In this document: positions 1 to 64,000 of the stretch, piece after piece
How the letters are laid out: each line of letters begins with the position of its first letter
Position numbering within the stretch: position 1 is the stretch's first letter
From: a virus
Virus record (IMG/VR): IMGVR_UViG_3300035703_000053
Location: 19,754 to 83,753 of that record
Reading direction: 5' to 3' (one strand)
DNA: 64,000 bases
Position numbers and translations under genes: made by a program
The notes under the pieces: model-generated
Told to the model about the DNA's origin: nothing
The model's database searches: none
The model's input: the letters and a program-made list of their open reading frames with translations, nothing else

Positions 1-38
1 CCTGGGAATTAAAAGGGATCAAGAATGTCCTTTCGTCT

Positions 39-386
39 TTGTGGGAATTTCGTTACAAAAACGGAGAAACAAACTTGTTGCACCCCGAAGCGTTTGCCGA
101 TGAGTATATCTCAATTGAGGAATGTGGTAAACGGTTAAATGTGTCCGAGCAAACTATTAGAAATTGGATTGCAATTGGCAAAAAAAATCCAGCTAAAGGC
201 TGGAAGGAAGGTGTTCACTATGTCAATGTCGCCCCAGAGGAAGCGCGAAAAGTCGGAGTGCGTGTCCCTTGGAACCAATTGGTTCGTTCCTTCTCCCAAA
301 ACGAGAAAGTTACCAATGTTGACTTCCTGAATGGTGCAGCTTACGTTCCCAGACACAACCGACTTGACAATGGCTCACCGTTTTAA
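39..386 (+). CDS. HTH (excisionase/MerR-like) DNA-binding protein
   Basis: ISIEECGKRLNVSEQTIRNWI is an HTH pattern; GVHY..WN is shared with 8327..8545. Confidence 0.6.
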   Translation: MWEFRYKNGETNLLHPEAFADEYISIEECGKRLNVSEQTIRNWIAIGKKNPAKGWKEGVHYVNVAPEEARKVGVRVPWNQLVRSFSQNEKVTNVDFLNGAAYVPRHNRLDNGSPF

Positions 387-822
387 AAACATTGAAGTTC
401 ATCAAGTAACTCTTGATAACTACAGGGAAACATTAACAACATCTCTTGCGGATCAAGTTGAAATGTTTCTGCCTCCGGAGGGCTCGTTTGATGATGGTTG
501 CCTGCAACGGTACTTAGAAAATGTCTTTAATTACGAACAGGAAGACGCAAACTCGAGCATGACGCTTGCAAATCGACTTCGGTTTGCGTTTCAAGACATG
601 CAGCCGGACACAATTTGCGGCAAGTTTCCTTCTGCTGAACTTCCTTTGAAAAGGCGACTGAGGTGTGTTGCCGAATATCTTATTCGCTCAGGTGAATTTG
701 ATAAGCTGCGCGACGAAAAAGGACGACTCGTAAAAAAACGAGGTATTCTCGGTAAAATGGTGGTAATTTATACACCACTACCAAAGCTCATGGAATCTTT
801 AATTCGTCAAGGATTGGTTTAA
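370..822 (+). CDS. hypothetical protein
   Basis: ORF track 331..822; ATG 370 (MAHRF) preferred as start. Confidence 0.6.
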   Translation: MAHRFKNIEVHQVTLDNYRETLTTSLADQVEMFLPPEGSFDDGCLQRYLENVFNYEQEDANSSMTLANRLRFAFQDMQPDTICGKFPSAELPLKRRLRCVAEYLIRSGEFDKLRDEKGRLVKKRGILGKMVVIYTPLPKLMESLIRQGLV

Positions 823-824
823 CA

Positions 825-1214
825 ATGAATAGGCGCGAAAAATTGCTAGCTTCAGCTATTGGTCCAGAGTTAAATGAGACCAAAGCCATGATGCTTGATG
901 CCACCATAAAACTAGTTCTTGGTGACATGGGGCAACATTATGTCAAAATGTGGCAGGCAGAGGGACCTGGAATTATGGTTTTTCAGCCGGACAGAAAGGA
1001 CCGTTCAATGTTTTTTATGACCCTAAAAGAACTTCATGCTGCACAAGAAAGTTGTGAAAAAGAAAATAATGGAGACATGGCAGAATCTTTTAGGCGTATT
1101 TTATCAGCGGCACAAAAAATTAACCCAATGGAAAAAGCTGGGTATGTAATCAACGATTCAGAAGGAATTCGGTATATTGAAATTGATTACAACCAAGAGA
1201 CTGACAAAAAATGA
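825..1214 (+). CDS. hypothetical protein
   Basis: 129 aa, tightly packed with neighbours. Confidence 0.65.
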   Translation: MNRREKLLASAIGPELNETKAMMLDATIKLVLGDMGQHYVKMWQAEGPGIMVFQPDRKDRSMFFMTLKELHAAQESCEKENNGDMAESFRRILSAAQKINPMEKAGYVINDSEGIRYIEIDYNQETDKK

Positions 1215-1798
1215 GCCTGAAGGGTGCCAGGGTCAAGCGCGAAGATGTTGAGTGGATTAGCAATGCGGATCTTGTAGCTTGTGCTCATGAGTTAATGGGT
1301 GGAATTGACCTAGACCCTGCAAGCTCTAACCTTGCAAACGAGTATGTCCAAGCTGAAAAATACTACACGCCAACAGACGATGGTTTAAATTCTCAGCAGT
1401 GGCATGGAAAGGTTTATCTGTTTCCACCCTCCGGCGCTTACTTCTGGGACAAAAAGCAAGGGCGATGGAAGATGACAAGGACTTCTGCAATTTCCTTAAC
1501 ATCTTCACATGCAGTGTGGTTCCGCCGTTTGTACCACGCCTGGTTGACGCGTGAAATCAAAGAGGCACTTTATTTTACCAACTGTCCCGACATGATTCGT
1601 TATGATCAACGAATCTTTGATTTTCCTGTGTGTATCTTCAGGACAACACCAATGCTGGTACGCAGGACCAAAGACGAGGTGTCTTCTTATAAGACTTGCA
1701 CGTCTATTGCTGTATACATGCAACCCCATGAAAACCCAAGTGAGGCAACGGAAAAATTTGTTGAGATTTACTCGCCTAGGGGTCGGATCCTCTATTGA
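1211..1798 (+). CDS. phage DNA N6-adenine methyltransferase-like protein (atypical catalytic motif)
   Basis: GGIDLDPASS...YYT..DDGL..QW.GKVYLFPP; FPPS replaces the usual NPPY. Confidence 0.65.
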   Translation: MSLKGARVKREDVEWISNADLVACAHELMGGIDLDPASSNLANEYVQAEKYYTPTDDGLNSQQWHGKVYLFPPSGAYFWDKKQGRWKMTRTSAISLTSSHAVWFRRLYHAWLTREIKEALYFTNCPDMIRYDQRIFDFPVCIFRTTPMLVRRTKDEVSSYKTCTSIAVYMQPHENPSEATEKFVEIYSPRGRILY

Positions 1799-1831
1799 AT
1801 TGCGTATACTAAAAAACGAATTGGAATCAGC

Positions 1832-2419
1832 ATGAGCATCCTTGCCGATTGGGAGATCAAAAAGCTTGCCGAAGAAGAAGGTATGATTGATCCGTTCGTG
1901 GATCATCAAGTCAAACGAGAAGATGGCAAGCGACTTCTTAGCTATGGACTCAGCTCATACGGCTATGACATCAGGTTGTCTCCAAAGCAATGCCTTATTT
2001 TTGGCAAGGTGCAGGCTGGTGATTGCGACCCAAAAGACTTTGATCCCGATATTCTCAAGCCAGCGGAATTACAAGAAGATTCAAAAGGAAAATACTTCGT
2101 GCTTCCTCCGTACGGTTATTGCCTAGGCGTTGCAATGGAGCACATTAAACTTCCTCCAGACGTCACTGTTGTTGCTGTGGGTAAATCTACGTATGCCCGA
2201 TCGGGAATACTGGTAAATATCACCCCAGCGGAGGCGATGTGGCAAGGACATCTCACCCTTGAAATCAGTAACTGCACAGGGCTCTTTAACAGGGTTTATG
2301 CCAATGAGGGTATTACGCAGCTCTTGTTTTATCGCGGTGAACCCTGCAAGGTTACCTATCAAGATAGGAAGGGCAAGTACCAGGACCAGCCTTACGAAGT
2401 TGTTTATAGCAAAGTGTAA
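1832..2419 (+). CDS. dcd: dCTP deaminase
   Basis: SYGLSSYGYDIRL, GKSTYARSG, TLEISN, ANEGITQLLF, Y.DRKGKYQ.Q motifs. Confidence 0.95.
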   Translation: MSILADWEIKKLAEEEGMIDPFVDHQVKREDGKRLLSYGLSSYGYDIRLSPKQCLIFGKVQAGDCDPKDFDPDILKPAELQEDSKGKYFVLPPYGYCLGVAMEHIKLPPDVTVVAVGKSTYARSGILVNITPAEAMWQGHLTLEISNCTGLFNRVYANEGITQLLFYRGEPCKVTYQDRKGKYQDQPYEVVYSKV

Positions 2420-2631
2420 TGAAAGCTGAATTGCCTGACATTGCCGAAAGACTCGATATTGTCGAGTTAATTTTTAATCTTGTTATCAAACAGGAAAGTG
2501 AAGAGTTTTCAATTGTGCTTGATCAGTTCAAAGTAGAAAATGTGCAGTGGGTTTTGACTCAACTTTCCGATCCCATCGAACAACTTTTTGATTCTCTTGA
2601 ACTGGAATACGAAAAGGCTGTAGATTATTAA
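2419..2631 (+). CDS. hypothetical acidic protein
   Basis: TAATG stop/start coupling to dcd. Confidence 0.5.
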   Translation: MKAELPDIAERLDIVELIFNLVIKQESEEFSIVLDQFKVENVQWVLTQLSDPIEQLFDSLELEYEKAVDY

Positions 2632-2999
2632 AAACTACGTCCAAATGACGGTAGTGGTTTCCTGGCATAGCCTGTGCTTCCCACCTGTCCGTATGTATCC
2701 CCAAGGCTAGGCAACTCGGTTCCATCGATGTTTGCCTGACGCCTTGGGGTTTTGCCACGAATTTGTGGCTCATCTATCGCAGCTTTTTGCCTGAACTTTC
2801 CTGCGGTTTTGGCTGCCCTGAAATATTTCTCTACACGCCCCTGTTTGTCATTAACAGACTCTGCGGACGACCTGTCCCCTGGAGCAACACGGCGTAAATC
2901 AGTGTCATACGCTTGCTCGGGACGCAAGTCTGATACCTCAGCTCCAGAGGTACCCGAGAGTTGCCGTGGATCGTAGAGCGGGTTAAATAAATCAGCCAT
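2628..2999 (-). CDS. hypothetical protein
   Basis: ORF track 2628..3041; ATG 2999 (MADLF) preferred. Confidence 0.55.
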   Translation of the reverse strand: MADLFNPLYDPRQLSGTSGAEVSDLRPEQAYDTDLRRVAPGDRSSAESVNDKQGRVEKYFRAAKTAGKFRQKAAIDEPQIRGKTPRRQANIDGTELPSLGDTYGQVGSTGYARKPLPSFGRSF

Positions 3000-3039
3000 G
3001 ATAATATTGTAATAGGAATAAATCAAGACAATAAGTATC

Positions 3040-3381
3040 ATGCACGGCGCTGCAGGATTCCTTGATAGCTTTGTTCAAGACGAACTTAAGTGTCGTTGTT
3101 TAACTGAAGAGACTTTTGGTCAGCCTATTGACAATGCTGAAAATGACGTGCCACTATACGACCAGTACAACCGTGGTTTAGTTGCATGTCAGCAAGGTTT
3201 GGAGAGGAACCCATTAAATCTCGAGGGGCAACGTCCCGGAACGACGGGCTATATTCCGACAATGGAGCAGGGTCTTCAGATGGGAGCCTCGCCAAAACCC
3301 AAAGCCCTGATGCTGGAGCTGGAGGGGCCGAGCGAGGAAATGCTGGAAGAATCCCGCAAACGTCGTGGTTTACTGCGATAG
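3040..3381 (+). CDS. hypothetical protein
   Basis: 113 aa ORF divergent from 2999. Confidence 0.55.
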   Translation: MHGAAGFLDSFVQDELKCRCLTEETFGQPIDNAENDVPLYDQYNRGLVACQQGLERNPLNLEGQRPGTTGYIPTMEQGLQMGASPKPKALMLELEGPSEEMLEESRKRRGLLR

Positions 3382-3677
3382 AAGAAGACACTGAATGCCC
3401 TGGTGGAGTATGCCCAGTACCCTGGGCCACACAAGAAACTTCTCCTGTGGTCCAAGAGGATGTAGTCAATCATCCCTCGCATTACACAGAGGGTGGTATT
3501 GAATGTATTGACGCCATTGAAGCGGCATTAACCAACGAAGAGTTCCGTGGTTACTGCAAAGGTAATTGCATCAAATATATTTGGAGAGAACGCCACAAAA
3601 ACGGTACCGAATCACTGAAAAAAGCTCAGTGGTACTTGGATCGCCTTATTGTTCTTGACGAAAGTCAGAACGGCTGA
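3186..3677 (+). CDS. DUF3310 / T7 gp1.7-like (nucleotide kinase-like) protein
   Basis: DVVNHPSHYT.GGIECIDAI...GYCKGNCIKYIWR..HKNG.ESLKKAQWYL. Confidence 0.85.
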   Translation: MSARFGEEPIKSRGATSRNDGLYSDNGAGSSDGSLAKTQSPDAGAGGAERGNAGRIPQTSWFTAIEEDTECPGGVCPVPWATQETSPVVQEDVVNHPSHYTEGGIECIDAIEAALTNEEFRGYCKGNCIKYIWRERHKNGTESLKKAQWYLDRLIVLDESQNG

Positions 3678-3973
3678 CACTCTTCTTCATCTTCACCATC
3701 GTCCTCGTCGTCGTATACGCATGCGGCGGCGAGTTCTTCTAGTTCAATATCAGTGGGAATATCAAAATCAAGCTCAATATTCTCTGATGCCATAATCTCT
3801 TTAACTGCGTGCCACTCCATCAGGCGTTGGTGATACAAGTTCAAAAGTGCTGCGTACAACTGCTCCCAAGTCATTTCTTGGGCATGCAACTCTGCTTTGC
3901 GCATGGAGAATTGAAGCTCCAAAGGAAGCTCAAACTCCCGTGGTTCAACTGAACGCTCCATGCCGCTTTGCAT
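3665..3973 (-). CDS. nblA: NblA-like phycobilisome degradation protein with acidic C-terminal tail
   Basis: LPLELQFSMRKAELHAQEMTWEQLYAALLNLYHQRLM fits the NblA pattern LsLEQqF......vq.Ms.EQ....L..LY.Q.m. Confidence 0.7.
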   Translation of the reverse strand: MQSGMERSVEPREFELPLELQFSMRKAELHAQEMTWEQLYAALLNLYHQRLMEWHAVKEIMASENIELDFDIPTDIELEELAAACVYDDEDDGEDEEECQPF

Positions 3974-3997
3974 GTTTGTAATGCAACTATTCTAATT

Positions 3998-4684
3998 CTA
4001 CCTGTCAAAGACAGCATTAAAGTCGTTTTCTGGGTACTCTTCTGGCGGGTATTCCTCCCACCAATTTTCAGCCACTTTGAAGTCATTAGCAAACCGAGAA
4101 AGCACATAAGGGTTGATGCGCTCTTCCAAGTTTTTAATTGCTTGTATTTCGTAGGGTGCTCCAGCATAGATGCGGAATGCTGTGAGCAAAATCTCAGACG
4201 AAGGTGGCATCAGCTCTCCGGAGTCCTGGAGCAACAAGCTGATTTCTTCTCTGCGCCTGTCAAGAAGGTTCCCGATGACGTTATGGTCTACATCAAAAAC
4301 CCACCGCGACATCTCTGCCGTAATTTCTGGCAGGTCGTCGGTTTCCAGGTTATCAACAATACTGCTGTAGAAAAAAGACTCCCATCCAATTGAATGGATA
4401 AACGAAATCAACGCCTGCCGTACTGAGTGCGTCAACACAATATTCAATTTTGTTAGCTGCGTATCAATTACGTCAACTTCGTGAAACAAATATTCCAACG
4501 CTTTTTCTTTACTGCAAAGTTGACCACGCTTTACAGGTGAACCATCGGGATAGAACTGTGTTCCGTAACCAATGGTGTACGGCTCTCCACCTGTAAACGG
4601 ATCAGGATAAGCCTTCTCGTTGAACCCCGAATACTTACAAATTAAATTAATTGAATCAGTGTAATCAGTCATAGGGGGCAACAA
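3998..4684 (-). CDS. GH24 phage lysozyme-like endolysin
   Basis: KAYPDP.TGGEPYTIGYGT, ALISFI.SIG, L..RRREE. Confidence 0.8.
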   Translation of the reverse strand: MLPPMTDYTDSINLICKYSGFNEKAYPDPFTGGEPYTIGYGTQFYPDGSPVKRGQLCSKEKALEYLFHEVDVIDTQLTKLNIVLTHSVRQALISFIHSIGWESFFYSSIVDNLETDDLPEITAEMSRWVFDVDHNVIGNLLDRRREEISLLLQDSGELMPPSSEILLTAFRIYAGAPYEIQAIKNLEERINPYVLSRFANDFKVAENWWEEYPPEEYPENDFNAVFDR

Positions 4685-4706
4685 GCGTTACCCCCAATAT
4701 ACACAA

Positions 4707-4835
4707 TTATTTTTTACCTTGTCCTCGATAAGCTTTTCTGCCTTTGCGGCGAGGGCGACTATTAATGCCGTGGCCAATAGAAGTTGTCTTGGGCTTGGAC
4801 TCAACGTGAACAGAAGTTGACTTTGGTTTTGCCAT
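4707..4835 (-). CDS. small basic protein (42 aa, not in ORF track)
   Basis: Hand translated: MAKPKSTSVHVESKPKTTSIGHGINSRPRRKGRKAYRGQGKK. Confidence 0.6.
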   Translation of the reverse strand: MAKPKSTSVHVESKPKTTSIGHGINSRPRRKGRKAYRGQGKK

Positions 4836-4840
4836 GGTTT

Positions 4841-5128
4841 CTACCAGGTCGCGTTACAGCTCCACCACCCCGGAGTAAGTTTGTTTTTCTTATCCGAGCA
4901 GTTGTGGCGGGCCTTAAAGTTAGCACGGCGCTTCTCGTCGTGGTGTTGTGTGTAGTCTTCGTAACCCCTGGCACCAAAGCGCACAATCGCCTCCTTGCCG
5001 TTGTCACAAGCCTTGACCACGTACTTGTGCTTATCCCCAGCAGGGGCACGCTGTGGCTTATTACAGGCCATCTTATCTTTTTGATACCGCTTAGAAGCAG
5101 CAGCGGCTTTTCTATGTTTTTCAGCCAT
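4841..5128 (-). CDS. small basic phage protein
   Basis: IVRFGARGYEDYTQHHD..RRANFKARH.C pattern; coupled to upstream gene. Confidence 0.7.
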   Translation of the reverse strand: MAEKHRKAAAASKRYQKDKMACNKPQRAPAGDKHKYVVKACDNGKEAIVRFGARGYEDYTQHHDEKRRANFKARHNCSDKKNKLTPGWWSCNATW

Positions 5129-7827
5129 TAAAGTCCTTTAAACATTGAGGTAAATTCACCAAGAATTTGTTGTCCAGTTTTAGATTTGTAATCCTGGTCT
5201 TCCTCGTTCTCTGTATCAAGTTTAAAATAACTATCCAAACCTGTAGTTGATTCTTTTTTACTGGAAGTTGTACTGTCTTCTTCAGTATCAAAGAAACTTT
5301 CAATAGTACCAAGGGAGGCGAAGGGGTCACTGAAGTCAAGCTTGTTCAACTTTAGCGCTTCATTCGATCCTGACTTAGTAAGCACAGCCTGCTCTGAACG
5401 ATCTAAATCAGGGAAGAAGTTATTGTAAAACTCATCCTCTGATCCCTGAAATCCAGCAGATTGAAACACTTTATACAACTCGGTCTCTGGCTTTGCAGCT
5501 TCATCTTTATAGTCTTCTGCTCGCTCAATGTAAGTTAAGCCAAGCTTCTCTTGTGTTGGTCTTTGTTTTTTCTCATTGAGATATTTAATCTCTTCCCTGA
5601 TTTTTTGAGCGGATCCCGTACGCAATGTCTCAGCTACGTACTCTTTCAATTCATCAACTGTGCCTTTAAAATCGGTAATGCCATAACGCTTAAGTATCTC
5701 ATTCCAACTGTCCTTGTCGTTGGGATTCAGGCCTTTAAGAAGTTCGTCTGCAAACTCCTCTGGCTTAATAAATTGACCGAAGATCGTGCCCTGCTTCAAG
5801 GCTTCTTCTTTAAGTGCGGGAAGAATTTTTGTATAGATTTCATTCTGTACTTTGCTTGCATTTAAGATATCATCAGCTGCGTCATACCCCTTCCCTTGAC
5901 CTTTCACCTGGAAGTGCATGCGGGCAAACTCTTCTTTGTTGTTTAGATCAACACCAAACCTGTATGCCTGCTGAGTCCAATACCCATCGCCTTTCTTGGC
6001 TGCTTCCCAGTCTTCGGAGACGGTCTTAGCCTGGTCCAAATACGCACTCTCTCGTGCCTTATCCCCGGTGGGGTTAAAGTAAAACTCAGAATCAAAATAA
6101 CGATCACCTGTATTCTTCAATTGATCAAGATATTGTTTAGCCCTTAGTTCAGCGACAAGAGTCGCTGCATTAACCATGTCTTGTGTTTGGAAGGGGTTTT
6201 GTTCTTTCTGTCGCACATCAAGGTAGTCAACAAATTCATCCATCGAGCGAGACGTGTTAAAACGAGGAATTAAATAAGTGTCAATAAAGTTGCGTGCAAA
6301 TTCTCCATCAATTTGCACCATCTGCTGAGCTTCTCCATCCGAGTAACCAAGCTCAATAGCCTCATCATATTTATCTTTTAGTTTTGTATCAAACCATTGC
6401 TGCCAGTTATACGTTGCATTATTGTTTATACCAGTGATTCCTTTTAAACTTTTCTCCAGGGATTCCTCAGCTTTTCCTCCTGACGTGAAGGAAAGCATGC
6501 CGCCTACCCCCGTGTCTCCAAGGATTGAGTTGGTTAGTTCTTTGTTGATATTTGAAATTTCTGCGAAGCTATCAAATCCATTCAGCAGGCCAAGCATCTC
6601 TTCTTTCTGCTTTGCCTTCTTCATTTCGGCAATGGTATCCTTTAAAACGTTCTGAGCTAATGCACCGAAACGTTTTACATCAACAGTAGCCTTCTCACCA
6701 ACAGCTTGATTGATTGCATCTTCTAGTTCAGTGACGCCATACCCAGCGTTGATGTTGTACTTAAGACTTACCTGCTTGTCCTCTGGTCGATCAGACAACC
6801 TAAACAACGCAGCAAATTCATCTTTTTTGTCAGGGTTTAAAAACTTTTCTTTGGCTAATTTGCTCCAGTATGGATCTCCGTTTTTAGCTTTTTCCCACTC
6901 AGCAGCAATCTCTGGAACATTAATGAGACGATCAGTTTGTGTTGTGGAATCAACACCTAGTTGTAGATTTCGTACGTCCTGAAGGTCTCGATCAGTGGGA
7001 GCGCTTTCTTTATAAAGCTTGGCCGCAGCTGTTTCTTCGGTTGGATTTCCGCGTTTACCAGCGGGCTTGCCTTGTGTTGTGTAGTGTTGAAGATAATAAC
7101 CGTTTTCACCGTATCGCTCTGTTATATCAATGTCATCATTTGCTACAGCATTTTTCCATGCTTCAGCAACTTCTGGATTTTGTTCTTTGTAATATTTAGG
7201 GTCAAAATTTCCATATTGAGGCTTTGACCCTAACGCAACGTCCCAGCCTTGAAGCTTTTCTGTTCTATAAAACGTTTTGTAATATTCCTCTAGTGTTTTC
7301 TTTGTGTCTTCCTCGATATCTAGTTTTCTAATTTGATCACGCATTTGAACGTAATCGCCACCCTTGGTCACACCAGCAACAGAAACGACTGTGTTATATG
7401 CGTTGTTATTTTTACTAGCTTTTGCGTTATACTCTGTACCTTTTTGATTTAATTGTTCATTGTATTTGTTTGTTTCGCGTGTATCTTCTTGGGCCTGTTT
7501 TAGTGCATTTTCAGCTTCCCATGGATCGGGATTTGGTATGCCAGCGGCAATTAAAGAGTTGATGATATCCCAGTAGCTGTCATTAATGTCAACAGTGGCT
7601 GTACGTTTGTTTGTGACTAGTTGCCATTCATACTCTGGCTCGGCATATGGGCTGTATACGGGTTCTCCATTCTCCCAATCTGTTTTTGGTGGTAACTGAA
7701 CACGAACCCAGTCGCCAACATCCCGAGTTATAGATACGGTTTGAGCAACTGGACGATCAGTTTTGTGATCAGTTTTTTCGTATTCTACTTTCCATTTTTT
7801 TGTAACAGGATCATATTCGATTCCCAT
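5128..7827 (-). CDS. large putative virion protein with internal repeats
   Basis: 899 aa; repeated FD..YY/WE.AK.GD.YW/EFA segments. Confidence 0.75.
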   Translation of the reverse strand: MGIEYDPVTKKWKVEYEKTDHKTDRPVAQTVSITRDVGDWVRVQLPPKTDWENGEPVYSPYAEPEYEWQLVTNKRTATVDINDSYWDIINSLIAAGIPNPDPWEAENALKQAQEDTRETNKYNEQLNQKGTEYNAKASKNNNAYNTVVSVAGVTKGGDYVQMRDQIRKLDIEEDTKKTLEEYYKTFYRTEKLQGWDVALGSKPQYGNFDPKYYKEQNPEVAEAWKNAVANDDIDITERYGENGYYLQHYTTQGKPAGKRGNPTEETAAAKLYKESAPTDRDLQDVRNLQLGVDSTTQTDRLINVPEIAAEWEKAKNGDPYWSKLAKEKFLNPDKKDEFAALFRLSDRPEDKQVSLKYNINAGYGVTELEDAINQAVGEKATVDVKRFGALAQNVLKDTIAEMKKAKQKEEMLGLLNGFDSFAEISNINKELTNSILGDTGVGGMLSFTSGGKAEESLEKSLKGITGINNNATYNWQQWFDTKLKDKYDEAIELGYSDGEAQQMVQIDGEFARNFIDTYLIPRFNTSRSMDEFVDYLDVRQKEQNPFQTQDMVNAATLVAELRAKQYLDQLKNTGDRYFDSEFYFNPTGDKARESAYLDQAKTVSEDWEAAKKGDGYWTQQAYRFGVDLNNKEEFARMHFQVKGQGKGYDAADDILNASKVQNEIYTKILPALKEEALKQGTIFGQFIKPEEFADELLKGLNPNDKDSWNEILKRYGITDFKGTVDELKEYVAETLRTGSAQKIREEIKYLNEKKQRPTQEKLGLTYIERAEDYKDEAAKPETELYKVFQSAGFQGSEDEFYNNFFPDLDRSEQAVLTKSGSNEALKLNKLDFSDPFASLGTIESFFDTEEDSTTSSKKESTTGLDSYFKLDTENEEDQDYKSKTGQQILGEFTSMFKGL

Positions 7828-7828
7828 G

Positions 7829-8191
7829 TTAAACAGCCACCGATAAGGTATCTACTTGATAAACAAAAACATCAATAGGTTCTTGTTTGATCCAAGAGTT
7901 GATTCTATCCATCTTAGCTTGCGTAAAGAATTCTTGTTTTTCAAACCACTCTTGTACTTTGCTGCTCGCTTTGGATGCATTACACTTGCGACAAGCTGGA
8001 ACAAGATTGTTTCTGTTACTGGAACCAGATCTAAAGCGGGGGATGACGTGGTCTAAGGATGTTGCCTGTTCGTCGCAATAAGCACATTTAGAGCCCCAGG
8101 CATCGTATATAGATTGGCGATATCTTTTCTTGGCTAGTTTAGGAGTTAGTTCAATGAGCAGGGCGAGAGGTTCTTGCTCGCTGTTGAACAT
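7829..8191 (-). CDS. HNH endonuclease
   Basis: CAYC...SLDHVIPR.RSG....NLVPACRKCNASK. Confidence 0.9.
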   Translation of the reverse strand: MFNSEQEPLALLIELTPKLAKKRYRQSIYDAWGSKCAYCDEQATSLDHVIPRFRSGSSNRNNLVPACRKCNASKASSKVQEWFEKQEFFTQAKMDRINSWIKQEPIDVFVYQVDTLSVAV

Positions 8192-8326
8192 ACTATTAGC
8201 AGCCGTTAACTAATTTTAAGTCCGCCTTACATTGACCAGAATAAATAAAGAGATAAAATTTTGCTTAAACCTCTTGACAGGCTCTTGCAGTCCTGTAGGT
8301 TATGTGTGTACACGACTTCTCTAGTC

Positions 8327-8545
8327 ATGGCCAATCACCCTGGGTGGGTCTCCGTTCAACAAGCGGAAGAACTCCTTGGTATCGACCGCAAGCTTCTCTT
8401 CAAGTACCGCGACAATGGTACCCTGAAACTGGGTCCGCATTATGCAGCCTTCCCTGAGACCCGTTCACGTGATAGCTATCGCTGGAACGTAAGCGCCGTA
8501 CGCAAACAACTGCAGAAGATGAACGCTTGTGAAATGGCGTCCTGA
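8327..8545 (+). CDS. small HTH DNA-binding protein
   Basis: WVSVQQAEELLGIDRKLLFKYR; upstream TTGACA at 8274 and downstream terminator. Confidence 0.65.
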   Translation: MANHPGWVSVQQAEELLGIDRKLLFKYRDNGTLKLGPHYAAFPETRSRDSYRWNVSAVRKQLQKMNACEMAS

Positions 8546-8564
8546 GGCTGCTCACAGATGACAC

Positions 8565-8588
8565 AAGACCCCTTCGGGGGTCTTTTTT
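8565..8588 (+). terminator. intrinsic terminator
   Basis: AAGACCCC-TTCG-GGGGTCTT followed by T tract, between convergent genes. Confidence 0.85.
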
Positions 8589-8808
8589 ATGCTGGGCCGA
8601 TGCCGCTGGCATAGGCTGCCCACGCATTACCTAGGGCTTGCATCGTTGAGGTTTCCCCTGTTTCGTATGGAAGATTTACTACGTCCCCTGGAGAATACAA
8701 AGTAGGACTTCCGCTGTAGTAAACTTCACTAAAACCAAATTTACTTGCCGCAAGTTGTTCTGCGGATAATACATAACGCGTTTCAACAACTTCACCAAAG
8801 TCAGCCAT
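8587..8808 (-). CDS. hypothetical virion-module protein
   Basis: ATG 8808 (MADFGE) two nt after the upstream stop. Confidence 0.55.
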   Translation of the reverse strand: MADFGEVVETRYVLSAEQLAASKFGFSEVYYSGSPTLYSPGDVVNLPYETGETSTMQALGNAWAAYASGIGPA

Positions 8809-8809
8809 G

Positions 8810-10324
8810 TTAATTTGCTGGGTACTCACCTGCACTCGGATTGTAAAAAGCGCCGGTCTTATCCTGCATTCTAAAATTCTCTAATCTAATAAAAGAAGCT
8901 GGAACGTTCAATAGTTTTTGCATCATTGGAAGCATTACTGGTGATTGAAAATTCTTTGGTGGCACATCCATTAAGGCCATGCCTCTTACAGCTTGCATGT
9001 CATTTATGTGTTTATTTGTCACTGACATTTCATACACTAACCTTTGTTCCCATTCCGTAATACTTTCTTCTGTTGCAAAGGGTAGATCAGATGGCTCTGG
9101 CGGTAGAATACCTTCTTCAAAGCGAAGAGCGTAAATATGTTTGCAATAACGCATTTCATCTAATAACGGTGACCAGTAATCCGTATACGACGTTATTTGA
9201 TTATTTTTTGCCGTGTAGTCCACAAATGTGGTAGGACCTTCCGCTCTGCGTGCTGCACTAAAGTTGCGAAGATAACGTCCACCAAAGTCATTGTATACAC
9301 CAGGGTTATCAATAGATTGCGTTGCAAGTGCTAAGTCTCTGTTTTGATTGGCATCCGTCATGGCGCTGTTGTTAACAGAACCAGTATTAGGGTCCGTTAA
9401 TACTTCAGACCGTCCGTATTTTAAAAGTGCTGGTCTTGTAAAAGGAAAGCGTTTTTTCTCACTGCCTTCTAGATTCATCATAAAACTATAACTACGACGG
9501 CTAAAATCCTGGCATGTGCATGCATAACGTGTGCCTACTGTAAAAAACCTCCCAACCGAAAAAGTTTTAGTAGCGGGAGTTAAATAAAGATTGTCCGGAC
9601 TAGCTTCAAACGAACTGCTTTTTTGAAGTTTTAGAATCCCATTAGGACCATCAACATCAATTAAAATTGCCTGAACGTATCCATATCTTTTTGATGTGGA
9701 GGGGTCTAGCGTGTCTTTGGTGATAGGTGACCCACCAACAGCAAGAATTCGATCTTCTAAGATTTCACCCAGCAACGGCTTAATAGGGTCGCCGGATGGG
9801 TTTGGAACGTACAAAGGAGGGGGTAGTGGATTTGTTGTACTCCAGCTACCAGCTAATTGTACATACCAAAATTCATCATCTTCTGTAATTGATGCAATTG
9901 TTGCAGGGGTACCTATTGAATCCCTGACGTTATCAAAACGCAAAATAGATCCAATACGACAACCTACCCAGTGAACTCCAAATTCTTTTCCTGCTGTAAA
10001 AAATCCTTGTACAACACCAAGAATTAAAGGTTGTCGGCCTTCAGCAGGCGGGGTCCCGTCTGGGCTGGGTATCTGATATTCAAACGGATATGTCAATGCA
10101 TGCTGAATACCAACAGCAGTTGAAATCTCGTACCCACGGCGCCATCTGCTCCAGGCTGATTCCCGGTCCATGCGTACAATAGAGTTTGGAACGGAGCCCT
10201 TTGAAAACTCTGTTGTAATAGGCTTTATTTTATCAATGTCAGGTATGTCTTGCGCACCAAAGGTGCCAAAAGCTGTTCCTTTGTTTTTAAACGCACCAAA
10301 GGAATTACCCCCTTTGATTGCCAT
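8810..10324 (-). CDS. putative virion-module protein with split SWIM-like Zn motif
   Basis: 504 aa; YACTCQDF ... YCKHIYAL. Confidence 0.65.
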   Translation of the reverse strand: MAIKGGNSFGAFKNKGTAFGTFGAQDIPDIDKIKPITTEFSKGSVPNSIVRMDRESAWSRWRRGYEISTAVGIQHALTYPFEYQIPSPDGTPPAEGRQPLILGVVQGFFTAGKEFGVHWVGCRIGSILRFDNVRDSIGTPATIASITEDDEFWYVQLAGSWSTTNPLPPPLYVPNPSGDPIKPLLGEILEDRILAVGGSPITKDTLDPSTSKRYGYVQAILIDVDGPNGILKLQKSSSFEASPDNLYLTPATKTFSVGRFFTVGTRYACTCQDFSRRSYSFMMNLEGSEKKRFPFTRPALLKYGRSEVLTDPNTGSVNNSAMTDANQNRDLALATQSIDNPGVYNDFGGRYLRNFSAARRAEGPTTFVDYTAKNNQITSYTDYWSPLLDEMRYCKHIYALRFEEGILPPEPSDLPFATEESITEWEQRLVYEMSVTNKHINDMQAVRGMALMDVPPKNFQSPVMLPMMQKLLNVPASFIRLENFRMQDKTGAFYNPSAGEYPAN

Positions 10325-10327
10325 TAT

Positions 10328-11113
10328 TTAGAAGAAACCACCTTGTGCAATTACGTGAGCACCAGGAATGTAACCAGAACTGTTAGGACCGTCTGGAAAT
10401 ACGCCCACATAGACACGATCACCCCGCTCTAGATAAATACCCTTGTTGCGGAGGGGAGATGTTTCACCTAAGCCATTGGTATTACCTGCATGCATGACGG
10501 GCGCAGCAAGTTGCGGCATCACGTCTGAGCAATCAACTGTTTGTGTGTTGGCCGGTACCGTCTTGGCAAACAGTAGGCGATAATCCCCAGAAGCAGGAAT
10601 GGGTGTGGTCGTGCCGCGAGTGTGATAAAACACAAACGTTACTGCAGGTTGATTACCGTAAGCAACGCCGTTATACAGAAAACCAGAAGCAATACCACCG
10701 GAATAGTTAAGTGCTGTATTTACACCGGTGAGAGTACCCGAGCCTGTATAGGTGTAATAACCATAGCCACTGAACGGAGCGCCACCGCCAGTCAACACGC
10801 CGGTTTGTTGAACAAACACTACTTGTCCGCTGACTAATGAGATGGGAGTACCTGAAGTACCTGAGGCCACTGTGTAGTCTGTCGCACGATAAAAATCATT
10901 GCGTGTGATAGTGATTGAATCAACTACACCACCAGAATTATTGTCTTCGCTTAAGTTTGCATCCATGTCCACCAGTATGGACGGCGCCTGCCCACCTTGC
11001 ACAAACAAGGTATTAGTAGCGGCGGCACCTACGGTTTGAGTGGTAACACGAACCGTATCAAGTAATGGCCGATCAGAAAATACGGGGGACTTGTTGGTTC
11101 CAGTAGAGCTCAA
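10328..11113 (-). CDS. putative tail/structural protein
   Basis: G/T/S/V-rich, beta-type composition; position in structural arm. Confidence 0.6.
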   Translation of the reverse strand: MSSTGTNKSPVFSDRPLLDTVRVTTQTVGAAATNTLFVQGGQAPSILVDMDANLSEDNNSGGVVDSITITRNDFYRATDYTVASGTSGTPISLVSGQVVFVQQTGVLTGGGAPFSGYGYYTYTGSGTLTGVNTALNYSGGIASGFLYNGVAYGNQPAVTFVFYHTRGTTTPIPASGDYRLLFAKTVPANTQTVDCSDVMPQLAAPVMHAGNTNGLGETSPLRNKGIYLERGDRVYVGVFPDGPNSSGYIPGAHVIAQGGFF

Positions 11114-11146
11114 AATTCTTACCCAATCTTTTTGTCAATTATAGCG

Positions 11147-11467
11147 TCAGGAATCAAGCCCAGGAGCTACTGCCAAAGCCTGAGTAAATCCTGCGGGCAA
11201 CCTTAACTTGCCCTCAATAAGACTTTGCGGGTTTCTTTGGATGTTTAAAAACCGTTCAAACAAAGTAGATGGATCAGCACTTTTGGATTCAAAAGCGCTT
11301 TTCTTGTCAAAGATAGCCCCTATCAACGTTGGACTTTTTCTTCCAAGTAAACCGGATGCGGCTCCTGTTGAAACAAAAGGATTGGATCTTGATCCAGTGC
11401 TGTATTCCAGCCACTCACTTGGAAGTGAGGATTCAAGGTAAGACCGTCGTTGAGAGGGGCGTATCAT
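11147..11467 (-). CDS. hypothetical protein
   Basis: TAATG coupling to upstream gene. Confidence 0.5.
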   Translation of the reverse strand: MIRPSQRRSYLESSLPSEWLEYSTGSRSNPFVSTGAASGLLGRKSPTLIGAIFDKKSAFESKSADPSTLFERFLNIQRNPQSLIEGKLRLPAGFTQALAVAPGLDS

Positions 11468-12183
11468 TAAGAGAACAGCTCCATGTAATCAGACAAGTAC
11501 TGCTGGGGCATAGGCAGCGCTGTACTGATCGCACCAAGATTTAAATCTTGTGGATCAAAAGCACTCCGCTGTCGCAATACAGCCGGAACCATGTTTTTCA
11601 GAATGTCCTGAAGGAAATTGCCACCTAGAATATTGCCCTTTTGGCGTGAGCTTGCAGGAGCTTGTGCCGCATTTGAATTAGGGGAACCAGCTTGATTTAG
11701 AAGCTGTAACCCTTTTTGATATTTTTGTGGGTCCAGGGGATCAAAGTAGAAGTTACTTTGACCAGGGACTGGCATATAGTCGCCTGGCTTGCGTGCGCCA
11801 TAAGCGCTGGTGCCCCTAAAGGACTGTGCACCCCTAGACTTGCGAAACTGCTCACCAACAAATTGAGGATTGTTGACAATGTTGCGCAGTCGATTGAATT
11901 CACTTTCACCGCCTAAGACCTTTGCGCCAAATGCCGGATCGGCAAGTTGTTGCATGTTATAGCCTTTAACGGCTTCATACTGACCTGGTGCTGTGGCAAT
12001 GTTTCTTACATCAATTCCGCCCCAGTTTCCTTTCAGACGCCTGGAAAGAACGTTTGCGGCAACGGCGGCAACATCAGGAGAGTTCTGCCCGCCGCGAAAA
12101 CCTTCAAGGCCAGATAGGACGGTCAGAGCATTAAGCTCTTCTGGTTTAAGGTTAAAAAGCTCTTGAACAGTTCTTGGTGCCAT
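11467..12183 (-). CDS. SleB/CwlJ-like (Hydrolase_2) cell wall hydrolase, probably virion-associated
   Basis: LTVLSGLEG...VAAVAANVLSRR...IATAPGQYE pattern. Confidence 0.55.
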   Translation of the reverse strand: MAPRTVQELFNLKPEELNALTVLSGLEGFRGGQNSPDVAAVAANVLSRRLKGNWGGIDVRNIATAPGQYEAVKGYNMQQLADPAFGAKVLGGESEFNRLRNIVNNPQFVGEQFRKSRGAQSFRGTSAYGARKPGDYMPVPGQSNFYFDPLDPQKYQKGLQLLNQAGSPNSNAAQAPASSRQKGNILGGNFLQDILKNMVPAVLRQRSAFDPQDLNLGAISTALPMPQQYLSDYMELFS

Positions 12184-12185
12184 GG

Positions 12186-13106
12186 CTACATTTGTTTCAG
12201 TCGCAACATCTCGCGGTAAGCAAGTCCTGGGTTGGCTTTCACCCACTGCTGGAAGTTCTCGGGCGCCATGCCCGTCCCTGCACCCAGAGCTTGGAGCTCG
12301 CTCGCTAGGTTTCCTTTCTGCATCATACTCCTACCCAATTGCTGCTGGCCCTCATAGAAGGAAGAAAGAGGGACATTTGTAGGAGCAGAGTACTGCTGAG
12401 CAGCATTAAGTACTTCCTGAGAGAGTGTGCGGTTAAGAACATTTTCACGTTGTGCGGGAACACCGGCCCCGTTAGACAAAACTCCAGTTCCAATTGGTGA
12501 AGGAGGTGGAGGTGTCTGTTGTCCGGCTTGCGGCCCGCTAAAAAGACTTGAATTCAAGTCAGGGGCCGAAGGGGCTGGTCCAGGGGGAGCAGCACCCTCA
12601 AGATTGTATTGATAACGGTACTGCGTTGGTCCGTACCTGCCCCATTGCCCTGACCTGCCTGCAGCTTCTGAAACTTTTTGAGCACGACCTGCAGATGCTC
12701 GTTGTGGAGTATCTCCTTCAATCTGTCCCACTAAAAACATTGCTCCAGCCAAGCCTGTTGGTACTCCAGCAAGGCCGGCAACATTAGAAACAACTGGGTT
12801 GCGTAATCCAGGTACAGAAGAAAATACACTGGAAGGCTTGAATAAAGGTGCAGCTGCTGCTGGAACTCCACTGAGATTTCTTAAAACACCACGAGAGGTG
12901 TCAAGTATTGCACCAGGGATATTTCCTGCTTGACGAGTTAAATACTGCGCTTTTCCCTGCAGTAAACGCATAGGATCATCAAAAGGAACCGGTGGGGAGT
13001 TGGGGCCAGGGCGTAAACGACCTCCCAGAAAAACACGGGGAATGGGTGCTGCCGCTCCTTTTGATTGATTGAGTAGTTTTAAAAATGCTTTTAGCATTAT
13101 CGCCAC
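12186..13106 (-). CDS. Pro/Gly/Ala-rich putative virion protein
   Basis: About 300 aa ORF in structural arm. Confidence 0.55.
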   Translation of the reverse strand: MAIMLKAFLKLLNQSKGAAAPIPRVFLGGRLRPGPNSPPVPFDDPMRLLQGKAQYLTRQAGNIPGAILDTSRGVLRNLSGVPAAAAPLFKPSSVFSSVPGLRNPVVSNVAGLAGVPTGLAGAMFLVGQIEGDTPQRASAGRAQKVSEAAGRSGQWGRYGPTQYRYQYNLEGAAPPGPAPSAPDLNSSLFSGPQAGQQTPPPPSPIGTGVLSNGAGVPAQRENVLNRTLSQEVLNAAQQYSAPTNVPLSSFYEGQQQLGRSMMQKGNLASELQALGAGTGMAPENFQQWVKANPGLAYREMLRLKQM

Positions 13107-13561
13107 ACCTCACGTAAGTACAGCCGAGAGCCGATTGCTGTATCTGCTGGACCCGGCAGTGCCTGAATAAATTCAGCACCAGAACGTTCGTAACGATAAC
13201 GTGCCTGGAAAGGATCTTTGTAATTAGGTACGTAAAGAATACCAGCTAAACGATTTGTTTCGTATAGATAAATTTCGTCCCAAACTTTAAGGGCCTCTTT
13301 AGCATTGCTGGAGCGAATTGTACGATCAACGTCACCAGCAATACTTTCAAGACGCGTGGAGGGCGATGTAGCAACTTCCGTTTTCTTTTCGGCTGTGTCG
13401 CAACGACCAAGTTGAATTGAAATCTTATCGTAAAAATAAGAATCCGGCACTGTATTCATAGCCTCTTCCAGCCTGGCGTAATCACCAGCTGGTACAGAGA
13501 CAACAAAGTAACCCAGGTGATACCTTACTCTGCTTTTATCGTAATCGCTGAGCTGCATCAA
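13097..13561 (-). CDS. putative head completion / head-tail connector protein
   Basis: MQLSDYDKSRVRYHLGY start; position downstream of capsid genes. Confidence 0.5.
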   Translation of the reverse strand: MMQLSDYDKSRVRYHLGYFVVSVPAGDYARLEEAMNTVPDSYFYDKISIQLGRCDTAEKKTEVATSPSTRLESIAGDVDRTIRSSNAKEALKVWDEIYLYETNRLAGILYVPNYKDPFQARYRYERSGAEFIQALPGPADTAIGSRLYLREVWR

Positions 13562-13595
13562 TACCTCCGCGTTTTTTCATTATAAAGCCGTGTAA

Positions 13596-14336
13596 TCACA
13601 TAAACTCATCTAACATTTCAGGCCTCAAAATATATTGGGAATACGGGTCACTTGTCCCAGCAAGAATAGAAGTTGGAATAAAACTATTCTTCTTGGCTAA
13701 AGCTTGTTGCAACAGGCTACCAACTAACGACTGAGCAAGGGTCTCTTTATTATCTTCTTTTGTGTTTGTTCCGAATAAGGATTGAAGCATAGTTAATGTG
13801 CGTGCATCATTTACACTTTGCTGTGGGTCACCAGGTAACACAGGGGCTGCGGGAACAGTGGTATCTCCTACCCTTGCTGTACCAGGGGCATTCTTTAGGT
13901 GAAAGACATCAACTTGGTAGCGGTTATCACCTGTGCGCAGCCTAGCTACATTACCCGCATTCCCGTAGTTTGAGAGACCCTCAACCGAGCCTGAGCCAAG
14001 AAAACGTAAATCAGTTCCTTCGGGAAGACTGTAATCTTCTCCTGCATGATAAGCCTGCCTTCCAGTAACAGGATGGGTGCGGTCTCCAACGGGACTCGTC
14101 AAAGGAGCATTTGGATTGGCCGCAAACTGGCCAGGTCCGGTCTGTCTGTATAGCTGCTGCCATTCTTGAGAACCTGGCAAACGAAATTGAATACGCTGAC
14201 CAACATCAGTGCGTGCTTGTGATAATGGAATTAACTTATTTGTTTTTATATCTCTAATTTCAAAATGCGCATGAGGACCAGTAACGCGACCGGTTCTGCC
14301 TACTTGATTTAAATATATTGCGGGACCAATTGACAT
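13596..14336 (-). CDS. M23-family peptidase-like protein (permuted motif order)
   Basis: VGRTGRVTGPHAHFE at N-terminus; LTSPVG.R.HPVTG...HAGEDY and GN...HL later. Confidence 0.7.
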   Translation of the reverse strand: MSIGPAIYLNQVGRTGRVTGPHAHFEIRDIKTNKLIPLSQARTDVGQRIQFRLPGSQEWQQLYRQTGPGQFAANPNAPLTSPVGDRTHPVTGRQAYHAGEDYSLPEGTDLRFLGSGSVEGLSNYGNAGNVARLRTGDNRYQVDVFHLKNAPGTARVGDTTVPAAPVLPGDPQQSVNDARTLTMLQSLFGTNTKEDNKETLAQSLVGSLLQQALAKKNSFIPTSILAGTSDPYSQYILRPEMLDEFM

Positions 14337-14362
14337 CTGACTTTTCTTTTTATTTTAAAACT

Positions 14363-14385
14363 AAAAAACCCCTGAGATCCAGGGG
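14363..14385 (-). terminator. intrinsic terminator ending the capsid transcription unit
   Basis: Minus strand CCCCTG-GATCT-CAGGGG-TTTTTT. Confidence 0.75.
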
Positions 14386-14399
14386 CGTTAGGAGATGGT

Positions 14400-14810
14400 T
14401 TAGACGCGGATTAGATCAGCGGCAAACACTGCATCCCAGTCAATTTTTTTGATTTGCTTGAGCTGCTCAAGATTATTAAACCTTTCACCCGATAAGGACA
14501 TTTGAAGGTCTTTAATATCTCGGGCTGTTTTCAAACCAATCCCCTTGATATGGTCTGCGATCATTTGGGCCGTGGCCGTATTGACGTTTAGGCGGTTATC
14601 AGGGGGAAACGAACGGGGCGTCTCTTTTGCTGCTTTGTCTTTTACTTGAAGAGTTTTAACTTTTTTAGTTGCCTCTTCATCGGGCTCAAGCTCACTTTTG
14701 TAAGCAGTGAAAATGCGATTGTCCTGGTCTTCAACCATGAACCATTCGCCGTTGTCAAACTCACTTACAATCCTGACACGAGCACCGTTCTTCTTGTGTT
14801 TGTAAAGCAT
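14400..14810 (-). CDS. helix-hairpin-helix (ComEA-like) domain protein
   Basis: RLNVNTATA...IKGIGLKTA.DI...F.NLEQL.QI..I. Confidence 0.75.
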   Translation of the reverse strand: MLYKHKKNGARVRIVSEFDNGEWFMVEDQDNRIFTAYKSELEPDEEATKKVKTLQVKDKAAKETPRSFPPDNRLNVNTATAQMIADHIKGIGLKTARDIKDLQMSLSGERFNNLEQLKQIKKIDWDAVFAADLIRV

Positions 14811-14850
14811 AAGGACCAGGGATTAAATCTCTGGTCCTAGTTTACCCTAA

Positions 14851-15654
14851 TCAGCTAACAGTGCGACCAGTCAGGTAGCCGTCAATGTCTTCGTAACCAG
14901 GAGCTTCATCGGGCTGGATGTAGCATACTTCCACAACCAGGTAACCAGTACGGCCAGCAGAGGCATCGCCACTGGAGATGTAGAAACCACCAGAAGTCGT
15001 GGTGCTGTTAGCAGTTTCCTTCGCAAACACCTTCAGGGTGGTAGCAGCGGTGGCAGCGTAGTTAACCACGGCACCAGACACACCTGCAGCACCGGTAGCA
15101 GTCAGGAAGGGGTTAGCGCTATAGCCTGCGGTGCCAGCGGCGAAGAAGATTTCGCCTGCCTGGGTACCAGAGGTGGTAGAAGTAATGTTGGCCTGAATCA
15201 CGGCCTCACCCACGCCAGAAGCGGCGGTGGGGTTGTTGGAGCTAACACGACCGAACGAAATAACATTACCGGTAGCGGCATACACACCAGAGGCCACGCG
15301 ACCATCGCCCCAGCCAGAGGCCACGGAAATAGTGGAGCGGTACACGTAAGCAGGCAGGGTGGAGCTACCAGAAATCACCATGCCGGTGATATCGGGGCGA
15401 GTGTCGTCCTGGCGATAAGGCGAAGGAACGATCACATTGGCAGAAGAAACTGCACCAACGCCAGAGGTGGCGGTTACAGGGACGTAACCACGCTGCTGGA
15501 AATAACGATAACCAGGGATGGCCAACACCGAAGTGGGGCCTCCCTTAGAACCGTCATCAGTACCGTCTTGGGTGTTATCGATGTTCTTATACCAGCCGTT
15601 CAGGGGCTCAGCCCAGTTGCCGGGATAAATTTTCTTGGCGGACAAATAAGTCAT
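14851..15654 (-). CDS. putative capsid decoration / abundant structural protein
   Basis: Directly after MCP; A/G/S/T-rich. Confidence 0.6.
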   Translation of the reverse strand: MTYLSAKKIYPGNWAEPLNGWYKNIDNTQDGTDDGSKGGPTSVLAIPGYRYFQQRGYVPVTATSGVGAVSSANVIVPSPYRQDDTRPDITGMVISGSSTLPAYVYRSTISVASGWGDGRVASGVYAATGNVISFGRVSSNNPTAASGVGEAVIQANITSTTSGTQAGEIFFAAGTAGYSANPFLTATGAAGVSGAVVNYAATAATTLKVFAKETANSTTTSGGFYISSGDASAGRTGYLVVEVCYIQPDEAPGYEDIDGYLTGRTVS

Positions 15655-15689
15655 TTATTTTTTCCTGTGTTTTAGTTATTGTTTAATGA

Positions 15690-17846
15690 TCAAACAGCAC
15701 CGTCGTCTTGGATAAAGCTGAACGCGGTGGTCACGAAGTCCTTGTTCAGGATTTCAAAACCAGCGTACAGTTGCCAAATCAGGATGATAAAGCGGCTGAA
15801 GTCATCGTTGTTGTTGATAAGCACCTGAGCGTTCGGGCCACCAATACCCACGCCAATGGCCTGAGGACCAAAGAAGTAACCCTGGGCGACTTCCTTGGAA
15901 GCATAGCTGGAGCCACCATCAAAAGAGGCACTCACACTCTTGATCGGGAAGTTGGTTGACTCGAAGAACTTGACGCCTTCAAACTGAACGCCAGTCGGCA
16001 TCACAGGCTCACCAGCCACAAAATAGGCTTGGCCAGCCTGGGGACCCATGTAGAAGCTGGAGTTGTTAGGCATCATGGGGTTACCCATGTACATGCCTTG
16101 ACCAGGGTTGCCAGCGTAACGGGCAATCTCACGGAAGTCCTGATCACGACGCAGATGCATCATGAAGGTAGGATCGCAGATGCAGCGATACAGACCATCA
16201 GCGTAGGTCGGAACGTTACGCTTACGGAGATCCTTAACAATGGTCAGCAGGTCGGTACGCACCTGGAACTGCTGAACCTCATTTCCGTACTCAGTGGAAG
16301 TGTAAGAAACACGACCGGAAGAATCCTTAGTCTTTCCACCAGCGAAGTAGTAGCCGCCTTGGGTAGTCGAGGCAGCACCGTTAGCTTCAGCTTTGGACAG
16401 TTCGTCAATGAAGACGCGGTCGCGCCAACGACGATAGTCGTCCAGCAGCGTCAGACTACCGATCGACTGGTGGAACATATTAAGGTTGCCGGTATCCAGC
16501 AGCAAACGCTGGGCGGTGACCAGGGTCTCACGAGCAATCTTGAAGGTCGAGGGCTGGGTCGGATCGCCCGGATCAGCAGGGCCGGTGTCAGTTTTGTTAC
16601 CCCAAGGGCTCTTTATCCCTTGGTTCTACAGCTTTACCATTGCTGCAGCTCAGACTATATCATCACCCTTCAATTAACTATTGAGTTGGGTGCGGGGCAC
16701 TCGTGTCGCCTTATCGTCCATTTCAGGTATCTGAAGTTTGGACTCGCTTAACCATTCAGAAACAGTTCCTGTTCGGTTAAGGTCGGCTTTGTATCCTAAG
16801 CAAGGAAGAATGTAAGGTTGTATTTTCTCAATTAAGTTTTTGCACTGTTGAGAATGCCACCTTAGATAATAACTTCCCGACACATGACGAACTTTTGTAT
16901 ATTTTGAGCCTGTTAAAGACTGAATCCAATCACCAACATTGTTGGTTTTTTCTTCATCTTCACAGACCGCAAGCCATGCTGACTTTTCAATTCTTATAGC
17001 CCCCGTTGGCCTGGTACGTTTTCGAACCTCAAGAGATCCGTCGTCCATCCAAAATAGAGCAAGTTCTTGAAGTCCAAGACCATCGAGAACTTTGGGTGAA
17101 ATGATCTTCTTGCCTATCGGATAAAGAAGTTCATACACTGGGGTCAGTATTTTCTTGTTTGTAACACCAAAACGAGCTGCCGGATATTTGCCTTTGTCAA
17201 CAAAGCATTTAATACTTGCTTTGGTTCCAAGAATTGCATTTAGCTTTTCCAGTTGCCAAACAGCATAGGCAAGGTGTTGCTGCTTCCTTTGAATATGTAG
17301 CGTTACGGATCCAGATCTTTTACATCTAGACAAACACCCATCACCAAGGGAGCATCCAATCAAGAATCTTTGGCTTTCAAGGTTCGTCATGGGGCCGACA
17401 ACGTTAGTCGTTGAACCTTCCATTTATTACTAAATGGCTTGGCTGCTGATTACCCTACCAGTATAGCTCTTTAGAGTACTGGCTGGGGGGCTTCCAGCAA
17501 TTCACCCCGTTTTCGACGCAGATTACGCTGCGAAGGAGCTTACCGGAGTACCAGCAAAAGCACTGGTAATGACGGATGTCAACTCTTTAAGCACAACAAG
17601 CACCTTTTCTTTGGTGATGTTGCGGCTGTTGGCGGTACCAATCGTTTGGTCAGCCACACGCTCGCGGCTGTCCTTCGTACCAGGGGTACCCCAGAACTTA
17701 TAGCGGTCCAGCTGAACGGTTTGACCAGGCTGGCGGGTAAAGTCGTGGACCACCACGGGCTCTACCGCCATCTCGGCAATGTAAGCAGGGTGGGGACGGT
17801 AAAGTTCCGCACCAAGAATCTTTGGAAAGTCGGTATCAAGAAACAC
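15690..17846 (-). CDS. major capsid protein, spliced: exon 1 17846..17582 and exon 2 16588..15690 (387 aa)
   Basis: Joining GAG-T|AC-ACC-GGC restores VLKE-Y-TGPADP; 265+899=1164 nt in frame; GGAGG RBS; follows portal and scaffold. Confidence 0.88.
16589..17581 (-). mobile_element. group I intron (993 nt) in MCP
   Basis: Core motifs GAATTGCTGGAA, AATCAGCAGCCAAG, GTTCAACGACTA, GATATAGTCTG; exon ends in U, intron ends in G; guide GCTCCTT pairs with exon AAAGAGT. Confidence 0.92.
16674..17423 (-). CDS. intron-encoded LAGLIDADG homing endonuclease
   Basis: FLIGCSLGDGCL and LALFWMDDGS motifs; alternative start ATG 17390. Confidence 0.9.
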   Translation of the reverse strand: MEGSTTNVVGPMTNLESQRFLIGCSLGDGCLSRCKRSGSVTLHIQRKQQHLAYAVWQLEKLNAILGTKASIKCFVDKGKYPAARFGVTNKKILTPVYELLYPIGKKIISPKVLDGLGLQELALFWMDDGSLEVRKRTRPTGAIRIEKSAWLAVCEDEEKTNNVGDWIQSLTGSKYTKVRHVSGSYYLRWHSQQCKNLIEKIQPYILPCLGYKADLNRTGTVSEWLSESKLQIPEMDDKATRVPRTQLNS

Positions 17847-17946
17847 TTTGGTTTATCCTCCAGTGTTTGAACAATTATCGGGTGAAAGATTCGACATGTC
17901 AAATGTCTTATCTAACACAAATTTTAGCAGTTGGTAATTTATTTAA

Positions 17947-18576
17947 TTACATATACTGCATGGTGGGCGGCTTAACACGCGCACCAGGGGAATTACTAGA
18001 GCCGTAAGATTCGGGATCTGTGATTTGTTGCTGTTGGAAACCAGGGACACCCATAGCTCCGGGGATGGCGCCAGCAGCAACACCACCTAGTCCGGCTAGA
18101 CCAGCAGCAGCCGGAACTGCAAGTCCTGCAAGGCCGTATTTAAGACCTTGTCCAACCGCTTTTGCACCGGGAGCTTCTAGACCTTGAATAGCTCCTGCAA
18201 GACCACCTAACGCAGCTGCACGTTTGCTTTCACCAGCCATTTGTGCACGAAGCTTATTAATGGCTTGTGCTTTAGCCGTTACCTCTGGAGTAGGCACCAC
18301 GCCTGTATGCTCCATTTGTAGTGGCGGGTATATATTTTGCGATGCCGAGGTTAACGCATTTACCACAGACTTTTGGCCTGTTTGTAATGCAGATGCTACA
18401 GGCTCCGCATACTTGCCAGCTAACTGGCGAGCCCCAACCAAACCTGCTGCTGCACCAGCGCCACCGGCAAGACCAGCAAGAAGTGCAGTACCTGGATCTT
18501 CGCCTTGGGAAGCAGCGTACCCTGCAGTAGCTAAACCACCAACAATGGGTACGCCGTATTTAAGAAGAGGGCGCAT
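17947..18576 (-). CDS. Gly/Ala-rich hydrophobic protein
   Basis: Glycine-zipper-like segments; lies between scaffold and MCP. Confidence 0.65.
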   Translation of the reverse strand: MRPLLKYGVPIVGGLATAGYAASQGEDPGTALLAGLAGGAGAAAGLVGARQLAGKYAEPVASALQTGQKSVVNALTSASQNIYPPLQMEHTGVVPTPEVTAKAQAINKLRAQMAGESKRAAALGGLAGAIQGLEAPGAKAVGQGLKYGLAGLAVPAAAGLAGLGGVAAGAIPGAMGVPGFQQQQITDPESYGSSNSPGARVKPPTMQYM

Positions 18577-18580
18577 GACC

Positions 18581-19555
18581 TCACTCCATCACAAACAGTT
18601 TGTTTGCAATCACGTTCGGCTGAGCCTGGTTGATAACACGCCAGGCATTCTGGGGATCACGCGCCATCATTTCGTTGAACGTGTTCCAGAAGTTTTCAGG
18701 TTGTTGAGGAGCAGCGGCAGCAGGCGGTGCAGGGAACTGACCCATTTCAGGCTGAGCCACTTGAGTGGGATAACCACGCGTCTCAAGCTGGGCTTCGTTT
18801 TCGTATACAGGGTACGGACCTTCGGGACCGAAGAACTTCAGCGTGTAATCACTGAGTACATCAGGGTTGGTCAGAATCTCGTTATAAGCCAGATTCTCTT
18901 GGTGCTCGTTGACAGCAAAGTTGGCGTAGCCGGTGATTACGTTAGCGGCTTGATTTCCCCACGCGACGGCGCTGTCCAGCATTTGCTCCAGGTTTAGAGC
19001 GTAGTTGTTCAGCAGGGCCGGAGCCTCCAGTCCGAACGCGTCCATCACCTGGCGGCTTTCCTGGCTCATTCCCACCAGATCCGCGATTTGCTCCAAGGAA
19101 GGAGTCGAGGAGGTTTGGGAAGAGTTGGGCGAGTATGCCTGGTTGGGAGACCAGGTCTGCGGAGCCGATTGTTGCGTAGCTTGGCTGCTGGCCAGACCGT
19201 AATTGGCCGGGGAATACTGAGTCGTCGGTGTTGACGACTGACCCTGGAACGGGGACTGGACTGGTGCGCTCAGCAGGTTCACCACCTTGTTGAACGCCGA
19301 CTCCCAGGGATTCCCCGCCGAGGTTTCCGCCGGTTGGGATTGGGGGGCGTACTGAGTAGGGCTGGATTGGTAGCTGGGGCTCGCCTGAGGTACCGCTTGG
19401 GGGTAGCTGGTACCCACTTGGTACGCCACCGGACCCGCCTGGTAGCTGGCCGGAGCTGCTTGAGGTGCCGGAGCTGCCACCACGTAGCTGCTCGGAGCGA
19501 CGGCCGCTGGCGCTTGGCTCGTCTGTGGGATCGATTGGACGGTAGCGTCCTGCAT
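18581..19555 (-). CDS. putative capsid scaffolding protein
   Basis: AAGGAG RBS; low-complexity N-terminus; lies between portal and MCP. Confidence 0.65.
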   Translation of the reverse strand: MQDATVQSIPQTSQAPAAVAPSSYVVAAPAPQAAPASYQAGPVAYQVGTSYPQAVPQASPSYQSSPTQYAPQSQPAETSAGNPWESAFNKVVNLLSAPVQSPFQGQSSTPTTQYSPANYGLASSQATQQSAPQTWSPNQAYSPNSSQTSSTPSLEQIADLVGMSQESRQVMDAFGLEAPALLNNYALNLEQMLDSAVAWGNQAANVITGYANFAVNEHQENLAYNEILTNPDVLSDYTLKFFGPEGPYPVYENEAQLETRGYPTQVAQPEMGQFPAPPAAAAPQQPENFWNTFNEMMARDPQNAWRVINQAQPNVIANKLFVME

Positions 19556-21305
19556 AACTCATCTCCTTTTGTAGAGCTTCTAATGTGCGATACAGATATG
19601 GGGTTAAATCCAATCTCGGATCCGCAGCCATCGGTAAGTCCGGTGATTGCGGGTGGGGGGTCTGCATCATTCCACCCACTAGGCGAGCAAATTGAGAGTA
19701 TGCACCCTGCAATTCGTTCACCATCCTGAAGGGGAACCCCGATAACATCGCGGCCCGCTCCTCATCCGTTTTTGAAGGGAAGAGGTATTTCAGTGCTTCA
19801 ATGCTATCAACACCTAATTCCTGCAGATTTCGTACCACGATGGAGTTGTTGAGGATGTCTTGGGTTGAATCCTCATAAACAGGGCCCAACCAACGCCAAA
19901 GCATGGTCACATCACCATCTGGGATTAATCCCAAAACTCCGGGAGGGATTTGTTGTGTACGGAGACAAGCCATCATTAACTGCTTGACTCGATCTTCAAA
20001 AACATTAAGTGCTTCTTCATAAGCATTGATGTCTTCATCAGATGCGTTTTCCGGTAGATCCAGGGGGCGCTCTAATCCTGCTGCTGCGGCAAGCGTTTGA
20101 CGGAATAACTTTTCTTCTTGGAAAATGATTAATTCAAGACAACGACAAACACCATAGGTGTACACCGCGTTTGCTTTTTTCTTTGCTGTGGCGGAAACGC
20201 GACCAAACAGAGATTTGTATTCGGTTGCCGTCACGCCAGCAGAGATAGAAAGTTCGTCAACACCGCCAAGTGCTGTGCGAATTTCTTCTCGATATTGACG
20301 AGCAAACGAGTTCTGGTCCCCTGTAATAGCATCCGGAACAATATAACCAACACGGTCGTTAGGTTCCAGGTTTGCAATGACGCGGGGGACCCTGATAGTA
20401 CCGTCAACACCACGACTAATTGGATCTTGCTTGAATGTAGAGCGGCTCAACGCCGACATGCTGTTAAAGCCTGAGTTGGCTGCGATAGACGGCCTTTGAA
20501 CAACAGAGTCGCCTCCGGTCTCAATAAGGTCAGTTTTTGGACGAGAGGAAAGAAGTGTTGGATTACCAAAGAATGTGATGTTTTTCCGCATGGTGCGGAC
20601 AATTTCATCATGCGTGACGATGTGATTAGCGAGTGCATCAAACTCTCCCACGCCTTCGTTTGAGAAGCCTTTGGGATTGTTAAAGATTTCTACGCAAGGA
20701 ATGAATCCGAGAGTGTTTTTAAATGTCTTGGTTTTGCCAGGGATAGCCTGATGGTTAGTATCAAAAGAAATCTCGCCTTCCGAGTGGGTTTCTTCGATTG
20801 TTTTGCGCTTGATTGAAAGTCTGATATAACGTTTAATGCCTTGATTGCCAAGTGTAGCCATACCGGTAAGACTACTGGATGCAACATCTTGCTGATAACC
20901 AAAGCCATTACGCACCTTATAGCTATAGATGATTACAACTTCATCTAGCTCTCCGTCAATGTTGTAGAAACTTCTGTATTCGTGCTTGCGGAAGAAATAG
21001 AGGCGATAGTTGTTTTCTGTTGGACGAATATAAAAAATTCCTTGACCATCACAAAGGAAATAATCCCAGATGGAATCTAAGCGCGTATCTAGTTGGTTGT
21101 ATTTAATTATACGGTCGATGAAGTCTTTGCGTTGATTACCAAAGTTATCTTGAGCTGGAAAAAATTCAACCCCTTGGCGAATACCAAACAGTTTCATCTG
21201 CGAAAGATGAGAGGCGACAATGCCCGTATCAATCATTGACCCACCGTCTTTTTCAAGGTAGGAGTCAATAATTTCTTTAAGTCGGGATTTAGCGTCGCCT
21301 GCCAT
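18942..21305 (-). CDS. portal protein (probable), with C-terminal extension overlapping scaffold
   Basis: Size and position between TerL and MCP; KNTLGFIPCVEIFNNP..GVGEF portal-like segment. Confidence 0.75.
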   Translation of the reverse strand: MAGDAKSRLKEIIDSYLEKDGGSMIDTGIVASHLSQMKLFGIRQGVEFFPAQDNFGNQRKDFIDRIIKYNQLDTRLDSIWDYFLCDGQGIFYIRPTENNYRLYFFRKHEYRSFYNIDGELDEVVIIYSYKVRNGFGYQQDVASSSLTGMATLGNQGIKRYIRLSIKRKTIEETHSEGEISFDTNHQAIPGKTKTFKNTLGFIPCVEIFNNPKGFSNEGVGEFDALANHIVTHDEIVRTMRKNITFFGNPTLLSSRPKTDLIETGGDSVVQRPSIAANSGFNSMSALSRSTFKQDPISRGVDGTIRVPRVIANLEPNDRVGYIVPDAITGDQNSFARQYREEIRTALGGVDELSISAGVTATEYKSLFGRVSATAKKKANAVYTYGVCRCLELIIFQEEKLFRQTLAAAAGLERPLDLPENASDEDINAYEEALNVFEDRVKQLMMACLRTQQIPPGVLGLIPDGDVTMLWRWLGPVYEDSTQDILNNSIVVRNLQELGVDSIEALKYLFPSKTDEERAAMLSGFPFRMVNELQGAYSQFARLVGGMMQTPHPQSPDLPMAADPRLDLTPYLYRTLEALQKEMSYAGRYRPIDPTDEPSASGRRSEQLRGGSSGTSSSSGQLPGGSGGVPSGYQLPPSGTSGEPQLPIQPYSVRPPIPTGGNLGGESLGVGVQQGGEPAERTSPVPVPGSVVNTDDSVFPGQLRSGQQPSYATIGSADLVSQPGILAQLFPNLLDSFLGANRGSGGNEPGKPPGDGRVRTGGSGPAEQLRSKPGANAGQRRRVGKSSR

Positions 21306-21342
21306 TATCGTGATCGTTTAATAGAATACTAACAAAATATTT

Positions 21343-21864
21343 TTAAATTGCGCCTGTTCCTAACTCGCCTTGTAAGCCAGGTCCTTGATAAGGACCAAAA
21401 TACGGGCGGATACCGGGGCGCATTGGTTGGGTCATGCCTTGCGGCCACCGATAATTTCGCAGAGGATTTACAGAATTGTTTTTACTTGGATCATACGGCA
21501 TCCGTTCATCTAAAAGATTAGTGCGTGCTGCGCCAGGTATGTCAGTCCAACTTTCTTGCGTGCCGCGATCTAAAATTTGTTGCCACGAAGGTTTTGCTTG
21601 TGCAATCAAGCCGTCTACGTTACCAATTCCCGCAAGTGGAAGTTGCGGTCCAGTGCGGCGAAGAAAAATTTCTTTTTCGTTTGGGTTATCTGTTTTTATC
21701 CCTTTGTTATAAATTTTTTGCTGTCGTTGATCACGTTTGAAGGCTTCGGGATCAATAGCACTACCTTCTCCACCAATAAAATTTCCGCCGGCCAAAAAGT
21801 TGCTATTGGGGAGGGCTCCAGCATTGCCCATGTCAACTGGTTGGCCGCCGTAAACCCTATACAT
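21343..21864 (-). CDS. hypothetical protein
   Basis: 173 aa with upstream TAGAAT. Confidence 0.55.
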   Translation of the reverse strand: MYRVYGGQPVDMGNAGALPNSNFLAGGNFIGGEGSAIDPEAFKRDQRQQKIYNKGIKTDNPNEKEIFLRRTGPQLPLAGIGNVDGLIAQAKPSWQQILDRGTQESWTDIPGAARTNLLDERMPYDPSKNNSVNPLRNYRWPQGMTQPMRPGIRPYFGPYQGPGLQGELGTGAI

Positions 21865-21887
21865 ATTTCTTAAAAGTTTTTTTTATT

Positions 21888-22070
21888 CTACTCTTCTAAA
21901 ACTTCATAACCAAACGAATCATGGACTTTGGTTAGCACAACTCCTTCGCCACGCAAATCCCAATTCAAAACATCGCCTTCTTGCCAGCCAAGCTCTTCAA
22001 TCAATTCTTCGGGAAATGTAATGAACTGATCTCCGTTTTCGTCTTCCTGTACTTCAACAATGTAGCTCAT
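21888..22070 (-). CDS. AbrB/MazE-like DNA-binding protein
   Basis: GDQFITFPEELIEELGWQEGDVL.W.....VVLTK. Confidence 0.75.
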   Translation of the reverse strand: MSYIVEVQEDENGDQFITFPEELIEELGWQEGDVLNWDLRGEGVVLTKVHDSFGYEVLEE

Positions 22071-22369
22071 TTTGACAAAAGCTTTTCCATTAGCTTATCA
22101 AGCTTAATATTGATCTGCTTGAAGTTATCGTGCATTTCTTGGATTTCCCTTAGAAAGTCCACCTTAAGAACATACTCCAAAGGCATGCGATTGATTTGGT
22201 TTTCCAGGGAGTTAACCCGGTTTTCTTGTGCAGACAACATTAGATGAACCTGCTTGATCCGTTCGTGTGCACGGCTTAAGATTCTGTTGGCTACCCAGGA
22301 ACCCCCGGTAAAGGCAGAAACAGCAGCCGTAAGCCCGAGGGCTAGGTATTCTGGGCCCACAAGTAACAA
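22067..22369 (-). CDS. membrane-anchored coiled-coil protein (holin-like candidate)
   Basis: N-terminal hydrophobic segment, then coiled coil with MPLEYVLKVDF. Confidence 0.55.
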   Translation of the reverse strand: MLLVGPEYLALGLTAAVSAFTGGSWVANRILSRAHERIKQVHLMLSAQENRVNSLENQINRMPLEYVLKVDFLREIQEMHDNFKQINIKLDKLMEKLLSK

Positions 22370-22391
22370 CGCATTTTTTTAATTCTAAAAC

Positions 22392-23918
22392 CTAGTAATC
22401 AAGATGTAACTCGCCCTTACGCATAAGACCATTAACCAACCAGACCAATGCATCAACGCAGTCGTCGTGACTGCTAACACCAAAGTTGGTCAATTCTTCA
22501 AACATTGCAGTAAAGTTTCTAAACCGATTGAAAATAATTTTGCGATCTTCAAACATACCAATAATGCCTCTGAAACGAGCAAGTTTATCAGCCCTGAAAC
22601 CTTTAACCGGGTGCCAATGCAAGTTATACAAGCTTTCATTGGTTAAACAAATTCGTTTGAAATCGGCCTCCAGGGATGCCTGGTATGCAACTGCTTCACT
22701 CCAGATGTCACACGTTGAATAAGTAGGGAAATAATTACCTGCTTCATCTCGACCAAGAATTGACCAATCATTAAGCAATTCTTTAAGAGCATCAAGTTTT
22801 TCCAGATTACCCATGACGCGCAACCGGCGATAATCAATAATATGTATCTTGTCTCCAATGCGTCCACCAAGAATCATCACTGTATAGTCATTTTTTTCCT
22901 TTGTTCCAACAGAAAGGTCAACGCCAATACCAAGAGTGTCAAACTCTGTTGCAATTTCAGCTTTAACAATTAACTCTGGTGCCAGGGAGAGTTCATTTTG
23001 CCTGACAATTTGATTCATGTACTGGAATGAAAAAGCAATAGGAGCTTGCCGTTTCTTTTCTTTTAAGTACTCTAATGACCACATCTCTGGCCAATAAGAC
23101 AGCTCATCCCCTGTTACTGGATCTGTTTTAATGGCAGGAAGAACGATTTGCTGCCAGTTGTTTTGTTCATTGAAAGTGGTTGCATGAATATCGTCGTGAC
23201 GGAAGCGAGTACCGAGACAAATCGCCCGCCCGCCTTCAAACATAGTTGGCGAGATCACAGCATTCCAGTTGTCCTGCATCATCTTTCTGATGTCAGGGTT
23301 GGCAATATCCGCAGAACTTTTAATAGCGTCGTCAATACAGATTAAGTGACTACGCTTAGAAGTCACTGAACCTTTTAGGCCTGCGGCACATAATGTAAAT
23401 TGTTCGTCACCGGTAACATCAATGCCGGCAAACTTGTGATCAATAGACCAATACTCGTTGCTAGTAACGTTTTTTAAAAGACGGACTGTTGGAAATACTT
23501 CTTGATATCGTTTGCTTTCAATGATTCGTTTGATGGTTGCAGACTTTGAACGAGCAATGTCAACGGTATATGACAGGTAAAGCACCTGCAAGGGTTTCTT
23601 TGCTGTTGTGTGGACGCCTATAGCCCAAGCGGCAAACAAGCCCAGTACGGTGCTCTTGGCTGAGCCCCTAGGAGCTAAAAGGTCAATGTTTGGCCCAGCA
23701 ATTTTTACCAGGCAAGAACTGTCTTGTCCTGTTACAAACTTATGGTGCCACTCTTTGTGGTGTTCTGCGGGAGGCTTATCAGCTACGTATTCACAAAAGT
23801 ATCCAAAGTCTTCGCGTGCCCTCTGGATATCTTTAATATTTTTGGGATCTTTAATTAACTTCCTTTGTGCAGCTGCTTTGGCGTTACGGCGATGTGCTAG
23901 GTGTACGTAAGCAGGCAC
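22392..23918 (-). CDS. terL: terminase large subunit
   Basis: Walker A APRGSAKST, Walker B ICIDD, GTRF..DD, nuclease IGVDL and HDDCVDAL. Confidence 0.95.
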   Translation of the reverse strand: MPAYVHLAHRRNAKAAAQRKLIKDPKNIKDIQRAREDFGYFCEYVADKPPAEHHKEWHHKFVTGQDSSCLVKIAGPNIDLLAPRGSAKSTVLGLFAAWAIGVHTTAKKPLQVLYLSYTVDIARSKSATIKRIIESKRYQEVFPTVRLLKNVTSNEYWSIDHKFAGIDVTGDEQFTLCAAGLKGSVTSKRSHLICIDDAIKSSADIANPDIRKMMQDNWNAVISPTMFEGGRAICLGTRFRHDDIHATTFNEQNNWQQIVLPAIKTDPVTGDELSYWPEMWSLEYLKEKKRQAPIAFSFQYMNQIVRQNELSLAPELIVKAEIATEFDTLGIGVDLSVGTKEKNDYTVMILGGRIGDKIHIIDYRRLRVMGNLEKLDALKELLNDWSILGRDEAGNYFPTYSTCDIWSEAVAYQASLEADFKRICLTNESLYNLHWHPVKGFRADKLARFRGIIGMFEDRKIIFNRFRNFTAMFEELTNFGVSSHDDCVDALVWLVNGLMRKGELHLDY

Positions 23919-23951
23919 AGTATTAATTCAGTGTATTAACTGAATCGTAGC

Positions 23952-24116
23952 CTATTTAGACTTAGATTTGGAACGTTTACTCTCTTGGTACTTACGGGCC
24001 TTGTCAAGAGCAGCTTTACGCTTTTCTTTGTCCGACATCTCAGTACCGTCTTCGTTCTTGGCTTCTTTTTTCTTGAGGTATTCAAGAAATTGAGGTGGCA
24101 TTTTGCTACTAGCCAT
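23952..24116 (-). CDS. small basic protein (54 aa, not in ORF track)
   Basis: Hand translated: MASSKMPPQFLEYLKKKEAKNEDG...RSKSKSK; upstream TAAAAT. Confidence 0.6.
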   Translation of the reverse strand: MASSKMPPQFLEYLKKKEAKNEDGTEMSDKEKRKAALDKARKYQESKRSKSKSK

Positions 24117-24167
24117 CAGCAAATAATCTGCAGAAGTTAAATTACTTTATGTTTATTTTAACTGGGA

Positions 24168-24785
24168 CTACTCTTCTAACTGCATTCGAGACCAAACGCT
24201 CATTGAAGCTTCTTCCAAGGGACCTTCGTAGGGGTCATCTTTGAAAATCATAAGCAACTCACGGATGGCACGATCAGCACCAGCCATCAGCAAGCCCTTG
24301 CGATCTTTAGTAGATGTAAATTGCTCAACCTGTGCAATAGTCCCTCGTAACTCTTTTTGTAGTGCTGCGATACGTGCAACACCTGCATCTCGTTTTACGA
24401 TTTTGTTTTCAATGTCTTCCCGAAGTTTTCGCATATCTTCCAGCATCTCCTCAATTTCCCCCAGTAGGGTTTTGCGGTGATCTGGTTTTCTATAGTTTTG
24501 TTTGATCCAAAGGTCGCACGCTGTGATACTACCGGTGTAACCAAGGAACCTAGCGTAAAGATAAATTTCTACAACCGAATAATTGTCTTCGGCAAAATAG
24601 CAGAAAGTTTCTTGTTCTGCTGCATCTAAATTATCGACCCAGTGCTCAAAGAGCTCAATATCGATAAGCTCGTTGGGCCTGATTGTAGTCTCGCTCTTCG
24701 TCTCTTTGTCTGTACTGCTGTTGCTGCTCGGCAGAGGTGCGGGACTCTTCTGCACCTTTACCGATGGTTTCTCGCTCTTGTTCAC
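24168..24785 (-). CDS. helical protein, terminase small subunit candidate
   Basis: Coiled-coil ORF just upstream of terL; function from position only. Confidence 0.45.
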   Translation of the reverse strand: MNKSEKPSVKVQKSPAPLPSSNSSTDKETKSETTIRPNELIDIELFEHWVDNLDAAEQETFCYFAEDNYSVVEIYLYARFLGYTGSITACDLWIKQNYRKPDHRKTLLGEIEEMLEDMRKLREDIENKIVKRDAGVARIAALQKELRGTIAQVEQFTSTKDRKGLLMAGADRAIRELLMIFKDDPYEGPLEEASMSVWSRMQLEE

Positions 24786-24903
24786 CAGCAGTCTCCATTT
24801 TTTTCTTAGAGAATTCGTAAGCCACGCCAGCAGCCTGACGATATTTGTCTAGATCAAACCAATCATCAACATCGGTTTGCCCTGCGGGAACGGTGCTAGC
24901 CAT
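24655..24903 (-). CDS. small Q/E/R-rich protein
   Basis: 82 aa; upstream TAAAAT; DDWFDLDKY motif. Confidence 0.6.
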   Translation of the reverse strand: MASTVPAGQTDVDDWFDLDKYRQAAGVAYEFSKKKMETAGEQERETIGKGAEESRTSAEQQQQYRQRDEERDYNQAQRAYRY

Positions 24904-24949
24904 GGCTTGTAAATCTTACAAAAAGTAAAAATTTTAACTATGCAAAAAT

Positions 24950-25096
24950 TTAAACATAATTAATGGGTTTGTTTTCCAGGGAACTTTGGCGCTGTTGTTC
25001 GTTTTTGGAACTAGTAAGTCGCTGGAGCAACTGTTCAAACTTATTGATATCAAAGGAATCGTTTCCTTCAGGCTGTGAGGCAGAAGTAGATAGCAT
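24950..25096 (-). CDS. 48-aa paralog of adjacent gene (not in ORF track)
   Basis: DSFDINKFEQLLQRLTSSKNEQQRQSSLE aligns with DDFDIDRFDTLLQRLEGSKGRQQRQKSVE. Confidence 0.6.
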   Translation of the reverse strand: MLSTSASQPEGNDSFDINKFEQLLQRLTSSKNEQQRQSSLENKPINYV

Positions 25097-25101
25097 GGTT
25101 A

Positions 25102-25398
25102 TTAGAAATTACTCATCATAGAAGCAAGGCCTTGGGCAAAAATGTCACGACGGCCTTCAACGGATTTTTGACGCTGTTGGCGACCCTTGGAGCCTTCCAA
25201 GCGTTGAAGAAGCGTATCAAACCGATCAATATCAAAGTCATCAGCACCAAACTGCTTTTCTGCAGCTTGCTCTTTTAACGCATTGCGCTTAGCTTCATTG
25301 ATTTCACCACGCTTGAATGCGTCTTCAATAGCACTTACTTTACCTGCATAGACATTGTAATCCTCTCCTTTGCCAGTTTCCCACCAATTGCGAGCCAT
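25102..25398 (-). CDS. hypothetical virion-module protein
   Basis: ATG 25398 (MARNWW); upstream TATAAT. Confidence 0.6.
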   Translation of the reverse strand: MARNWWETGKGEDYNVYAGKVSAIEDAFKRGEINEAKRNALKEQAAEKQFGADDFDIDRFDTLLQRLEGSKGRQQRQKSVEGRRDIFAQGLASMMSNF

Positions 25399-25450
25399 GT
25401 TGATAACCAATTAAGTGAACTTCTTGTTTATTATAGCAAATGTACCAATA

Positions 25451-26344
25451 TCAAGAAAAATTAAACGAACCAATAAGAGCCTTGTACATATCACCGCTTG
25501 AGGAAATACGCTGAACTTCTTTAGCACCTTGATTCCTAAGGTCTTGTACCTCTTTATCAATAGCACCTTGTAAACCAGTCAAACCAGCACTATATAAGTA
25601 CTGCCTGGTATCACGGATGTTTTGAGTTTGCTCTTCAATTTCAGCAGGTGTACCAGTAAAGCTGTCACCAATTTGCGGAAGTTCGACACCAGCCCTGGAC
25701 GCAATCTCGCCTTTATAAGTAGGAAGAAGATTTTGGGAAAATTTAAACGCACGCTTGCCGGTTCTCTCTCCGGCTTGATCGGTCGTTTGTTGTCCATACA
25801 TTGTGTCGTAATAGTTGTCGAGATAACTTTTATTGAATTTTTTTTGAAACTCGGGACTTTTAAGGATCGAATCCCGAAGGTCATCGTTACTTTTGTAATA
25901 ACCCTGGTTAAAGCGTTCCAGGGCCTTTTGTTTTTCTTCTGCTGTTGCAGAGCGCCCCAGGTTTTCTTCGTATGCTGCTTCAATGGCCGTTGAACGCTGA
26001 CCAGGAAGCAGTTCTTTGGTATAGATGTCAGTCAGCGCTGTAATATCTTCCTCAGGAGGATTTAGACTGTATTTAGATGCATAATCACGAAGTTGTGAAG
26101 TTGCATCTTGATAGTTAAGAAGACCCTGGCGCATTTGCGATTCAATGCCGCTACGCAAACCACCGTAGGCAAGTTGTGCCGACGCTTTTCTTGCCGCTTC
26201 TTTATTTATTGCTGCTTCTTTTTCTTCCTGCGCACGCTGATCAGCAAGACTTTCTTTTTCTTGTTGATACCTCAAATATTTCTCAAAGGAGTCATCCTTT
26301 GGAATATTGGGTGGTTGATAGTTAACCGTACGACTTCCGCCCAT
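25451..26344 (-). CDS. putative internal virion protein
   Basis: AGGAGG RBS; helical Q/E-rich. Confidence 0.65.
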   Translation of the reverse strand: MGGSRTVNYQPPNIPKDDSFEKYLRYQQEKESLADQRAQEEKEAAINKEAARKASAQLAYGGLRSGIESQMRQGLLNYQDATSQLRDYASKYSLNPPEEDITALTDIYTKELLPGQRSTAIEAAYEENLGRSATAEEKQKALERFNQGYYKSNDDLRDSILKSPEFQKKFNKSYLDNYYDTMYGQQTTDQAGERTGKRAFKFSQNLLPTYKGEIASRAGVELPQIGDSFTGTPAEIEEQTQNIRDTRQYLYSAGLTGLQGAIDKEVQDLRNQGAKEVQRISSSGDMYKALIGSFNFS

Positions 26345-26356
26345 TTTTACCTCCTG

Positions 26357-26851
26357 TTAGACAACCATAGAACTAACATTTGTTGGAGCTTTAGGCCCAA
26401 ACATTGCAGCCATGCCGCCTTCAATTTGTGCCTGGTTGCGCTTCATATTAAGCAGGTTTTCAAACCTTTGAGCAGCTTGTGCCTCAGGACTGATTTTGGC
26501 AAAACGCGAACGACGCGCTCCTTCTGTAATGCCTGCAAGTTCTTTTTCAAACCCTGGACCTAACTCCCACTCACGCCCGCGTTGCTGTCGACCAAATTCA
26601 AGGTCAGCAGCTGTTTGGCCAAAGACTCGTGCGCCGAGGTTTTCACCGAGTTGAGCATACATGCCCTCTCGGTTAAGCATTGCACTTGTTTCAAGTGCGG
26701 AGTTTTGTGCCCGGAGTTGTGCCTCCAGACCGGAGCGCATAATATCTTGCTGGCGCTGCTGGCTAGCAATCTGAAATGGCAAGCCAACTAGGCCAATACC
26801 TGCTGAAACCAGCGGACCACCAGCTCCTGACCAAAATCCCGATGCCGCCAT
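26357..26851 (-). CDS. putative internal virion/ejection protein
   Basis: Gly-rich hydrophobic N-terminus, then Q/A helix. Confidence 0.6.
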   Translation of the reverse strand: MAASGFWSGAGGPLVSAGIGLVGLPFQIASQQRQQDIMRSGLEAQLRAQNSALETSAMLNREGMYAQLGENLGARVFGQTAADLEFGRQQRGREWELGPGFEKELAGITEGARRSRFAKISPEAQAAQRFENLLNMKRNQAQIEGGMAAMFGPKAPTNVSSMVV

Positions 26852-26898
26852 TTAATCGACCTTAATTATTTGTATTTTAATACAGGTATTCAAGACAA

Positions 26899-27444
26899 CT
26901 AACCAAAGTAACGAGAGATGGGAACTCCGTAGCTCGCGCCTTGGATTTGTTGACGAGGGAATGTGCGATACGTTTCAGACACAACACCCGGGATATCTCC
27001 GTACAACCTAGCCATTAACTCGCGTTCACCAGCACCACCAAAGGCTGATGCAATAGTTCCAGGGAGTTTATTAATTTGATTGTACATTGATGTGATGCCC
27101 AGACTTTCTTTACCTAGTTCCTGGGCACGTTTTGCATTTTCATATTGAATATCGGCGTTCATTTTTAAAAGTTTTTGGTAATCTTCCGGAGATGTCTTTT
27201 GAGATTCAGCAATAAGGCCGACTAGTCCAATAGCTTTTTCGTCGGGAGTTGCGTCTGCGTATCCAGGTGTATTACGGAGCTCGGCAATCTTTTCGACCAG
27301 GGTTTTGTTTTGTGTGGGTTGTGCAGAGCCAGGTGAAACAAGCTGAGGTGTATTAGCACCAAGGCCAAACATGCCTAATTTTTCTCCCGCAGACCAGCGG
27401 AAGTTATTTGGATTGAATGCTTGTTGATAATATCCCATGATCAA
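26899..27444 (-). CDS. hypothetical virion-module protein
   Basis: ATGA overlap with upstream gene. Confidence 0.6.
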   Translation of the reverse strand: MIMGYYQQAFNPNNFRWSAGEKLGMFGLGANTPQLVSPGSAQPTQNKTLVEKIAELRNTPGYADATPDEKAIGLVGLIAESQKTSPEDYQKLLKMNADIQYENAKRAQELGKESLGITSMYNQINKLPGTIASAFGGAGERELMARLYGDIPGVVSETYRTFPRQQIQGASYGVPISRYFG

Positions 27445-28307
27445 CCAAAGCTAATGGACGGCGCTTGCAGGGTTGAGCCAGAGTATGGGTTGGCGCTGAT
27501 CGCAGTACGAAGAGTAGCGCCTGCTTCAGCCATGCCTTGACCAGCTAACTTAAACGAGCCGGCTTGCCGTCCCAGGGTCTGATAGGCAGCTGACTGAGTG
27601 TTAATTAAAGCTTGTTGATTGATCAGCTGTTGACGCATTGTGCGTTCAGCTAAAGGCTGAAGAGATTTCTGGAGTTGAATATAGGAATTAACTTGATCTT
27701 GCATTGCTTGGCGATCAAGCCCTAGCTGGGACTGACCAATTGCACCTTGCCGTTGAACCTCATACTCAAGGTCGCGCTGACGCTGAATACGCTCGCGGGC
27801 CGCATCTGAAACAGGAATTTCAGGCGTTAAAGGAGTTCTGGGTACAGAAATATCGGCACCACCAGCGCCTTTCTTGCCTTCTTCTGCAGCCCCAAACAAA
27901 GATGCAGTACCTGCTTGTGCAGCGGCAGGAGCAAGTAATTGCAGTGCACCACCAGCTAGCTTCATTGGCAGGCTACCTTTCATCAGTAAATTACTGAAGG
28001 GCGCCGTAATGGCTGCTGCACCAAGACCAGCGGCGGTACTAGCAATACCTGGTACAAGCCCTTGTTGCTGGAAGGTTTGCAGTGCGCCAGGGGCAAGACC
28101 AATGGCCGTGGCACCATAGCCGGCAGCGGCACGCATTCTGCCTTGCGCAGCGGGGGCATCTAAGTTCTGCAGACCTTGCTGAAGATATTCACCTGCACCT
28201 CCCATGGCTTCACCCAGACGACGCTGGTAATAGCGCGTACGTGCGCCTAATAAAGTCAGTGGATCGTCTAAAGGGTTTAGCCTAGAACTAGGAGCCTGAT
28301 CCGCCAT
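27441..28307 (-). CDS. putative internal virion/ejection protein
   Basis: A/G/Q-rich; glycine zipper plus coiled coil. Confidence 0.6.
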   Translation of the reverse strand: MADQAPSSRLNPLDDPLTLLGARTRYYQRRLGEAMGGAGEYLQQGLQNLDAPAAQGRMRAAAGYGATAIGLAPGALQTFQQQGLVPGIASTAAGLGAAAITAPFSNLLMKGSLPMKLAGGALQLLAPAAAQAGTASLFGAAEEGKKGAGGADISVPRTPLTPEIPVSDAARERIQRQRDLEYEVQRQGAIGQSQLGLDRQAMQDQVNSYIQLQKSLQPLAERTMRQQLINQQALINTQSAAYQTLGRQAGSFKLAGQGMAEAGATLRTAISANPYSGSTLQAPSISFG

Positions 28308-28350
28308 ATCTAACTGTATTTATATGTTTAAATTCTATCAGTATTGATAT

Positions 28351-29310
28351 TTAATACATTGGAAGTTGTGTATCATTTTGGCTAGCTGCAATAGCTTGGT
28401 TTGCAAGCACACCAGCGATTGCACCAGCTGCTCCACCTAATAAACCACCGACCGTGCCACGGACTCCTTGGCCTTTGGGATGGATTTTTGTAGGAATGTT
28501 TTCGGGAATATTAGACAGCAAGGCCATTTGTTGTGCTTGCGGGGGACGCGGTGCAGAAGCAAGTGCTGTACGTGCGCCAATTACGCCTCCAACCGCTGTC
28601 GTGACCGTAGGTATGCTGACCGGATATCCAAAGAGCCTAGCTTCGGGTACCCCTTGTAAATTCTCTGGTGTTACTTTGGCAACTCCCAAAATACCCGCTT
28701 GGTTGTATAAGAAGTCCATATAGTTTGCATAACGTTTTTTTGTGAGTGTTGGGATTTCTTCTTGTGCTTTTTCGTAAGCCAACGGACGCCCCTGTCTGCC
28801 TTGGATAAAACGTTCGAATATTTCTGTGCCCGGTTCAATTGATTGGGTTGGATCTTCTGAGTCGGGACGATTTTGTTTAAAGCCTTTTGGTCTGCCTAGC
28901 TCAGAGATATTAGTTGGATCGTATGCACCAGACAGGGCAAATGCTGGTGTAAGTATTGATGCACCGATGGCTGCTGACGTATATCTAGGAAGAGTTTTAT
29001 TTGGGTCAATAAATTTTTGCGTTGCTTTTTCGGCAATAGAAATGGGATGGTTGTAACGCCAATACACACCTCGCGTTTCATCTGCAACAATGTCACCTAA
29101 AACTCGCGATGCATACGCACCTAAAAATGCCTTAGGTGTTTCTTTAAAATTAATACCTTGAGCCTGGAGAATTTTTTGAAATTCTTTGTCTTGAATAGTG
29201 TTGACGCCGTAGGAAGGATTGACTTCCGCAGCTTGATACATGGCCCTTTTTCCGGCCCGAAAGCCGGGTATAAAGCCTTTAGTAGCTTGGCCTGGGAGCT
29301 GTGATGTCAT
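28351..29310 (-). CDS. hypothetical virion-module protein
   Basis: 319 aa; C-terminal glycine zipper. Confidence 0.6.
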   Translation of the reverse strand: MTSQLPGQATKGFIPGFRAGKRAMYQAAEVNPSYGVNTIQDKEFQKILQAQGINFKETPKAFLGAYASRVLGDIVADETRGVYWRYNHPISIAEKATQKFIDPNKTLPRYTSAAIGASILTPAFALSGAYDPTNISELGRPKGFKQNRPDSEDPTQSIEPGTEIFERFIQGRQGRPLAYEKAQEEIPTLTKKRYANYMDFLYNQAGILGVAKVTPENLQGVPEARLFGYPVSIPTVTTAVGGVIGARTALASAPRPPQAQQMALLSNIPENIPTKIHPKGQGVRGTVGGLLGGAAGAIAGVLANQAIAASQNDTQLPMY

Positions 29311-29852
29311 TGCATTGACTGCAGGAGTTCCAGGGTTTCCGGTGGCAAAGTAATGCCTGGATAATGAAACTCTTGGAATTGAGTTCCAGGGGAAAGGGGT
29401 TGTGCGTTGATGAGATTATTTACGCGTTGCCGTTGAGCTACTTGTTGGTTGATTTGACGCTCTTGTGATTGTTGCGCTGGTTGCAACTGCTGTTGCTGCT
29501 GGTATAGCGCACCTTGAGTGACGTAATCAACCAAGGGCATTGACGCAAGTGAAGCAATTAAATTAACACCTGTTTCAACACTGGAAGGAGAATATGGAAT
29601 TTCACGTTTGGTGACGACGCCATCTTTTCCTTTAATTGTGGCCATACCCCCTGGCGTACCAGGAAACATCTTGCGAGTTGCACCAACCAAAGGATAGTTA
29701 AGCAAGAAGTCGCCTGCGGCATACGCAGCACCAGCAGCTGGGCCACCCGCCATGGTACCAACAGCAAAGTTCAGTGCTGCTCCAGGGAGCGCTGCTTTTG
29801 CTGCTTGTCTTGAAGTTTGGCTTGTTAGTAACCGCCCCAGCTCCTTAAGCAT
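29307..29852 (-). CDS. hypothetical virion-module protein
   Basis: AGGAGG RBS; Q-rich tail. Confidence 0.65.
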   Translation of the reverse strand: MLKELGRLLTSQTSRQAAKAALPGAALNFAVGTMAGGPAAGAAYAAGDFLLNYPLVGATRKMFPGTPGGMATIKGKDGVVTKREIPYSPSSVETGVNLIASLASMPLVDYVTQGALYQQQQQLQPAQQSQERQINQQVAQRQRVNNLINAQPLSPGTQFQEFHYPGITLPPETLELLQSMQ

Positions 29853-29881
29853 ATATCCTCCTTTGTCTCTTTATTTTAGCT

Positions 29882-30547
29882 TTAGCTATTCAATGTTTTA
29901 CCTGGGGAGGTATTTGTTTCTACACTTGTATCATCAGCAGTTGTCTCGCCAGCGCTCTCTTCTTTTTTAGCGGTATCTGATTGAACTTTAAATTGTCCTT
30001 TTCTGTCAAGCAACTGTGCAATAGACGGTTTATCTTGTACTTCATTCTCTGCACGTTTTTCCGCCATTGCCATTAAGTAGCCATTAGGATCAGGATTGCG
30101 CATCCGTGGCATAGGGTTTTTAGCTACTTTGCCAGGATTTAAAGTTGGACTAAGTTTATATGCTTCGATCCACTGGGGATTGAAATCTGGTTGGTCTTGT
30201 GGACGTTGCTGTGTGCGTGCACGACCTTCGTTAAAGTCATAATCTTCTGGGCGGTTGAATCGACCAAGACCGTCAAACAGCTCGTACTCAGGGGTTACTT
30301 TTTGATTGTCATCAAAAAAAGGAGAGTTACTTACAAAATTAAGAGTTGGGTTGAGTGTTGTTTTGCGAGTCATTGCTCGCTTGGTTAGGTCCTCAGAACT
30401 AAACCTTGACGGGTTCCAAGGGTAAGCACCAGAGCTTGGTTTAGATCTAAACAGTTCATCAAAATCTAACCGCTTAGGGATTTCTCCTTGACGATTAAAT
30501 GGGTTTCGGATGTAACGTCCAAGATCTAAGCGTGGGTCTTGAGCCAT
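29882..30547 (-). CDS. hypothetical protein
   Basis: 221 aa; TAATG coupling. Confidence 0.6.
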   Translation of the reverse strand: MAQDPRLDLGRYIRNPFNRQGEIPKRLDFDELFRSKPSSGAYPWNPSRFSSEDLTKRAMTRKTTLNPTLNFVSNSPFFDDNQKVTPEYELFDGLGRFNRPEDYDFNEGRARTQQRPQDQPDFNPQWIEAYKLSPTLNPGKVAKNPMPRMRNPDPNGYLMAMAEKRAENEVQDKPSIAQLLDRKGQFKVQSDTAKKEESAGETTADDTSVETNTSPGKTLNS

Positions 30548-30765
30548 TAGTTTTTAGCTTTTTCTTTTTTGTTTTTATGTAAGCCTACAAGCGTTTGACG
30601 CAACCTGGCTTGTTTCACCGTTTTTTCATCATATTTATCTGGGTTAGACAAGACGTTCTCTTGTAATTGCGCGGTGGTAATACCCTTCTTTTTTGCTTTA
30701 GCAGTAAAAGCACCTTCTTGAATATCGGCACCTTGAATCCATTTTTTATCTTTTTTTTCAACCAT
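30547..30765 (-). CDS. small basic protein
   Basis: KKWIQGA.I.EGAFTAKAKK...ARL..TL pattern seen in small phage proteins. Confidence 0.65.
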   Translation of the reverse strand: MVEKKDKKWIQGADIQEGAFTAKAKKKGITTAQLQENVLSNPDKYDEKTVKQARLRQTLVGLHKNKKEKAKN

Positions 30766-30767
30766 GA

Positions 30768-33700
30768 TTAACGACGCAAAGCAGAACGCATTAATTGTTG
30801 AATCATCCCTTCAGATGGCGCTTGATAAGGCCGAAGGGCATTTTGTCCCACTCCCTTGAGTTTAACACCTTGAATTGATGCGGGTCCTTCCATGCGCTCT
30901 GCTGCAGCTGAGATATAGTTGCCGATATGACGTGCAACGGCATCAGCACGTGCTTGTTCTGGTGAAATTCCCTGAGGGATGGTAGCGTTACGGCGAGCGT
31001 AACCAGCCATTTCAGTACTCATAGGGGTTTTACGTTCTGTGGGCATCGGTGCTGGCGCTTGAAGAGGAGGGCTAGAAGGGCCTTGCTGGGGAGGAGGAGT
31101 GGCCGAAGTGGGCCCAGGTTGCATGCCACGTTTGTATGCTGCTTGTGCCATCAAGCGATTACCCGCTTCTTGTAATTGAGACCCTGTTACACCATAACGT
31201 GAAATTGTTTGTGATTCAGATAAAGTTCCAACACCTGCTGGGATTGCACCCATTCCTCCTCCAAGTTGTAATCCACCCCTGGACACACGGCCACCAGGTG
31301 TGAGGTTTGCAGTTAATGCAAATTGATTAAGTTGTTCCAATTGAGAGCCGGAACGGGGTTCTAAATTAACGCGTAACTGTTGATTTGGATATTGATAGTC
31401 ACCTGTATTGACGCGAGAAGCGGGACCCATTGCTGCTGCAGCAGCTCCTGTGTACGGATTTTGAGTACGTGCAAAAGAACCGGGAGACTTAACAGGAAAA
31501 CCAACCGGAGGCGTTTCAAGATAAGGACGCGACCCAACAGAGCCTGGCTCGTTTACAGCAGGCCTTCCCGCACCAGGCTGAAGACGTTGTGGCGCCATCT
31601 CATTACGTTCAGCAAAAAATGTAAGCGGGCCTTCATATGTTTCTGTATCAACTTCTTGTGCGGAAACTCCACCCGCGCCGCTCACCTTTGTTTTACCTGG
31701 TAATGGAACCGCTTCCATGTTGATATATTCTGGGTCAACAATAGGCGTTTCACGGATTTGACCTGTTTTAAAAGTTTTGCGATTTACAAGGGGGCGACCT
31801 TGTTCGTTAACTTTTGCCGGTTTTACATAAATGTTTGTTTCTTTTAACCCAGGTTGAATGTTGTTAATAAAGTCAAAAGCTGCAGAAGATAAATATCTTT
31901 TTTCATTTTGCTGAAGAACAGGAAGTGTTATTTGTTTAGACGTTTTTAAATAGTTATCTAAACTTTGAATCAAATATGTTTGGCGTTCCAAGGCGGAACC
32001 ACCACCTTGTGCCGACCACATTTCTGCGGCATTGTTTAAGACTCCGTTTAGTTCATTCCTGTTTAAAGAAATGTCACGAAGATTGGGATCAGCGCCGACA
32101 CGACCTCGTAACGGTTGTTCGCCAGCAACTTTAGTTTTTGCTTGATTTACATACCAATTACCTTTTTCGTCTTGAATGAGACGTTCTTGGGCTGTCATGT
32201 ATTTAGTTACAGGTTGAGTTGTGATTTCAGAGGAGGGTTCGGAGGTTGCTGGTTGATAACGACCCAGCAGTTTACCTCCTGAGGTAGGGTCATAGCTTGG
32301 ATCATCAACGGTGATTGAACCTTGATAGGAACCTAAAGAACGCACTCGTCCTGTTTTTGTATCAACAATACGAATTGGTTTACCTGCAATATTGGTACGT
32401 GTTTCTTTGTTGCGTGTACCAGTGCCAGTTAAATAAGCTCTTCCGGTTTGTGGATCAAAAGTCCAACCAGCTGCCGGATCGCCTTCTAAAGTTTCACGCG
32501 CCGGAAGTACACGGTCAATTTCTCGTTCTTGGCGCATGGATCCAGGTAACGCACCACTGGACTCTGATATTTGTCCAGGAACTGTTGTTGTGCCGCTTTT
32601 TGTTCTTTCTTGGAACCCTTTAGTTAAAACAAATCCGCCAGGACCTTCTACATCTCCGTAATCAGCTGCATTTGCTTCGTAGTCTGTACCACGGCCACGA
32701 TTAAGGTTTAAATCTTCTAAGTCAGCAGTAGTATCAATTTCAAATTGACCGGTAGTTGGGTTATAAGCATATACATCACTACCAAACTCACCAACAATTC
32801 CCTCGCCTGCATTGCGTTCGGTCATGCCGCCGCCTTCGGCCATTACCTCGTAATCTAAATTCCTACCTACACGTCCACCACGAACAGCAAGCGTTGTACC
32901 AAGTAGGTCTTTAACGTTTTTAGTAGGAACAGTAGGGTCAAGTAAAGCAGCAACATCGAGTTGAGTTAATGGCTCCATAGAACCAGGGCGGTAGTCGCTA
33001 GCTGAAGCTGAGATACGATGGAAAATTTCTTCTTGCGTTAAGCCATGACTTGGACCCATTACTTGTAAAGCCCTTGCGTTTTTAGGTGCTTTACTCCTTT
33101 GAGTTGCGAGTGCCCAGGCAGCGGCCTTTTGTGCCGCAGCCTCAGCTGAAATAGCTTCGGCTTGTTGGCTAAAAGTTTTAAACCCGCTGATTTTTCTTTG
33201 TTCTGCGCCAGGGGATTGAGCAAAATTTTCAATTTGATCGGTTGGTAACCCATCTGGTAATTGAGAGGCAACTTGATTAATTGCTGTACCAGGTTCGTAG
33301 CCACTCATTTGAGAGGGCTGAGCCTCTTGCATCATTAAATGTTGTTTTTCAGCGACGTCGTCTTCAAGTGTTTCAATTTGAGACATGTCATAATCTTCAT
33401 TACGTTGAAGTTGTGTTTTAATTCGACCAGTAACTTGGTCTTCCCCGGATTCAACTGCATTTGCAAGTTGGTCACGTGTTTGGGCTAATAAGTTGTTTTG
33501 GATTTCCGTAAGATCAGCAAATGATCCAGGTTGGTTTGCACGTTTAGGTAGTTTTGTTGCTTGGCCTTGAGGAATTTCTGCTAAGGAGCCAGTAGATTCA
33601 ACGTATGCGCGTGGGCTAAAGCCTTCGGCTGGTTGCCTGGATTGAATGCGAGGAGCAGGAGGTGGGGTAGATGGCCTCACTACAGGCAGACCAGCTGATT

Positions 33701-34055
33701 TGGTAGGTGCGGGCGCTTGGGGAATAGGCTCTGCTGCTGCACGCCTCACTGCAGCACCACTGAGGTCAACAGTGGCTGGTTTTACGGCAGAGGCTGCAGC
33801 TTGAGCAGGGGGAGTACCGCGTAAAAAACGAGTGGCGCCATACGCACCAGCCCCTAAGCCAGCTAAAGCAGCTCCTACGCCCAGAGCTTGGGCCAAATTA
33901 AAACCTTGGTTTTCCTCTTGGGACGGAGATTTGAGTTGATTACGACGAAATGCCAGGACCTCAGGGGCCATTTGAGCCTGTTCTTCCGGATCACGGGGGA
34001 TTGGTGCTCCAGTGGCGCGGCTATATGCGTAGAAATCGGCCTGAGATAACGCCAT
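30768..34055 (-). CDS. 1095-aa low-complexity protein, putative internal virion protein
   Basis: First gene of the leftward arm; P/A/Q/G-rich; no recognisable catalytic motif. Confidence 0.7.
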   Translation of the reverse strand: MALSQADFYAYSRATGAPIPRDPEEQAQMAPEVLAFRRNQLKSPSQEENQGFNLAQALGVGAALAGLGAGAYGATRFLRGTPPAQAAASAVKPATVDLSGAAVRRAAAEPIPQAPAPTKSAGLPVVRPSTPPPAPRIQSRQPAEGFSPRAYVESTGSLAEIPQGQATKLPKRANQPGSFADLTEIQNNLLAQTRDQLANAVESGEDQVTGRIKTQLQRNEDYDMSQIETLEDDVAEKQHLMMQEAQPSQMSGYEPGTAINQVASQLPDGLPTDQIENFAQSPGAEQRKISGFKTFSQQAEAISAEAAAQKAAAWALATQRSKAPKNARALQVMGPSHGLTQEEIFHRISASASDYRPGSMEPLTQLDVAALLDPTVPTKNVKDLLGTTLAVRGGRVGRNLDYEVMAEGGGMTERNAGEGIVGEFGSDVYAYNPTTGQFEIDTTADLEDLNLNRGRGTDYEANAADYGDVEGPGGFVLTKGFQERTKSGTTTVPGQISESSGALPGSMRQEREIDRVLPARETLEGDPAAGWTFDPQTGRAYLTGTGTRNKETRTNIAGKPIRIVDTKTGRVRSLGSYQGSITVDDPSYDPTSGGKLLGRYQPATSEPSSEITTQPVTKYMTAQERLIQDEKGNWYVNQAKTKVAGEQPLRGRVGADPNLRDISLNRNELNGVLNNAAEMWSAQGGGSALERQTYLIQSLDNYLKTSKQITLPVLQQNEKRYLSSAAFDFINNIQPGLKETNIYVKPAKVNEQGRPLVNRKTFKTGQIRETPIVDPEYINMEAVPLPGKTKVSGAGGVSAQEVDTETYEGPLTFFAERNEMAPQRLQPGAGRPAVNEPGSVGSRPYLETPPVGFPVKSPGSFARTQNPYTGAAAAAMGPASRVNTGDYQYPNQQLRVNLEPRSGSQLEQLNQFALTANLTPGGRVSRGGLQLGGGMGAIPAGVGTLSESQTISRYGVTGSQLQEAGNRLMAQAAYKRGMQPGPTSATPPPQQGPSSPPLQAPAPMPTERKTPMSTEMAGYARRNATIPQGISPEQARADAVARHIGNYISAAAERMEGPASIQGVKLKGVGQNALRPYQAPSEGMIQQLMRSALRR

Positions 34056-34157
34056 TTGGTTTTATTACGTATATTTTGATCTGTTGTCATTCTATTGTTG
34101 ACAAATCTGGGGAATAGAGGAGTTATATTAAAAGAAATAGCTTTGATTACGCACCAG

Positions 34158-34373
34158 ATGGACGCTGGTACCAGGCAAAAACGAATTGAAGCCCTAGAAG
34201 CGATTAAAAACAACGCTCTTAAGTTGGCACGTGAGGGGCGTGACTCGTTGGAAGTGCGTGATTTTGTAACAGAAGCTAAAAAAGAATTGGCATATGAGCT
34301 TCCCGATGAAGAAGCTTTTGTAAAAGCAAAGAATGCAACATTGGCCTATAAGAGGGCAAAAGAGGAAAAATAA
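34158..34373 (+). CDS. small helical protein
   Basis: ATG 34158 (MDAGTRQK); followed by terminator. Confidence 0.55.
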   Translation: MDAGTRQKRIEALEAIKNNALKLAREGRDSLEVRDFVTEAKKELAYELPDEEAFVKAKNATLAYKRAKEEK

Positions 34374-34492
34374 AATTTTTAAAATTTGTAAAAAATAAAA
34401 ATAAAACAAGGGCAAGTTAGGGTTTAAAGTTAGGGAATATTGGATATTTTACCGACATAAATTAGTTTTTAGTTAATTTTTAATGTTGTGCG

Positions 34493-34512
34493 GCCCAAGT
34501 ATGGGCTTTTTT
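34493..34512 (+). terminator. intrinsic terminator
   Basis: GCCCA-AGTA-TGGGC-TTTTTT. Confidence 0.6.
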
Positions 34513-34645
34513 ATTACCTATTTGTAGTTAGGGCGGCCCCTATAGGGCCCAAATAGGATTAAAAATTACCTGACGCTTCTCCAACCAGCTAACCGAAGTG
34601 GAATGTGGGAAGAAAAAAAAGAATAGGTGAGTGGTTGAATATTGT

Positions 34646-34675
34646 ACGGGGGCTGCGCATCCGTTAATAACGCAG
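34646..34675 (+). ncRNA. H-type pseudoknot, family A copy 1
   Basis: ACGGG/TCCGT and CTGCG/CGCAG; repeated at 35068. Confidence 0.6.
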
Positions 34676-34697
34676 AGTTCTACCACAGGTTAGTTCA

Positions 34698-34934
34698 ATG
34701 ACTGAGCGTGTGAAGCGTTTTGAGAGGGCAGCGAGCATGTTGGTTGCTGGCTGTAAGGTTAGCGTGTTGGTAAGTGAGTTACCGCAGGGTAACGTGCAAG
34801 CATGGCTAGCTGAATTGAAAGGTTACGTAATGTTTGGTCACACTGATCCAGGGGATGAGTGGATTTATAAAGTTTACGTTACTGTGAAGAACGGTCGAGC
34901 AGTAGCGCAGGCGAAAGTAGTGTACGTTAATTGA
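34698..34934 (+). CDS. early hypothetical protein
   Basis: Starts 22 nt after family A element. Confidence 0.6.
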   Translation: MTERVKRFERAASMLVAGCKVSVLVSELPQGNVQAWLAELKGYVMFGHTDPGDEWIYKVYVTVKNGRAVAQAKVVYVN

Positions 34935-35067
34935 GGATAAGTTGGTTTAATCCGACATTATCTGATAAGTAATTGTACTTACTTGTCAATTGTCAGCGTT
35001 TCCTGACACGACTTTTCGGCTACCCGGCGCGAGGCTTGCGGGAAAGACCGTGTGACAGCTGGTAGTA

Positions 35068-35095
35068 ACGGGGGCTGCGCATCCGTACAACGCAG
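35068..35095 (+). ncRNA. H-type pseudoknot, family A copy 2
   Basis: Same stems as copy 1; loop 3 differs (ACAA vs TAATAA). Confidence 0.6.
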
Positions 35096-35118
35096 AACAT
35101 TCCATCGCATTCAACGCA

Positions 35119-35295
35119 ATGATTTATTCGGTATGCATTAAGAGTTCGTTGTCGTATCAAGATTTCTTGTTTGCCAAAACATTGTATAGCTCAGTAGAGA
35201 AAGAGTTTTCTACTGAGCAACAAGCTCAACAATATATCCAATCTTTTGAAGATTGGGAGCGTAACTATTTACATATAGAAGTGTTTCCGTTCTAA
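35119..35295 (+). CDS. early hypothetical protein (58 aa, not in track)
   Basis: MIYSVCIKSS...EVFPF; starts 23 nt after element. Confidence 0.55.
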   Translation: MIYSVCIKSSLSYQDFLFAKTLYSSVEKEFSTEQQAQQYIQSFEDWERNYLHIEVFPF

Positions 35296-35303
35296 GTTTT
35301 AAC

Positions 35304-35369
35304 GCCTGATGGTGCAGGAAGGGTTCGACTCCCTTCCCAGGCATTGCCCCCAGCGGAGATGGGCACCGC
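35304..35369 (+). ncRNA. T-loop module (family B1) plus pseudoknot (family C1)
   Basis: GCCTG..GGAAGGG-TTCGACT-CCCTTCC-CAGGC, then TGCCC/GGGCA and GCGG/CCGC. Confidence 0.65.
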
Positions 35370-35385
35370 ACAACAGGAGTTTCCT

Positions 35386-35481
35386 GTGGACTACACACCA
35401 GTCGGTCAGGTTATTGCACCTTACGTTTCACTGGTTGCAATATTCATTGCTGCCTTTGTAATAGGTTACGTAACCGACTGA
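35386..35481 (+). CDS. 31-aa hydrophobic peptide (not in track)
   Basis: AGGAG RBS, GTG start, one predicted TM segment; stop lies inside B2. Confidence 0.5.
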   Translation: MDYTPVGQVIAPYVSLVAIFIAAFVIGYVTD

Positions 35482-35549
35482 TCCGTATAAGCGGGTGACC
35501 AGGTGCAAACCCTGGTCCAGTTATTGCCCCCAGCGGAGATGGGCACCGC
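35476..35549 (+). ncRNA. tRNA-like three-way junction (B2) plus pseudoknot (C2)
   Basis: GACTG/CAGTT, CCG/CGG, GACCAGG-TGCAAAC-CCTGGTC; C2 identical to C1. Confidence 0.7.
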
Positions 35550-35566
35550 ACAATCCACTGCAAAGC

Positions 35567-35782
35567 ATGTACATCATCTTTGTTAATGGCGAACAGCATA
35601 GCTGCTATGGCTCTAACGAATACGTTGAGGCCATAGAAGAAGCTGCTCAGCTGGACCACATGTACAACTCACCTGAGTTGAACGGTGGCGTCCAGGGCGC
35701 CACAGCGGTCGAGATTCTGACTGTATCAGGCAGGATACTGTCTGATGCAGAGCTTGATGCTCGTGCAGCTATGGCTGACTAA
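35567..35782 (+). CDS. early hypothetical protein
   Basis: ATG 35567 (MYIIFVNG) after C2. Confidence 0.6.
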   Translation: MYIIFVNGEQHSCYGSNEYVEAIEEAAQLDHMYNSPELNGGVQGATAVEILTVSGRILSDAELDARAAMAD

Positions 35783-35856
35783 CTGATCCGTACACACGGA
35801 CTGGGAGGTGTGAGCCCTCCCTCAGTTATTGCCCGACCGTAGGGATGGGCTCCTAC
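35781..35856 (+). ncRNA. tRNA-like three-way junction (B3) plus pseudoknot (C3)
   Basis: AACTGA/TCAGTT, TCCGT/ACGGA, GGGAGG-TGTGAGC-CCTCCC; GCCC/GGGC and GTAGG/CCTAC are compensatory relative to C1/C2. Confidence 0.7.
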
Positions 35857-35860
35857 ACAC

Positions 35861-36157
35861 ATGGAGTTATCCATGGATTTGACTACAGGTTGGCAGCAAC
35901 ATCCCAACGTGCCTGGTGGTTACCACCTGGTTTACGTTGATGATCTGGTCGGTGACTTATCCATTGTTACTGGACCGAGAGGTTCAGGGCTAATGGCATC
36001 TAACGACCCAGGTCAGGAACCTACTTATGAAGTGTGGTTTCCAGGGATGGCTGATCCAACCGGTCACCTAACACTTGATGAGATCAAAGGGATCATCAAG
36101 TACATGCGTCAACGTGAGCAGGAGCGTATGAACTACTGCTACAACGAAGACAACTGA
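35861..36157 (+). CDS. early hypothetical protein
   Basis: 98 aa (or ATG 35873 with GGAG); stop lies inside B4. Confidence 0.6.
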   Translation: MELSMDLTTGWQQHPNVPGGYHLVYVDDLVGDLSIVTGPRGSGLMASNDPGQEPTYEVWFPGMADPTGHLTLDEIKGIIKYMRQREQERMNYCYNEDN

Positions 36158-36220
36158 TCCGTATAAGCGGGAGGCAGGGTGCAAACCCCTGCCCAGTTAT
36201 TGCCAACCACTGAGGTTGGC
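36152..36220 (+). ncRNA. tRNA-like three-way junction (B4) plus hairpin
   Basis: AACTG/CAGTT, CCG/CGG, GGCAGGG-TGCAAAC-CCCTGCC, then ATT-GCCAACC/GGTTGGC. Confidence 0.7.
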
Positions 36221-36231
36221 TTGCAAACACA

Positions 36232-36405
36232 ATGGGCATTCGCAAAACTTTGGCCAATGCACTTAACTCGACAGCAGCAATGCTGGAGAGTGACACATCT
36301 AAAGAGTACATCAGCGCCAAGCTGAGTGAGTACCGTATCCGTGCGGCAGCAATCATGATGCCAAAGGATATGGCATTCATCATTACTCCTAAGACAGACA
36401 TTTGA
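36232..36405 (+). CDS. early hypothetical protein (57 aa, not in track)
   Basis: MGIRKTLANAL...PKTDI after B4. Confidence 0.55.
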   Translation: MGIRKTLANALNSTAAMLESDTSKEYISAKLSEYRIRAAAIMMPKDMAFIITPKTDI

Positions 36406-36436
36406 TCTCAACAGTCAACTTAATTCAATTCAGCTT

Positions 36437-36664
36437 ATGTTTATCTATCAACCAAAGGATGCACTTGATCGTGTCGTATGGTATGGAGGTGAATCTACTC
36501 AGCTCCACTATGAGCAGGAAGTAGATGGATGGGACGGCAATCCTGATTGGATTGAACGTTCAGTTCGTACTCTTGGTGGTGGTATACCAGCGGGAGTATC
36601 TGAACTACAAGCCGAGCTTGTGGATTATTACAACTACTGTCAGTGCGCAGTTAACTACGATTGA
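36437..36664 (+). CDS. early hypothetical protein
   Basis: 75 aa. Confidence 0.6.
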   Translation: MFIYQPKDALDRVVWYGGESTQLHYEQEVDGWDGNPDWIERSVRTLGGGIPAGVSELQAELVDYYNYCQCAVNYD

Positions 36665-36665
36665 C

Positions 36666-36723
36666 TCCTGTAATTAACCCTTTGCTTTGGCAGAGGGTTT
36701 CCTACAGGATTCAACAATCCTGT
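36666..36723 (+). ncRNA. long hairpin with alternative 3' hairpin, family D1
   Basis: TCCTGTA/TACAGGA and AACCCT/AGGGTT; alternative ACAGGATT/AATCCTGT. Confidence 0.65.
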
Positions 36724-36748
36724 CACTCAACTCAACTAGGACTCAACA

Positions 36749-36988
36749 ATGACTCCTGCATACGTTGAACGGCTACTTACACAAGATGCTCGACTGCTTG
36801 CCAGGAGAGATTCCCCTGCCATTGACCAAGATCTTGAGCAGCAGCGTCAAGCTGCACTCGAAATCTTTTTCAAATGGCAGGATGATGCCTGTCAATTTGA
36901 AGACGTTATACCGTTCTGTGTTGTGCTCCAGCGCAAAGTAAATCTCAATCGAGATTTGCTACGTTGGGAACGCCAGAACGCAGACTGA
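36749..36988 (+). CDS. early hypothetical protein
   Basis: 79 aa between D1 and D2. Confidence 0.6.
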   Translation: MTPAYVERLLTQDARLLARRDSPAIDQDLEQQRQAALEIFFKWQDDACQFEDVIPFCVVLQRKVNLNRDLLRWERQNAD

Positions 36989-36989
36989 C

Positions 36990-37060
36990 TTCTGTACTTA
37001 ACCTTCCGTTGATATGAATTCGTATCGGCGGTAGGTTTTCTACAGGACTCAACATCCTGT
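36990..37060 (+). ncRNA. family D2
   Basis: TTCTGTA/TACAGGA, AACCT/AGGTT, longer apical stem; alternative ACAGGA/TCCTGT. Confidence 0.65.
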
Positions 37061-37103
37061 CACCAGTACATACGTACTACCAATCCAATTCAACACAACG
37101 GTC

Positions 37104-37523
37104 ATGTTTAGCAACACCATTATCGGTCGCGTTGTTTACATGGAGCCTGCCGTGCATGAAGGTAGGGAATTCCTGGCTATCAAGCTGGCAGTATCCGATA
37201 TCTCTGGCAACGAGATCCGTATTAAATTCAACAACTCGAACGGGTTGTTTACTGCGTACAAGAATGGCACACTCGTTATTGGTCACCAGCTAATCCTTAC
37301 TCAGTTCGACGTTCGTCTTAATAGCATTCGTACGCATTACCTCAAAGATGGCCTGCTTCATCAGCTGAGGTATCCGGAGATTGCACTGACGAAGGTCAGA
37401 GCTTTTATGGGTTCAGCTCCAAGGCAGAAGGCAGAAGTGCCTCATGCCTACACCGATAACCAACAGGTGGAAGAGCTGACACCATACGGTGGCGAACCAA
37501 CGCTAGAGACTGTACCGTTCTGA
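37104..37523 (+). CDS. OB-fold / SSB-like protein
   Basis: NTIIGRVV start and acidic ...ETVPF C-terminus. Confidence 0.5.
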   Translation: MFSNTIIGRVVYMEPAVHEGREFLAIKLAVSDISGNEIRIKFNNSNGLFTAYKNGTLVIGHQLILTQFDVRLNSIRTHYLKDGLLHQLRYPEIALTKVRAFMGSAPRQKAEVPHAYTDNQQVEELTPYGGEPTLETVPF

Positions 37524-37524
37524 A

Positions 37525-37592
37525 GTCTGCACTTAACCCTTCTGTCGAGAGACAGTGGGTTTTCTGCAGACATCTCACCGCAGGTGTCTGTA
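37525..37592 (+). ncRNA. family D3
   Basis: GTCTGCA/TGCAGAC, AACCC/GGGTT; alternative TGCAGACATCT/AGGTGTCTGTA. Confidence 0.65.
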
Positions 37593-37611
37593 CTATCCAT
37601 CAGCTCAACTT

Positions 37612-37815
37612 ATGAAACATGTAATCAAGCTCAAGCCTAAACACTATGTTCACCTCGATTCTTACGGTGAGTCTCATGAGACTCGCGGTAGTGAGGTGAT
37701 TGTCCTGGCCTTGGGTATACTCATCAGTGCACTCACCGTAGGTGCATTACTTGGCACTGATATTACTCAACCTACTCAACAGAACCATGGCAATTCACAT
37801 CGCACTGATCGTTGA
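37612..37815 (+). CDS. small membrane protein
   Basis: ATG 37612; predicted TM segment VIVLALGILISALTVGALL. Confidence 0.55.
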   Translation: MKHVIKLKPKHYVHLDSYGESHETRGSEVIVLALGILISALTVGALLGTDITQPTQQNHGNSHRTDR

Positions 37816-38014
37816 TGCTACTGGCCGCTATGCCCATGTTTGGGGAGAAGCTTCAAGTTGGGATGACTTCATTGACCAACTTGAAGAACTAGGCGCAGAA
37901 GTAATTGAAGAACAAACTTCTGATTGGGAAGGTTATACCAAGGAAGAGATAGATGAAGATTGTATTTCAATTGGTAAGTTATTAATTGATACAGACTTTG
38001 TACCTTATGAATAG
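37787..38014 (+). CDS. early acidic hypothetical protein
   Basis: ATG 37787 (MAIHIAL). Confidence 0.55.
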   Translation: MAIHIALIVDATGRYAHVWGEASSWDDFIDQLEELGAEVIEEQTSDWEGYTKEEIDEDCISIGKLLIDTDFVPYE

Positions 38015-38058
38015 GCCACCCATAACTGGAGTGGAATGACTCCAGATTTGAGTAGGCT

Positions 38059-38103
38059 CCCCCTGGCCCCCGGCCAACAGCCAGCACCAGGGATATGGCT
38101 GTT
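38059..38103 (+). ncRNA. pseudoknot, family F copy 1
   Basis: CCCTGG/CCAGGG and AACAGCCA/TGGCTGTT around CCCCCGGC. Confidence 0.5.
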
Positions 38104-38169
38104 TAGTGTTTGACTTTACTTTATTAAGTATTTGAGTATTTGAAGTTTATTCAATTTACTTATATGGAT

Positions 38170-38196
38170 GGACCTGAGCATGTCCTTAAACTGCTC
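38170..38196 (+). ncRNA. 27-nt H-type pseudoknot, family E1
   Basis: GGAC-CT-GAGCA-T-GTCC-TTAAAC-TGCTC. Confidence 0.75.
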
Positions 38197-38219
38197 AGCA
38201 AACTTATCTATTACACACC

Positions 38220-38492
38220 ATGACTACACTTGAAGATTTTGCACAAGAAAACGCTATATATCCTTGGCTTGCCAATGATTGTATGGCGGATAATGCTTTA
38301 GATCAGAACTACAACGCTGACTTGCTTGATTCCATGGCTGACATGGCCTACGAACAAGAGCAAGCCATGCGTGAATCAAATGAAGATGACTGGACCCTTG
38401 TAGATCGAACCGATGGAATTGTATCGGTAGATCTACTTAATGGCTATGTAAACTTATTTGAAGACATTATCCATGATGACGAAACACACTGA
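38220..38492 (+). CDS. early acidic hypothetical protein
   Basis: Starts 23 nt after E1. Confidence 0.6.
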   Translation: MTTLEDFAQENAIYPWLANDCMADNALDQNYNADLLDSMADMAYEQEQAMRESNEDDWTLVDRTDGIVSVDLLNGYVNLFEDIIHDDETH

Positions 38493-38561
38493 TCCCACAA
38501 TGGATGACATAATTATTGTCATCCTTGCAATCATTTCAATCATCATTACTGAACTAATCTC

Positions 38562-38918
38562 ATGCTTCACCCCATCACTCAAGAAATCGCTGCAACCTTC
38601 GGGTACCAACCCTTCGACTCAGAAGAAGGTCAGCAGCAGTACCAAGCAGAGTGCGACTTCCAGAACGCACCAAAGGGAGCAATCCCCTGCACTGGTAACG
38701 TCTACAGAAACAAGCAGGGAGTCCTGCGTTGTTACTGGATTCCAGCCGGAGGTAACTACTCGGCCCAAGACAAGGAGGAACTCGAAGGCTGGTACGACAT
38801 CCCAAGCAACGAAGATATCGAGGAGTGGGTGTTCGACAGCATCTGTTTCACACCAGCAGATGATGAAGTAGAACCAGACCACCCTGATAGCTGGCTCTCA
38901 ATCCTTGGATTGATTTAA
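38562..38918 (+). CDS. hypothetical phage protein
   Basis: PSNEDIEEWVFDSIC.TP..DEVEPDHP.SWLSILGLI C-terminus. Confidence 0.65.
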   Translation: MLHPITQEIAATFGYQPFDSEEGQQQYQAECDFQNAPKGAIPCTGNVYRNKQGVLRCYWIPAGGNYSAQDKEELEGWYDIPSNEDIEEWVFDSICFTPADDEVEPDHPDSWLSILGLI

Positions 38919-39014
38919 CCTATGTCATATAACGCAAGTGTAATGATGACATATGCCATTCGCGAATAGCGAATATGTAAGTACCAGGGGTATTGCCAGA
39001 TAACCACTGGCCTA

Positions 39015-39054
39015 CCCCCTGCACCCCCGGCAGAAGTACCAGGAGATAACTTCT
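39015..39054 (+). ncRNA. pseudoknot, family F copy 2
   Basis: CCTG/CAGG and AGAAGT/ACTTCT around CCCCCGGC. Confidence 0.5.
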
Positions 39055-39087
39055 ATTAGTAAATAACCTAACCAATGCATTAAGCCA

Positions 39088-39420
39088 ATGGCACAAACCA
39101 AATCATCTCAACGTAAACAACAACCATCTCCTGATTACCCTCAAGGTAAGCACACAGTTACATTCACAGACATAGATGAAGAAGATTGGTGGTTAATCAC
39201 AAACTTATTCAAAGGACGTATTGATTACTTTAATCAACGTTTACAAGAAATTCAACATTCTAAAGATCCGGATTTAATACGGAGAAACACAGAGTGGCTA
39301 GAAGAAACAATAGAACGTTTGGAGATTAGACTACATCAGTTCGAAGATCAGATCAGTCCTACATACTTTAAGCGTAAGCGTGCAGAACATGCCGCTCGCA
39401 TAAAGCAACCAAACATTTAA
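39088..39420 (+). CDS. hypothetical protein
   Basis: 110 aa. Confidence 0.6.
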   Translation: MAQTKSSQRKQQPSPDYPQGKHTVTFTDIDEEDWWLITNLFKGRIDYFNQRLQEIQHSKDPDLIRRNTEWLEETIERLEIRLHQFEDQISPTYFKRKRAEHAARIKQPNI

Positions 39421-39491
39421 ACACTGGGCATTCATGTATATACATGTTGTAAGTCCCAGGGGGTTTAGAAATTACTCAACACACTCTTGTC

Positions 39492-39818
39492 ATGACAAAC
39501 AAAGTCTTGAAGTTTGAACCAACCATCTATAAGAAATCAGATGGTACAGAGGTTGTATTCCAAGTCAATGATTCCACACGCATTGACATGATCATTACAG
39601 AACTACAAGCTATCTATGCACGTGAACAGAAACGTGACTTGATGGCACTGCACCTTCCATATGAAGCACCTGAGCTGCTGCTGGAAGCCATTGGTCTGCT
39701 TGAGAAAGCAACTGAGTGGGGTGAACCAACAGACGATGATCTATGTGGTGAGCCACCAGTGACCATGGCTGAGATGCACTCAGCTGCATGGAAGGAACAT
39801 CAAGAAGCACACCGGTAA
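39492..39818 (+). CDS. hypothetical protein
   Basis: 108 aa; GEPPVTMAEMH..AW.EH C-terminus. Confidence 0.6.
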   Translation: MTNKVLKFEPTIYKKSDGTEVVFQVNDSTRIDMIITELQAIYAREQKRDLMALHLPYEAPELLLEAIGLLEKATEWGEPTDDDLCGEPPVTMAEMHSAAWKEHQEAHR

Positions 39819-39928
39819 CCATTCACATACCGCAAGGTTAAGAACTGGTTAACACAGTGGTCATGGCTTGACACCACCCGGTAGACTGGCCGTGACCACA
39901 CACTCAACCTCTACAAAACCTACATTAA

Positions 39929-40132
39929 ATGTCCGACAAAATCAGCATTCCAAACTCAATCAACTCCAACAATCTTGCTGCAATGCAACTTGTAGCCAAG
40001 ATGAAAGAGTCTGCAGACAAGCATGGTATTGGCTTCATTGGGGGATTTATATCTCCCGATGGAGAGAAATTTATTATGACGAATATGGATGATGAAGATT
40101 CCCAGGCCTTGCTGCCTGAGAATCTTAAGTGA
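39929..40132 (+). CDS. hypothetical protein
   Basis: 67 aa. Confidence 0.55.
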   Translation: MSDKISIPNSINSNNLAAMQLVAKMKESADKHGIGFIGGFISPDGEKFIMTNMDDEDSQALLPENLK

Positions 40133-40148
40133 ATCTTAAATTACACAC

Positions 40149-40454
40149 TTGAAAACAATGGATGATCGTGAAGCAATGATTGATGAAATCATTGATAAAT
40201 TCAATTTTGAGAAAGTGCACATTGCTATGACTGCACTTGATTGGAAATGGAAACCAACAGTTAGTAACACACCAGCTGTTCCATCAATCTCCAGGCTTAA
40301 GGAGATGGCTCGTCACTTGTTAAGTGAAGCTATCAACCATAAGGTTGTAGGTAGCGGAGGTTTCGAAGCTAAGTACATACCTAAGGTTGATAATGATCCA
40401 GAGTATTTCCATTTGAAATTCATTCTTTGCGAAGCTGATTCCTACGATGACTAA
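40149..40454 (+). CDS. hypothetical phage protein
   Basis: IDEIIDKFNFEKVH.AM.ALDW.W pattern. Confidence 0.65.
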   Translation: MKTMDDREAMIDEIIDKFNFEKVHIAMTALDWKWKPTVSNTPAVPSISRLKEMARHLLSEAINHKVVGSGGFEAKYIPKVDNDPEYFHLKFILCEADSYDD

Positions 40455-40770
40455 TCAAGAACACAACGGCAACCGTACGTGTATCTCGATGACTGACCTC
40501 TCCCCCGCCGCTGCTGCTGTCAGGGCCGCTTACTCGGAAGGCTGCTATTTGCTGATGCCGCACCGCAAGCATCAACTGGATGGCATGGCTTGCCCTGGGC
40601 TAACCTCCGCCATCCGCGCTATTGCGGATCAGGTGGTGCCAGAGGAACCGGAGCCAGATCAATCAGCTATGACGTTTTCAGATTGGAATCTCAAAACTGA
40701 AAGCTGGGATGCCCGCATGGCTACTCGCTCCGCGATCCTCGCCATTGCCTACGAGCTGGAGGCTGTTTGA
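40447..40770 (+). CDS. hypothetical protein, paralog of 45330..45593
   Basis: LSPAA.AV..A...AIRAIADQV...ILAIA.ELE. Confidence 0.65.
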   Translation: MTNQEHNGNRTCISMTDLSPAAAAVRAAYSEGCYLLMPHRKHQLDGMACPGLTSAIRAIADQVVPEEPEPDQSAMTFSDWNLKTESWDARMATRSAILAIAYELEAV

Positions 40771-40970
40771 TGATTAAACCTAAATCACCCATCAACTTCG
40801 ATAAAACTATTGCAGGATTTAATATCACGGAACATGGTATCAAATCATTTACTAAGTCAATTAAACTTGGTCCGTTACAAGTAACATTTAACGCCAGAGA
40901 ATCTGGTGTACGTGCATCTGTATCATTACCTGGTACAGGACTATCACGTCGTAACATCAAGTTACTTTGA
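40767..40970 (+). CDS. DUF4236-like small basic protein
   Basis: KSIKLGP...N....G...SVSLPGTGLSR. Confidence 0.55.
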   Translation: MMIKPKSPINFDKTIAGFNITEHGIKSFTKSIKLGPLQVTFNARESGVRASVSLPGTGLSRRNIKLL

Positions 40971-40976
40971 TTGACT

Positions 40977-41003
40977 CGTCCTGGGCATGACGTTAAACTG
41001 CCT
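40977..41003 (+). ncRNA. pseudoknot family E2
   Basis: CGTC-CT-GGGCA-T-GACG-TTAAAC-TGCCT. Confidence 0.75.
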
Positions 41004-41025
41004 ATGTTCACTCAACTTAAATCAC

Positions 41026-41202
41026 ATGGAACCAGGACTTACTTTCTTTGACAGGCTGTCAATTGCGAATTGCGCCAAGCAACGAGCAGAACAGAACTGT
41101 TGCGACAGACGTCGTTTTACCGACGAGTTTTTCACTGCGCGCATGTGGGCTCGCTATCGGTGCTACATCACACGTGAGATTCAATTCGTGGAGCCTGATT
41201 GA
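41026..41202 (+). CDS. hypothetical protein
   Basis: ATG 41026 after E2. Confidence 0.5.
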   Translation: MEPGLTFFDRLSIANCAKQRAEQNCCDRRRFTDEFFTARMWARYRCYITREIQFVEPD

Positions 41203-41450
41203 TGTCTGTACTTGCAGTCGAACACACTACTATTGATGGTAACGATGTTACTGTTACAGCAGTTGTTGATGAGATGCGTTTGCTTTATCGAGCAACACAT
41301 CTTGATCCTGAAGAGTATGCTCCTGCATTGTGCCAGGTATATTTCACAGTGGATGAGGGAGAACAAATCCCTACTGACGAAGATGGCTTCTGTCAGTATC
41401 TTGATTCACTCAATCTTGACTGGCAACTACTCCCTATAGAGAACGACTGA
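41199..41450 (+). CDS. acidic hypothetical protein
   Basis: 83 aa, coupled to neighbours. Confidence 0.6.
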   Translation: MMSVLAVEHTTIDGNDVTVTAVVDEMRLLYRATHLDPEEYAPALCQVYFTVDEGEQIPTDEDGFCQYLDSLNLDWQLLPIEND

Positions 41451-41680
41451 TGATTGGATTATCAATTGAATTCAAACGCTGGTACATTGTTATCAGGGGC
41501 CCCAAGGGTAGAATTTATTTGGCCACTGGATTTGCCAGAAGCATGCCTGTGTTTATGCCAACAGGTACACTGACTCTTGGCGACCATATAGATGACAGTC
41601 ACTCTGCAATCCTTGCAGATGAATGGAGAGAAGATGAAACGGATGAGGAACTGTTACAACAGTTAAAGGACATCCGTTGA
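41450..41680 (+). CDS. hypothetical protein
   Basis: TGATG coupling. Confidence 0.55.
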   Translation: MIGLSIEFKRWYIVIRGPKGRIYLATGFARSMPVFMPTGTLTLGDHIDDSHSAILADEWREDETDEELLQQLKDIR

Positions 41681-41685
41681 TCACA

Positions 41686-41712
41686 CGTCCTGGACATGAC
41701 GTTAAACTGTCC
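41686..41712 (+). ncRNA. pseudoknot family E3
   Basis: CGTC-CT-GGACA-T-GACG-TTAAAC-TGTCC. Confidence 0.75.
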
Positions 41713-41742
41713 GCTACACTACGAACTTACTTCGAACTCACC

Positions 41743-43422
41743 ATGGAATTTCAACTGCCATCTAACCTCAAGACTGAGCTAATCCCTTATGATGCCACGC
41801 TTAAGCAGCTGGCTAAACTTACCAAACAACCTGGTACTAAAGCAGCTAAGCCTAAGTACCCACTTGGTAATGTTAACGATTTAATTCCTGAAGACATTGT
41901 TGATCCTGCTGTATTGCAACAAGTTGTTGATCGCATCAACAATGTTTATGCACAAGATCGTTGCCATACGTTTAGACCAACAGACGAAGGTGTTAAATCA
42001 ACAGCTATCTTGTATCACTACGAACAACTGTGGATAGCTGCGTGGCTACCACCTGAGGGTGAAGAGAATGTATATGTATATGGATATGCTTATGCATTTA
42101 AAGATACAGAATCTGCACGTAAATTAAATCGTGACTTGATTGCTAATAATCAAATTGATACATTTAACAAGGTTAGTTACGGTCGCAGTCAATTCTTTGT
42201 ACGTAAACGTTACGTCACTGTAGATGATATTAAGAATGGTGATGACATACGTAATTGGAATCATAAATATATGTCATATGGTAAAGGTATAAACATTCGT
42301 CCTACTGTTATTTACTTTGAGAACGCATTGCGTCAAACAATTCCGCAATGGCAGGACTCACGTTATATTTTTGAGCGTCTTAAAGATTCATCTATTCTTA
42401 ATGTGTTGTTTGAAGGTAGGGGACAAGTTGATTCATACTTTAAAGATAAGCGTAATAGCTGGTTGCCTAGTGCCAGTGCAGTCATTGATCTGCTTGACAA
42501 CAATATTATTAACTTATCTCCAGCACCTGCTAATACTATTCGTCACATTGTAGATAAACCATTTTTCCGTAAGTGGATTCAACAACAGTGTGATGAAGTG
42601 CTAGCTATTTATAACAACAAAGATAATAAATCACGCAAGGCTATTCAACGTCCGTGGAACATAATTACTTTATTGTTTAATCGTCTTGCATATGTCAATA
42701 GGATTTGGCCTGACTGCCCTATTGATTACTACCAAAATAATATTGATACACTACTGACAATAGACTTTGGTTATTTTTCCAATAGGGCAGTTGATTATTG
42801 GCTGAATACATACATGCCAGTTGCTTCATTCTTTAATATTCTTAACAAGTTTAAAGAACAGAATACTAGTAACGGTTATACAAACAATGAGACAGGTTTG
42901 ACAATTGCCACTCTATATAATTGGCGTGACACATATCAAATGCTTGGTCAGATTCTTAGCGCTGACAAAACTATTGAACCACCACGTCGTTGGCGTCTCA
43001 ATGAATTCCATGATCATGTACAAGCAGAAGCATGGAAAATCCAACATCCTAATAGTTCATTGCCCCAGGATTTATTCCCTGCTCCAGTACGTATTACATA
43101 CAACGAACAGACCTGGTCATTCTTTCAGCCTATTGATACACATCAACTATCTAGCTGGGGTCAGGCTGTACGTAACTGCGTTGGTAATGCATCTAGCTAT
43201 GCAGAAGGTGTACGCAAGAAGAAACACTTTATTGTTCTGTGTATCATTGATGGCAAACCAACATTTACTGTGCAGCTCACCGTTGATAACGGCATGATGT
43301 CTGTCACGCAGATTGTTGGTACATCTAATGCCAGGCTTAGCTCTGATCAGCAAGCTGAATACACAGAAGCCTTCCGCCTTGCCTTGCAAGCACGGGAATC
43401 TGAGCTAGGATCAAAGGGTTGA
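41743..43422 (+). CDS. PcfJ-like domain protein
   Basis: C-terminal L.EFHD...P.DTHQLSSWGQAVRNCVG..SYA...Q..G..N; ATG 41743 preferred. Confidence 0.7.
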   Translation: MEFQLPSNLKTELIPYDATLKQLAKLTKQPGTKAAKPKYPLGNVNDLIPEDIVDPAVLQQVVDRINNVYAQDRCHTFRPTDEGVKSTAILYHYEQLWIAAWLPPEGEENVYVYGYAYAFKDTESARKLNRDLIANNQIDTFNKVSYGRSQFFVRKRYVTVDDIKNGDDIRNWNHKYMSYGKGINIRPTVIYFENALRQTIPQWQDSRYIFERLKDSSILNVLFEGRGQVDSYFKDKRNSWLPSASAVIDLLDNNIINLSPAPANTIRHIVDKPFFRKWIQQQCDEVLAIYNNKDNKSRKAIQRPWNIITLLFNRLAYVNRIWPDCPIDYYQNNIDTLLTIDFGYFSNRAVDYWLNTYMPVASFFNILNKFKEQNTSNGYTNNETGLTIATLYNWRDTYQMLGQILSADKTIEPPRRWRLNEFHDHVQAEAWKIQHPNSSLPQDLFPAPVRITYNEQTWSFFQPIDTHQLSSWGQAVRNCVGNASSYAEGVRKKKHFIVLCIIDGKPTFTVQLTVDNGMMSVTQIVGTSNARLSSDQQAEYTEAFRLALQARESELGSKG

Positions 43423-43464
43423 AGCCAACAGCCAGCATCCTCGTCACTGCTGGCTTTCATTCTT

Positions 43465-43716
43465 ATGTCAGGGTCCATTGCTCCAGGTGCAGACGATGAT
43501 CAACAGCCACTATCAGTGGAGGATCAACGGCTGCTTGCAATGGCCCTGGCCAACCTTGGTCAATACATTCATGACAACTCACCACACTATGAGTTGATTG
43601 AAGATCCAAGGAACGATGATGACTATGACACCTGGGAGGTGGGTATGGAACCACTACCAGGTGATCATACTTGGCGGTCTAATTCCATAGACGTAAGTCC
43701 AAGTAACGGGGTGTGA
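43465..43716 (+). CDS. acidic hypothetical protein
   Basis: 83 aa; stop overlaps the tRNA 5' end. Confidence 0.45.
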   Translation: MSGSIAPGADDDQQPLSVEDQRLLAMALANLGQYIHDNSPHYELIEDPRNDDDYDTWEVGMEPLPGDHTWRSNSIDVSPSNGV

Positions 43717-43792
43717 TGAAATTAGAAACCATGACTGACTTAAAATCAGTTGGCCTTTGGCCTTGCAGGTGCAAGTCCTGTCACCCCGACCA
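43707..43792 (+). tRNA. tRNA-Leu(TAA), with non-canonical D and T loops
   Basis: Acceptor CGGGGTG/CACCCCG plus ACCA; anticodon arm ACTGA-CTTAAAA-TCAGT; variable arm GGCC/GGCC; T arm GCAGG-TGCAAGT-CCTGT. Confidence 0.8.
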
Positions 43793-43813
43793 CTTACATA
43801 CTTAACTCAAACC

Positions 43814-44176
43814 ATGAACATCTTTGCTTGTTTCAAACACATTGTTCCAGAGTTCCATGCATACAGTGATGAAGACAAACGCTACAACATCGGTGCTACA
43901 TGGACTGGGCAAGATGGTTTGCATGACTATCATAATATTGAATTGAAGTATGTCCATAACTCTGAGCGTCTTGCGCTTCAGGGTGATCCACAACCTGATG
44001 GTAGCTGGAAGTATGTAGAACCCAATGGCAATGTCCATATCATTAGCGCTGAGCGTGCCAAGCATTTCATGGAAGCTACGCAACACAACGCAACAATCAT
44101 GTGCAACATGCTTGACCGCCTCAGAGACTTAGGTGTGACTGGTGAGACACTGGACACCAGTGCTGAACCCGTCTAG
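43814..44176 (+). CDS. hypothetical protein
   Basis: ATG 43814 directly after tRNA. Confidence 0.6.
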   Translation: MNIFACFKHIVPEFHAYSDEDKRYNIGATWTGQDGLHDYHNIELKYVHNSERLALQGDPQPDGSWKYVEPNGNVHIISAERAKHFMEATQHNATIMCNMLDRLRDLGVTGETLDTSAEPV

Positions 44177-44247
44177 TATTCATGTGGAATGTTCAGGCCC
44201 CGGTGCAAGCCGGGGTCTTTCTCTATGACACAACCCAACTTAAAACC

Positions 44248-44619
44248 ATGACACAACAACATCCCATAACCCCACCGCCGGAGCTGGTGCAGCAGTGGGA
44301 AGCTGACTGGCATTGTTCCGGCAATACAAACGGAGACGGATTTACGCGTTTTGTTGCGACTTGCGCTGCCCAATGGGGAGCCGACATGGAGCTGGCGGCC
44401 TGTTGCAGACAACTTACGGATCCCAAGTGGTACGACGAAATCAAGAACTTGCGTGGGCCTTTCCGCGCAGCAGAACTCCGCGCCGCCCGCCGCCCCAAGC
44501 CTCAAACGTTGAACAGTATTGCCTTGCAAATGCTGGGCACCATTGAGCGCGACGCGCACTACTTACCCGAGATCACCGACACCATTCGCCGCGCACTTAA
44601 CCAGCTTTCTGATAGCTAA
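44248..44619 (+). CDS. hypothetical phage protein
   Basis: HPITPPPELVQQW...AAQWGAD.EL.ACC pattern; GC-rich. Confidence 0.65.
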   Translation: MTQQHPITPPPELVQQWEADWHCSGNTNGDGFTRFVATCAAQWGADMELAACCRQLTDPKWYDEIKNLRGPFRAAELRAARRPKPQTLNSIALQMLGTIERDAHYLPEITDTIRRALNQLSDS

Positions 44620-44626
44620 CATTACT

Positions 44627-45094
44627 ATGGAATTGACACTACTAGAGGTCCACCGTTTTTGGTCAAAGGTTGATGTAGTGACAGCCGATATGTGCTGGCA
44701 GTGGACTGGCTACTGCCTTCCGTTTGGCCATGGCCAGGCTTGGCTACAGGGAAAAACTTTTTTATCCCACCGTGTCGCTTACTCCTTGGCACAAGGACAA
44801 GTGCCTCCAAAGTTGCATGTTCGCCACCTTTGCGACAACCCTTGCTGTTGCAATCCTGCTCATCTTGCGCTTGGATCAGATCAGGATAATTCAGACGATA
44901 AATGTCGACAAGGTAGGCAGGCCCGTGGCTCTGGCAATGGGCGGTCAAAGCTTTCCGATCAAGAGGTGCTATGTATCTATAAATCAAGCAAGACACAAGA
45001 GGAGCTTGCATCGGAATTTGGCATACACCAATCAATGGTGAGTCGCATTAAGAACGGTGTTTACTGGAATTGGCTAACTGGAGCAACTCGATGA
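44627..45094 (+). CDS. HNH homing endonuclease with C-terminal HTH
   Basis: RFWSKV..CWQWTG..SHRVAY..VRHLCDNP.CCNPAHL.LG..DN..D. Confidence 0.9.
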   Translation: MELTLLEVHRFWSKVDVVTADMCWQWTGYCLPFGHGQAWLQGKTFLSHRVAYSLAQGQVPPKLHVRHLCDNPCCCNPAHLALGSDQDNSDDKCRQGRQARGSGNGRSKLSDQEVLCIYKSSKTQEELASEFGIHQSMVSRIKNGVYWNWLTGATR

Positions 45095-45333
45095 CTGACT
45101 TCCGAACACTTTGCGCTGAGCTTGTTGACTGTTTGGAAAAAGCCAACTGGCCCTTGCGGCATAAGACTGTCTTTGGGATCTGCCTTGACGACGCCCGAGC
45201 CGCTTTGACTCAGCCCGAGCCGCAGGGGCCGACGGATGAGGAGCTGTTTGAACTCTTCAATGAGAACGACTGGAACTACATCAGCCCAGAAACTTTCCTT
45301 GACATTGCTCGTTCTGTACTGGAGTTACGATGA
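45091..45333 (+). CDS. hypothetical phage protein
   Basis: TDFR.LCAEL...ARAAL.QPEPQGPTDEEL. Confidence 0.6.
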   Translation: MTDFRTLCAELVDCLEKANWPLRHKTVFGICLDDARAALTQPEPQGPTDEELFELFNENDWNYISPETFLDIARSVLELR

Positions 45334-45593
45334 CTGAACCTTTCTCCCCCGCCGCGCAGGCGGTGTTGGATGCTGCCTTCACACTGGCCGACAACTTTGA
45401 CCGTGATGTCACCGAAGCGGAAATGATCGCCGCCGCCCTCCGCGCTGCTGCTGATCAGCTTCCACTTCAGCCGCTGACGAGGGATCCCGCCGATCCGTTT
45501 GAGCAGGGGCTTCGTCAAGGCCAGGAACTGAGCCGCGTTGAAATTCTCGCCATCGCCGTTGAGCTGGAAACCTCTACCACTGAAAACCGATGA
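45330..45593 (+). CDS. hypothetical protein, paralog of 40447..40770
   Basis: SPAAQAVLDAA...AAALRAAADQ...ILAIA.ELE. Confidence 0.65.
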   Translation: MTEPFSPAAQAVLDAAFTLADNFDRDVTEAEMIAAALRAAADQLPLQPLTRDPADPFEQGLRQGQELSRVEILAIAVELETSTTENR

Positions 45594-45904
45594 CTGACTC
45601 AGTGCTTAATCTTGATTTAGTTGATCAGGTATTTGAACGTATACCTGAATGGACATGGACTACCGTACGTGATGCAATTGTTGCAAACCTTGTTGACAAC
45701 ATGCCAGGTGCAGTAGTTGAACGGTTGACTGGTACCTATGACAACTTTGATTTAGCTGAAAAGATTCTGATTGATTATTACTCACCAGCAGATAAATACA
45801 AAGATTTAATTGTTGATTCATTCAAGATCATTGGTGATGAAAACACTTTGTATTTATTGGATTCATTACAACTAGATAAGATTCCAGAACCAACGGAAGA
45901 CTGA
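45590..45904 (+). CDS. hypothetical protein
   Basis: 104 aa, coupled to neighbours. Confidence 0.6.
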   Translation: MTDSVLNLDLVDQVFERIPEWTWTTVRDAIVANLVDNMPGAVVERLTGTYDNFDLAEKILIDYYSPADKYKDLIVDSFKIIGDENTLYLLDSLQLDKIPEPTED

Positions 45905-46254
45905 TGCGGTGTCGTCAATGTAACAGCAGTAACACACGTGTTACATGCACAGATCATTACGGTCAATACACCAAGCGTTATTGCCGTTGTCTTGATTGCA
46001 ACCACAAGTTCAGAACCATTGAACAGTATGAAGTATTAAAGCCTGGACCTCCCAAAGGGAAGCCACGTTCTGGAAAGATTGCTCGTGGTTCCAGCCATGG
46101 GCAAGCAGTCTTTACGGAACAGGACATTCGCAACATGCGTCTTATGTACGAATCAAAAAACCATACGTTGCAAGAAATTGCAGATAAGTATGGAACCTCT
46201 AGGGCTTACGCTTCTAAGATTATTAACCGGAAGCAGTGGACTCATGTCACGTAA
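45904..46254 (+). CDS. NrdR-like zinc ribbon fused to HTH
   Basis: MRC..C....TRV..T......R.C.CL.C..KFRT.E, then LQEIADKYGTSRAYASKII. Confidence 0.7.
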   Translation: MRCRQCNSSNTRVTCTDHYGQYTKRYCRCLDCNHKFRTIEQYEVLKPGPPKGKPRSGKIARGSSHGQAVFTEQDIRNMRLMYESKNHTLQEIADKYGTSRAYASKIINRKQWTHVT

Positions 46255-46474
46255 ATCAAAGTCTCAATACCAATTCAATGTTGGTGACCGTGTTGCTGAA
46301 CGTCCCAAGCCCCATGGGATATTCACGCAATGTGATGAAGCGTGTAAGCGTATTGCACAATATTGCAGCCAGTGGTATGGTGTAGTACTTAATACCGACA
46401 AACAGTGTCTTGCTTTTGAATTTTTCACAGAATACTTTGAGGGTTTGGGAACTATTGCTAATGAGAACTTATGA
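46244..46474 (+). CDS. hypothetical protein
   Basis: ATG 46244; FNVGDRV motif. Confidence 0.45.
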   Translation: MSRKSKSQYQFNVGDRVAERPKPHGIFTQCDEACKRIAQYCSQWYGVVLNTDKQCLAFEFFTEYFEGLGTIANENL

Positions 46475-46653
46475 AAAACTTCTGGAATAGACGAATGATG
46501 TGGTTCTGGTGTTTTGAGAGTTGGATAAAACTTATGAAGAATTCTTCAGAATTTTATGAGAGTTTTGAATGTAATAGACACTTTTTTTGGTTGTGTTTGA
46601 ATAACTATAATCAAGTTTTTGGTACGAATGATGAATTTGCGAAAGATAAATGA
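46471..46653 (+). CDS. aromatic-rich small protein
   Basis: ATGA overlaps at both ends. Confidence 0.4.
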   Translation: MKNFWNRRMMWFWCFESWIKLMKNSSEFYESFECNRHFFWLCLNNYNQVFGTNDEFAKDK

Positions 46654-46883
46654 GAAAACGACTTAGAACCCCTCCGAAATGTAGAGGACAACTTGGTAAA
46701 ACTGGTGCTACTAAAACTCACTTTGTAGAGCAGTATCAGGTGTATTTTGATGATTGGACTTATTGTGATGTTTCTGTCTGGATTGAGCACGGAGAAAACG
46801 AAAAGAATAGTCACAATATGGCACTACAAGTTGCCAAAAGTGAATTTCCAGATTTGAATGTTGAATGTGTTTATTACTGCTGA
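46650..46883 (+). CDS. hypothetical protein
   Basis: 77 aa. Confidence 0.45.
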   Translation: MRKRLRTPPKCRGQLGKTGATKTHFVEQYQVYFDDWTYCDVSVWIEHGENEKNSHNMALQVAKSEFPDLNVECVYYC

Positions 46884-46930
46884 TGAATTGAAGGCACTAT
46901 GATGACTGACCAACAAACCCTTGATAAACA

Positions 46931-47587
46931 ATGAGTAATGTCAAATTAATTTGGGCAACACCTAATGCTGAACAATTGATTGTAAAGATGGCACGCGTTA
47001 GTGCGCCCGCCAATCAAGACAATATGGATACAGCACCACGGTTGTTGAAGTACCTGATTAAACACAAACATTGGTCGCCGTACGAGATGGCTAATCTTTG
47101 TGTTGAAATCGAAACAACTCGTGGTATTTCAGCACAGATACTTAGGCATCGTTCATTCTCGTTCCAGGAATTTAGTCAACGTTATGCCGACGTTGGTGAA
47201 CTTGGTTCATCTATTGTTCCACACCTACGTAGGCAAGATGGTAAGAACCGACAGAACAGCATTGATGATTTATCGTCTGATGTAATTGCTGGTTATTATC
47301 GTCGCATTGGTCATCTCTTTGAAGATGCAGAGCATCTATATAGGGAGATGGTTAGTGCAGGTGTTGCTAAAGAATGTGCGCGTAACGTATTGCCTATTGC
47401 AACAAAAACTAGGATGTATATGAATGGTACCATCAGGTCTTATATCCATTATCTACAGGTTCGTACTCATGAATCAACCCAATTGGAGCACAGACAAATT
47501 GCAGAACAAATCAAAGACATCTTCTGTGAACAGTTCCCTATCATTGGGGAGGCAGTGTTCTCAGCAGAGGGTGCAGCCTCACGATGA
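46931..47587 (+). CDS. thyX: flavin-dependent thymidylate synthase
   Basis: HWSPYE, QILRHRSFSFQEFSQRY, KECARNVLP, TQLEHR. Confidence 0.95.
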   Translation: MSNVKLIWATPNAEQLIVKMARVSAPANQDNMDTAPRLLKYLIKHKHWSPYEMANLCVEIETTRGISAQILRHRSFSFQEFSQRYADVGELGSSIVPHLRRQDGKNRQNSIDDLSSDVIAGYYRRIGHLFEDAEHLYREMVSAGVAKECARNVLPIATKTRMYMNGTIRSYIHYLQVRTHESTQLEHRQIAEQIKDIFCEQFPIIGEAVFSAEGAASR

Positions 47588-47693
47588 TCAGTTCGCAAGG
47601 CTGTTCGTTTTCTAGATCAAGGAAACCACAAAAACTTGATCTCCCTCAGGGCTGACGTGGTTCTTCTGCACCCCATCTGTAGTATAGTTCTAC

Positions 47694-47720
47694 CGTCCTG
47701 GGTACGACGTTAAACTGCCT
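47694..47720 (+). ncRNA. pseudoknot family E4
   Basis: CGTC-CT-GGGTA-C-GACG-TTAAAC-TGCCT, just after a TATAGT -10-like box. Confidence 0.7.
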
Positions 47721-47763
47721 ATCAATGATTAGAAAAACTAATCAATCCATTCATCTCAACATC

Positions 47764-48546
47764 ATGAAACTTCTTAAGTTTTCCAAGGGTAACGGTAAGC
47801 TGAGCAATCGTCTTATCTTCTCACTACCTGCGGGATACGCATGTCCTAACGCTGGTGTATGCAAGACCTTTGCTGACCGTACCTCAGGTCTCATTGTCGA
47901 TCTGCCGCAGCTCACAGGCACTGTTGCGCCAGAGTACAGATGCTTTGCTGCTATGGCAGAGACTAGGCCAACCGTGCGTGAAGCTCGTTGGCATAACTGG
48001 GATCTCTTGCGTACCACCATGTATTCAGATGGTGAGCAGGCTGTGTTGATGCGTGACTTAATTGATATGTCACTCATGGCACAACCTGTGAAGAAGCTTG
48101 TGCGTATTCATGAGTCCGGTGACTTCTGGTGCGAGAACTATCTCAAGGCTTGGCTGATGGTTGCAGACCAGCGGCCACAACAAACTTTCTATGCCTATAC
48201 CAAATCACTAGGCATGTGGCACAACTTGAAGGATCAGATCCCGCCCAACTTCTATCTCACTGCATCGTACGGCGGTACACTTGACTACATGCTGGAGAAG
48301 AATACAGATGTGTATCAGCGCATTGCATATGTTGTGTACACAGAGCAAGAGGCGGCAGAGCTAGGACTTGAGATTGATCATGACGATAGCCACTGTCTAG
48401 GTGACAAACCTTTTGCACTTCTTGTGCACGGCAACCAGCGTGCTGGGTCTGATGCGATGAAGGCTCTAACTCAACGCAAGAAGGAAGGTGGGTTTGTTGG
48501 TTACAACTCCAAAAGAAAATCTGTAAAACCTTGCGTTACAAAATAA
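47764..48546 (+). CDS. gene product 88 (GP88)-like protein
   Basis: GNGKL, FSLPAG..CP.AG.C...CFA, RIHESGDF, FYAYTK; track start 47725. Confidence 0.7.
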   Translation: MKLLKFSKGNGKLSNRLIFSLPAGYACPNAGVCKTFADRTSGLIVDLPQLTGTVAPEYRCFAAMAETRPTVREARWHNWDLLRTTMYSDGEQAVLMRDLIDMSLMAQPVKKLVRIHESGDFWCENYLKAWLMVADQRPQQTFYAYTKSLGMWHNLKDQIPPNFYLTASYGGTLDYMLEKNTDVYQRIAYVVYTEQEAAELGLEIDHDDSHCLGDKPFALLVHGNQRAGSDAMKALTQRKKEGGFVGYNSKRKSVKPCVTK

Positions 48547-48581
48547 ATCGTGTACGATCTGTCAGTCTTCTTGATTGACAG

Positions 48582-48815
48582 ATGTCTTACATGCTTGCGT
48601 GCTGGAGGTGGGGTAAACCTTACGGGGTGACTGCCTCCAGCAGTTCTAATAAGTTTGAGTTGATTCCGTTAGACTCGGATTCAGCATTATCAAAAGTGTT
48701 CAGCCATCCATACAGGGCTGGTGCACAAAACATCTTGAGCTGGATCCAAAACAATGACACAGAAATTAACGGTGAAGAACTCACAATTCAAGATCTCGCC
48801 AGGTTCCAGCACTGA
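48582..48815 (+). CDS. hypothetical protein
   Basis: 77 aa, overlaps the pol start. Confidence 0.5.
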   Translation: MSYMLACWRWGKPYGVTASSSSNKFELIPLDSDSALSKVFSHPYRAGAQNILSWIQNNDTEINGEELTIQDLARFQH

Positions 48816-51402
48816 TACATTTCTTATCTTTGATTGTGAGACGGACGGCCTCTATGATGCAGTGACAACTATCCATTGTCTTGTCATCTACGATGTCGTC
48901 CGACAACAAACTTTTAGCTATGGGCCTGACCGCATTGCTGATGCTCTTGCTCACCTGGCAACTGCTGATGTTTTGATTGGCCACAACATTATCTTTTATG
49001 ACATTCCTGTCATTGAAAAACTTTATTCAAGTTACGCATTTAAATCTACAAACCTTTCATTTAAATCCAAGCACGTCATCGACACACTTGTATGTACAAG
49101 ATTGATCTGGCCCAAGGAAGTTCTCTATGAACTTGACACAGAACAATATCCGCAGGTTCCAAAGGGCTTGCGTGGATCCGCATCACTTAAGGCATGGGGA
49201 TGGAGGCTGGCCGATCATAAGATCGACTTCAAAGATTTCTCTGAATACAGCCAAGAGATGCTTAAGTACTGTATGGCACCCCATCACAAGGTTTTGCGTG
49301 ATGACCTCCGCTGGATTGAATGCGGTTCTATTAATGTTGGTGATGCTATTCTTGGTTTCGATGAATACGGACCAAACAGAAAATTCAAAGCTACAAAAGT
49401 ACTCGTAAAAAACTTTGATGAAGCTGAGCTATTTGAAGTTGTTTTAGAGTCAGGTAAAGTATTTCATGTAACCAAAGAACATAGATGGCTGACTTCATTA
49501 GTCCGTACTGACGGCACTGGTTACCTTCAAGGTAATTGGGTAGAAACTCAGAACCTCCGTACAGATAGTTCTTGCGGCTCAAAAGTACCAAGATTTTTTG
49601 AGCCTTGGGAAGAAGACCTTTCTAAAGATGCTGGCTGGCTGGCAGGAATGTTTGATGGTGAAGGTACTATCTCAAAGAAACGTGTTGACTTTAGTATTGC
49701 TCAAAGACCTGGTATTACATTAAAGAGGCTTGAAGAACTTCTTTGTACTAAATACAATAAAGACTGTGTAAAACATGTCATTAAAAAAAATTCAGATTGT
49801 TTGTCTTTACGTTTTACAGGTAATCAATATTCAAAGATTGAGTTTCTTGGCAAGATTAGGCCAGAGAGATTGATAAATAAATTTAGTTTTGATCAAATGG
49901 GGCGCATGGAAATTAAATCTTCGTGTTTAGTGGATCGTGTCATATCCGTTAAAAGCATTGGCAAAGGAACAATAGTTAAGTTGACAACTGATTCTTCTAC
50001 TTTTGTATTAGATGGTTATCCAATGCACAACTGCCAGCAGGACGTGGCAGTCACTAAGAAGCTTTATGAACTTATCCAAAAACAAAACTATCCAGAAGCA
50101 GCGCTCAAGCTGGAGCATGAACTTGCTGTCTCCATTAACAAACAAATTAGAGCAGGTATTCCTTTTGATGTTGATGCATGCCTTGATCTCGTGGATGATC
50201 TACGAGCAAAGGAAAAAGAACTTGAGTTACAACTAAAGGAAATTTTTCCACCTATTAAACACGAATCAATTTTTGTTCCAAAGGTAAACAACAAGAAACG
50301 TGGTTATGTTAAAGGTCAACCCTTCACTAAAGTTACGTATCAGGAGTTTAATCCTGGGTCTCGCGATCAGATTGTACAGCGTCTCACAGAAAAATATGGA
50401 TGGCAGCCCGAAGCCACCACTGAGAAAGGTAATCCAATTCTTAATGATGATGTACTTGAAACTTTGCCGTACCCAGAAGCAAAACCATTAGCTGAATATA
50501 TGTTGATCAAGAAACGTCTTGGTCAGATTGCTGATGGTAATAATGCTTGGCTCAAGTTAGTAACTGAAGACTGCAAGATCCATGGTGATGTAGTCACTAA
50601 TGGATGTATAACAGGAAGGGCATCTCATCGGACACCAAACATGGCTCAGGTTCCAGCAAGCTATTCACCTTATGGGAAGGAATGTCGCAGCCTTTTCTAT
50701 GCACCAAACAATTGGGATCTTATTGGTATTGATGCCAAAGCACTAGAGCTACGTTGTCTAGCTGGTTATCTTGCTCTCTGGGATGACGGTGAATACGCAA
50801 GTATAGTCACTAATCCCGATATTGATATTCATGTTTATAACCAGCAGATGTTTGGTGTTGCTACACGTGATATATCAAAGAGACTGCTATACGCCCTATT
50901 ATATTCTTGTGGTGCAATGAAAGCTGGTACACTAATTGATCCGAATGAAAAAGATGAAACAGTTCTCAGAAGACTAGGAAGTAATGCAATCAATTCATTC
51001 ATGAAAGGTGTGCCGGCACTTAAGAAACTTAAAGAGCAGATTGAAGAAAAGATTGCAACGCGTGGTTATCTCAAGGGATTAGATGGTCGTGTGTTGTATT
51101 GCCGTTCTGCATTCAAAGGATTGAACGTATTACTACAGGCAAGTGGCGCAGCAATCATGAAGCAAGTAGTAGTGAATGTACATAACAACATTGAGAACAG
51201 TCTTGGACTAGAGCATGGCCAGGATTGGGAGCAACTCTTGTTCATACACGATGAGATTGAGGTGGCATGTAGTCCCAGATACACAGAAGACATCAAGACT
51301 GAAGCACTGAAAGCCTTTGAGGAAGCTGGAGAATTCTTTAGCTTCCGTTGTCCTATTGAGGGAGATGCTAAAGTTGGTCGCACTTGGTACGATGTTCACT
51401 AA
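48754..51402 (+). CDS. polA: family A DNA polymerase (T7-like) with 3'-5' exonuclease and intein
   Basis: FDCETDG, GHNIIFYDIP, FNPGSRDQI, TGR.SH..PNMAQVP, DAKALELR, K.LLYALLY, HDEI. Confidence 0.95.
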   Translation: MTQKLTVKNSQFKISPGSSTDTFLIFDCETDGLYDAVTTIHCLVIYDVVRQQTFSYGPDRIADALAHLATADVLIGHNIIFYDIPVIEKLYSSYAFKSTNLSFKSKHVIDTLVCTRLIWPKEVLYELDTEQYPQVPKGLRGSASLKAWGWRLADHKIDFKDFSEYSQEMLKYCMAPHHKVLRDDLRWIECGSINVGDAILGFDEYGPNRKFKATKVLVKNFDEAELFEVVLESGKVFHVTKEHRWLTSLVRTDGTGYLQGNWVETQNLRTDSSCGSKVPRFFEPWEEDLSKDAGWLAGMFDGEGTISKKRVDFSIAQRPGITLKRLEELLCTKYNKDCVKHVIKKNSDCLSLRFTGNQYSKIEFLGKIRPERLINKFSFDQMGRMEIKSSCLVDRVISVKSIGKGTIVKLTTDSSTFVLDGYPMHNCQQDVAVTKKLYELIQKQNYPEAALKLEHELAVSINKQIRAGIPFDVDACLDLVDDLRAKEKELELQLKEIFPPIKHESIFVPKVNNKKRGYVKGQPFTKVTYQEFNPGSRDQIVQRLTEKYGWQPEATTEKGNPILNDDVLETLPYPEAKPLAEYMLIKKRLGQIADGNNAWLKLVTEDCKIHGDVVTNGCITGRASHRTPNMAQVPASYSPYGKECRSLFYAPNNWDLIGIDAKALELRCLAGYLALWDDGEYASIVTNPDIDIHVYNQQMFGVATRDISKRLLYALLYSCGAMKAGTLIDPNEKDETVLRRLGSNAINSFMKGVPALKKLKEQIEEKIATRGYLKGLDGRVLYCRSAFKGLNVLLQASGAAIMKQVVVNVHNNIENSLGLEHGQDWEQLLFIHDEIEVACSPRYTEDIKTEALKAFEEAGEFFSFRCPIEGDAKVGRTWYDVH
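49270..50031 (+). mobile_element. intein (254 aa) with LAGLIDADG remnant
   Basis: KY|CMAPHHKVL...TKEHRW...WLAGMFDGEG...YPMHN|CQQD; removal restores ExoIII YCQQD. Confidence 0.92.
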
Positions 51403-51407
51403 TGTCC

Positions 51408-51434
51408 CGTCCCAGGTAAGACGTTAAACTGCCT
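51408..51434 (+). ncRNA. pseudoknot family E5
   Basis: CGTC-CC-AGGTA-A-GACG-TTAAAC-TGCCT. Confidence 0.75.
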
Positions 51435-51455
51435 TAACACTTTCTTTTTGATCCG

Positions 51456-52265
51456 ATGAATTTTGCAACAGTTTGTGCACAACTTGCCGAGGATCCTCGG
51501 GAGGTTTATACCAGTGCAACCTCAACTGCTATCCGCTGTAACGTGATGTTGCCTCCAGTAGGTAACAAAGCACCGACTCTGATTGAACTGAATGCTTACG
51601 GCAAAACTTCCGAGCGACTTGCGCGTCTCCAAAAGAACGCACAGATTTACATTCACGGCGCCAAGCTACGTTTCGATCTTGACGCAAGAGCGTACTCACT
51701 ACATGGAGGAGTTATTGCACAAGTTAACGATCAGTTCCCAATCCTCAACACAGTCATCCTTAGTGGACGTTGTGTAAAAGATATTGATACTGCCGATCAA
51801 CGTGCATTTAAAACTACTGCGTCAGGTCTGATGATTTGTAATCAGACATTGGCAGTAAGCACCGGAAGGAATCAATCAGACTTGTTCAACTTCTATGCCA
51901 TCAATTCCCATGAAGACAAGCTAAACCAGGCTCAGCTGCTAGCTGACTTCACGCGCAAGGGCGTGGGGCTGACGATCCAGGGTCGGTTGGTTACCGATGC
52001 CTGGAAGGACAATGACTCTGGTGAGAAGAAAGCTGTGACTAAGATACAGCTAGTGTCAATGACTCTTGCACCTAAGCCCCAGGGTAGTGGGCAAGAAATC
52101 AAACCGCAAACTACGGTTAGCTCATCGGAGAATGTGACTTCCCTTTGGGGTGGTCGCACTGTGGAAGAGTCACAAGATGTGTGGAATCAAGCATCTGGTG
52201 GTGGACTTCCCGATCTGCCGGGCCAATATGGTACGGCACCTGACCTTGACGAAATCCCTTTCTGA
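51456..52265 (+). CDS. ssb: single-stranded DNA-binding protein (tandem OB folds)
   Basis: NTVILSGR, KG..LTIQGRL.TD.WKD..SGEK, DEIPF tail. Confidence 0.8.
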   Translation: MNFATVCAQLAEDPREVYTSATSTAIRCNVMLPPVGNKAPTLIELNAYGKTSERLARLQKNAQIYIHGAKLRFDLDARAYSLHGGVIAQVNDQFPILNTVILSGRCVKDIDTADQRAFKTTASGLMICNQTLAVSTGRNQSDLFNFYAINSHEDKLNQAQLLADFTRKGVGLTIQGRLVTDAWKDNDSGEKKAVTKIQLVSMTLAPKPQGSGQEIKPQTTVSSSENVTSLWGGRTVEESQDVWNQASGGGLPDLPGQYGTAPDLDEIPF

Positions 52266-52268
52266 ACC

Positions 52269-52511
52269 ATGGCGCTCCAAATGAACATTACTGAACTTGA
52301 CTTCAGTTTGCTTGATGCAATTGCCTATGAGTATTTCATGGACAATCTAAATGAATGTATTGAAGTGAACAGCGAAGATGGCGCTGATGTACTATCTCAA
52401 TCTGTTGAACTTCTTGCAGAACTTTCATTCTGTATTGGAGAAATGTTTGTACAAAAACGTCTGAACTATCTTGAGCGCAAGCACAAAAAAGAACAGGAGA
52501 GCAATGACTAA
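52269..52511 (+). CDS. hypothetical protein
   Basis: 80 aa. Confidence 0.55.
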   Translation: MALQMNITELDFSLLDAIAYEYFMDNLNECIEVNSEDGADVLSQSVELLAELSFCIGEMFVQKRLNYLERKHKKEQESND

Positions 52512-52713
52512 TTTTAAATTGGTAAAACGTGCGTTTACATTTACTTTTGTGGAAGATGACTTTAGTTGCGTTCTTGAGAGTCAAGCTGTAACCACTGATG
52601 AAGTTATGGTACACCTCATTCAATTTCTTCGGGGGTGTGGGTACCAGGATGAAAGCATCTATGACGCAATGCGTGAGGCGATTGATGAGCGTGATGCTTT
52701 CAACAAATGCTGA
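52504..52713 (+). CDS. hypothetical protein
   Basis: AGGAG RBS; FLRGCGY motif. Confidence 0.6.
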   Translation: MTNFKLVKRAFTFTFVEDDFSCVLESQAVTTDEVMVHLIQFLRGCGYQDESIYDAMREAIDERDAFNKC

Positions 52714-52778
52714 AATGGCCCTGCACACTGGCCTCCGGACGGCCTTAAAAGCGTCGATGTCCAAACCCTGAAAAAACC

Positions 52779-53894
52779 ATGACTACAACTCCGGTTGACA
52801 TGATGTCTGAAGAATGGATGGACAACATCCAGGCTTCTGCTGCTTCTAATTATGGTTCTGTTCCTTCTCTGAAAACTTCTACAAAAATGACTGTGAAGAA
52901 AACGTCTGCTCTTGCAACTCGTGGTATCGAGTCTTTCAAACTATTTCAATCTAAAGAGTTTGTATCTGGTTACCAGAATCTGGTGACAATTCAGCCGTTG
53001 AATAAGTCTAAGACTCGTGGTTGGTTTGTTCGTAACTCTGACCTGGATACTTGCGGCTGGAGTGCAACTGAAGATCAGTTTGCCAAAGGTTCTGTTATCT
53101 GGAACTACAAGCAAACATTTGGTATGGCACCTAACACTTCTGTTGAAGAGGGCCTTAATTTCACTGAGCCTCGTCTCCAGATCCTATTGCGTTCTCCCCT
53201 CATGGTTGAGGAAACCACAGGGATGCGTCAAACGATTGGAACCTTTGACGATCCAGATGTCAAAGAATTGTTTGAAGCCGATAAGATTGCATCCGACCTT
53301 GCCAACAGCAAGGGCGAGATGTACAAGCGTAAGTACAGTGTACGTACAAAGTATCTGGTGTATATCCTGACCCAGGACAATAAGCGTGCTCACAAAATTC
53401 CTATGGTGCTTACCCTCAAGGGTCTTAATGGTACTGACGTCAGCGACAAAGTCAAGCTGTACGAAAGGGAAATGTCTAAGTGCTTGAGCAAGGCACTAGA
53501 CGCTGAAGTACCACTGAGCTTTAATGAAAAGTTCTATGCCACTACCGTATTTGCTCCGGTACTTGCCAATGAGATGCGCGGCGCCAACAACGTTGAGATC
53601 TGTGCAATTGAATCTTTTGACATACCTGATTACAGCAACCAAGAAGCCGCTGTCGAATCACTAAATCGCTTGTCAATTCCTGATGAAGATCGTGAATCTA
53701 CTTGGAAGTTCCAAGAGTTGTTCCAGGATTACATCAACCAGCATTCTCGGCAAGATGCAGAGAAACTTGGTGGTGCATATGGAATTAAAACTGGTGTAGA
53801 GATTCTGCCTGTATCTCGCACCACGGATGCAGTTGATGTGAAAGCATTAGCTGGTAGCTATGATGTCACGGGTGAGGATGCTAGTCTGTCGTGA
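52779..53894 (+). CDS. hypothetical protein in replication module (DUF5895-like, tentative)
   Basis: 371 aa; PRLQIL.RSPL and HKIP.VLTLKG segments. Confidence 0.6.
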   Translation: MTTTPVDMMSEEWMDNIQASAASNYGSVPSLKTSTKMTVKKTSALATRGIESFKLFQSKEFVSGYQNLVTIQPLNKSKTRGWFVRNSDLDTCGWSATEDQFAKGSVIWNYKQTFGMAPNTSVEEGLNFTEPRLQILLRSPLMVEETTGMRQTIGTFDDPDVKELFEADKIASDLANSKGEMYKRKYSVRTKYLVYILTQDNKRAHKIPMVLTLKGLNGTDVSDKVKLYEREMSKCLSKALDAEVPLSFNEKFYATTVFAPVLANEMRGANNVEICAIESFDIPDYSNQEAAVESLNRLSIPDEDRESTWKFQELFQDYINQHSRQDAEKLGGAYGIKTGVEILPVSRTTDAVDVKALAGSYDVTGEDASLS

Positions 53895-54114
53895 CTTTCT
53901 TTGGGATGCTATTGAAATGACTTGAGTAATTCTCGTTCATTAATTCCATAGCATCCCTGACTAATCCTTTAATTGCCATCTGCCGTGTTGTTGCAATCTT
54001 TGTCAGCAGCACGGCAATTTCTTTTAGCTCACTAAGTGATGTACATTCATTAATTGTTCTGAACATCTTTTCTTGCCAGAACAAATCTTCTGGAGACGAT
54101 TCGAAATGTAACAT
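53881..54114 (-). CDS. divergent NblA-like helix-hairpin protein (tentative)
   Basis: SPEDLFWQEKMFRTINECTSLSELKEIAVLL; lone antisense gene in this arm. Confidence 0.45.
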   Translation of the reverse strand: MLHFESSPEDLFWQEKMFRTINECTSLSELKEIAVLLTKIATTRQMAIKGLVRDAMELMNENYSSHFNSIPKKVTTD

Positions 54115-54194
54115 GCTATTAATTTGGTTTTGTTTATTCTACTCACATAGTTAAATCCTGTTTTGAATTAAAGGTTGTATTTAGAAACACATTC

Positions 54195-54392
54195 ATGAAG
54201 CCCGAACACAAAGCAATGTTTAAGTATGGAGGATCCTTTGGCCTGGTTGGTGCAGGGCTGCTTGCTGCTGTGGGCACTCCTGTGGCATGGGCTGCGCTGG
54301 CTTACGGAACCTACAAGGTATCCAAGGCGGCGTACCAAAACGCCAAGCTCAGTGCTATGCTCCAGGAAGACGACGGCAATTGGCGCGTCTAG
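54195..54392 (+). CDS. small hydrophobic protein
   Basis: Gly/Ala-rich predicted TM segment. Confidence 0.55.
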   Translation: MKPEHKAMFKYGGSFGLVGAGLLAAVGTPVAWAALAYGTYKVSKAAYQNAKLSAMLQEDDGNWRV

Positions 54393-54416
54393 TCAATCTC
54401 AACCTAATCTCAACCT

Positions 54417-55355
54417 ATGTCTACCCAAGTACAAGAAGAACTTAACGCAGCGCAAGCGTGCATCTACACACGTACCAACATTGCGCGTGCGTACCAGGGC
54501 TTTGATGACACCGAAGTTGCTGGCATTTATTTGCGAGGTGATCATTGTGTTGTGGTGCATCGCGATGGTGTTGAGCAGACTTTTGAGCGGTCATTGATTA
54601 AAGCTGCGCACCAGTCTTATACTCATAGACTCAAAGACTTCTTTTCTTACCTTGGTCCCCATTATCGTGGCCCTAGTGTATGGCATAACAATGCTTACAT
54701 TATGTTTAAGGGCTGGCACTACACACACTCACTCGGACACCTGACTTCAAATGCAAAACTACAACAGCACTGGGCCGACAAATTTATACACCTATCAGAC
54801 TCTGCCAAAGTCACAACCCTCCTCCAGTCCAACCAAACGGACCTGGGGCATCTGGTTGCGCCGGACGGGATGCGGCTTTCAAATCGGCCGATTGATATGG
54901 ACGCTGAGTTGGTGGAAAACGAAAGTTCCATTCAGGCACCTGAACCTTGGTGTTCATGCGGGTCCTTTCAGCGTCAGCTCAACAATGTGGATTTGTTCCG
55001 ACAAGAGATTGAAGGATTCAAGCCATGGTGCATCCACTTGACTTGGTTCCACAAGTACCGTGAACTGTTGTGCAAACGCACAGAAGCACGTAACGCATCA
55101 ACCAGTGGAACGCCAGATAAGTGTGTAGCCTGGTGGTATGCACCACCTGCAGACCACACCAATGATGGACGCTTTGTGCTTTTGTATACCAAGTCTGGTG
55201 CACAGGCTCCGTTGACGCACTGGCGTACCTACAAACCAAAGGAAATTTTTACTCAGCACCAGGCGTGGGATTTGTTTTTCAGTATGATGGAGGCTGGCTA
55301 CGTACCATTTCCTGGTGTTGCTTTGCCTCAACTTCAATCAGCAATTAAGAAATGA
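54417..55355 (+). CDS. SWIM zinc-finger protein
   Basis: WCSCGSF...KPWCIHL. Confidence 0.65.
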   Translation: MSTQVQEELNAAQACIYTRTNIARAYQGFDDTEVAGIYLRGDHCVVVHRDGVEQTFERSLIKAAHQSYTHRLKDFFSYLGPHYRGPSVWHNNAYIMFKGWHYTHSLGHLTSNAKLQQHWADKFIHLSDSAKVTTLLQSNQTDLGHLVAPDGMRLSNRPIDMDAELVENESSIQAPEPWCSCGSFQRQLNNVDLFRQEIEGFKPWCIHLTWFHKYRELLCKRTEARNASTSGTPDKCVAWWYAPPADHTNDGRFVLLYTKSGAQAPLTHWRTYKPKEIFTQHQAWDLFFSMMEAGYVPFPGVALPQLQSAIKK

Positions 55356-55385
55356 AAACACACGACATCTCAAAGAACTAAATAA

Positions 55386-55637
55386 ATGACTGATGACATT
55401 CTTGATTATGCTCGTCAGCTTGCAACTAAACCTATGACCAACAACTCAAACAACAACTGGCTTCGAAAATTAAAGATTGAATGTATTGAAGAACAAGAGG
55501 ATGGTAGCTTGACTATCCAAATTGAATGGGATGAAACAGACCCAGACCTTGAGTACTGGGTATCATTAGGGAAGGAAGGACAAAAAACCTTTTTCCTTGA
55601 TTTGTTAACCAACGCAATCACTAGCCATGGCAATTGA
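55386..55637 (+). CDS. hypothetical protein
   Basis: EEQEDGSLTIQIEWDETDP motif. Confidence 0.55.
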   Translation: MTDDILDYARQLATKPMTNNSNNNWLRKLKIECIEEQEDGSLTIQIEWDETDPDLEYWVSLGKEGQKTFFLDLLTNAITSHGN

Positions 55638-55941
55638 TCTTTACGGCATTGATGAAGATCGTTACATTGAAATCTTTAAAGAGAAAGCTGGATTGTTGTA
55701 TCGCACTATGCGGGAAATGATTCGGGTATCTCTTGAAGAGCAAGTGGATCTTAACCACTGGCCGCACGAAACAATTTGGCGTATGTATGAAAGCATTTCA
55801 TATGATGCAAACGAAGAAGCTCGGCAGATTACAAAAAAGGAATGCCCAAGCAAACTTCCTGACTATGATCTGGGTCCAACCAGGGGTGAACTGATGGATG
55901 AAATCCAAAACATCAAAAAGATGTTGGACACACCTGAGTGA
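55627..55941 (+). CDS. hypothetical protein
   Basis: 104 aa. Confidence 0.6.
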   Translation: MAIDLYGIDEDRYIEIFKEKAGLLYRTMREMIRVSLEEQVDLNHWPHETIWRMYESISYDANEEARQITKKECPSKLPDYDLGPTRGELMDEIQNIKKMLDTPE

Positions 55942-55946
55942 TCAGT

Positions 55947-55973
55947 CGTCCTGGTCATGACGTTAAACTGACC
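55947..55973 (+). ncRNA. pseudoknot family E6
   Basis: CGTC-CT-GGTCA-T-GACG-TTAAAC-TGACC. Confidence 0.75.
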
Positions 55974-56005
55974 AACTCATCAGTCTAACTTACGACTTCA
56001 GTTTA

Positions 56006-56125
56006 ATGTTTGAAGCAATCTTTTCTACTGTTCTTCCTGTTTTCAAAGATCTTCTTATAACAGCAGCCGCAGCGCTGCTGGCGTATGGACTCAACAAACT
56101 TCAGTCTTACTTTCAAACCATCTGA
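56006..56125 (+). CDS. 39-aa hydrophobic peptide (not in track)
   Basis: MFEAIFSTVLPVFKDLLITAAAALLAYGLNKLQSYFQTI after E6. Confidence 0.55.
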   Translation: MFEAIFSTVLPVFKDLLITAAAALLAYGLNKLQSYFQTI

Positions 56126-56128
56126 GCT

Positions 56129-56833
56129 ATGACTCAAATTACTCAAACTAAAATCAAAGATCTAAATGTCCTCCAGCTTTATGAACACTATGGTGCCTTG
56201 GAACGCAGTCTTCCTTTGCTTACTCCTGAGTCCCAAGAGCTGGCAAAGGCTGAGCTGGAGTCTTGCTCCAGGCTTCGGTCTGAAAAGATTGATCGCATCT
56301 ATTACGCAATGGCAGCCCATGAGGATGCATTGGAGCGTATTAAGAAAGAAGGTGAGCTGATTACGCAAGCTAAGCGTCATCACGAGTCTCAACTCAATTC
56401 CCTCAAGGGATTGTTAAATTGGTTGCGTCGAGCCTTGCCACTAGACTCGAACAAAATCACAGGTCGCAACTACCAGTTTGTCCTTGTCAAAAAGAGATCA
56501 CTCACCGTTGAAATCAAGTCCGACCCAGAAGACTGGGACGCTGACCAAAGACAGTCTTATTGCGTTGAAGAAGAAGTCACCACAACCAAACGAGTTGTGT
56601 TACGTTCATTATCAGGAGACGTCCTCGAAGAGAGGGTCGAACCTACAACCAAAACTAAAATTGTTCCCAACCTCGATGCCATACGCAGCGCCCATCAAGC
56701 AGGTGAAAGGCTCCCAGCTGGAGTCAAAGTTTTACAAGAGTACAGCATCCGATCTAAACGGATCTACGGAAACGACTCCTCAATGGAACTGGAAGCATCC
56801 CAGTATCCAGGACAGCTTCTACCTGAAGATTGA
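56129..56833 (+). CDS. Siphovirus Gp157-like protein
   Basis: EKID.I...IKKE..LI...K...E.....LK..L; GE.LPAGV C-terminus. Confidence 0.7.
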   Translation: MTQITQTKIKDLNVLQLYEHYGALERSLPLLTPESQELAKAELESCSRLRSEKIDRIYYAMAAHEDALERIKKEGELITQAKRHHESQLNSLKGLLNWLRRALPLDSNKITGRNYQFVLVKKRSLTVEIKSDPEDWDADQRQSYCVEEEVTTTKRVVLRSLSGDVLEERVEPTTKTKIVPNLDAIRSAHQAGERLPAGVKVLQEYSIRSKRIYGNDSSMELEASQYPGQLLPED

Positions 56834-57101
56834 AGCGCCACATAATGTTGATGATGCACGAATCAAAATGGACTGCCATCAACATGCAGTGACTGACTTT
56901 AATCTTCAGCTAGAGATGAATGATCTTGAATACGAAATGCTCAAGGATAATGGTGAGGTGTTGCCATACAACACCGCAAAGGCTGATGACCTAGAACAAA
57001 AGAAACTTAAGTTGTTCTTTGGTAAGAGGTTCCATCAGAATGCAGCTAATGCTTATTGGTATTGGTTGGTTAAGACCCAAAATAAATACGATTACAATTA
57101 A
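56478..57101 (+). CDS. hypothetical protein (start uncertain)
   Basis: C-terminal part fills the gap after Gp157. Confidence 0.45.
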   Translation: MSLSKRDHSPLKSSPTQKTGTLTKDSLIALKKKSPQPNELCYVHYQETSSKRGSNLQPKLKLFPTSMPYAAPIKQVKGSQLESKFYKSTASDLNGSTETTPQWNWKHPSIQDSFYLKIEAPHNVDDARIKMDCHQHAVTDFNLQLEMNDLEYEMLKDNGEVLPYNTAKADDLEQKKLKLFFGKRFHQNAANAYWYWLVKTQNKYDYN

Positions 57102-57121
57102 ATAACTACTGAGGGGTTTCC

Positions 57122-57382
57122 ATGACTGACGATAATCTAGTCAAACTATTGGCTGGGTTTACCAGTGATGGGACCCCTCTCCAAGCATTAATTGGTAACC
57201 GTCAAGAATGGGGCGTTACTATTTTGACTGCTGCAATGCTGGCAAATGAAAACCTTGCTGGCCAAATGACAGCAGAAGAAATGGTTGATGGAGCTATTAA
57301 TTATTACAATGTAATTCAAGAACGTCTTGGTTACTACCAGAAATGTCAAGCACATTCTCTTGAGCGCCTGCTAAATAATTGA
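57122..57382 (+). CDS. hypothetical protein
   Basis: GAGG RBS. Confidence 0.6.
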   Translation: MTDDNLVKLLAGFTSDGTPLQALIGNRQEWGVTILTAAMLANENLAGQMTAEEMVDGAINYYNVIQERLGYYQKCQAHSLERLLNN

Positions 57383-57421
57383 GTTTTCTTGCTAGTGTAT
57401 TAAAGTCCTTAAACCCAACCA

Positions 57422-57619
57422 ATGGAAACCATTGCTGTTCCTAGGTTAACCGTATCTTTTGCGGTTGATCTGGAAGTAGAGTACAACGCTTTTGAAGGTA
57501 AAACACCACAGGATGTGGCTATTGCCCTTCAAGATGAGCTGGATGATTTGTTATTTGAGACCAGCCCAGCTGTTAAAGGTGTGTTCACTTCTATTACTGC
57601 AATTGATTCCAATGGATGA
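57422..57619 (+). CDS. hypothetical protein
   Basis: 65 aa. Confidence 0.55.
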   Translation: METIAVPRLTVSFAVDLEVEYNAFEGKTPQDVAIALQDELDDLLFETSPAVKGVFTSITAIDSNG

Positions 57620-57902
57620 TCTAGTAAAGAAACTTAATACTGCCGGTGCTTTTGATTCGCCTTGGCTTCAGGAGCAACTCCGTAACTGGAACGTGGTTGA
57701 CGAACAGAAGAAAGCAGACTTTATGGAACGTCTGTACGAGGTGTACAAACCAACCAACAACTGCTACACGGGTCTGTGGGAACGTTTCTGTTTGACAGAG
57801 GCTGGCTCGGCAATGCGCGAGCGGTACTTCGAGATGCTTGCAGCTATCAAGGAGTATGAGGAGTTGGTAACAAAACAAAAAGAACGTGAAGCTGCCGTTT
57901 AG
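57612..57902 (+). CDS. hypothetical protein
   Basis: ATG 57612; KADFME.LY......YTGLW motif. Confidence 0.6.
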   Translation: MDDLVKKLNTAGAFDSPWLQEQLRNWNVVDEQKKADFMERLYEVYKPTNNCYTGLWERFCLTEAGSAMRERYFEMLAAIKEYEELVTKQKEREAAV

Positions 57903-57962
57903 TTCCCGTTGAGCAGACTAGACTTTAGAGACGTGCCAGCATTGTGGTGCGTCTTTTTTCTT

Positions 57963-58355
57963 ATGGAAACCAACACTACTAAACCAATGGAAACAATTAA
58001 AAACTGGCAAGAATGGTATAACAAACATCGTGTAGATGTGATTAATGAGCCCGGAGAAACCAAAAAATCACGTGAATCTTTGCATGACACCAGCAACGCA
58101 GTAGATACCCTACCTGCCTGGCGTGATTACTATAAAGAACTTATTAAAAATCCAACAGAAACTTCTGTGTTTAAAGAGAGGGCTATTGCTCATTTCTCAG
58201 ATACACTTGCTGAGTTTGCAAATGAATTAACGGCTACTGAGGTGATTGACTGCTTTCTTTCTGCTGCAACTGAACAACTTAATCAAATTGAAAAAGAACG
58301 TTCACGTGCATTGGATATTGTAAAACTTATTCAGAGTGTTAAAGATGAGAACTAA
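57963..58355 (+). CDS. hypothetical protein
   Basis: ATG 57963 preferred. Confidence 0.55.
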   Translation: METNTTKPMETIKNWQEWYNKHRVDVINEPGETKKSRESLHDTSNAVDTLPAWRDYYKELIKNPTETSVFKERAIAHFSDTLAEFANELTATEVIDCFLSAATEQLNQIEKERSRALDIVKLIQSVKDEN

Positions 58356-58590
58356 AGAATATTATCCTGAATGGATTTGCGATCAGTGTGGTGTGACTTA
58401 TGGTATCTGGTATAAAGGCCATGCTTATATTGGCCCTCCTTCTTGGAGGGCCACATATCATATGGGTAAGTGTCAGGTGTGTGAAACAGAGAATGTGCCT
58501 GTAACAGAACCAAGGGATTATGGTGGGTTAAGTCATAAAGAAATGCGTGAGATTCATGCACAAAAAAAGAAAAAGAAACAGGTGGAATAG
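58336..58590 (+). CDS. small zinc-finger protein
   Basis: WICDQCG...G.CQVC...VTEPRDYG. Confidence 0.6.
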   Translation: MLKMRTKEYYPEWICDQCGVTYGIWYKGHAYIGPPSWRATYHMGKCQVCETENVPVTEPRDYGGLSHKEMREIHAQKKKKKQVE

Positions 58591-58626
58591 TTAGTAAATT
58601 AGAATTACTGAAGCAAATAAATTAGT

Positions 58627-59961
58627 ATGAACATTCGATACGTCAATGATTACGGTGATGGAACGTCAGGATATTTAAACTATGGATCAGGTGTTGTTGT
58701 CACAACCGCTAGTGGACAACCCATTGAAGTAACCACTGAGCCAAGTGGTGTTCTTTCAGTGCAGGGTGGTGGGACAGGTAGTGATGCATTTGGGCGTTTA
58801 CGTACCGCAGCACCTTTGACACTGTTTGATTCCAGCCATAGATACAAAGATAATGGTTTATGGGTTACATCCAGTGGAACTGGTGGTGCTACATCATTTG
58901 ATAGTAATGCTGGTCTTGTTACATTAAACACAACTACTACGTCTGGTTCACAAATTATTCGAGAAACAACAAAAGTATTTTCTTATCAACCAGGGAAATC
59001 TTTGTTGATAATGTCTACGTTTGTTATGAACGCTGCCAAGGCAGGGCTTCGACAACGCGTAGGTTACTTTGGTGCTAATAACGGTATTTACCTAGAACAA
59101 GACGGTACGTCTTCTCCGTCTTTTGTTGAACGTAGTTACGTAACTGGGTCTGTAACAGAAACACGTGTTGCGCAAGGTGACTGGAATATCGACCCATTAA
59201 ATGGTACTGGACCTTCTGGTTTAACACTTGACTTAACTAAAGCTCAAATTCTTTGGATGGATGTTGAGTGGCTAGGACTTGGCACAGTAAGAATTGGTTT
59301 TGTAATCAACGGTAAACTTATTCATTGCCATTCGTTCCATCATTCAAATTTAATTGCATCAACTTATATCACTACAGCATCTTTACCTTTGCGTTATGAA
59401 ATTACCAATACGGCCACAACTGCATCTTCTAGTACATTAAAACAAGTTTGTTCAACCGTTGTGTCAGAGGGTGGTTATGAACTGCGAGGACAACAACAAT
59501 CTATTGGTACTGCAATCACATCTCCATATAGCCTTACAACTGCCGGTACTTTTTATCCTGTAATTTCAATTCAATTAAAATCAACAACACTAGATGCAAT
59601 TGTTATTCTGACTGCATTGTCTATTATGGCTGCAGGTGGTACAGCCAATTATTGCTGGCGTGTATTAGCAAAGGCAACAACTTCTGGTGGTGGCTGGGTA
59701 AGTGCAGGTACTGATTCAGCTGTTGAATATAACCTTACCGGTACTTCAAGTAGTGGCGGCCGGGTAATGGCACAAGGCTACTTCAGTGCATCAAACCAAG
59801 GGACATCAACAATTGATGTATTAAAAGAAGCTTTGTTTAAATTTCAGTTAGAACGTGACGGTCTTGCTGGTACGCCTTATGAAATTAGTTTGTTGATCAG
59901 TGCCAGTGCAAATACATCAACCGTACATGCCGCATTAGATTGGGAAGAAATAAGTCGCTGA
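58627..59961 (+). CDS. putative virion structural / fibre-like protein
   Basis: DAFGRLR..P.TLFDS, YQPGKS, WLG.G.VR.GF; T/S/G-rich; upstream TAGAAT. Confidence 0.7.
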   Translation: MNIRYVNDYGDGTSGYLNYGSGVVVTTASGQPIEVTTEPSGVLSVQGGGTGSDAFGRLRTAAPLTLFDSSHRYKDNGLWVTSSGTGGATSFDSNAGLVTLNTTTTSGSQIIRETTKVFSYQPGKSLLIMSTFVMNAAKAGLRQRVGYFGANNGIYLEQDGTSSPSFVERSYVTGSVTETRVAQGDWNIDPLNGTGPSGLTLDLTKAQILWMDVEWLGLGTVRIGFVINGKLIHCHSFHHSNLIASTYITTASLPLRYEITNTATTASSSTLKQVCSTVVSEGGYELRGQQQSIGTAITSPYSLTTAGTFYPVISIQLKSTTLDAIVILTALSIMAAGGTANYCWRVLAKATTSGGGWVSAGTDSAVEYNLTGTSSSGGRVMAQGYFSASNQGTSTIDVLKEALFKFQLERDGLAGTPYEISLLISASANTSTVHAALDWEEISR

Positions 59962-60089
59962 TCAGCCCCAGGGGGAACCTAAGGCTCTTGCTAAGGCAAA
60001 AACTCCGGGTTAAGCAATGCTAATGAGACACAGCGTTGTCACACCCATTGATCCTGCTACTATGACTGGGCACCTCAGGGCTTCAATCT

Positions 60090-60392
60090 ATGACCCATCC
60101 AGAAACCATAACTATTGACGGCGTACTGTATGTGCGCCAAGATTCAATTCCAAAAGGCAAGCGCGCTGTTGTAGTGGTTGACCGTGGTTGGATTTTTGCT
60201 GGTGACGTAACCAGAGAAAATGGCCGCATTAAACTGAGCCGCGCACTTCATGTTTTTAAGTGGGAATCCATTGGCTTTGCCAAAATGGTTGAAACAGCAA
60301 AAGCAGATCTTCGACCTATTGCAGACGTAGATATTCCCGAAGGAGCAGAAATCTTTGCAGTGCCAGTGAAAGATCAATGGGGGCTCAAATGA
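60090..60392 (+). CDS. DUF6948-like phage protein
   Basis: VVVVDRGWIFAGDV; paired with Gly-Tyr repeat gene. Confidence 0.6.
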   Translation: MTHPETITIDGVLYVRQDSIPKGKRAVVVVDRGWIFAGDVTRENGRIKLSRALHVFKWESIGFAKMVETAKADLRPIADVDIPEGAEIFAVPVKDQWGLK

Positions 60393-60652
60393 CATCTAAT
60401 GCGTTGATGCGCCCTATTGGCAACGGCTACGGCAACGGCAACGGCTACGGCGGCAACGTCTACGGCGGCTACGGCTACGGCTACAGCGACGGCCACGGCT
60501 ACGGCTACGGCTACGGCTACGGCTACGGCTACGGCTACGGCTACGGCTACAGCGACGGCCACGGCTACAGCGGCGGCTACGGCGACGGCTACGGCTACGG
60601 CTACGGCCAAGGCCACGGCACTTGCTCTCCAAATCGCAAAAGGAGACCTTGA
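60389..60652 (+). CDS. Gly-Tyr repeat protein
   Basis: ATGA coupling; (GY)n encoded by GGCTAC repeats. Confidence 0.55.
   Translation: MTSNALMRPIGNGYGNGNGYGGNVYGGYGYGYSDGHGYGYGYGYGYGYGYGYGYSDGHGYSGGYGDGYGYGYGQGHGTCSPNRKRRP
60419..60619. repeat. (GGCTAC)n hexamer tandem repeat
   Basis: About 200 nt of GGCTAC/GGCAAC/GGCCAC units. Confidence 0.95.
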
Positions 60653-60816
60653 TGCCCAAAAGCCCTTACGAAGGCGGCAAAAAACGTCGCCACCTTACGC
60701 TTTCAGACCAGGCCTACAACCATCTTGGAGGCCTGGTCAAAGGGGCCAAGCTTTCGCGCTCTGAAGCTCTTGAACACCTCATTGGATTGGAAACAAATAA
60801 GCCGCTGAGGTGTTAA
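60652..60816 (+). CDS. ribbon-helix-helix (CopG-like) protein
   Basis: KKRRHLTLSDQAY..L......LSRSEALE.L; AAGGAG RBS. Confidence 0.6.
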   Translation: MPKSPYEGGKKRRHLTLSDQAYNHLGGLVKGAKLSRSEALEHLIGLETNKPLRC

Positions 60817-60849
60817 TGACTGATAAACTGGTAGTAATGATAGAAACTT

Positions 60850-61413
60850 ATGTATACCCCCGGTCCTCAACAGTACCAGCCTGCTAAAACCCCTCAGCTT
60901 CAAGCTGTTCCTCAGCCCCAGGTACAAGAGAAGCCTAAGGCTCCTGCAAAAGCTAAGACTCCTGGCAATGACGTTGGGGCTTTTATTCAGCAGTGTATTT
61001 CTCTTTGTGCATACATTAAAGAACTAGAGACCCAAAGTCACTTAATCCACCTCAACTACGAGGGTGGTAACTTTCTTGGGGTACATGCATTCTTAAAAGA
61101 TCAATATAAAGCCCATCTAGAACAGTTTGATACTCTTGCTGAGTTTGTTCGCTCGATGGATTATCTCCTCCCGCAATGTGGTTCTGGACTTAAAGATGCT
61201 GCTCCCCCGATGCAAACAGTGACTTCATATAAAGGCACTGACATGCTTGGCGTGTATTACAAAAATCTTGAAGAGCTTGGCATGAAAACCAAAAAGCTGG
61301 AGCCTGTAGCTGCCAAAGTGGGTGCTATTGATATTCAGAATTACATGGCTGAGTTATGTGGAGAAGCGTTTAAGGCGGCTTGGTTTATTAAAGCAACCTT
61401 GAGGAATGGATGA
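60850..61413 (+). CDS. Dps/ferritin-like protein
   Basis: H.NYEG.NFLGVH.FL..QY......D.LAE.VR and terminal WF..A.L. Confidence 0.75.
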   Translation: MYTPGPQQYQPAKTPQLQAVPQPQVQEKPKAPAKAKTPGNDVGAFIQQCISLCAYIKELETQSHLIHLNYEGGNFLGVHAFLKDQYKAHLEQFDTLAEFVRSMDYLLPQCGSGLKDAAPPMQTVTSYKGTDMLGVYYKNLEELGMKTKKLEPVAAKVGAIDIQNYMAELCGEAFKAAWFIKATLRNG

Positions 61414-62018
61414 TGGATATTTTTGATCCCGCTTCTTTATCTAATTTACCAACAAACTTTGGCGACGTTGCCATGAGTCGTGGACAAGCTCGTCAAATCA
61501 TTGATCGATTTACGCAAGAAGCTGTAAGGAAAAACATAACTCCTGATGCGTTTCAAGAAGGTTTGTATTATCTGGGGCAAGTAGGACAAAGCCCAGATTT
61601 TACTCGAAGCAAAATTCGAAACACATTAAAAAGCCCAATGGGCAGATTAATACTCGAAAATCCACAACTGGCAACGCAAGCAGCTGGCCAGTTTGGTGAT
61701 TTGGTTACAGGTGTTAATCCTGCATTAGCAGGTAAACATATGGGATTGGTAAATCAATTAATGCAAGAAGCCAAAAAAGATAACTTGTTGCGATCTGATG
61801 TAACTTATGACGAAATTAAACGTGAAGTACAACAACCTATGTATGGTGCTTTACAAGATTGGGTAAAAGATAAAAAAAGTAACACGGCTGCAATAGAGGT
61901 TTTAAAAGAATCATACTTAGGAAAAAATATAACGCCCGGTACAGTAAGCCGTATCTTTCCTAAAGGTATGCCAAAAACCGGGCTTCCTCAATACGCATTG
62001 GGAATACCTTTTAAATAG
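61410..62018 (+). CDS. hypothetical protein
   Basis: 202 aa, ATGA overlap. Confidence 0.55.
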   Translation: MMDIFDPASLSNLPTNFGDVAMSRGQARQIIDRFTQEAVRKNITPDAFQEGLYYLGQVGQSPDFTRSKIRNTLKSPMGRLILENPQLATQAAGQFGDLVTGVNPALAGKHMGLVNQLMQEAKKDNLLRSDVTYDEIKREVQQPMYGALQDWVKDKKSNTAAIEVLKESYLGKNITPGTVSRIFPKGMPKTGLPQYALGIPFK

Positions 62019-62270
62019 TTAATCGCTCCAGTGCTCAAGCCTATGGCAGTTGCAGCACAGCGGGATGCATTTACTCATCTCTTCTTCTATCCTGCTCCAG
62101 CTGTACCCGTGGCTGACCATGTTTGAAATATTGTGATCCTTGTCACCAATGTGGTGGAACTCAAGGACACGATGATCCTTTATGCCACACTTCTTGCAGG
62201 ACAAAGTCTTTTTGTACTCCAAGAACTTGTTGCGATTCTCTTGAAGCTTTGGCTTGGAAGTGGGCACCAA
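62019..62270 (-). CDS. small HNH-like protein
   Basis: CKKCG...LEFHH...KCIPLCCNCHRLEH. Confidence 0.8.
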   Translation of the reverse strand: MVPTSKPKLQENRNKFLEYKKTLSCKKCGIKDHRVLEFHHIGDKDHNISNMVSHGYSWSRIEEEMSKCIPLCCNCHRLEHWSD

Positions 62271-62300
62271 GCTGGTAAATAGCTGTTGTAAATATAACAG

Positions 62301-62969
62301 TTATTCTTCGTTTGGCGTCTTCCAAAAATACTCATCAGATTCACCAAGCCTACCCCACTTAGGCGCGTGTTCTACATCGAAATAACGAGTAGAGACCTTA
62401 AAATCAGGCGTCTTTAAGTCATGATTGGTAAGAGATGGATCACACATGCGGCACCTGTTATTGGGGTAGGCACCAATCTGCCCGTTTTCTAAAACAACAA
62501 TATTATGGGACTTGTGCTCATCGGGGAATTCAGCAAAGTAAAAATCAGGTTCGTTTCGATGAGGGTGATAGTTGTCAATTGTGAACAGATAGTTGCCTTT
62601 CATTACGCCGGCGCTACGGGTCATCACTTGAAACTCCATGTTAAAGATCAAGTTTTTTTCAATGACTGTAAGCCCATGGTCAAATCCATTCCAGAACTGA
62701 AGGTCTGTTAACCCTAAATCAGGGGTTGGACTTTCTGGTTTTTCCGGATAGTTGGGGTCCCAGGACAAGAACGCACTGATAGGCAGCTTGTCATAAAGTG
62801 CACCATACTCAGTCAAGTAAGTTTCAAAATATAGAGCACGTCCTGTTAAAGACTTGCAGGTTACCCAATAACCTGGGGTGTATTCCCCGTGTCCATCGTG
62901 TAGATCACGAAGATACTCCCTTCGTACCCAAACTTTTACTGGTGGTACGTTGGCTACCAAGGTGGTCAT
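62301..62969 (-). CDS. hypothetical phage protein
   Basis: WVRREYLRD..GHGE, YDKLPISAF, EHKSHN...NGQ..AYPNNR. Confidence 0.7.
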   Translation of the reverse strand: MTTLVANVPPVKVWVRREYLRDLHDGHGEYTPGYWVTCKSLTGRALYFETYLTEYGALYDKLPISAFLSWDPNYPEKPESPTPDLGLTDLQFWNGFDHGLTVIEKNLIFNMEFQVMTRSAGVMKGNYLFTIDNYHPHRNEPDFYFAEFPDEHKSHNIVVLENGQIGAYPNNRCRMCDPSLTNHDLKTPDFKVSTRYFDVEHAPKWGRLGESDEYFWKTPNEE

Positions 62970-62998
62970 TAGGTTTGTTCAGATCTATTTAATATAGA

Positions 62999-63099
62999 GC
63001 ACACAGAAGGGACTCGAACCCTTATCGCATTAACTGTTTATAGCACTGCGTCCAGTGCATCAACAGATGCCGCCCTATCCAATTGGTTCGCACTGTGTG
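62999..63099 (-). ncRNA. tRNA-like RNA with 44-nt extended hairpin in place of the anticodon arm
   Basis: CACACAG/CTGTGTG acceptor; AAGGG-TTCGAGT-CCCTT T arm; AATTGGATA D loop. Confidence 0.65.
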
Positions 63100-63101
63100 A
63101 A

Positions 63102-63173
63102 TCGGTCGTGCTGGAATCGAACCAGCTTTCCACGTAGCTTGTCGCCCCGTCCTTACCAATAGACTACCGACCG
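63102..63173 (-). ncRNA. tRNA-like RNA with non-pairing anticodon arm
   Basis: CGGTCG/CGACCG acceptor; GTCT-ATTGGTAA-GGAC D arm; GCTGG-TTCGATT-CCAGC T arm. Confidence 0.65.
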
Positions 63174-63176
63174 AGT

Positions 63177-63503
63177 GACCCCCTGGTTTGTGCATCATCC
63201 GGCGTCCCGGAGCTAGGCATAGGGGGTGTTGCATGATGCAAAGCTTCAGGGCTTTACTTGCTTCAGGGCGTTTCATGCATGATCCGTCGCGCTTGCCAAA
63301 TCGGTCCCCGGCGCACCCGTGAATCAATCGGGCGGAGGTGATCAACCCTCCGGCCTGGAAACCCAGGACTTAGACGCAAACCAGGACAGGCAAGTACGCC
63401 TTCATGGGCTGGTTGCACCCTACCGACAGAGCAGTAGGGGTGGTTGATGGATCAGGTGTGTCGCCTTCTAGGCTATGTGCCTAACGCGCACAGGGACCTG
63501 ACC
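63177..63503 (-). ncRNA. roughly 330-nt structured RNA candidate
   Basis: Multiple GC-rich stems, no convincing ORF, own promoter, abuts the tRNA-like RNAs. Confidence 0.6.
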
Positions 63504-63516
63504 TCTATCACTCGTA

Positions 63517-63545
63517 ATCATACAACAAAAAATAACACTGTGCAA
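63517..63545 (-). promoter_or_regulatory. sigma70-type promoter for the ncRNA cluster
   Basis: TTGCAC-17 nt-TATGAT on the minus strand. Confidence 0.55.
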
Positions 63546-63565
63546 ATATTGTATGCAGCAGAATA

Positions 63566-63865
63566 TTATGACGCAAACACCCTCACCGGCTGCTCAGGGC
63601 TTACCACGTACTGCTCCCACTCCTGTGGAAGGTCACCCACGTAGTTGCAGTGCCAGCCATCCAGCACCGTTGGAGAGGTGATCACCTCACCGGTCTTAGG
63701 GTCGTATTCGCCGCCACGGACGATGACGCCAATGCAGTCGAGGGCGTGTGTGTGACTAGCGGTGAGGATCCGCACGGTGCCATCCTCATCGGTGGCGGTG
63801 AAGCCGGCCTCGGCCAGGGCAGCCATGCCGGTGGTCTCGTCGGGGAAGCGGAGGAAGTGGGTCAT
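63566..63865 (-). CDS. tail-fibre-associated small protein
   Basis: FLRFPDE...ALD.IG.I...GEYD..TGEV...P...DGWH.N pattern; follows a fibre gene. Confidence 0.65.
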   Translation of the reverse strand: MTHFLRFPDETTGMAALAEAGFTATDEDGTVRILTASHTHALDCIGVIVRGGEYDPKTGEVITSPTVLDGWHCNYVGDLPQEWEQYVVSPEQPVRVFAS

Positions 63866-64000
63866 TGCGTGAGGGCTTGGAGAGTGGAGTTACTCAGGCG
63901 CTGGGGGAAGTAGGTGAGGCGGCGGATGGTGCCGTTTACGGATTGGCCAGATGCGAAGTTCTGCCCAATGTGGATTCTGTCTGGTGTTGGAACTGTTGCT
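63862..64000 (-). CDS. C-terminal end of a fibre/LamG-like protein (truncated by window)
   Basis: ...VNGTIRRLTYFPQRLSNSTLQALTQ*. Confidence 0.6.
   Translation of the reverse strand, partial: ATVPTPDRIHIGQNFASGQSVNGTIRRLTYFPQRLSNSTLQALTQ

What the first reader, a model, noticed from the sequence alone, without database searches (positions are those of the whole stretch)
38170..55973. Family E: six copies of a 27-nt H-type pseudoknot with covariation in both stems
Seen at 38170, 40977, 41686, 47694, 51408 and 55947. Layout is S1(4)-CY-S2(5)-N-S1'-TTAAAC-S2'. S1 is CGTC/GACG or GGAC/GTCC. S2 is GAGCA/TGCTC, GGGCA/TGCCT, GGACA/TGTCC, GGGTA/TGCCT, AGGTA/TGCCT or GGTCA/TGACC. Length and the TTAAAC loop are invariant. 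Four copies start 5-6 nt after a stop, and one follows a -10-like box. They head the PcfJ, GP88/pol, SSB and Gp157 units. Known: the stem, loop, A-rich tail topology recalls preQ1-I riboswitches, though the sequence differs. Inference: a ligand or protein binding site, an antitermination signal, or a block to 5'-3' decay (cyanobacteria encode RNase J).
Basis: partly seen in the sequence, partly recalled or inferred. Interest (0 to 1): 0.82.

Follow-up and report, generated by a model that had tools for sequence, protein, structure and literature searches.

The report
Phage coremin-like RNA pseudoknot family
Six copies of a tiny, tightly folded RNA knot sit between the replication genes of this cyanophage, and because the same knot occurs in phages of many bacterial groups and closely matches a plant-virus element that stops RNA-degrading enzymes, it probably shields the downstream message, though that is untested.

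Summary
The window holds exactly six 27-nt H-type pseudoknots, all on the + strand, each with 9 of 9 pairs. A covariance model scores them 35.9-45.9 bits; the next hit scores 11.3.

The motif is not private to this phage. S-EIV1 has seven copies. It also occurs in more than 100 viral contigs, in named phages of Staphylococcus, Lactobacillus, Mycobacterium, Nostoc and Vibrio, and in bacterial chromosomes of many phyla. Both stems covary strongly.

The motif lies in the sense strand. It sits no closer than 5 nt after an upstream stop codon and usually 20-23 nt before the next start codon.

No Rfam family matches it (preQ1-I, GP20-b and RF01106 all fail). Its core, GUC..GAC-N-UUAAACU, and its invariant bases match the "coremin" Xrn1-resistant RNA of plant and fungal RNA viruses. 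The exact tetraloop coremin sequence also occurs in dsDNA phages, at the same position before the scaffold gene.

Best reading (about 0.45): a protein-independent roadblock to 5'-to-3' decay, most likely by RNase J, that protects downstream cistrons. Caveats are the missing hp2 hairpin, a Vibrio phage copy, and the lack of RNA data.

This scan has found the same family before on other DNA. I found no paper describing it.

The parts
38170..38196 (+). PK1, the S1 variant GGAC/GTCC with S2 GAGCA/TGCTC. It lies 23 nt before a 90-aa ORF (38220-38492) with no Pfam match.
   Evidence: (35.9 bits)
40977..41003 (+). PK2, CGTC/GACG with GGGCA/TGCCT. It lies 6 nt after the stop of ORF 40767..40970 and 22 nt before the ATG at 41026 (58 codons, in frame with listed ORF 40987..41202).
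   Evidence: 45.9 bits
41686..41712 (+). PK3, with S2 GGACA/TGTCC. It lies 5 nt after the stop of ORF 41450..41680 and 30 nt before the PcfJ-like gene (41743-43422).
   Evidence: (43.5 bits)
47694..47720 (+). PK4, with S2 GGGTA/TGCCT (two G.U pairs). It lies 106 nt after thyX (46931-47587). A 7-bp hairpin follows 5 nt downstream. It lies 43 nt before the GP88 gene start at 47764, and the family-A DNA polymerase gene (48754-51402) follows.
   Evidence: (43.4 bits)
51408..51434 (+). PK5, with L1 CC and S2 AGGTA/TGCCT. It lies 5 nt after the DNA polymerase stop and 21 nt before the SSB gene (51456-52265).
   Evidence: (40.0 bits)
55947..55973 (+). PK6, with S2 GGTCA/TGACC. It lies 5 nt after the stop of ORF 55627..55941 and 32 nt before a 39-aa hydrophobic ORF (56006-56125). 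The Gp157-like gene (56129-56833) comes next.
   Evidence: (43.1 bits)

Best explanation
Each copy is transcribed as part of the sense-strand polycistronic mRNA. It folds, without any protein, into a compact H-type pseudoknot of the coremin type: a 4-bp S1, a 2-nt L1 that begins with an invariant C, a 5-bp S2, one junction nucleotide, and the A-rich L3 UUAAAC lying along S1. I propose that it is a direction-specific mechanical roadblock to enzymes that move 5' to 3' along RNA, above all the exoribonuclease RNase J of cyanobacteria, Bacillota and Actinomycetota. After a cut or 5'-end attack upstream, decay would stop at the knot. The downstream cistron (SSB, GP88/polymerase or PcfJ-like here; scaffold and capsid genes in siphophages) would then survive with a protected 5' end. 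Shown: the structure, its conservation, its placement, and its likeness to coremin. Inferred: that it resists a bacterial exonuclease, and that this is its selected function.
For: (1) The structure is real and is read from the sense strand. The test set was 97 distinct sequences: all 91 distinct 27-mers hit by a pattern that did not constrain S2 positions 7-9/25-27 or the outer S1 pair, plus the six window copies. In it, 94.2% of pair cells are standard pairs, against 23-51% when partners are slid. There are 26-35 double-sided changes at each free S2 pair and 28 at the outer S1 pair, and 0 of 500 shuffles reach the covariation score. G.U pairs number 78 against 12 A.C. Flanking long frames are on the same strand in 85 of 103 (upstream) and 86 of 103 (downstream) viral instances.
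(2) Likeness to coremin. The papers print coremin as GUCCGAAGACGUUAAACUAC, and the phage motif shares GUCC..GAC-N-UUAAACU. Of the seven invariant columns in 76 verified members, six (C5, A11, A19-21, U23) map onto the positions whose mutation abolishes Xrn1 stalling: loop Y5 and A7, and spacer A15-A17 and U19. The seventh, G24, sits at essential position 20 but is G where coremin has A. The U-to-A variation seen at positions 17/18 corresponds to the tolerated U13/U14 changes. The stem needs pairing rather than sequence in both. A selection experiment produced a Watson-Crick coremin with the same loop-to-spacer pairing register.
(3) The exact tetraloop coremin consensus occurs in at least 114 viral-contig loci (34 distinct contexts). 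These include phage head modules ordered minor head, motif, scaffold (phrog_2303), major head, verified in 3 of 3 contigs tested. That is the position the 27-nt form occupies before scaffold families phrog_194 (13 instances) and phrog_172 (13 instances).
(4) An xrRNA blocks purified bacterial RNase J1 by a general mechanical mechanism.
(5) Placement suits a folded element on translated mRNA just ahead of a ribosome-binding site. A stop triplet lies exactly 5 nt upstream in 42 of 119 instances, against 3-12 at other offsets. No ORF of 60 or more codons ends closer than 5 nt. The distance to the next ATG peaks at 20-23 nt (33 of 87), with 7 of 87 below 20.
(6) Host bias. The motif is in 17 of 400 sampled Bacillota genomes and 0 of 400 sampled Pseudomonadota genomes. 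Full-length RNase J-like genes are present in 3 of 5 motif-bearing genomes tested.
Against: No RNA data exist for this phage, so no 5' end has been seen at any copy. Coremin and its Watson-Crick variant both need a hairpin (hp2) directly downstream for Xrn1 resistance. The phage motif has none: a hairpin of 4 or more bp starts within 6 nt in 21.5% of 130 viral instances, against 30% in shuffles, and in 1 of 6 window copies. The loop does not fit YGAD/YGNNAD, because its second base is a pyrimidine. Ordinary frameshifting pseudoknots of similar size do not stall Xrn1, so the fold alone does not prove resistance. A perfect copy lies in a lineage of Vibrio phages (27 records), whose host class lacks RNase J as far as I recall, and there it is antisense to the annotated genes. 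Two of 5 motif-bearing bacterial genomes (incomplete MAGs) show no full-length RNase J. Alphaproteobacteria are said to have RNase J, yet the Pseudomonadota sample had no hit. Coremin itself has not been tested against RNase J in the papers I read.
Confidence: 0.45

Rival explanations
1. The target is the ribosome, not a nuclease. The knot would be a barrier or insulator between cistrons. It would stop post-termination or sliding ribosomes from entering the next gene, or set the 5' boundary of an unstructured, SD-less leader, so that each downstream gene is initiated independently.
For: Coremin blocks scanning ribosomes and strongly resists elongating ones, giving 22-30% frameshifting in vitro. 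The knot sits exactly between the expected footprints of a terminating ribosome (5-nt minimum after the stop) and an initiating one (20-23 nt before the ATG). The leaders after the window copies are G-poor and have no SD. In the bacterial subfamily, a tiny ORF terminates inside the knot.
Against: Copies lie 3-11 nt upstream of tRNA genes in 5 of 253 instances, and others lie after terminator-like hairpins or far from any upstream ORF. No ribosome arrives from upstream in those settings. Siphophage copies are 38-61 nt from SD-bearing starts.
Confidence: 0.2
2. The knot is a binding site or decoy for a conserved protein. It could be a translational operator, as in the T4 gene 32 leader, or an RNA that titrates a host nuclease or defence protein.
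For: The unpaired bases are invariant across phyla. Copy number reaches 6-7 per genome. One copy heads the SSB gene. The element behaves as an autonomous module placed wherever non-coding space exists.
Against: Carrier phages are unrelated (podo-, sipho- and myophages and a Microviridae record), so no shared phage protein is expected. The conserved bases are those needed for protein-free function in coremin. No partner was identified.
Confidence: 0.12
3. The knot acts on the upstream RNA, either protecting its 3' end against 3'-to-5' exonucleases or serving as a pause or termination signal.
For: Tight linkage to the upstream stop codon. Stop-5 nt-knot-3 nt-tRNA arrangements, where RNase P cleavage would leave the knot at a 3' end. 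A T-run follows the knot in 36 of 253 instances.
Against: Most copies have no T-run. Nine of 253 directly follow a terminator-like hairpin, which would make a second 3' protector redundant. From what I recall, xrRNA-type folds block in one direction only. A plain GC hairpin would do this job, so the conserved loops are left unexplained.
Confidence: 0.08
4. The knot is a riboswitch-like sensor of a small ligand, related in topology to preQ1-I.
For: It occurs in several phyla, has a pseudoknot and has several invariant bases, which together meet the criterion for 'sophisticated' RNAs quoted. The stem/loop/A-rich-tail layout recalls preQ1-I.
Against: No Rfam riboswitch hit, even in 71-75-nt scans at E <= 10. 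The junction has one unconserved base. There is no expression platform. Downstream genes are SSB, scaffold, PcfJ-like, Rrf2 and tRNAs, with no metabolic theme.
Confidence: 0.04
5. The knot stimulates -1 frameshifting or stop-codon readthrough of the upstream gene.
For: The 5-nt spacer is the classical distance for such stimulators, and coremin does stimulate frameshifting.
Against: Slippery heptamers ending 4-9 nt upstream number 5 in 256 instances (0.83 per offset), against 1.04 per offset elsewhere, and none occurs in the six window copies. The stop codon itself occupies the shift position.
Confidence: 0.02
6. The element acts at the DNA level, as a promoter whose -10 is TAAACT or as a protein-binding palindrome.
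For: TAAACT resembles a -10 hexamer. The consensus scan twice used it that way, at 40971-40999 and 41691-41720.
Against: Free covariation with G.U pairs on one strand only (78 against 12), no conserved -35 region, and copies that overlap the ends of ORFs.
Confidence: 0.02

Closest known systems
Coremin motif / xrRNA_C of plant and fungal RNA viruses (Dilweg, Gultyaev, Olsthoorn 2019, PMC6546385, Results read; Dilweg et al. 2023, PMC10520033, outline and passages)
   Same: A 3-4-bp hp1 built on GUC/GAC that needs pairing rather than sequence. The first loop base is a pyrimidine and the penultimate loop base is A. The spacer is N-UUAAACU with essential A-A-A-C-U. The first two U tolerate change to A. 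It lies in non-coding gaps, close after ORFs.
   Different: The loop has 8 nt (C-Y-N3-Y-A-N), not YGAD or YGNNAD. Five canonical loop-to-tail pairs replace the proposed non-canonical contacts. Position 20 is G, not A. There is no hp2 hairpin. The hosts are DNA phages and bacteria, where Xrn1 does not exist.
Watson-Crick coremin, xrRNA_WCC (Dilweg et al. 2023, PMC10321173; passages seen)
   Same: Canonical antiparallel pairing between the hp1 loop and the bases after UUAAA(C). A single essential L1 base. BWYV-like dimensions. It resists ribosomes without hp2.
   Different: WCC was selected in vitro, has a 3-bp S2 in a tetraloop, and was found in nature only in one picorna-like virus. It still needs hp2 for Xrn1 resistance. 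The phage form has a 5-bp S2 and no hp2.
Luteovirus-type -1 frameshifting pseudoknots (BWYV, PLRV), as described in PMC10321173 and from my recall
   Same: A 26-28-nt H-type knot, a short L1 beginning with C, one junction base, and an A-rich loop in the S1 minor groove.
   Different: There is no slippery site upstream. BWYV does not stall Xrn1. The loop sequences differ.
preQ1-I riboswitch aptamer (RF00522)
   Same: A small H-type knot with an A-rich 3' loop.
   Different: No model match, no conserved junction base and no link to queuosine genes.
Rfam RF03003 (GP20-b) and RF01106 (SBWMV1_UPD-PKb)
   Same: GP20-b was named by earlier notes of this scan as an RNA upstream of phage scaffold-like genes. 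RF01106 is a plant-virus pseudoknot whose consensus shows CGUUAAACUGU.
   Different: RF03003 gives 0 matches in the window's genome, in 5 motif-bearing records, and in 15 scaffold loci. RF01106 scores 14.9 bits against a gathering score of 38 on PK3 and gives nothing on PK2.

Membership tests
Coremin / xrRNA_C | hp1 stem of 3-4 bp in which pairing, not sequence, matters | tested here: met
   S1 is GUC/GAC in most copies, with compensatory GAC/GUC, CUC/GAG and GUG/CAC variants. The outer pair shows 28 double-sided changes.
Coremin / xrRNA_C | hp1 loop consensus YGAD or YGNNAD | tested here: not met
   The loop is 8 nt, C-Y-N-N-N-Y-A-N. The first base (C) and penultimate base (A) fit, but the second base is a pyrimidine, not G. 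The paper notes that one predicted octaloop was resistant.
Coremin / xrRNA_C | Conserved spacer UUAAACUAC, with A16-A20 essential | tested here: inconclusive
   UUAAACU is kept (A19-21 and U23 invariant, C22 in 90% or more). The base matching A20 is an invariant G, and the next base is variable and paired.
Coremin / xrRNA_C | A second hairpin (hp2) directly after the spacer, required for Xrn1 resistance | tested here: not met
   A hairpin of 4 or more bp starts within 6 nt in 21.5% of 130 viral instances against 30% in shuffles, and in 1 of 6 window copies.
Coremin / xrRNA_C | Stalls a 5'-to-3' exoribonuclease | not testable with these tools
   Needs an in vitro digestion or 5'-end mapping. 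No RNA run was listed.
Watson-Crick coremin (xrRNA_WCC) | Canonical antiparallel pairing of loop bases with the bases after the A-rich spacer | tested here: met
   Five pairs. Pairs 7-27, 8-26 and 9-25 covary (31, 35 and 26 double-sided changes). Pair 10-24 is C-G or U.G, and 11-23 is A-U.
preQ1-I riboswitch (RF00522) | Match to the family covariance model | tested here: not met
   No hit at gathering score or at E <= 10, including the 75-nt and 71-nt scans.
preQ1-I riboswitch (RF00522) | Association with queuosine/preQ1 genes and an expression platform (features as I recall them) | tested here: not met
   Downstream genes are SSB, GP88, PcfJ-like, scaffold, Rrf2 and tRNA.
Rfam RF03003 GP20-b | Match to the family covariance model | tested here: not met
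   0 matches at E <= 10 in the own genome and in 5 motif-bearing records; 0 at E <= 5 in 9 scaffold loci and 0 at E <= 1 in 6 tetraloop loci.
-1 programmed frameshift signal | Slippery heptamer 4-9 nt upstream of the pseudoknot | tested here: not met
   5 in 256 instances over six offsets, against 1.04 per offset elsewhere; none in the window.

The most novel reading that the evidence does not exclude
This is the first natural exoribonuclease-resistant RNA class of the prokaryotic world. The same coremin fold that plant and fungal RNA viruses use against Xrn1 would be used by DNA phages of many phyla, and by some bacterial operons, against RNase J. It would serve as a portable 27-nt '5' cap' that sets the stability of individual cistrons inside polycistronic mRNAs. 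In the bacterial version it could be switched off by translation of a tiny upstream ORF that ends inside the knot.
Probability: 0.35. Interest if true: 0.9.

Novelty: new variant of a known kind. Interest (0 to 1): 0.8.

Why it matters
xrRNAs are known only from eukaryotic RNA viruses. The xrRNA paper I read states that RNase J1 is an enzyme xrRNAs "never naturally encounter". A coremin-type knot spread through DNA phages and bacteria would show that this solution is used across domains. It would give a sequence-defined, 27-nt, protein-free module for segmental mRNA stabilisation in RNase J-containing bacteria, including Staphylococcus, Bacillus, mycobacteria and cyanobacteria. It could explain how siphophages boost scaffold and capsid expression inside a single late operon. 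The more than 100 natural covarying variants would also help solve the still unknown coremin structure. Even if the target proves to be the ribosome or a protein, this is an uncatalogued RNA with invariant bases in several phyla, which is the class of motif that usually has a demanding biochemical role.

Tried and rejected
**Rfam.** The gathering scan of the whole window and the E <= 10 scan of 38000-56200 found only tRNA and chance-level hits. Short-stretch scans gave RF01106 at 14.9 bits for PK3 and nothing relevant for PK2. RF03003, which earlier notes of this scan named as closest, matched nothing in 21 tested genomes and loci.

**Expression data.** No RNA holder was listed for window 38000-47900.

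**Promoter and terminator scan.** Promoter-like sites number 24 against 35.7 expected. Terminator-like sites number 14 against 14.0. Nothing is specific next to the copies.

**hp2 hairpin.** Not present.

**Frameshifting.** No slippery sites.

**RNase J census.** The 14-genome control line does not say which genomes pass the cut-off, so it gave no usable host table. In five motif-bearing genomes the result was mixed, 3 of 5.

**Small ORF of the bacterial subfamily.** No Pfam or NCBIfam match. I ran no further search on it.

**Literature.** Searches on pseudoknot/bacteriophage/intergenic, pseudoknot/scaffolding protein, S-EIV1, exoribonuclease-resistant/bacteriophage/RNase J and xrRNA/phage listed no paper on a natural phage xrRNA or on this motif. 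Two coremin papers hold 0 occurrences of 'phage', 'bacteri' or 'RNase J'. For PMC6546385 I read only the outline and Results. A preprint on coevolutionary mining and the 224-motif paper (passages only) do not describe it. Supplements were closed and may list further coremin variants or Rfam-candidate motifs.

**Recalled resemblances.** I considered the pistol ribozyme P1/linker, the HDV-like outer pseudoknot, T-loops, boxA, integron attC core sites, ToxI-type antitoxin repeats and N4-type hairpin promoters. I dropped them because the defining parts are absent. These comparisons are from memory, not from a tool.

Full report
**What is in the window**

Of 29 TTAAAC hexamers on the + strand, six have 4/4 S1 and 5/5 S2 pairs. 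Of 28 on the - strand, none has more than 7/9.

The window is bases 19754-83753 of an 83,753-bp virus record, and the whole record holds only these six copies. A covariance model (R1, built from 76 distinct verified members, two of them from the window) finds the six at 35.9-45.9 bits. The next hit scores 11.3 bits. Each stem alone is weak, at -2.2 to -4.4 kcal/mol.

- PK3: a PcfJ-like 559-aa gene.
- PK4: GP88 followed by a family-A DNA polymerase.
- PK5: SSB.
- PK6: a 39-aa ORF, then a weak Gp157 match.

**It is a large family, not a private repeat**

The nearest named relative is Synechococcus phage S-EIV1. It has seven copies, all on the coding (minus) strand of its replication module, including the positions before its SSB, 254-aa and 585-aa genes.

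Of the 135, 111 have a full S1 and at least 4 of 5 S2 pairs, although the pattern did not ask for that.

A 33-nt blastn query hit 137 named phage records at E <= 10. I read the sequence in six of them and all six are true copies:
- Staphylococcus phage B166
- Lactobacillus phage phiEF-1.1
- Mycobacterium phage Labelle, whose L3 is AAAAAC
- Nostoc phage NMeng1
- S-EIV1
- Vibrio phage D456

A stricter pattern found 123 matches in 120 bacterial genome loci, again limited by rows. They come from Bacillota, Desulfobacterota, Omnitrophota, Planctomycetota, Cyanobacteria and other phyla.

**Covariation**

The test set was 97 distinct sequences: every distinct 27-mer from the matches, paired or not, plus the six window copies. 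In it, 94.2% of pair cells are standard pairs, against 23-51% when the partners are slid. The three unconstrained S2 pairs show 31, 35 and 26 double-sided changes, and the outer S1 pair shows 28. None of 500 shuffles reaches the covariation score.

G.U pairs number 78 and A.C pairs 12, so the structure is read from one strand. That strand is the sense strand of the flanking genes in 85 of 103 (upstream) and 86 of 103 (downstream) viral instances.

In 76 verified members the invariant bases are C5, A11, A19-A21, U23 and G24. S1 shows compensatory GUC/GAC, GAC/GUC, CUC/GAG and GUG/CAC forms.

**Placement**

A stop triplet lies exactly 5 nt upstream in 42 of 119 non-redundant instances, while other offsets hold 3-12. 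Eighty-three instances have an ORF of 60 or more codons ending within 60 nt upstream. In 28 of them it ends at a 5-nt spacer, and in none does it end closer.

The distance from the knot to the first ATG of a long ORF peaks at 20-23 nt (33 of 87), with a second cluster at 29 nt (10). Seven of 87 are shorter than 20.

From general knowledge of ribosome footprints, these are about the closest positions at which a structure stays folded next to a terminating ribosome and an initiating one. This is inference.

Downstream genes fall into recurrent groups:
- In S-EIV1-like phages: SSB (9), a GP88-like gene (9) and a PcfJ-like gene (12).
- In siphophages: two unrelated scaffold families, phrog_194 (13) and phrog_172 (13).
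- In bacteria: an Rrf2 regulator (15).

Minority contexts:
- A tRNA gene 3-11 nt downstream: 5 of 253.
- A strict terminator-like hairpin directly upstream: 9 of 253.
- A T-run directly downstream: 36 of 253.

**What it is not**

No Rfam family matches. A 75-nt scan around PK3 gave only RF01106, a plant-virus pseudoknot, at 14.9 bits against a gathering score of 38. A 71-nt scan around PK2 gave nothing relevant.

RF03003 (GP20-b) was named by earlier notes of this scan. It matched nothing in the window's genome, in five motif-bearing records, or in 15 scaffold loci.

There are no slippery heptamers at frameshift distance. Promoter-like and terminator-like sites around the copies are at or below chance.

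**The coremin connection**

The papers print the coremin motif as GUCCGAAGACGUUAAACUAC. Their mutational map reads as follows:
- a 3-4-bp stem built on G2-U3-C4 / G9-A10-C11, where compensatory changes restore function;
- a loop of YGAD or YGNNAD;
- a spacer U13-U14-A15-A16-A17-C18-U19-A20-C21, in which U13 and U14 tolerate change and A16-A20 do not;
- a second hairpin, hp2, required directly downstream.

The phage motif aligns as N-G-W-C / C5-Y6 / N7-N9-Y10-A11 / N12 / G-W-C-N / U17-U18-A19-A20-A21-C22 / U23-G24-N25-N27. Six of its seven invariant bases fall on coremin's essential ones: C5 on Y5, A11 on A7, A19-21 on A15-17 and U23 on U19. The seventh, G24, aligns with essential A20 but is a G. 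C22, present in 90% or more of members, falls on C18. Its variable U17/U18 fall on the tolerant U13/U14.

The authors propose that coremin is a BWYV-like H-type pseudoknot with non-canonical loop-spacer contacts. They selected a Watson-Crick version with canonical contacts in the same register. The phage motif is a natural, longer Watson-Crick version.

Coremin stalls Xrn1, blocks scanning ribosomes and drives 22-30% frameshifting in vitro. A flaviviral xrRNA stops purified bacterial RNase J1.

**A direct bridge between the two forms**

I searched the viral contigs with the tetraloop coremin consensus (19 specified positions). It occurs in at least 114 loci, limited by rows, giving 34 distinct contexts.

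Some are small contigs with a hairpin directly downstream. Fifteen of the 34 have a hairpin of 4 or more bp within 2 nt, and these look like the RNA-virus form.

Others are 20-60-kb contigs in which the motif directly follows a terminator-like hairpin and T-run. In the three I checked, it lies between the minor head protein (phrog_581) and the scaffold (phrog_2303) and major head (phrog_422) genes. That is the position the 27-nt form occupies in other siphophages. The two forms are therefore interchangeable in phage genomes.

**Mechanism and its weak points**

I propose a protein-free, direction-specific roadblock to 5'-to-3' decay that protects the cistron or RNA downstream of it.

Support beyond the coremin likeness comes from host bias. 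The pattern is in 17 of 400 sampled Bacillota genomes (the reversed-pattern control hit 3) and in 0 of 400 sampled Pseudomonadota genomes. Full-length RNase J-like genes are in 3 of 5 motif-bearing genomes.

Against it:
- The hp2 hairpin that both coremin forms need for Xrn1 resistance is absent (21.5% against 30% in shuffles; 1 of 6 in the window). I infer, without a test, that the three extra S2 pairs take its stacking role.
- The loop breaks the YGAD rule.
- A Vibrio phage lineage carries a perfect copy, antisense to its annotated genes.
- Two of 5 motif-bearing MAGs lack a clear RNase J.
- No RNA data could be obtained.

The main rival is a ribosome-directed barrier or insulator, which the same geometry and coremin's ribosome-blocking activity also fit.

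**Novelty**

I found no paper that reports coremin-like or any xrRNA elements in phages or bacteria (searches; word counts). The family is absent from Rfam 15 as tested here. The scan itself has met it before on other genomes (notes e1-6061275, e1-5908510, e1-5161344 and e1-498679). I class it as a new variant of a known kind: coremin-type pseudoknots, here in DNA phages and bacteria, with a Watson-Crick S2 and no hp2.

Noticed in passing
L222:2147-2237 (- strand) and about 60 other genome-contig loci among L129-L248: This is a bacterial subfamily. The knot is almost always NGTCCCGGGCANGACNTTAAACTGCCC, often with the outer S1 pair mismatched. It overlaps or abuts the 3' end of a tiny ORF encoding M..(K/R)(Y/F)M(L/I)RP(V/I)AHC(K/S)(E/G)GC.. 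of about 20-30 aa. The stop falls at motif offsets -8 to +17, often at the TAA inside L3. The peptide has no Pfam or NCBIfam match. In Omnitrophota and Planctomycetota loci an Rrf2 regulator and a 4Fe-4S ferredoxin follow. Translation of the ORF would unfold the knot, which suggests a translation-controlled switch.
   Followed up: partly
L253:12020-12153 (- strand); also L296, L302, L362, L336, L269: In phage head modules the exact tetraloop coremin core is followed by two or three further units. Each is a 3-bp hairpin (GGG/CCC or GAG/CTC, loop AGACA) followed by (A/T)AAACTGA. They form a tandem array of coremin-like units in the scaffold-gene leader, and the first such hairpin may play the hp2 role.
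   Followed up: partly
L131:6594-6630, L218, L071, L138, L245 (leaders between the knot and the scaffold or head gene start): There are second conserved hairpins between the knot and the SD in Bacillota prophages. One type has a covarying stem, the loop C(A/T)ACCATA, and abuts AGGAGG. Another reads TTCGTGGTCGTTGCCACGTAAAA. A third type, in L129, L176, L073, L154 and L212, has GGTTC..GAGTC arms followed by GGGCAA or GGGTAA.
   Followed up: no
window 41713-41742 and orthologous leaders in L014, L026, L027, L035, L095, L107, L108, L117: The 26-30-nt leader of the PcfJ-like gene is itself conserved. It is G-poor, with repeated ACTACGAACT / GAACT(C/T)ACC units and no SD. It may be a translational enhancer for an SD-less start.
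   Followed up: no
L249:299-325 (Vibrio phage D456 g1, OZ195695.1 around 55528-55554): A perfect copy (TCTC/GAGA with GAGCA/TGCTC) is shared by 27 Vibrio phage records. It lies antisense to the annotated small CDSs on both sides. Either the annotation of these small ORFs is wrong or this copy is used differently.
   Followed up: partly
MG945738.1 1064-1090 (Microviridae sp., 4731 nt): A 26/27 match to PK3 in a small ssDNA phage record, lying in an unannotated stretch.
   Followed up: no
L070:10707-10760 (- strand): One viral contig has the knot 23 nt upstream of an RtcB-type RNA ligase gene (phrog_1075, E = 1e-149).
   Followed up: no
window 43707-43792 (+) and 63101-63174 (-): The phage encodes tRNA-Leu(TAA) and tRNA-Cys(ACA). 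Neither is adjacent to a knot.
   Followed up: no
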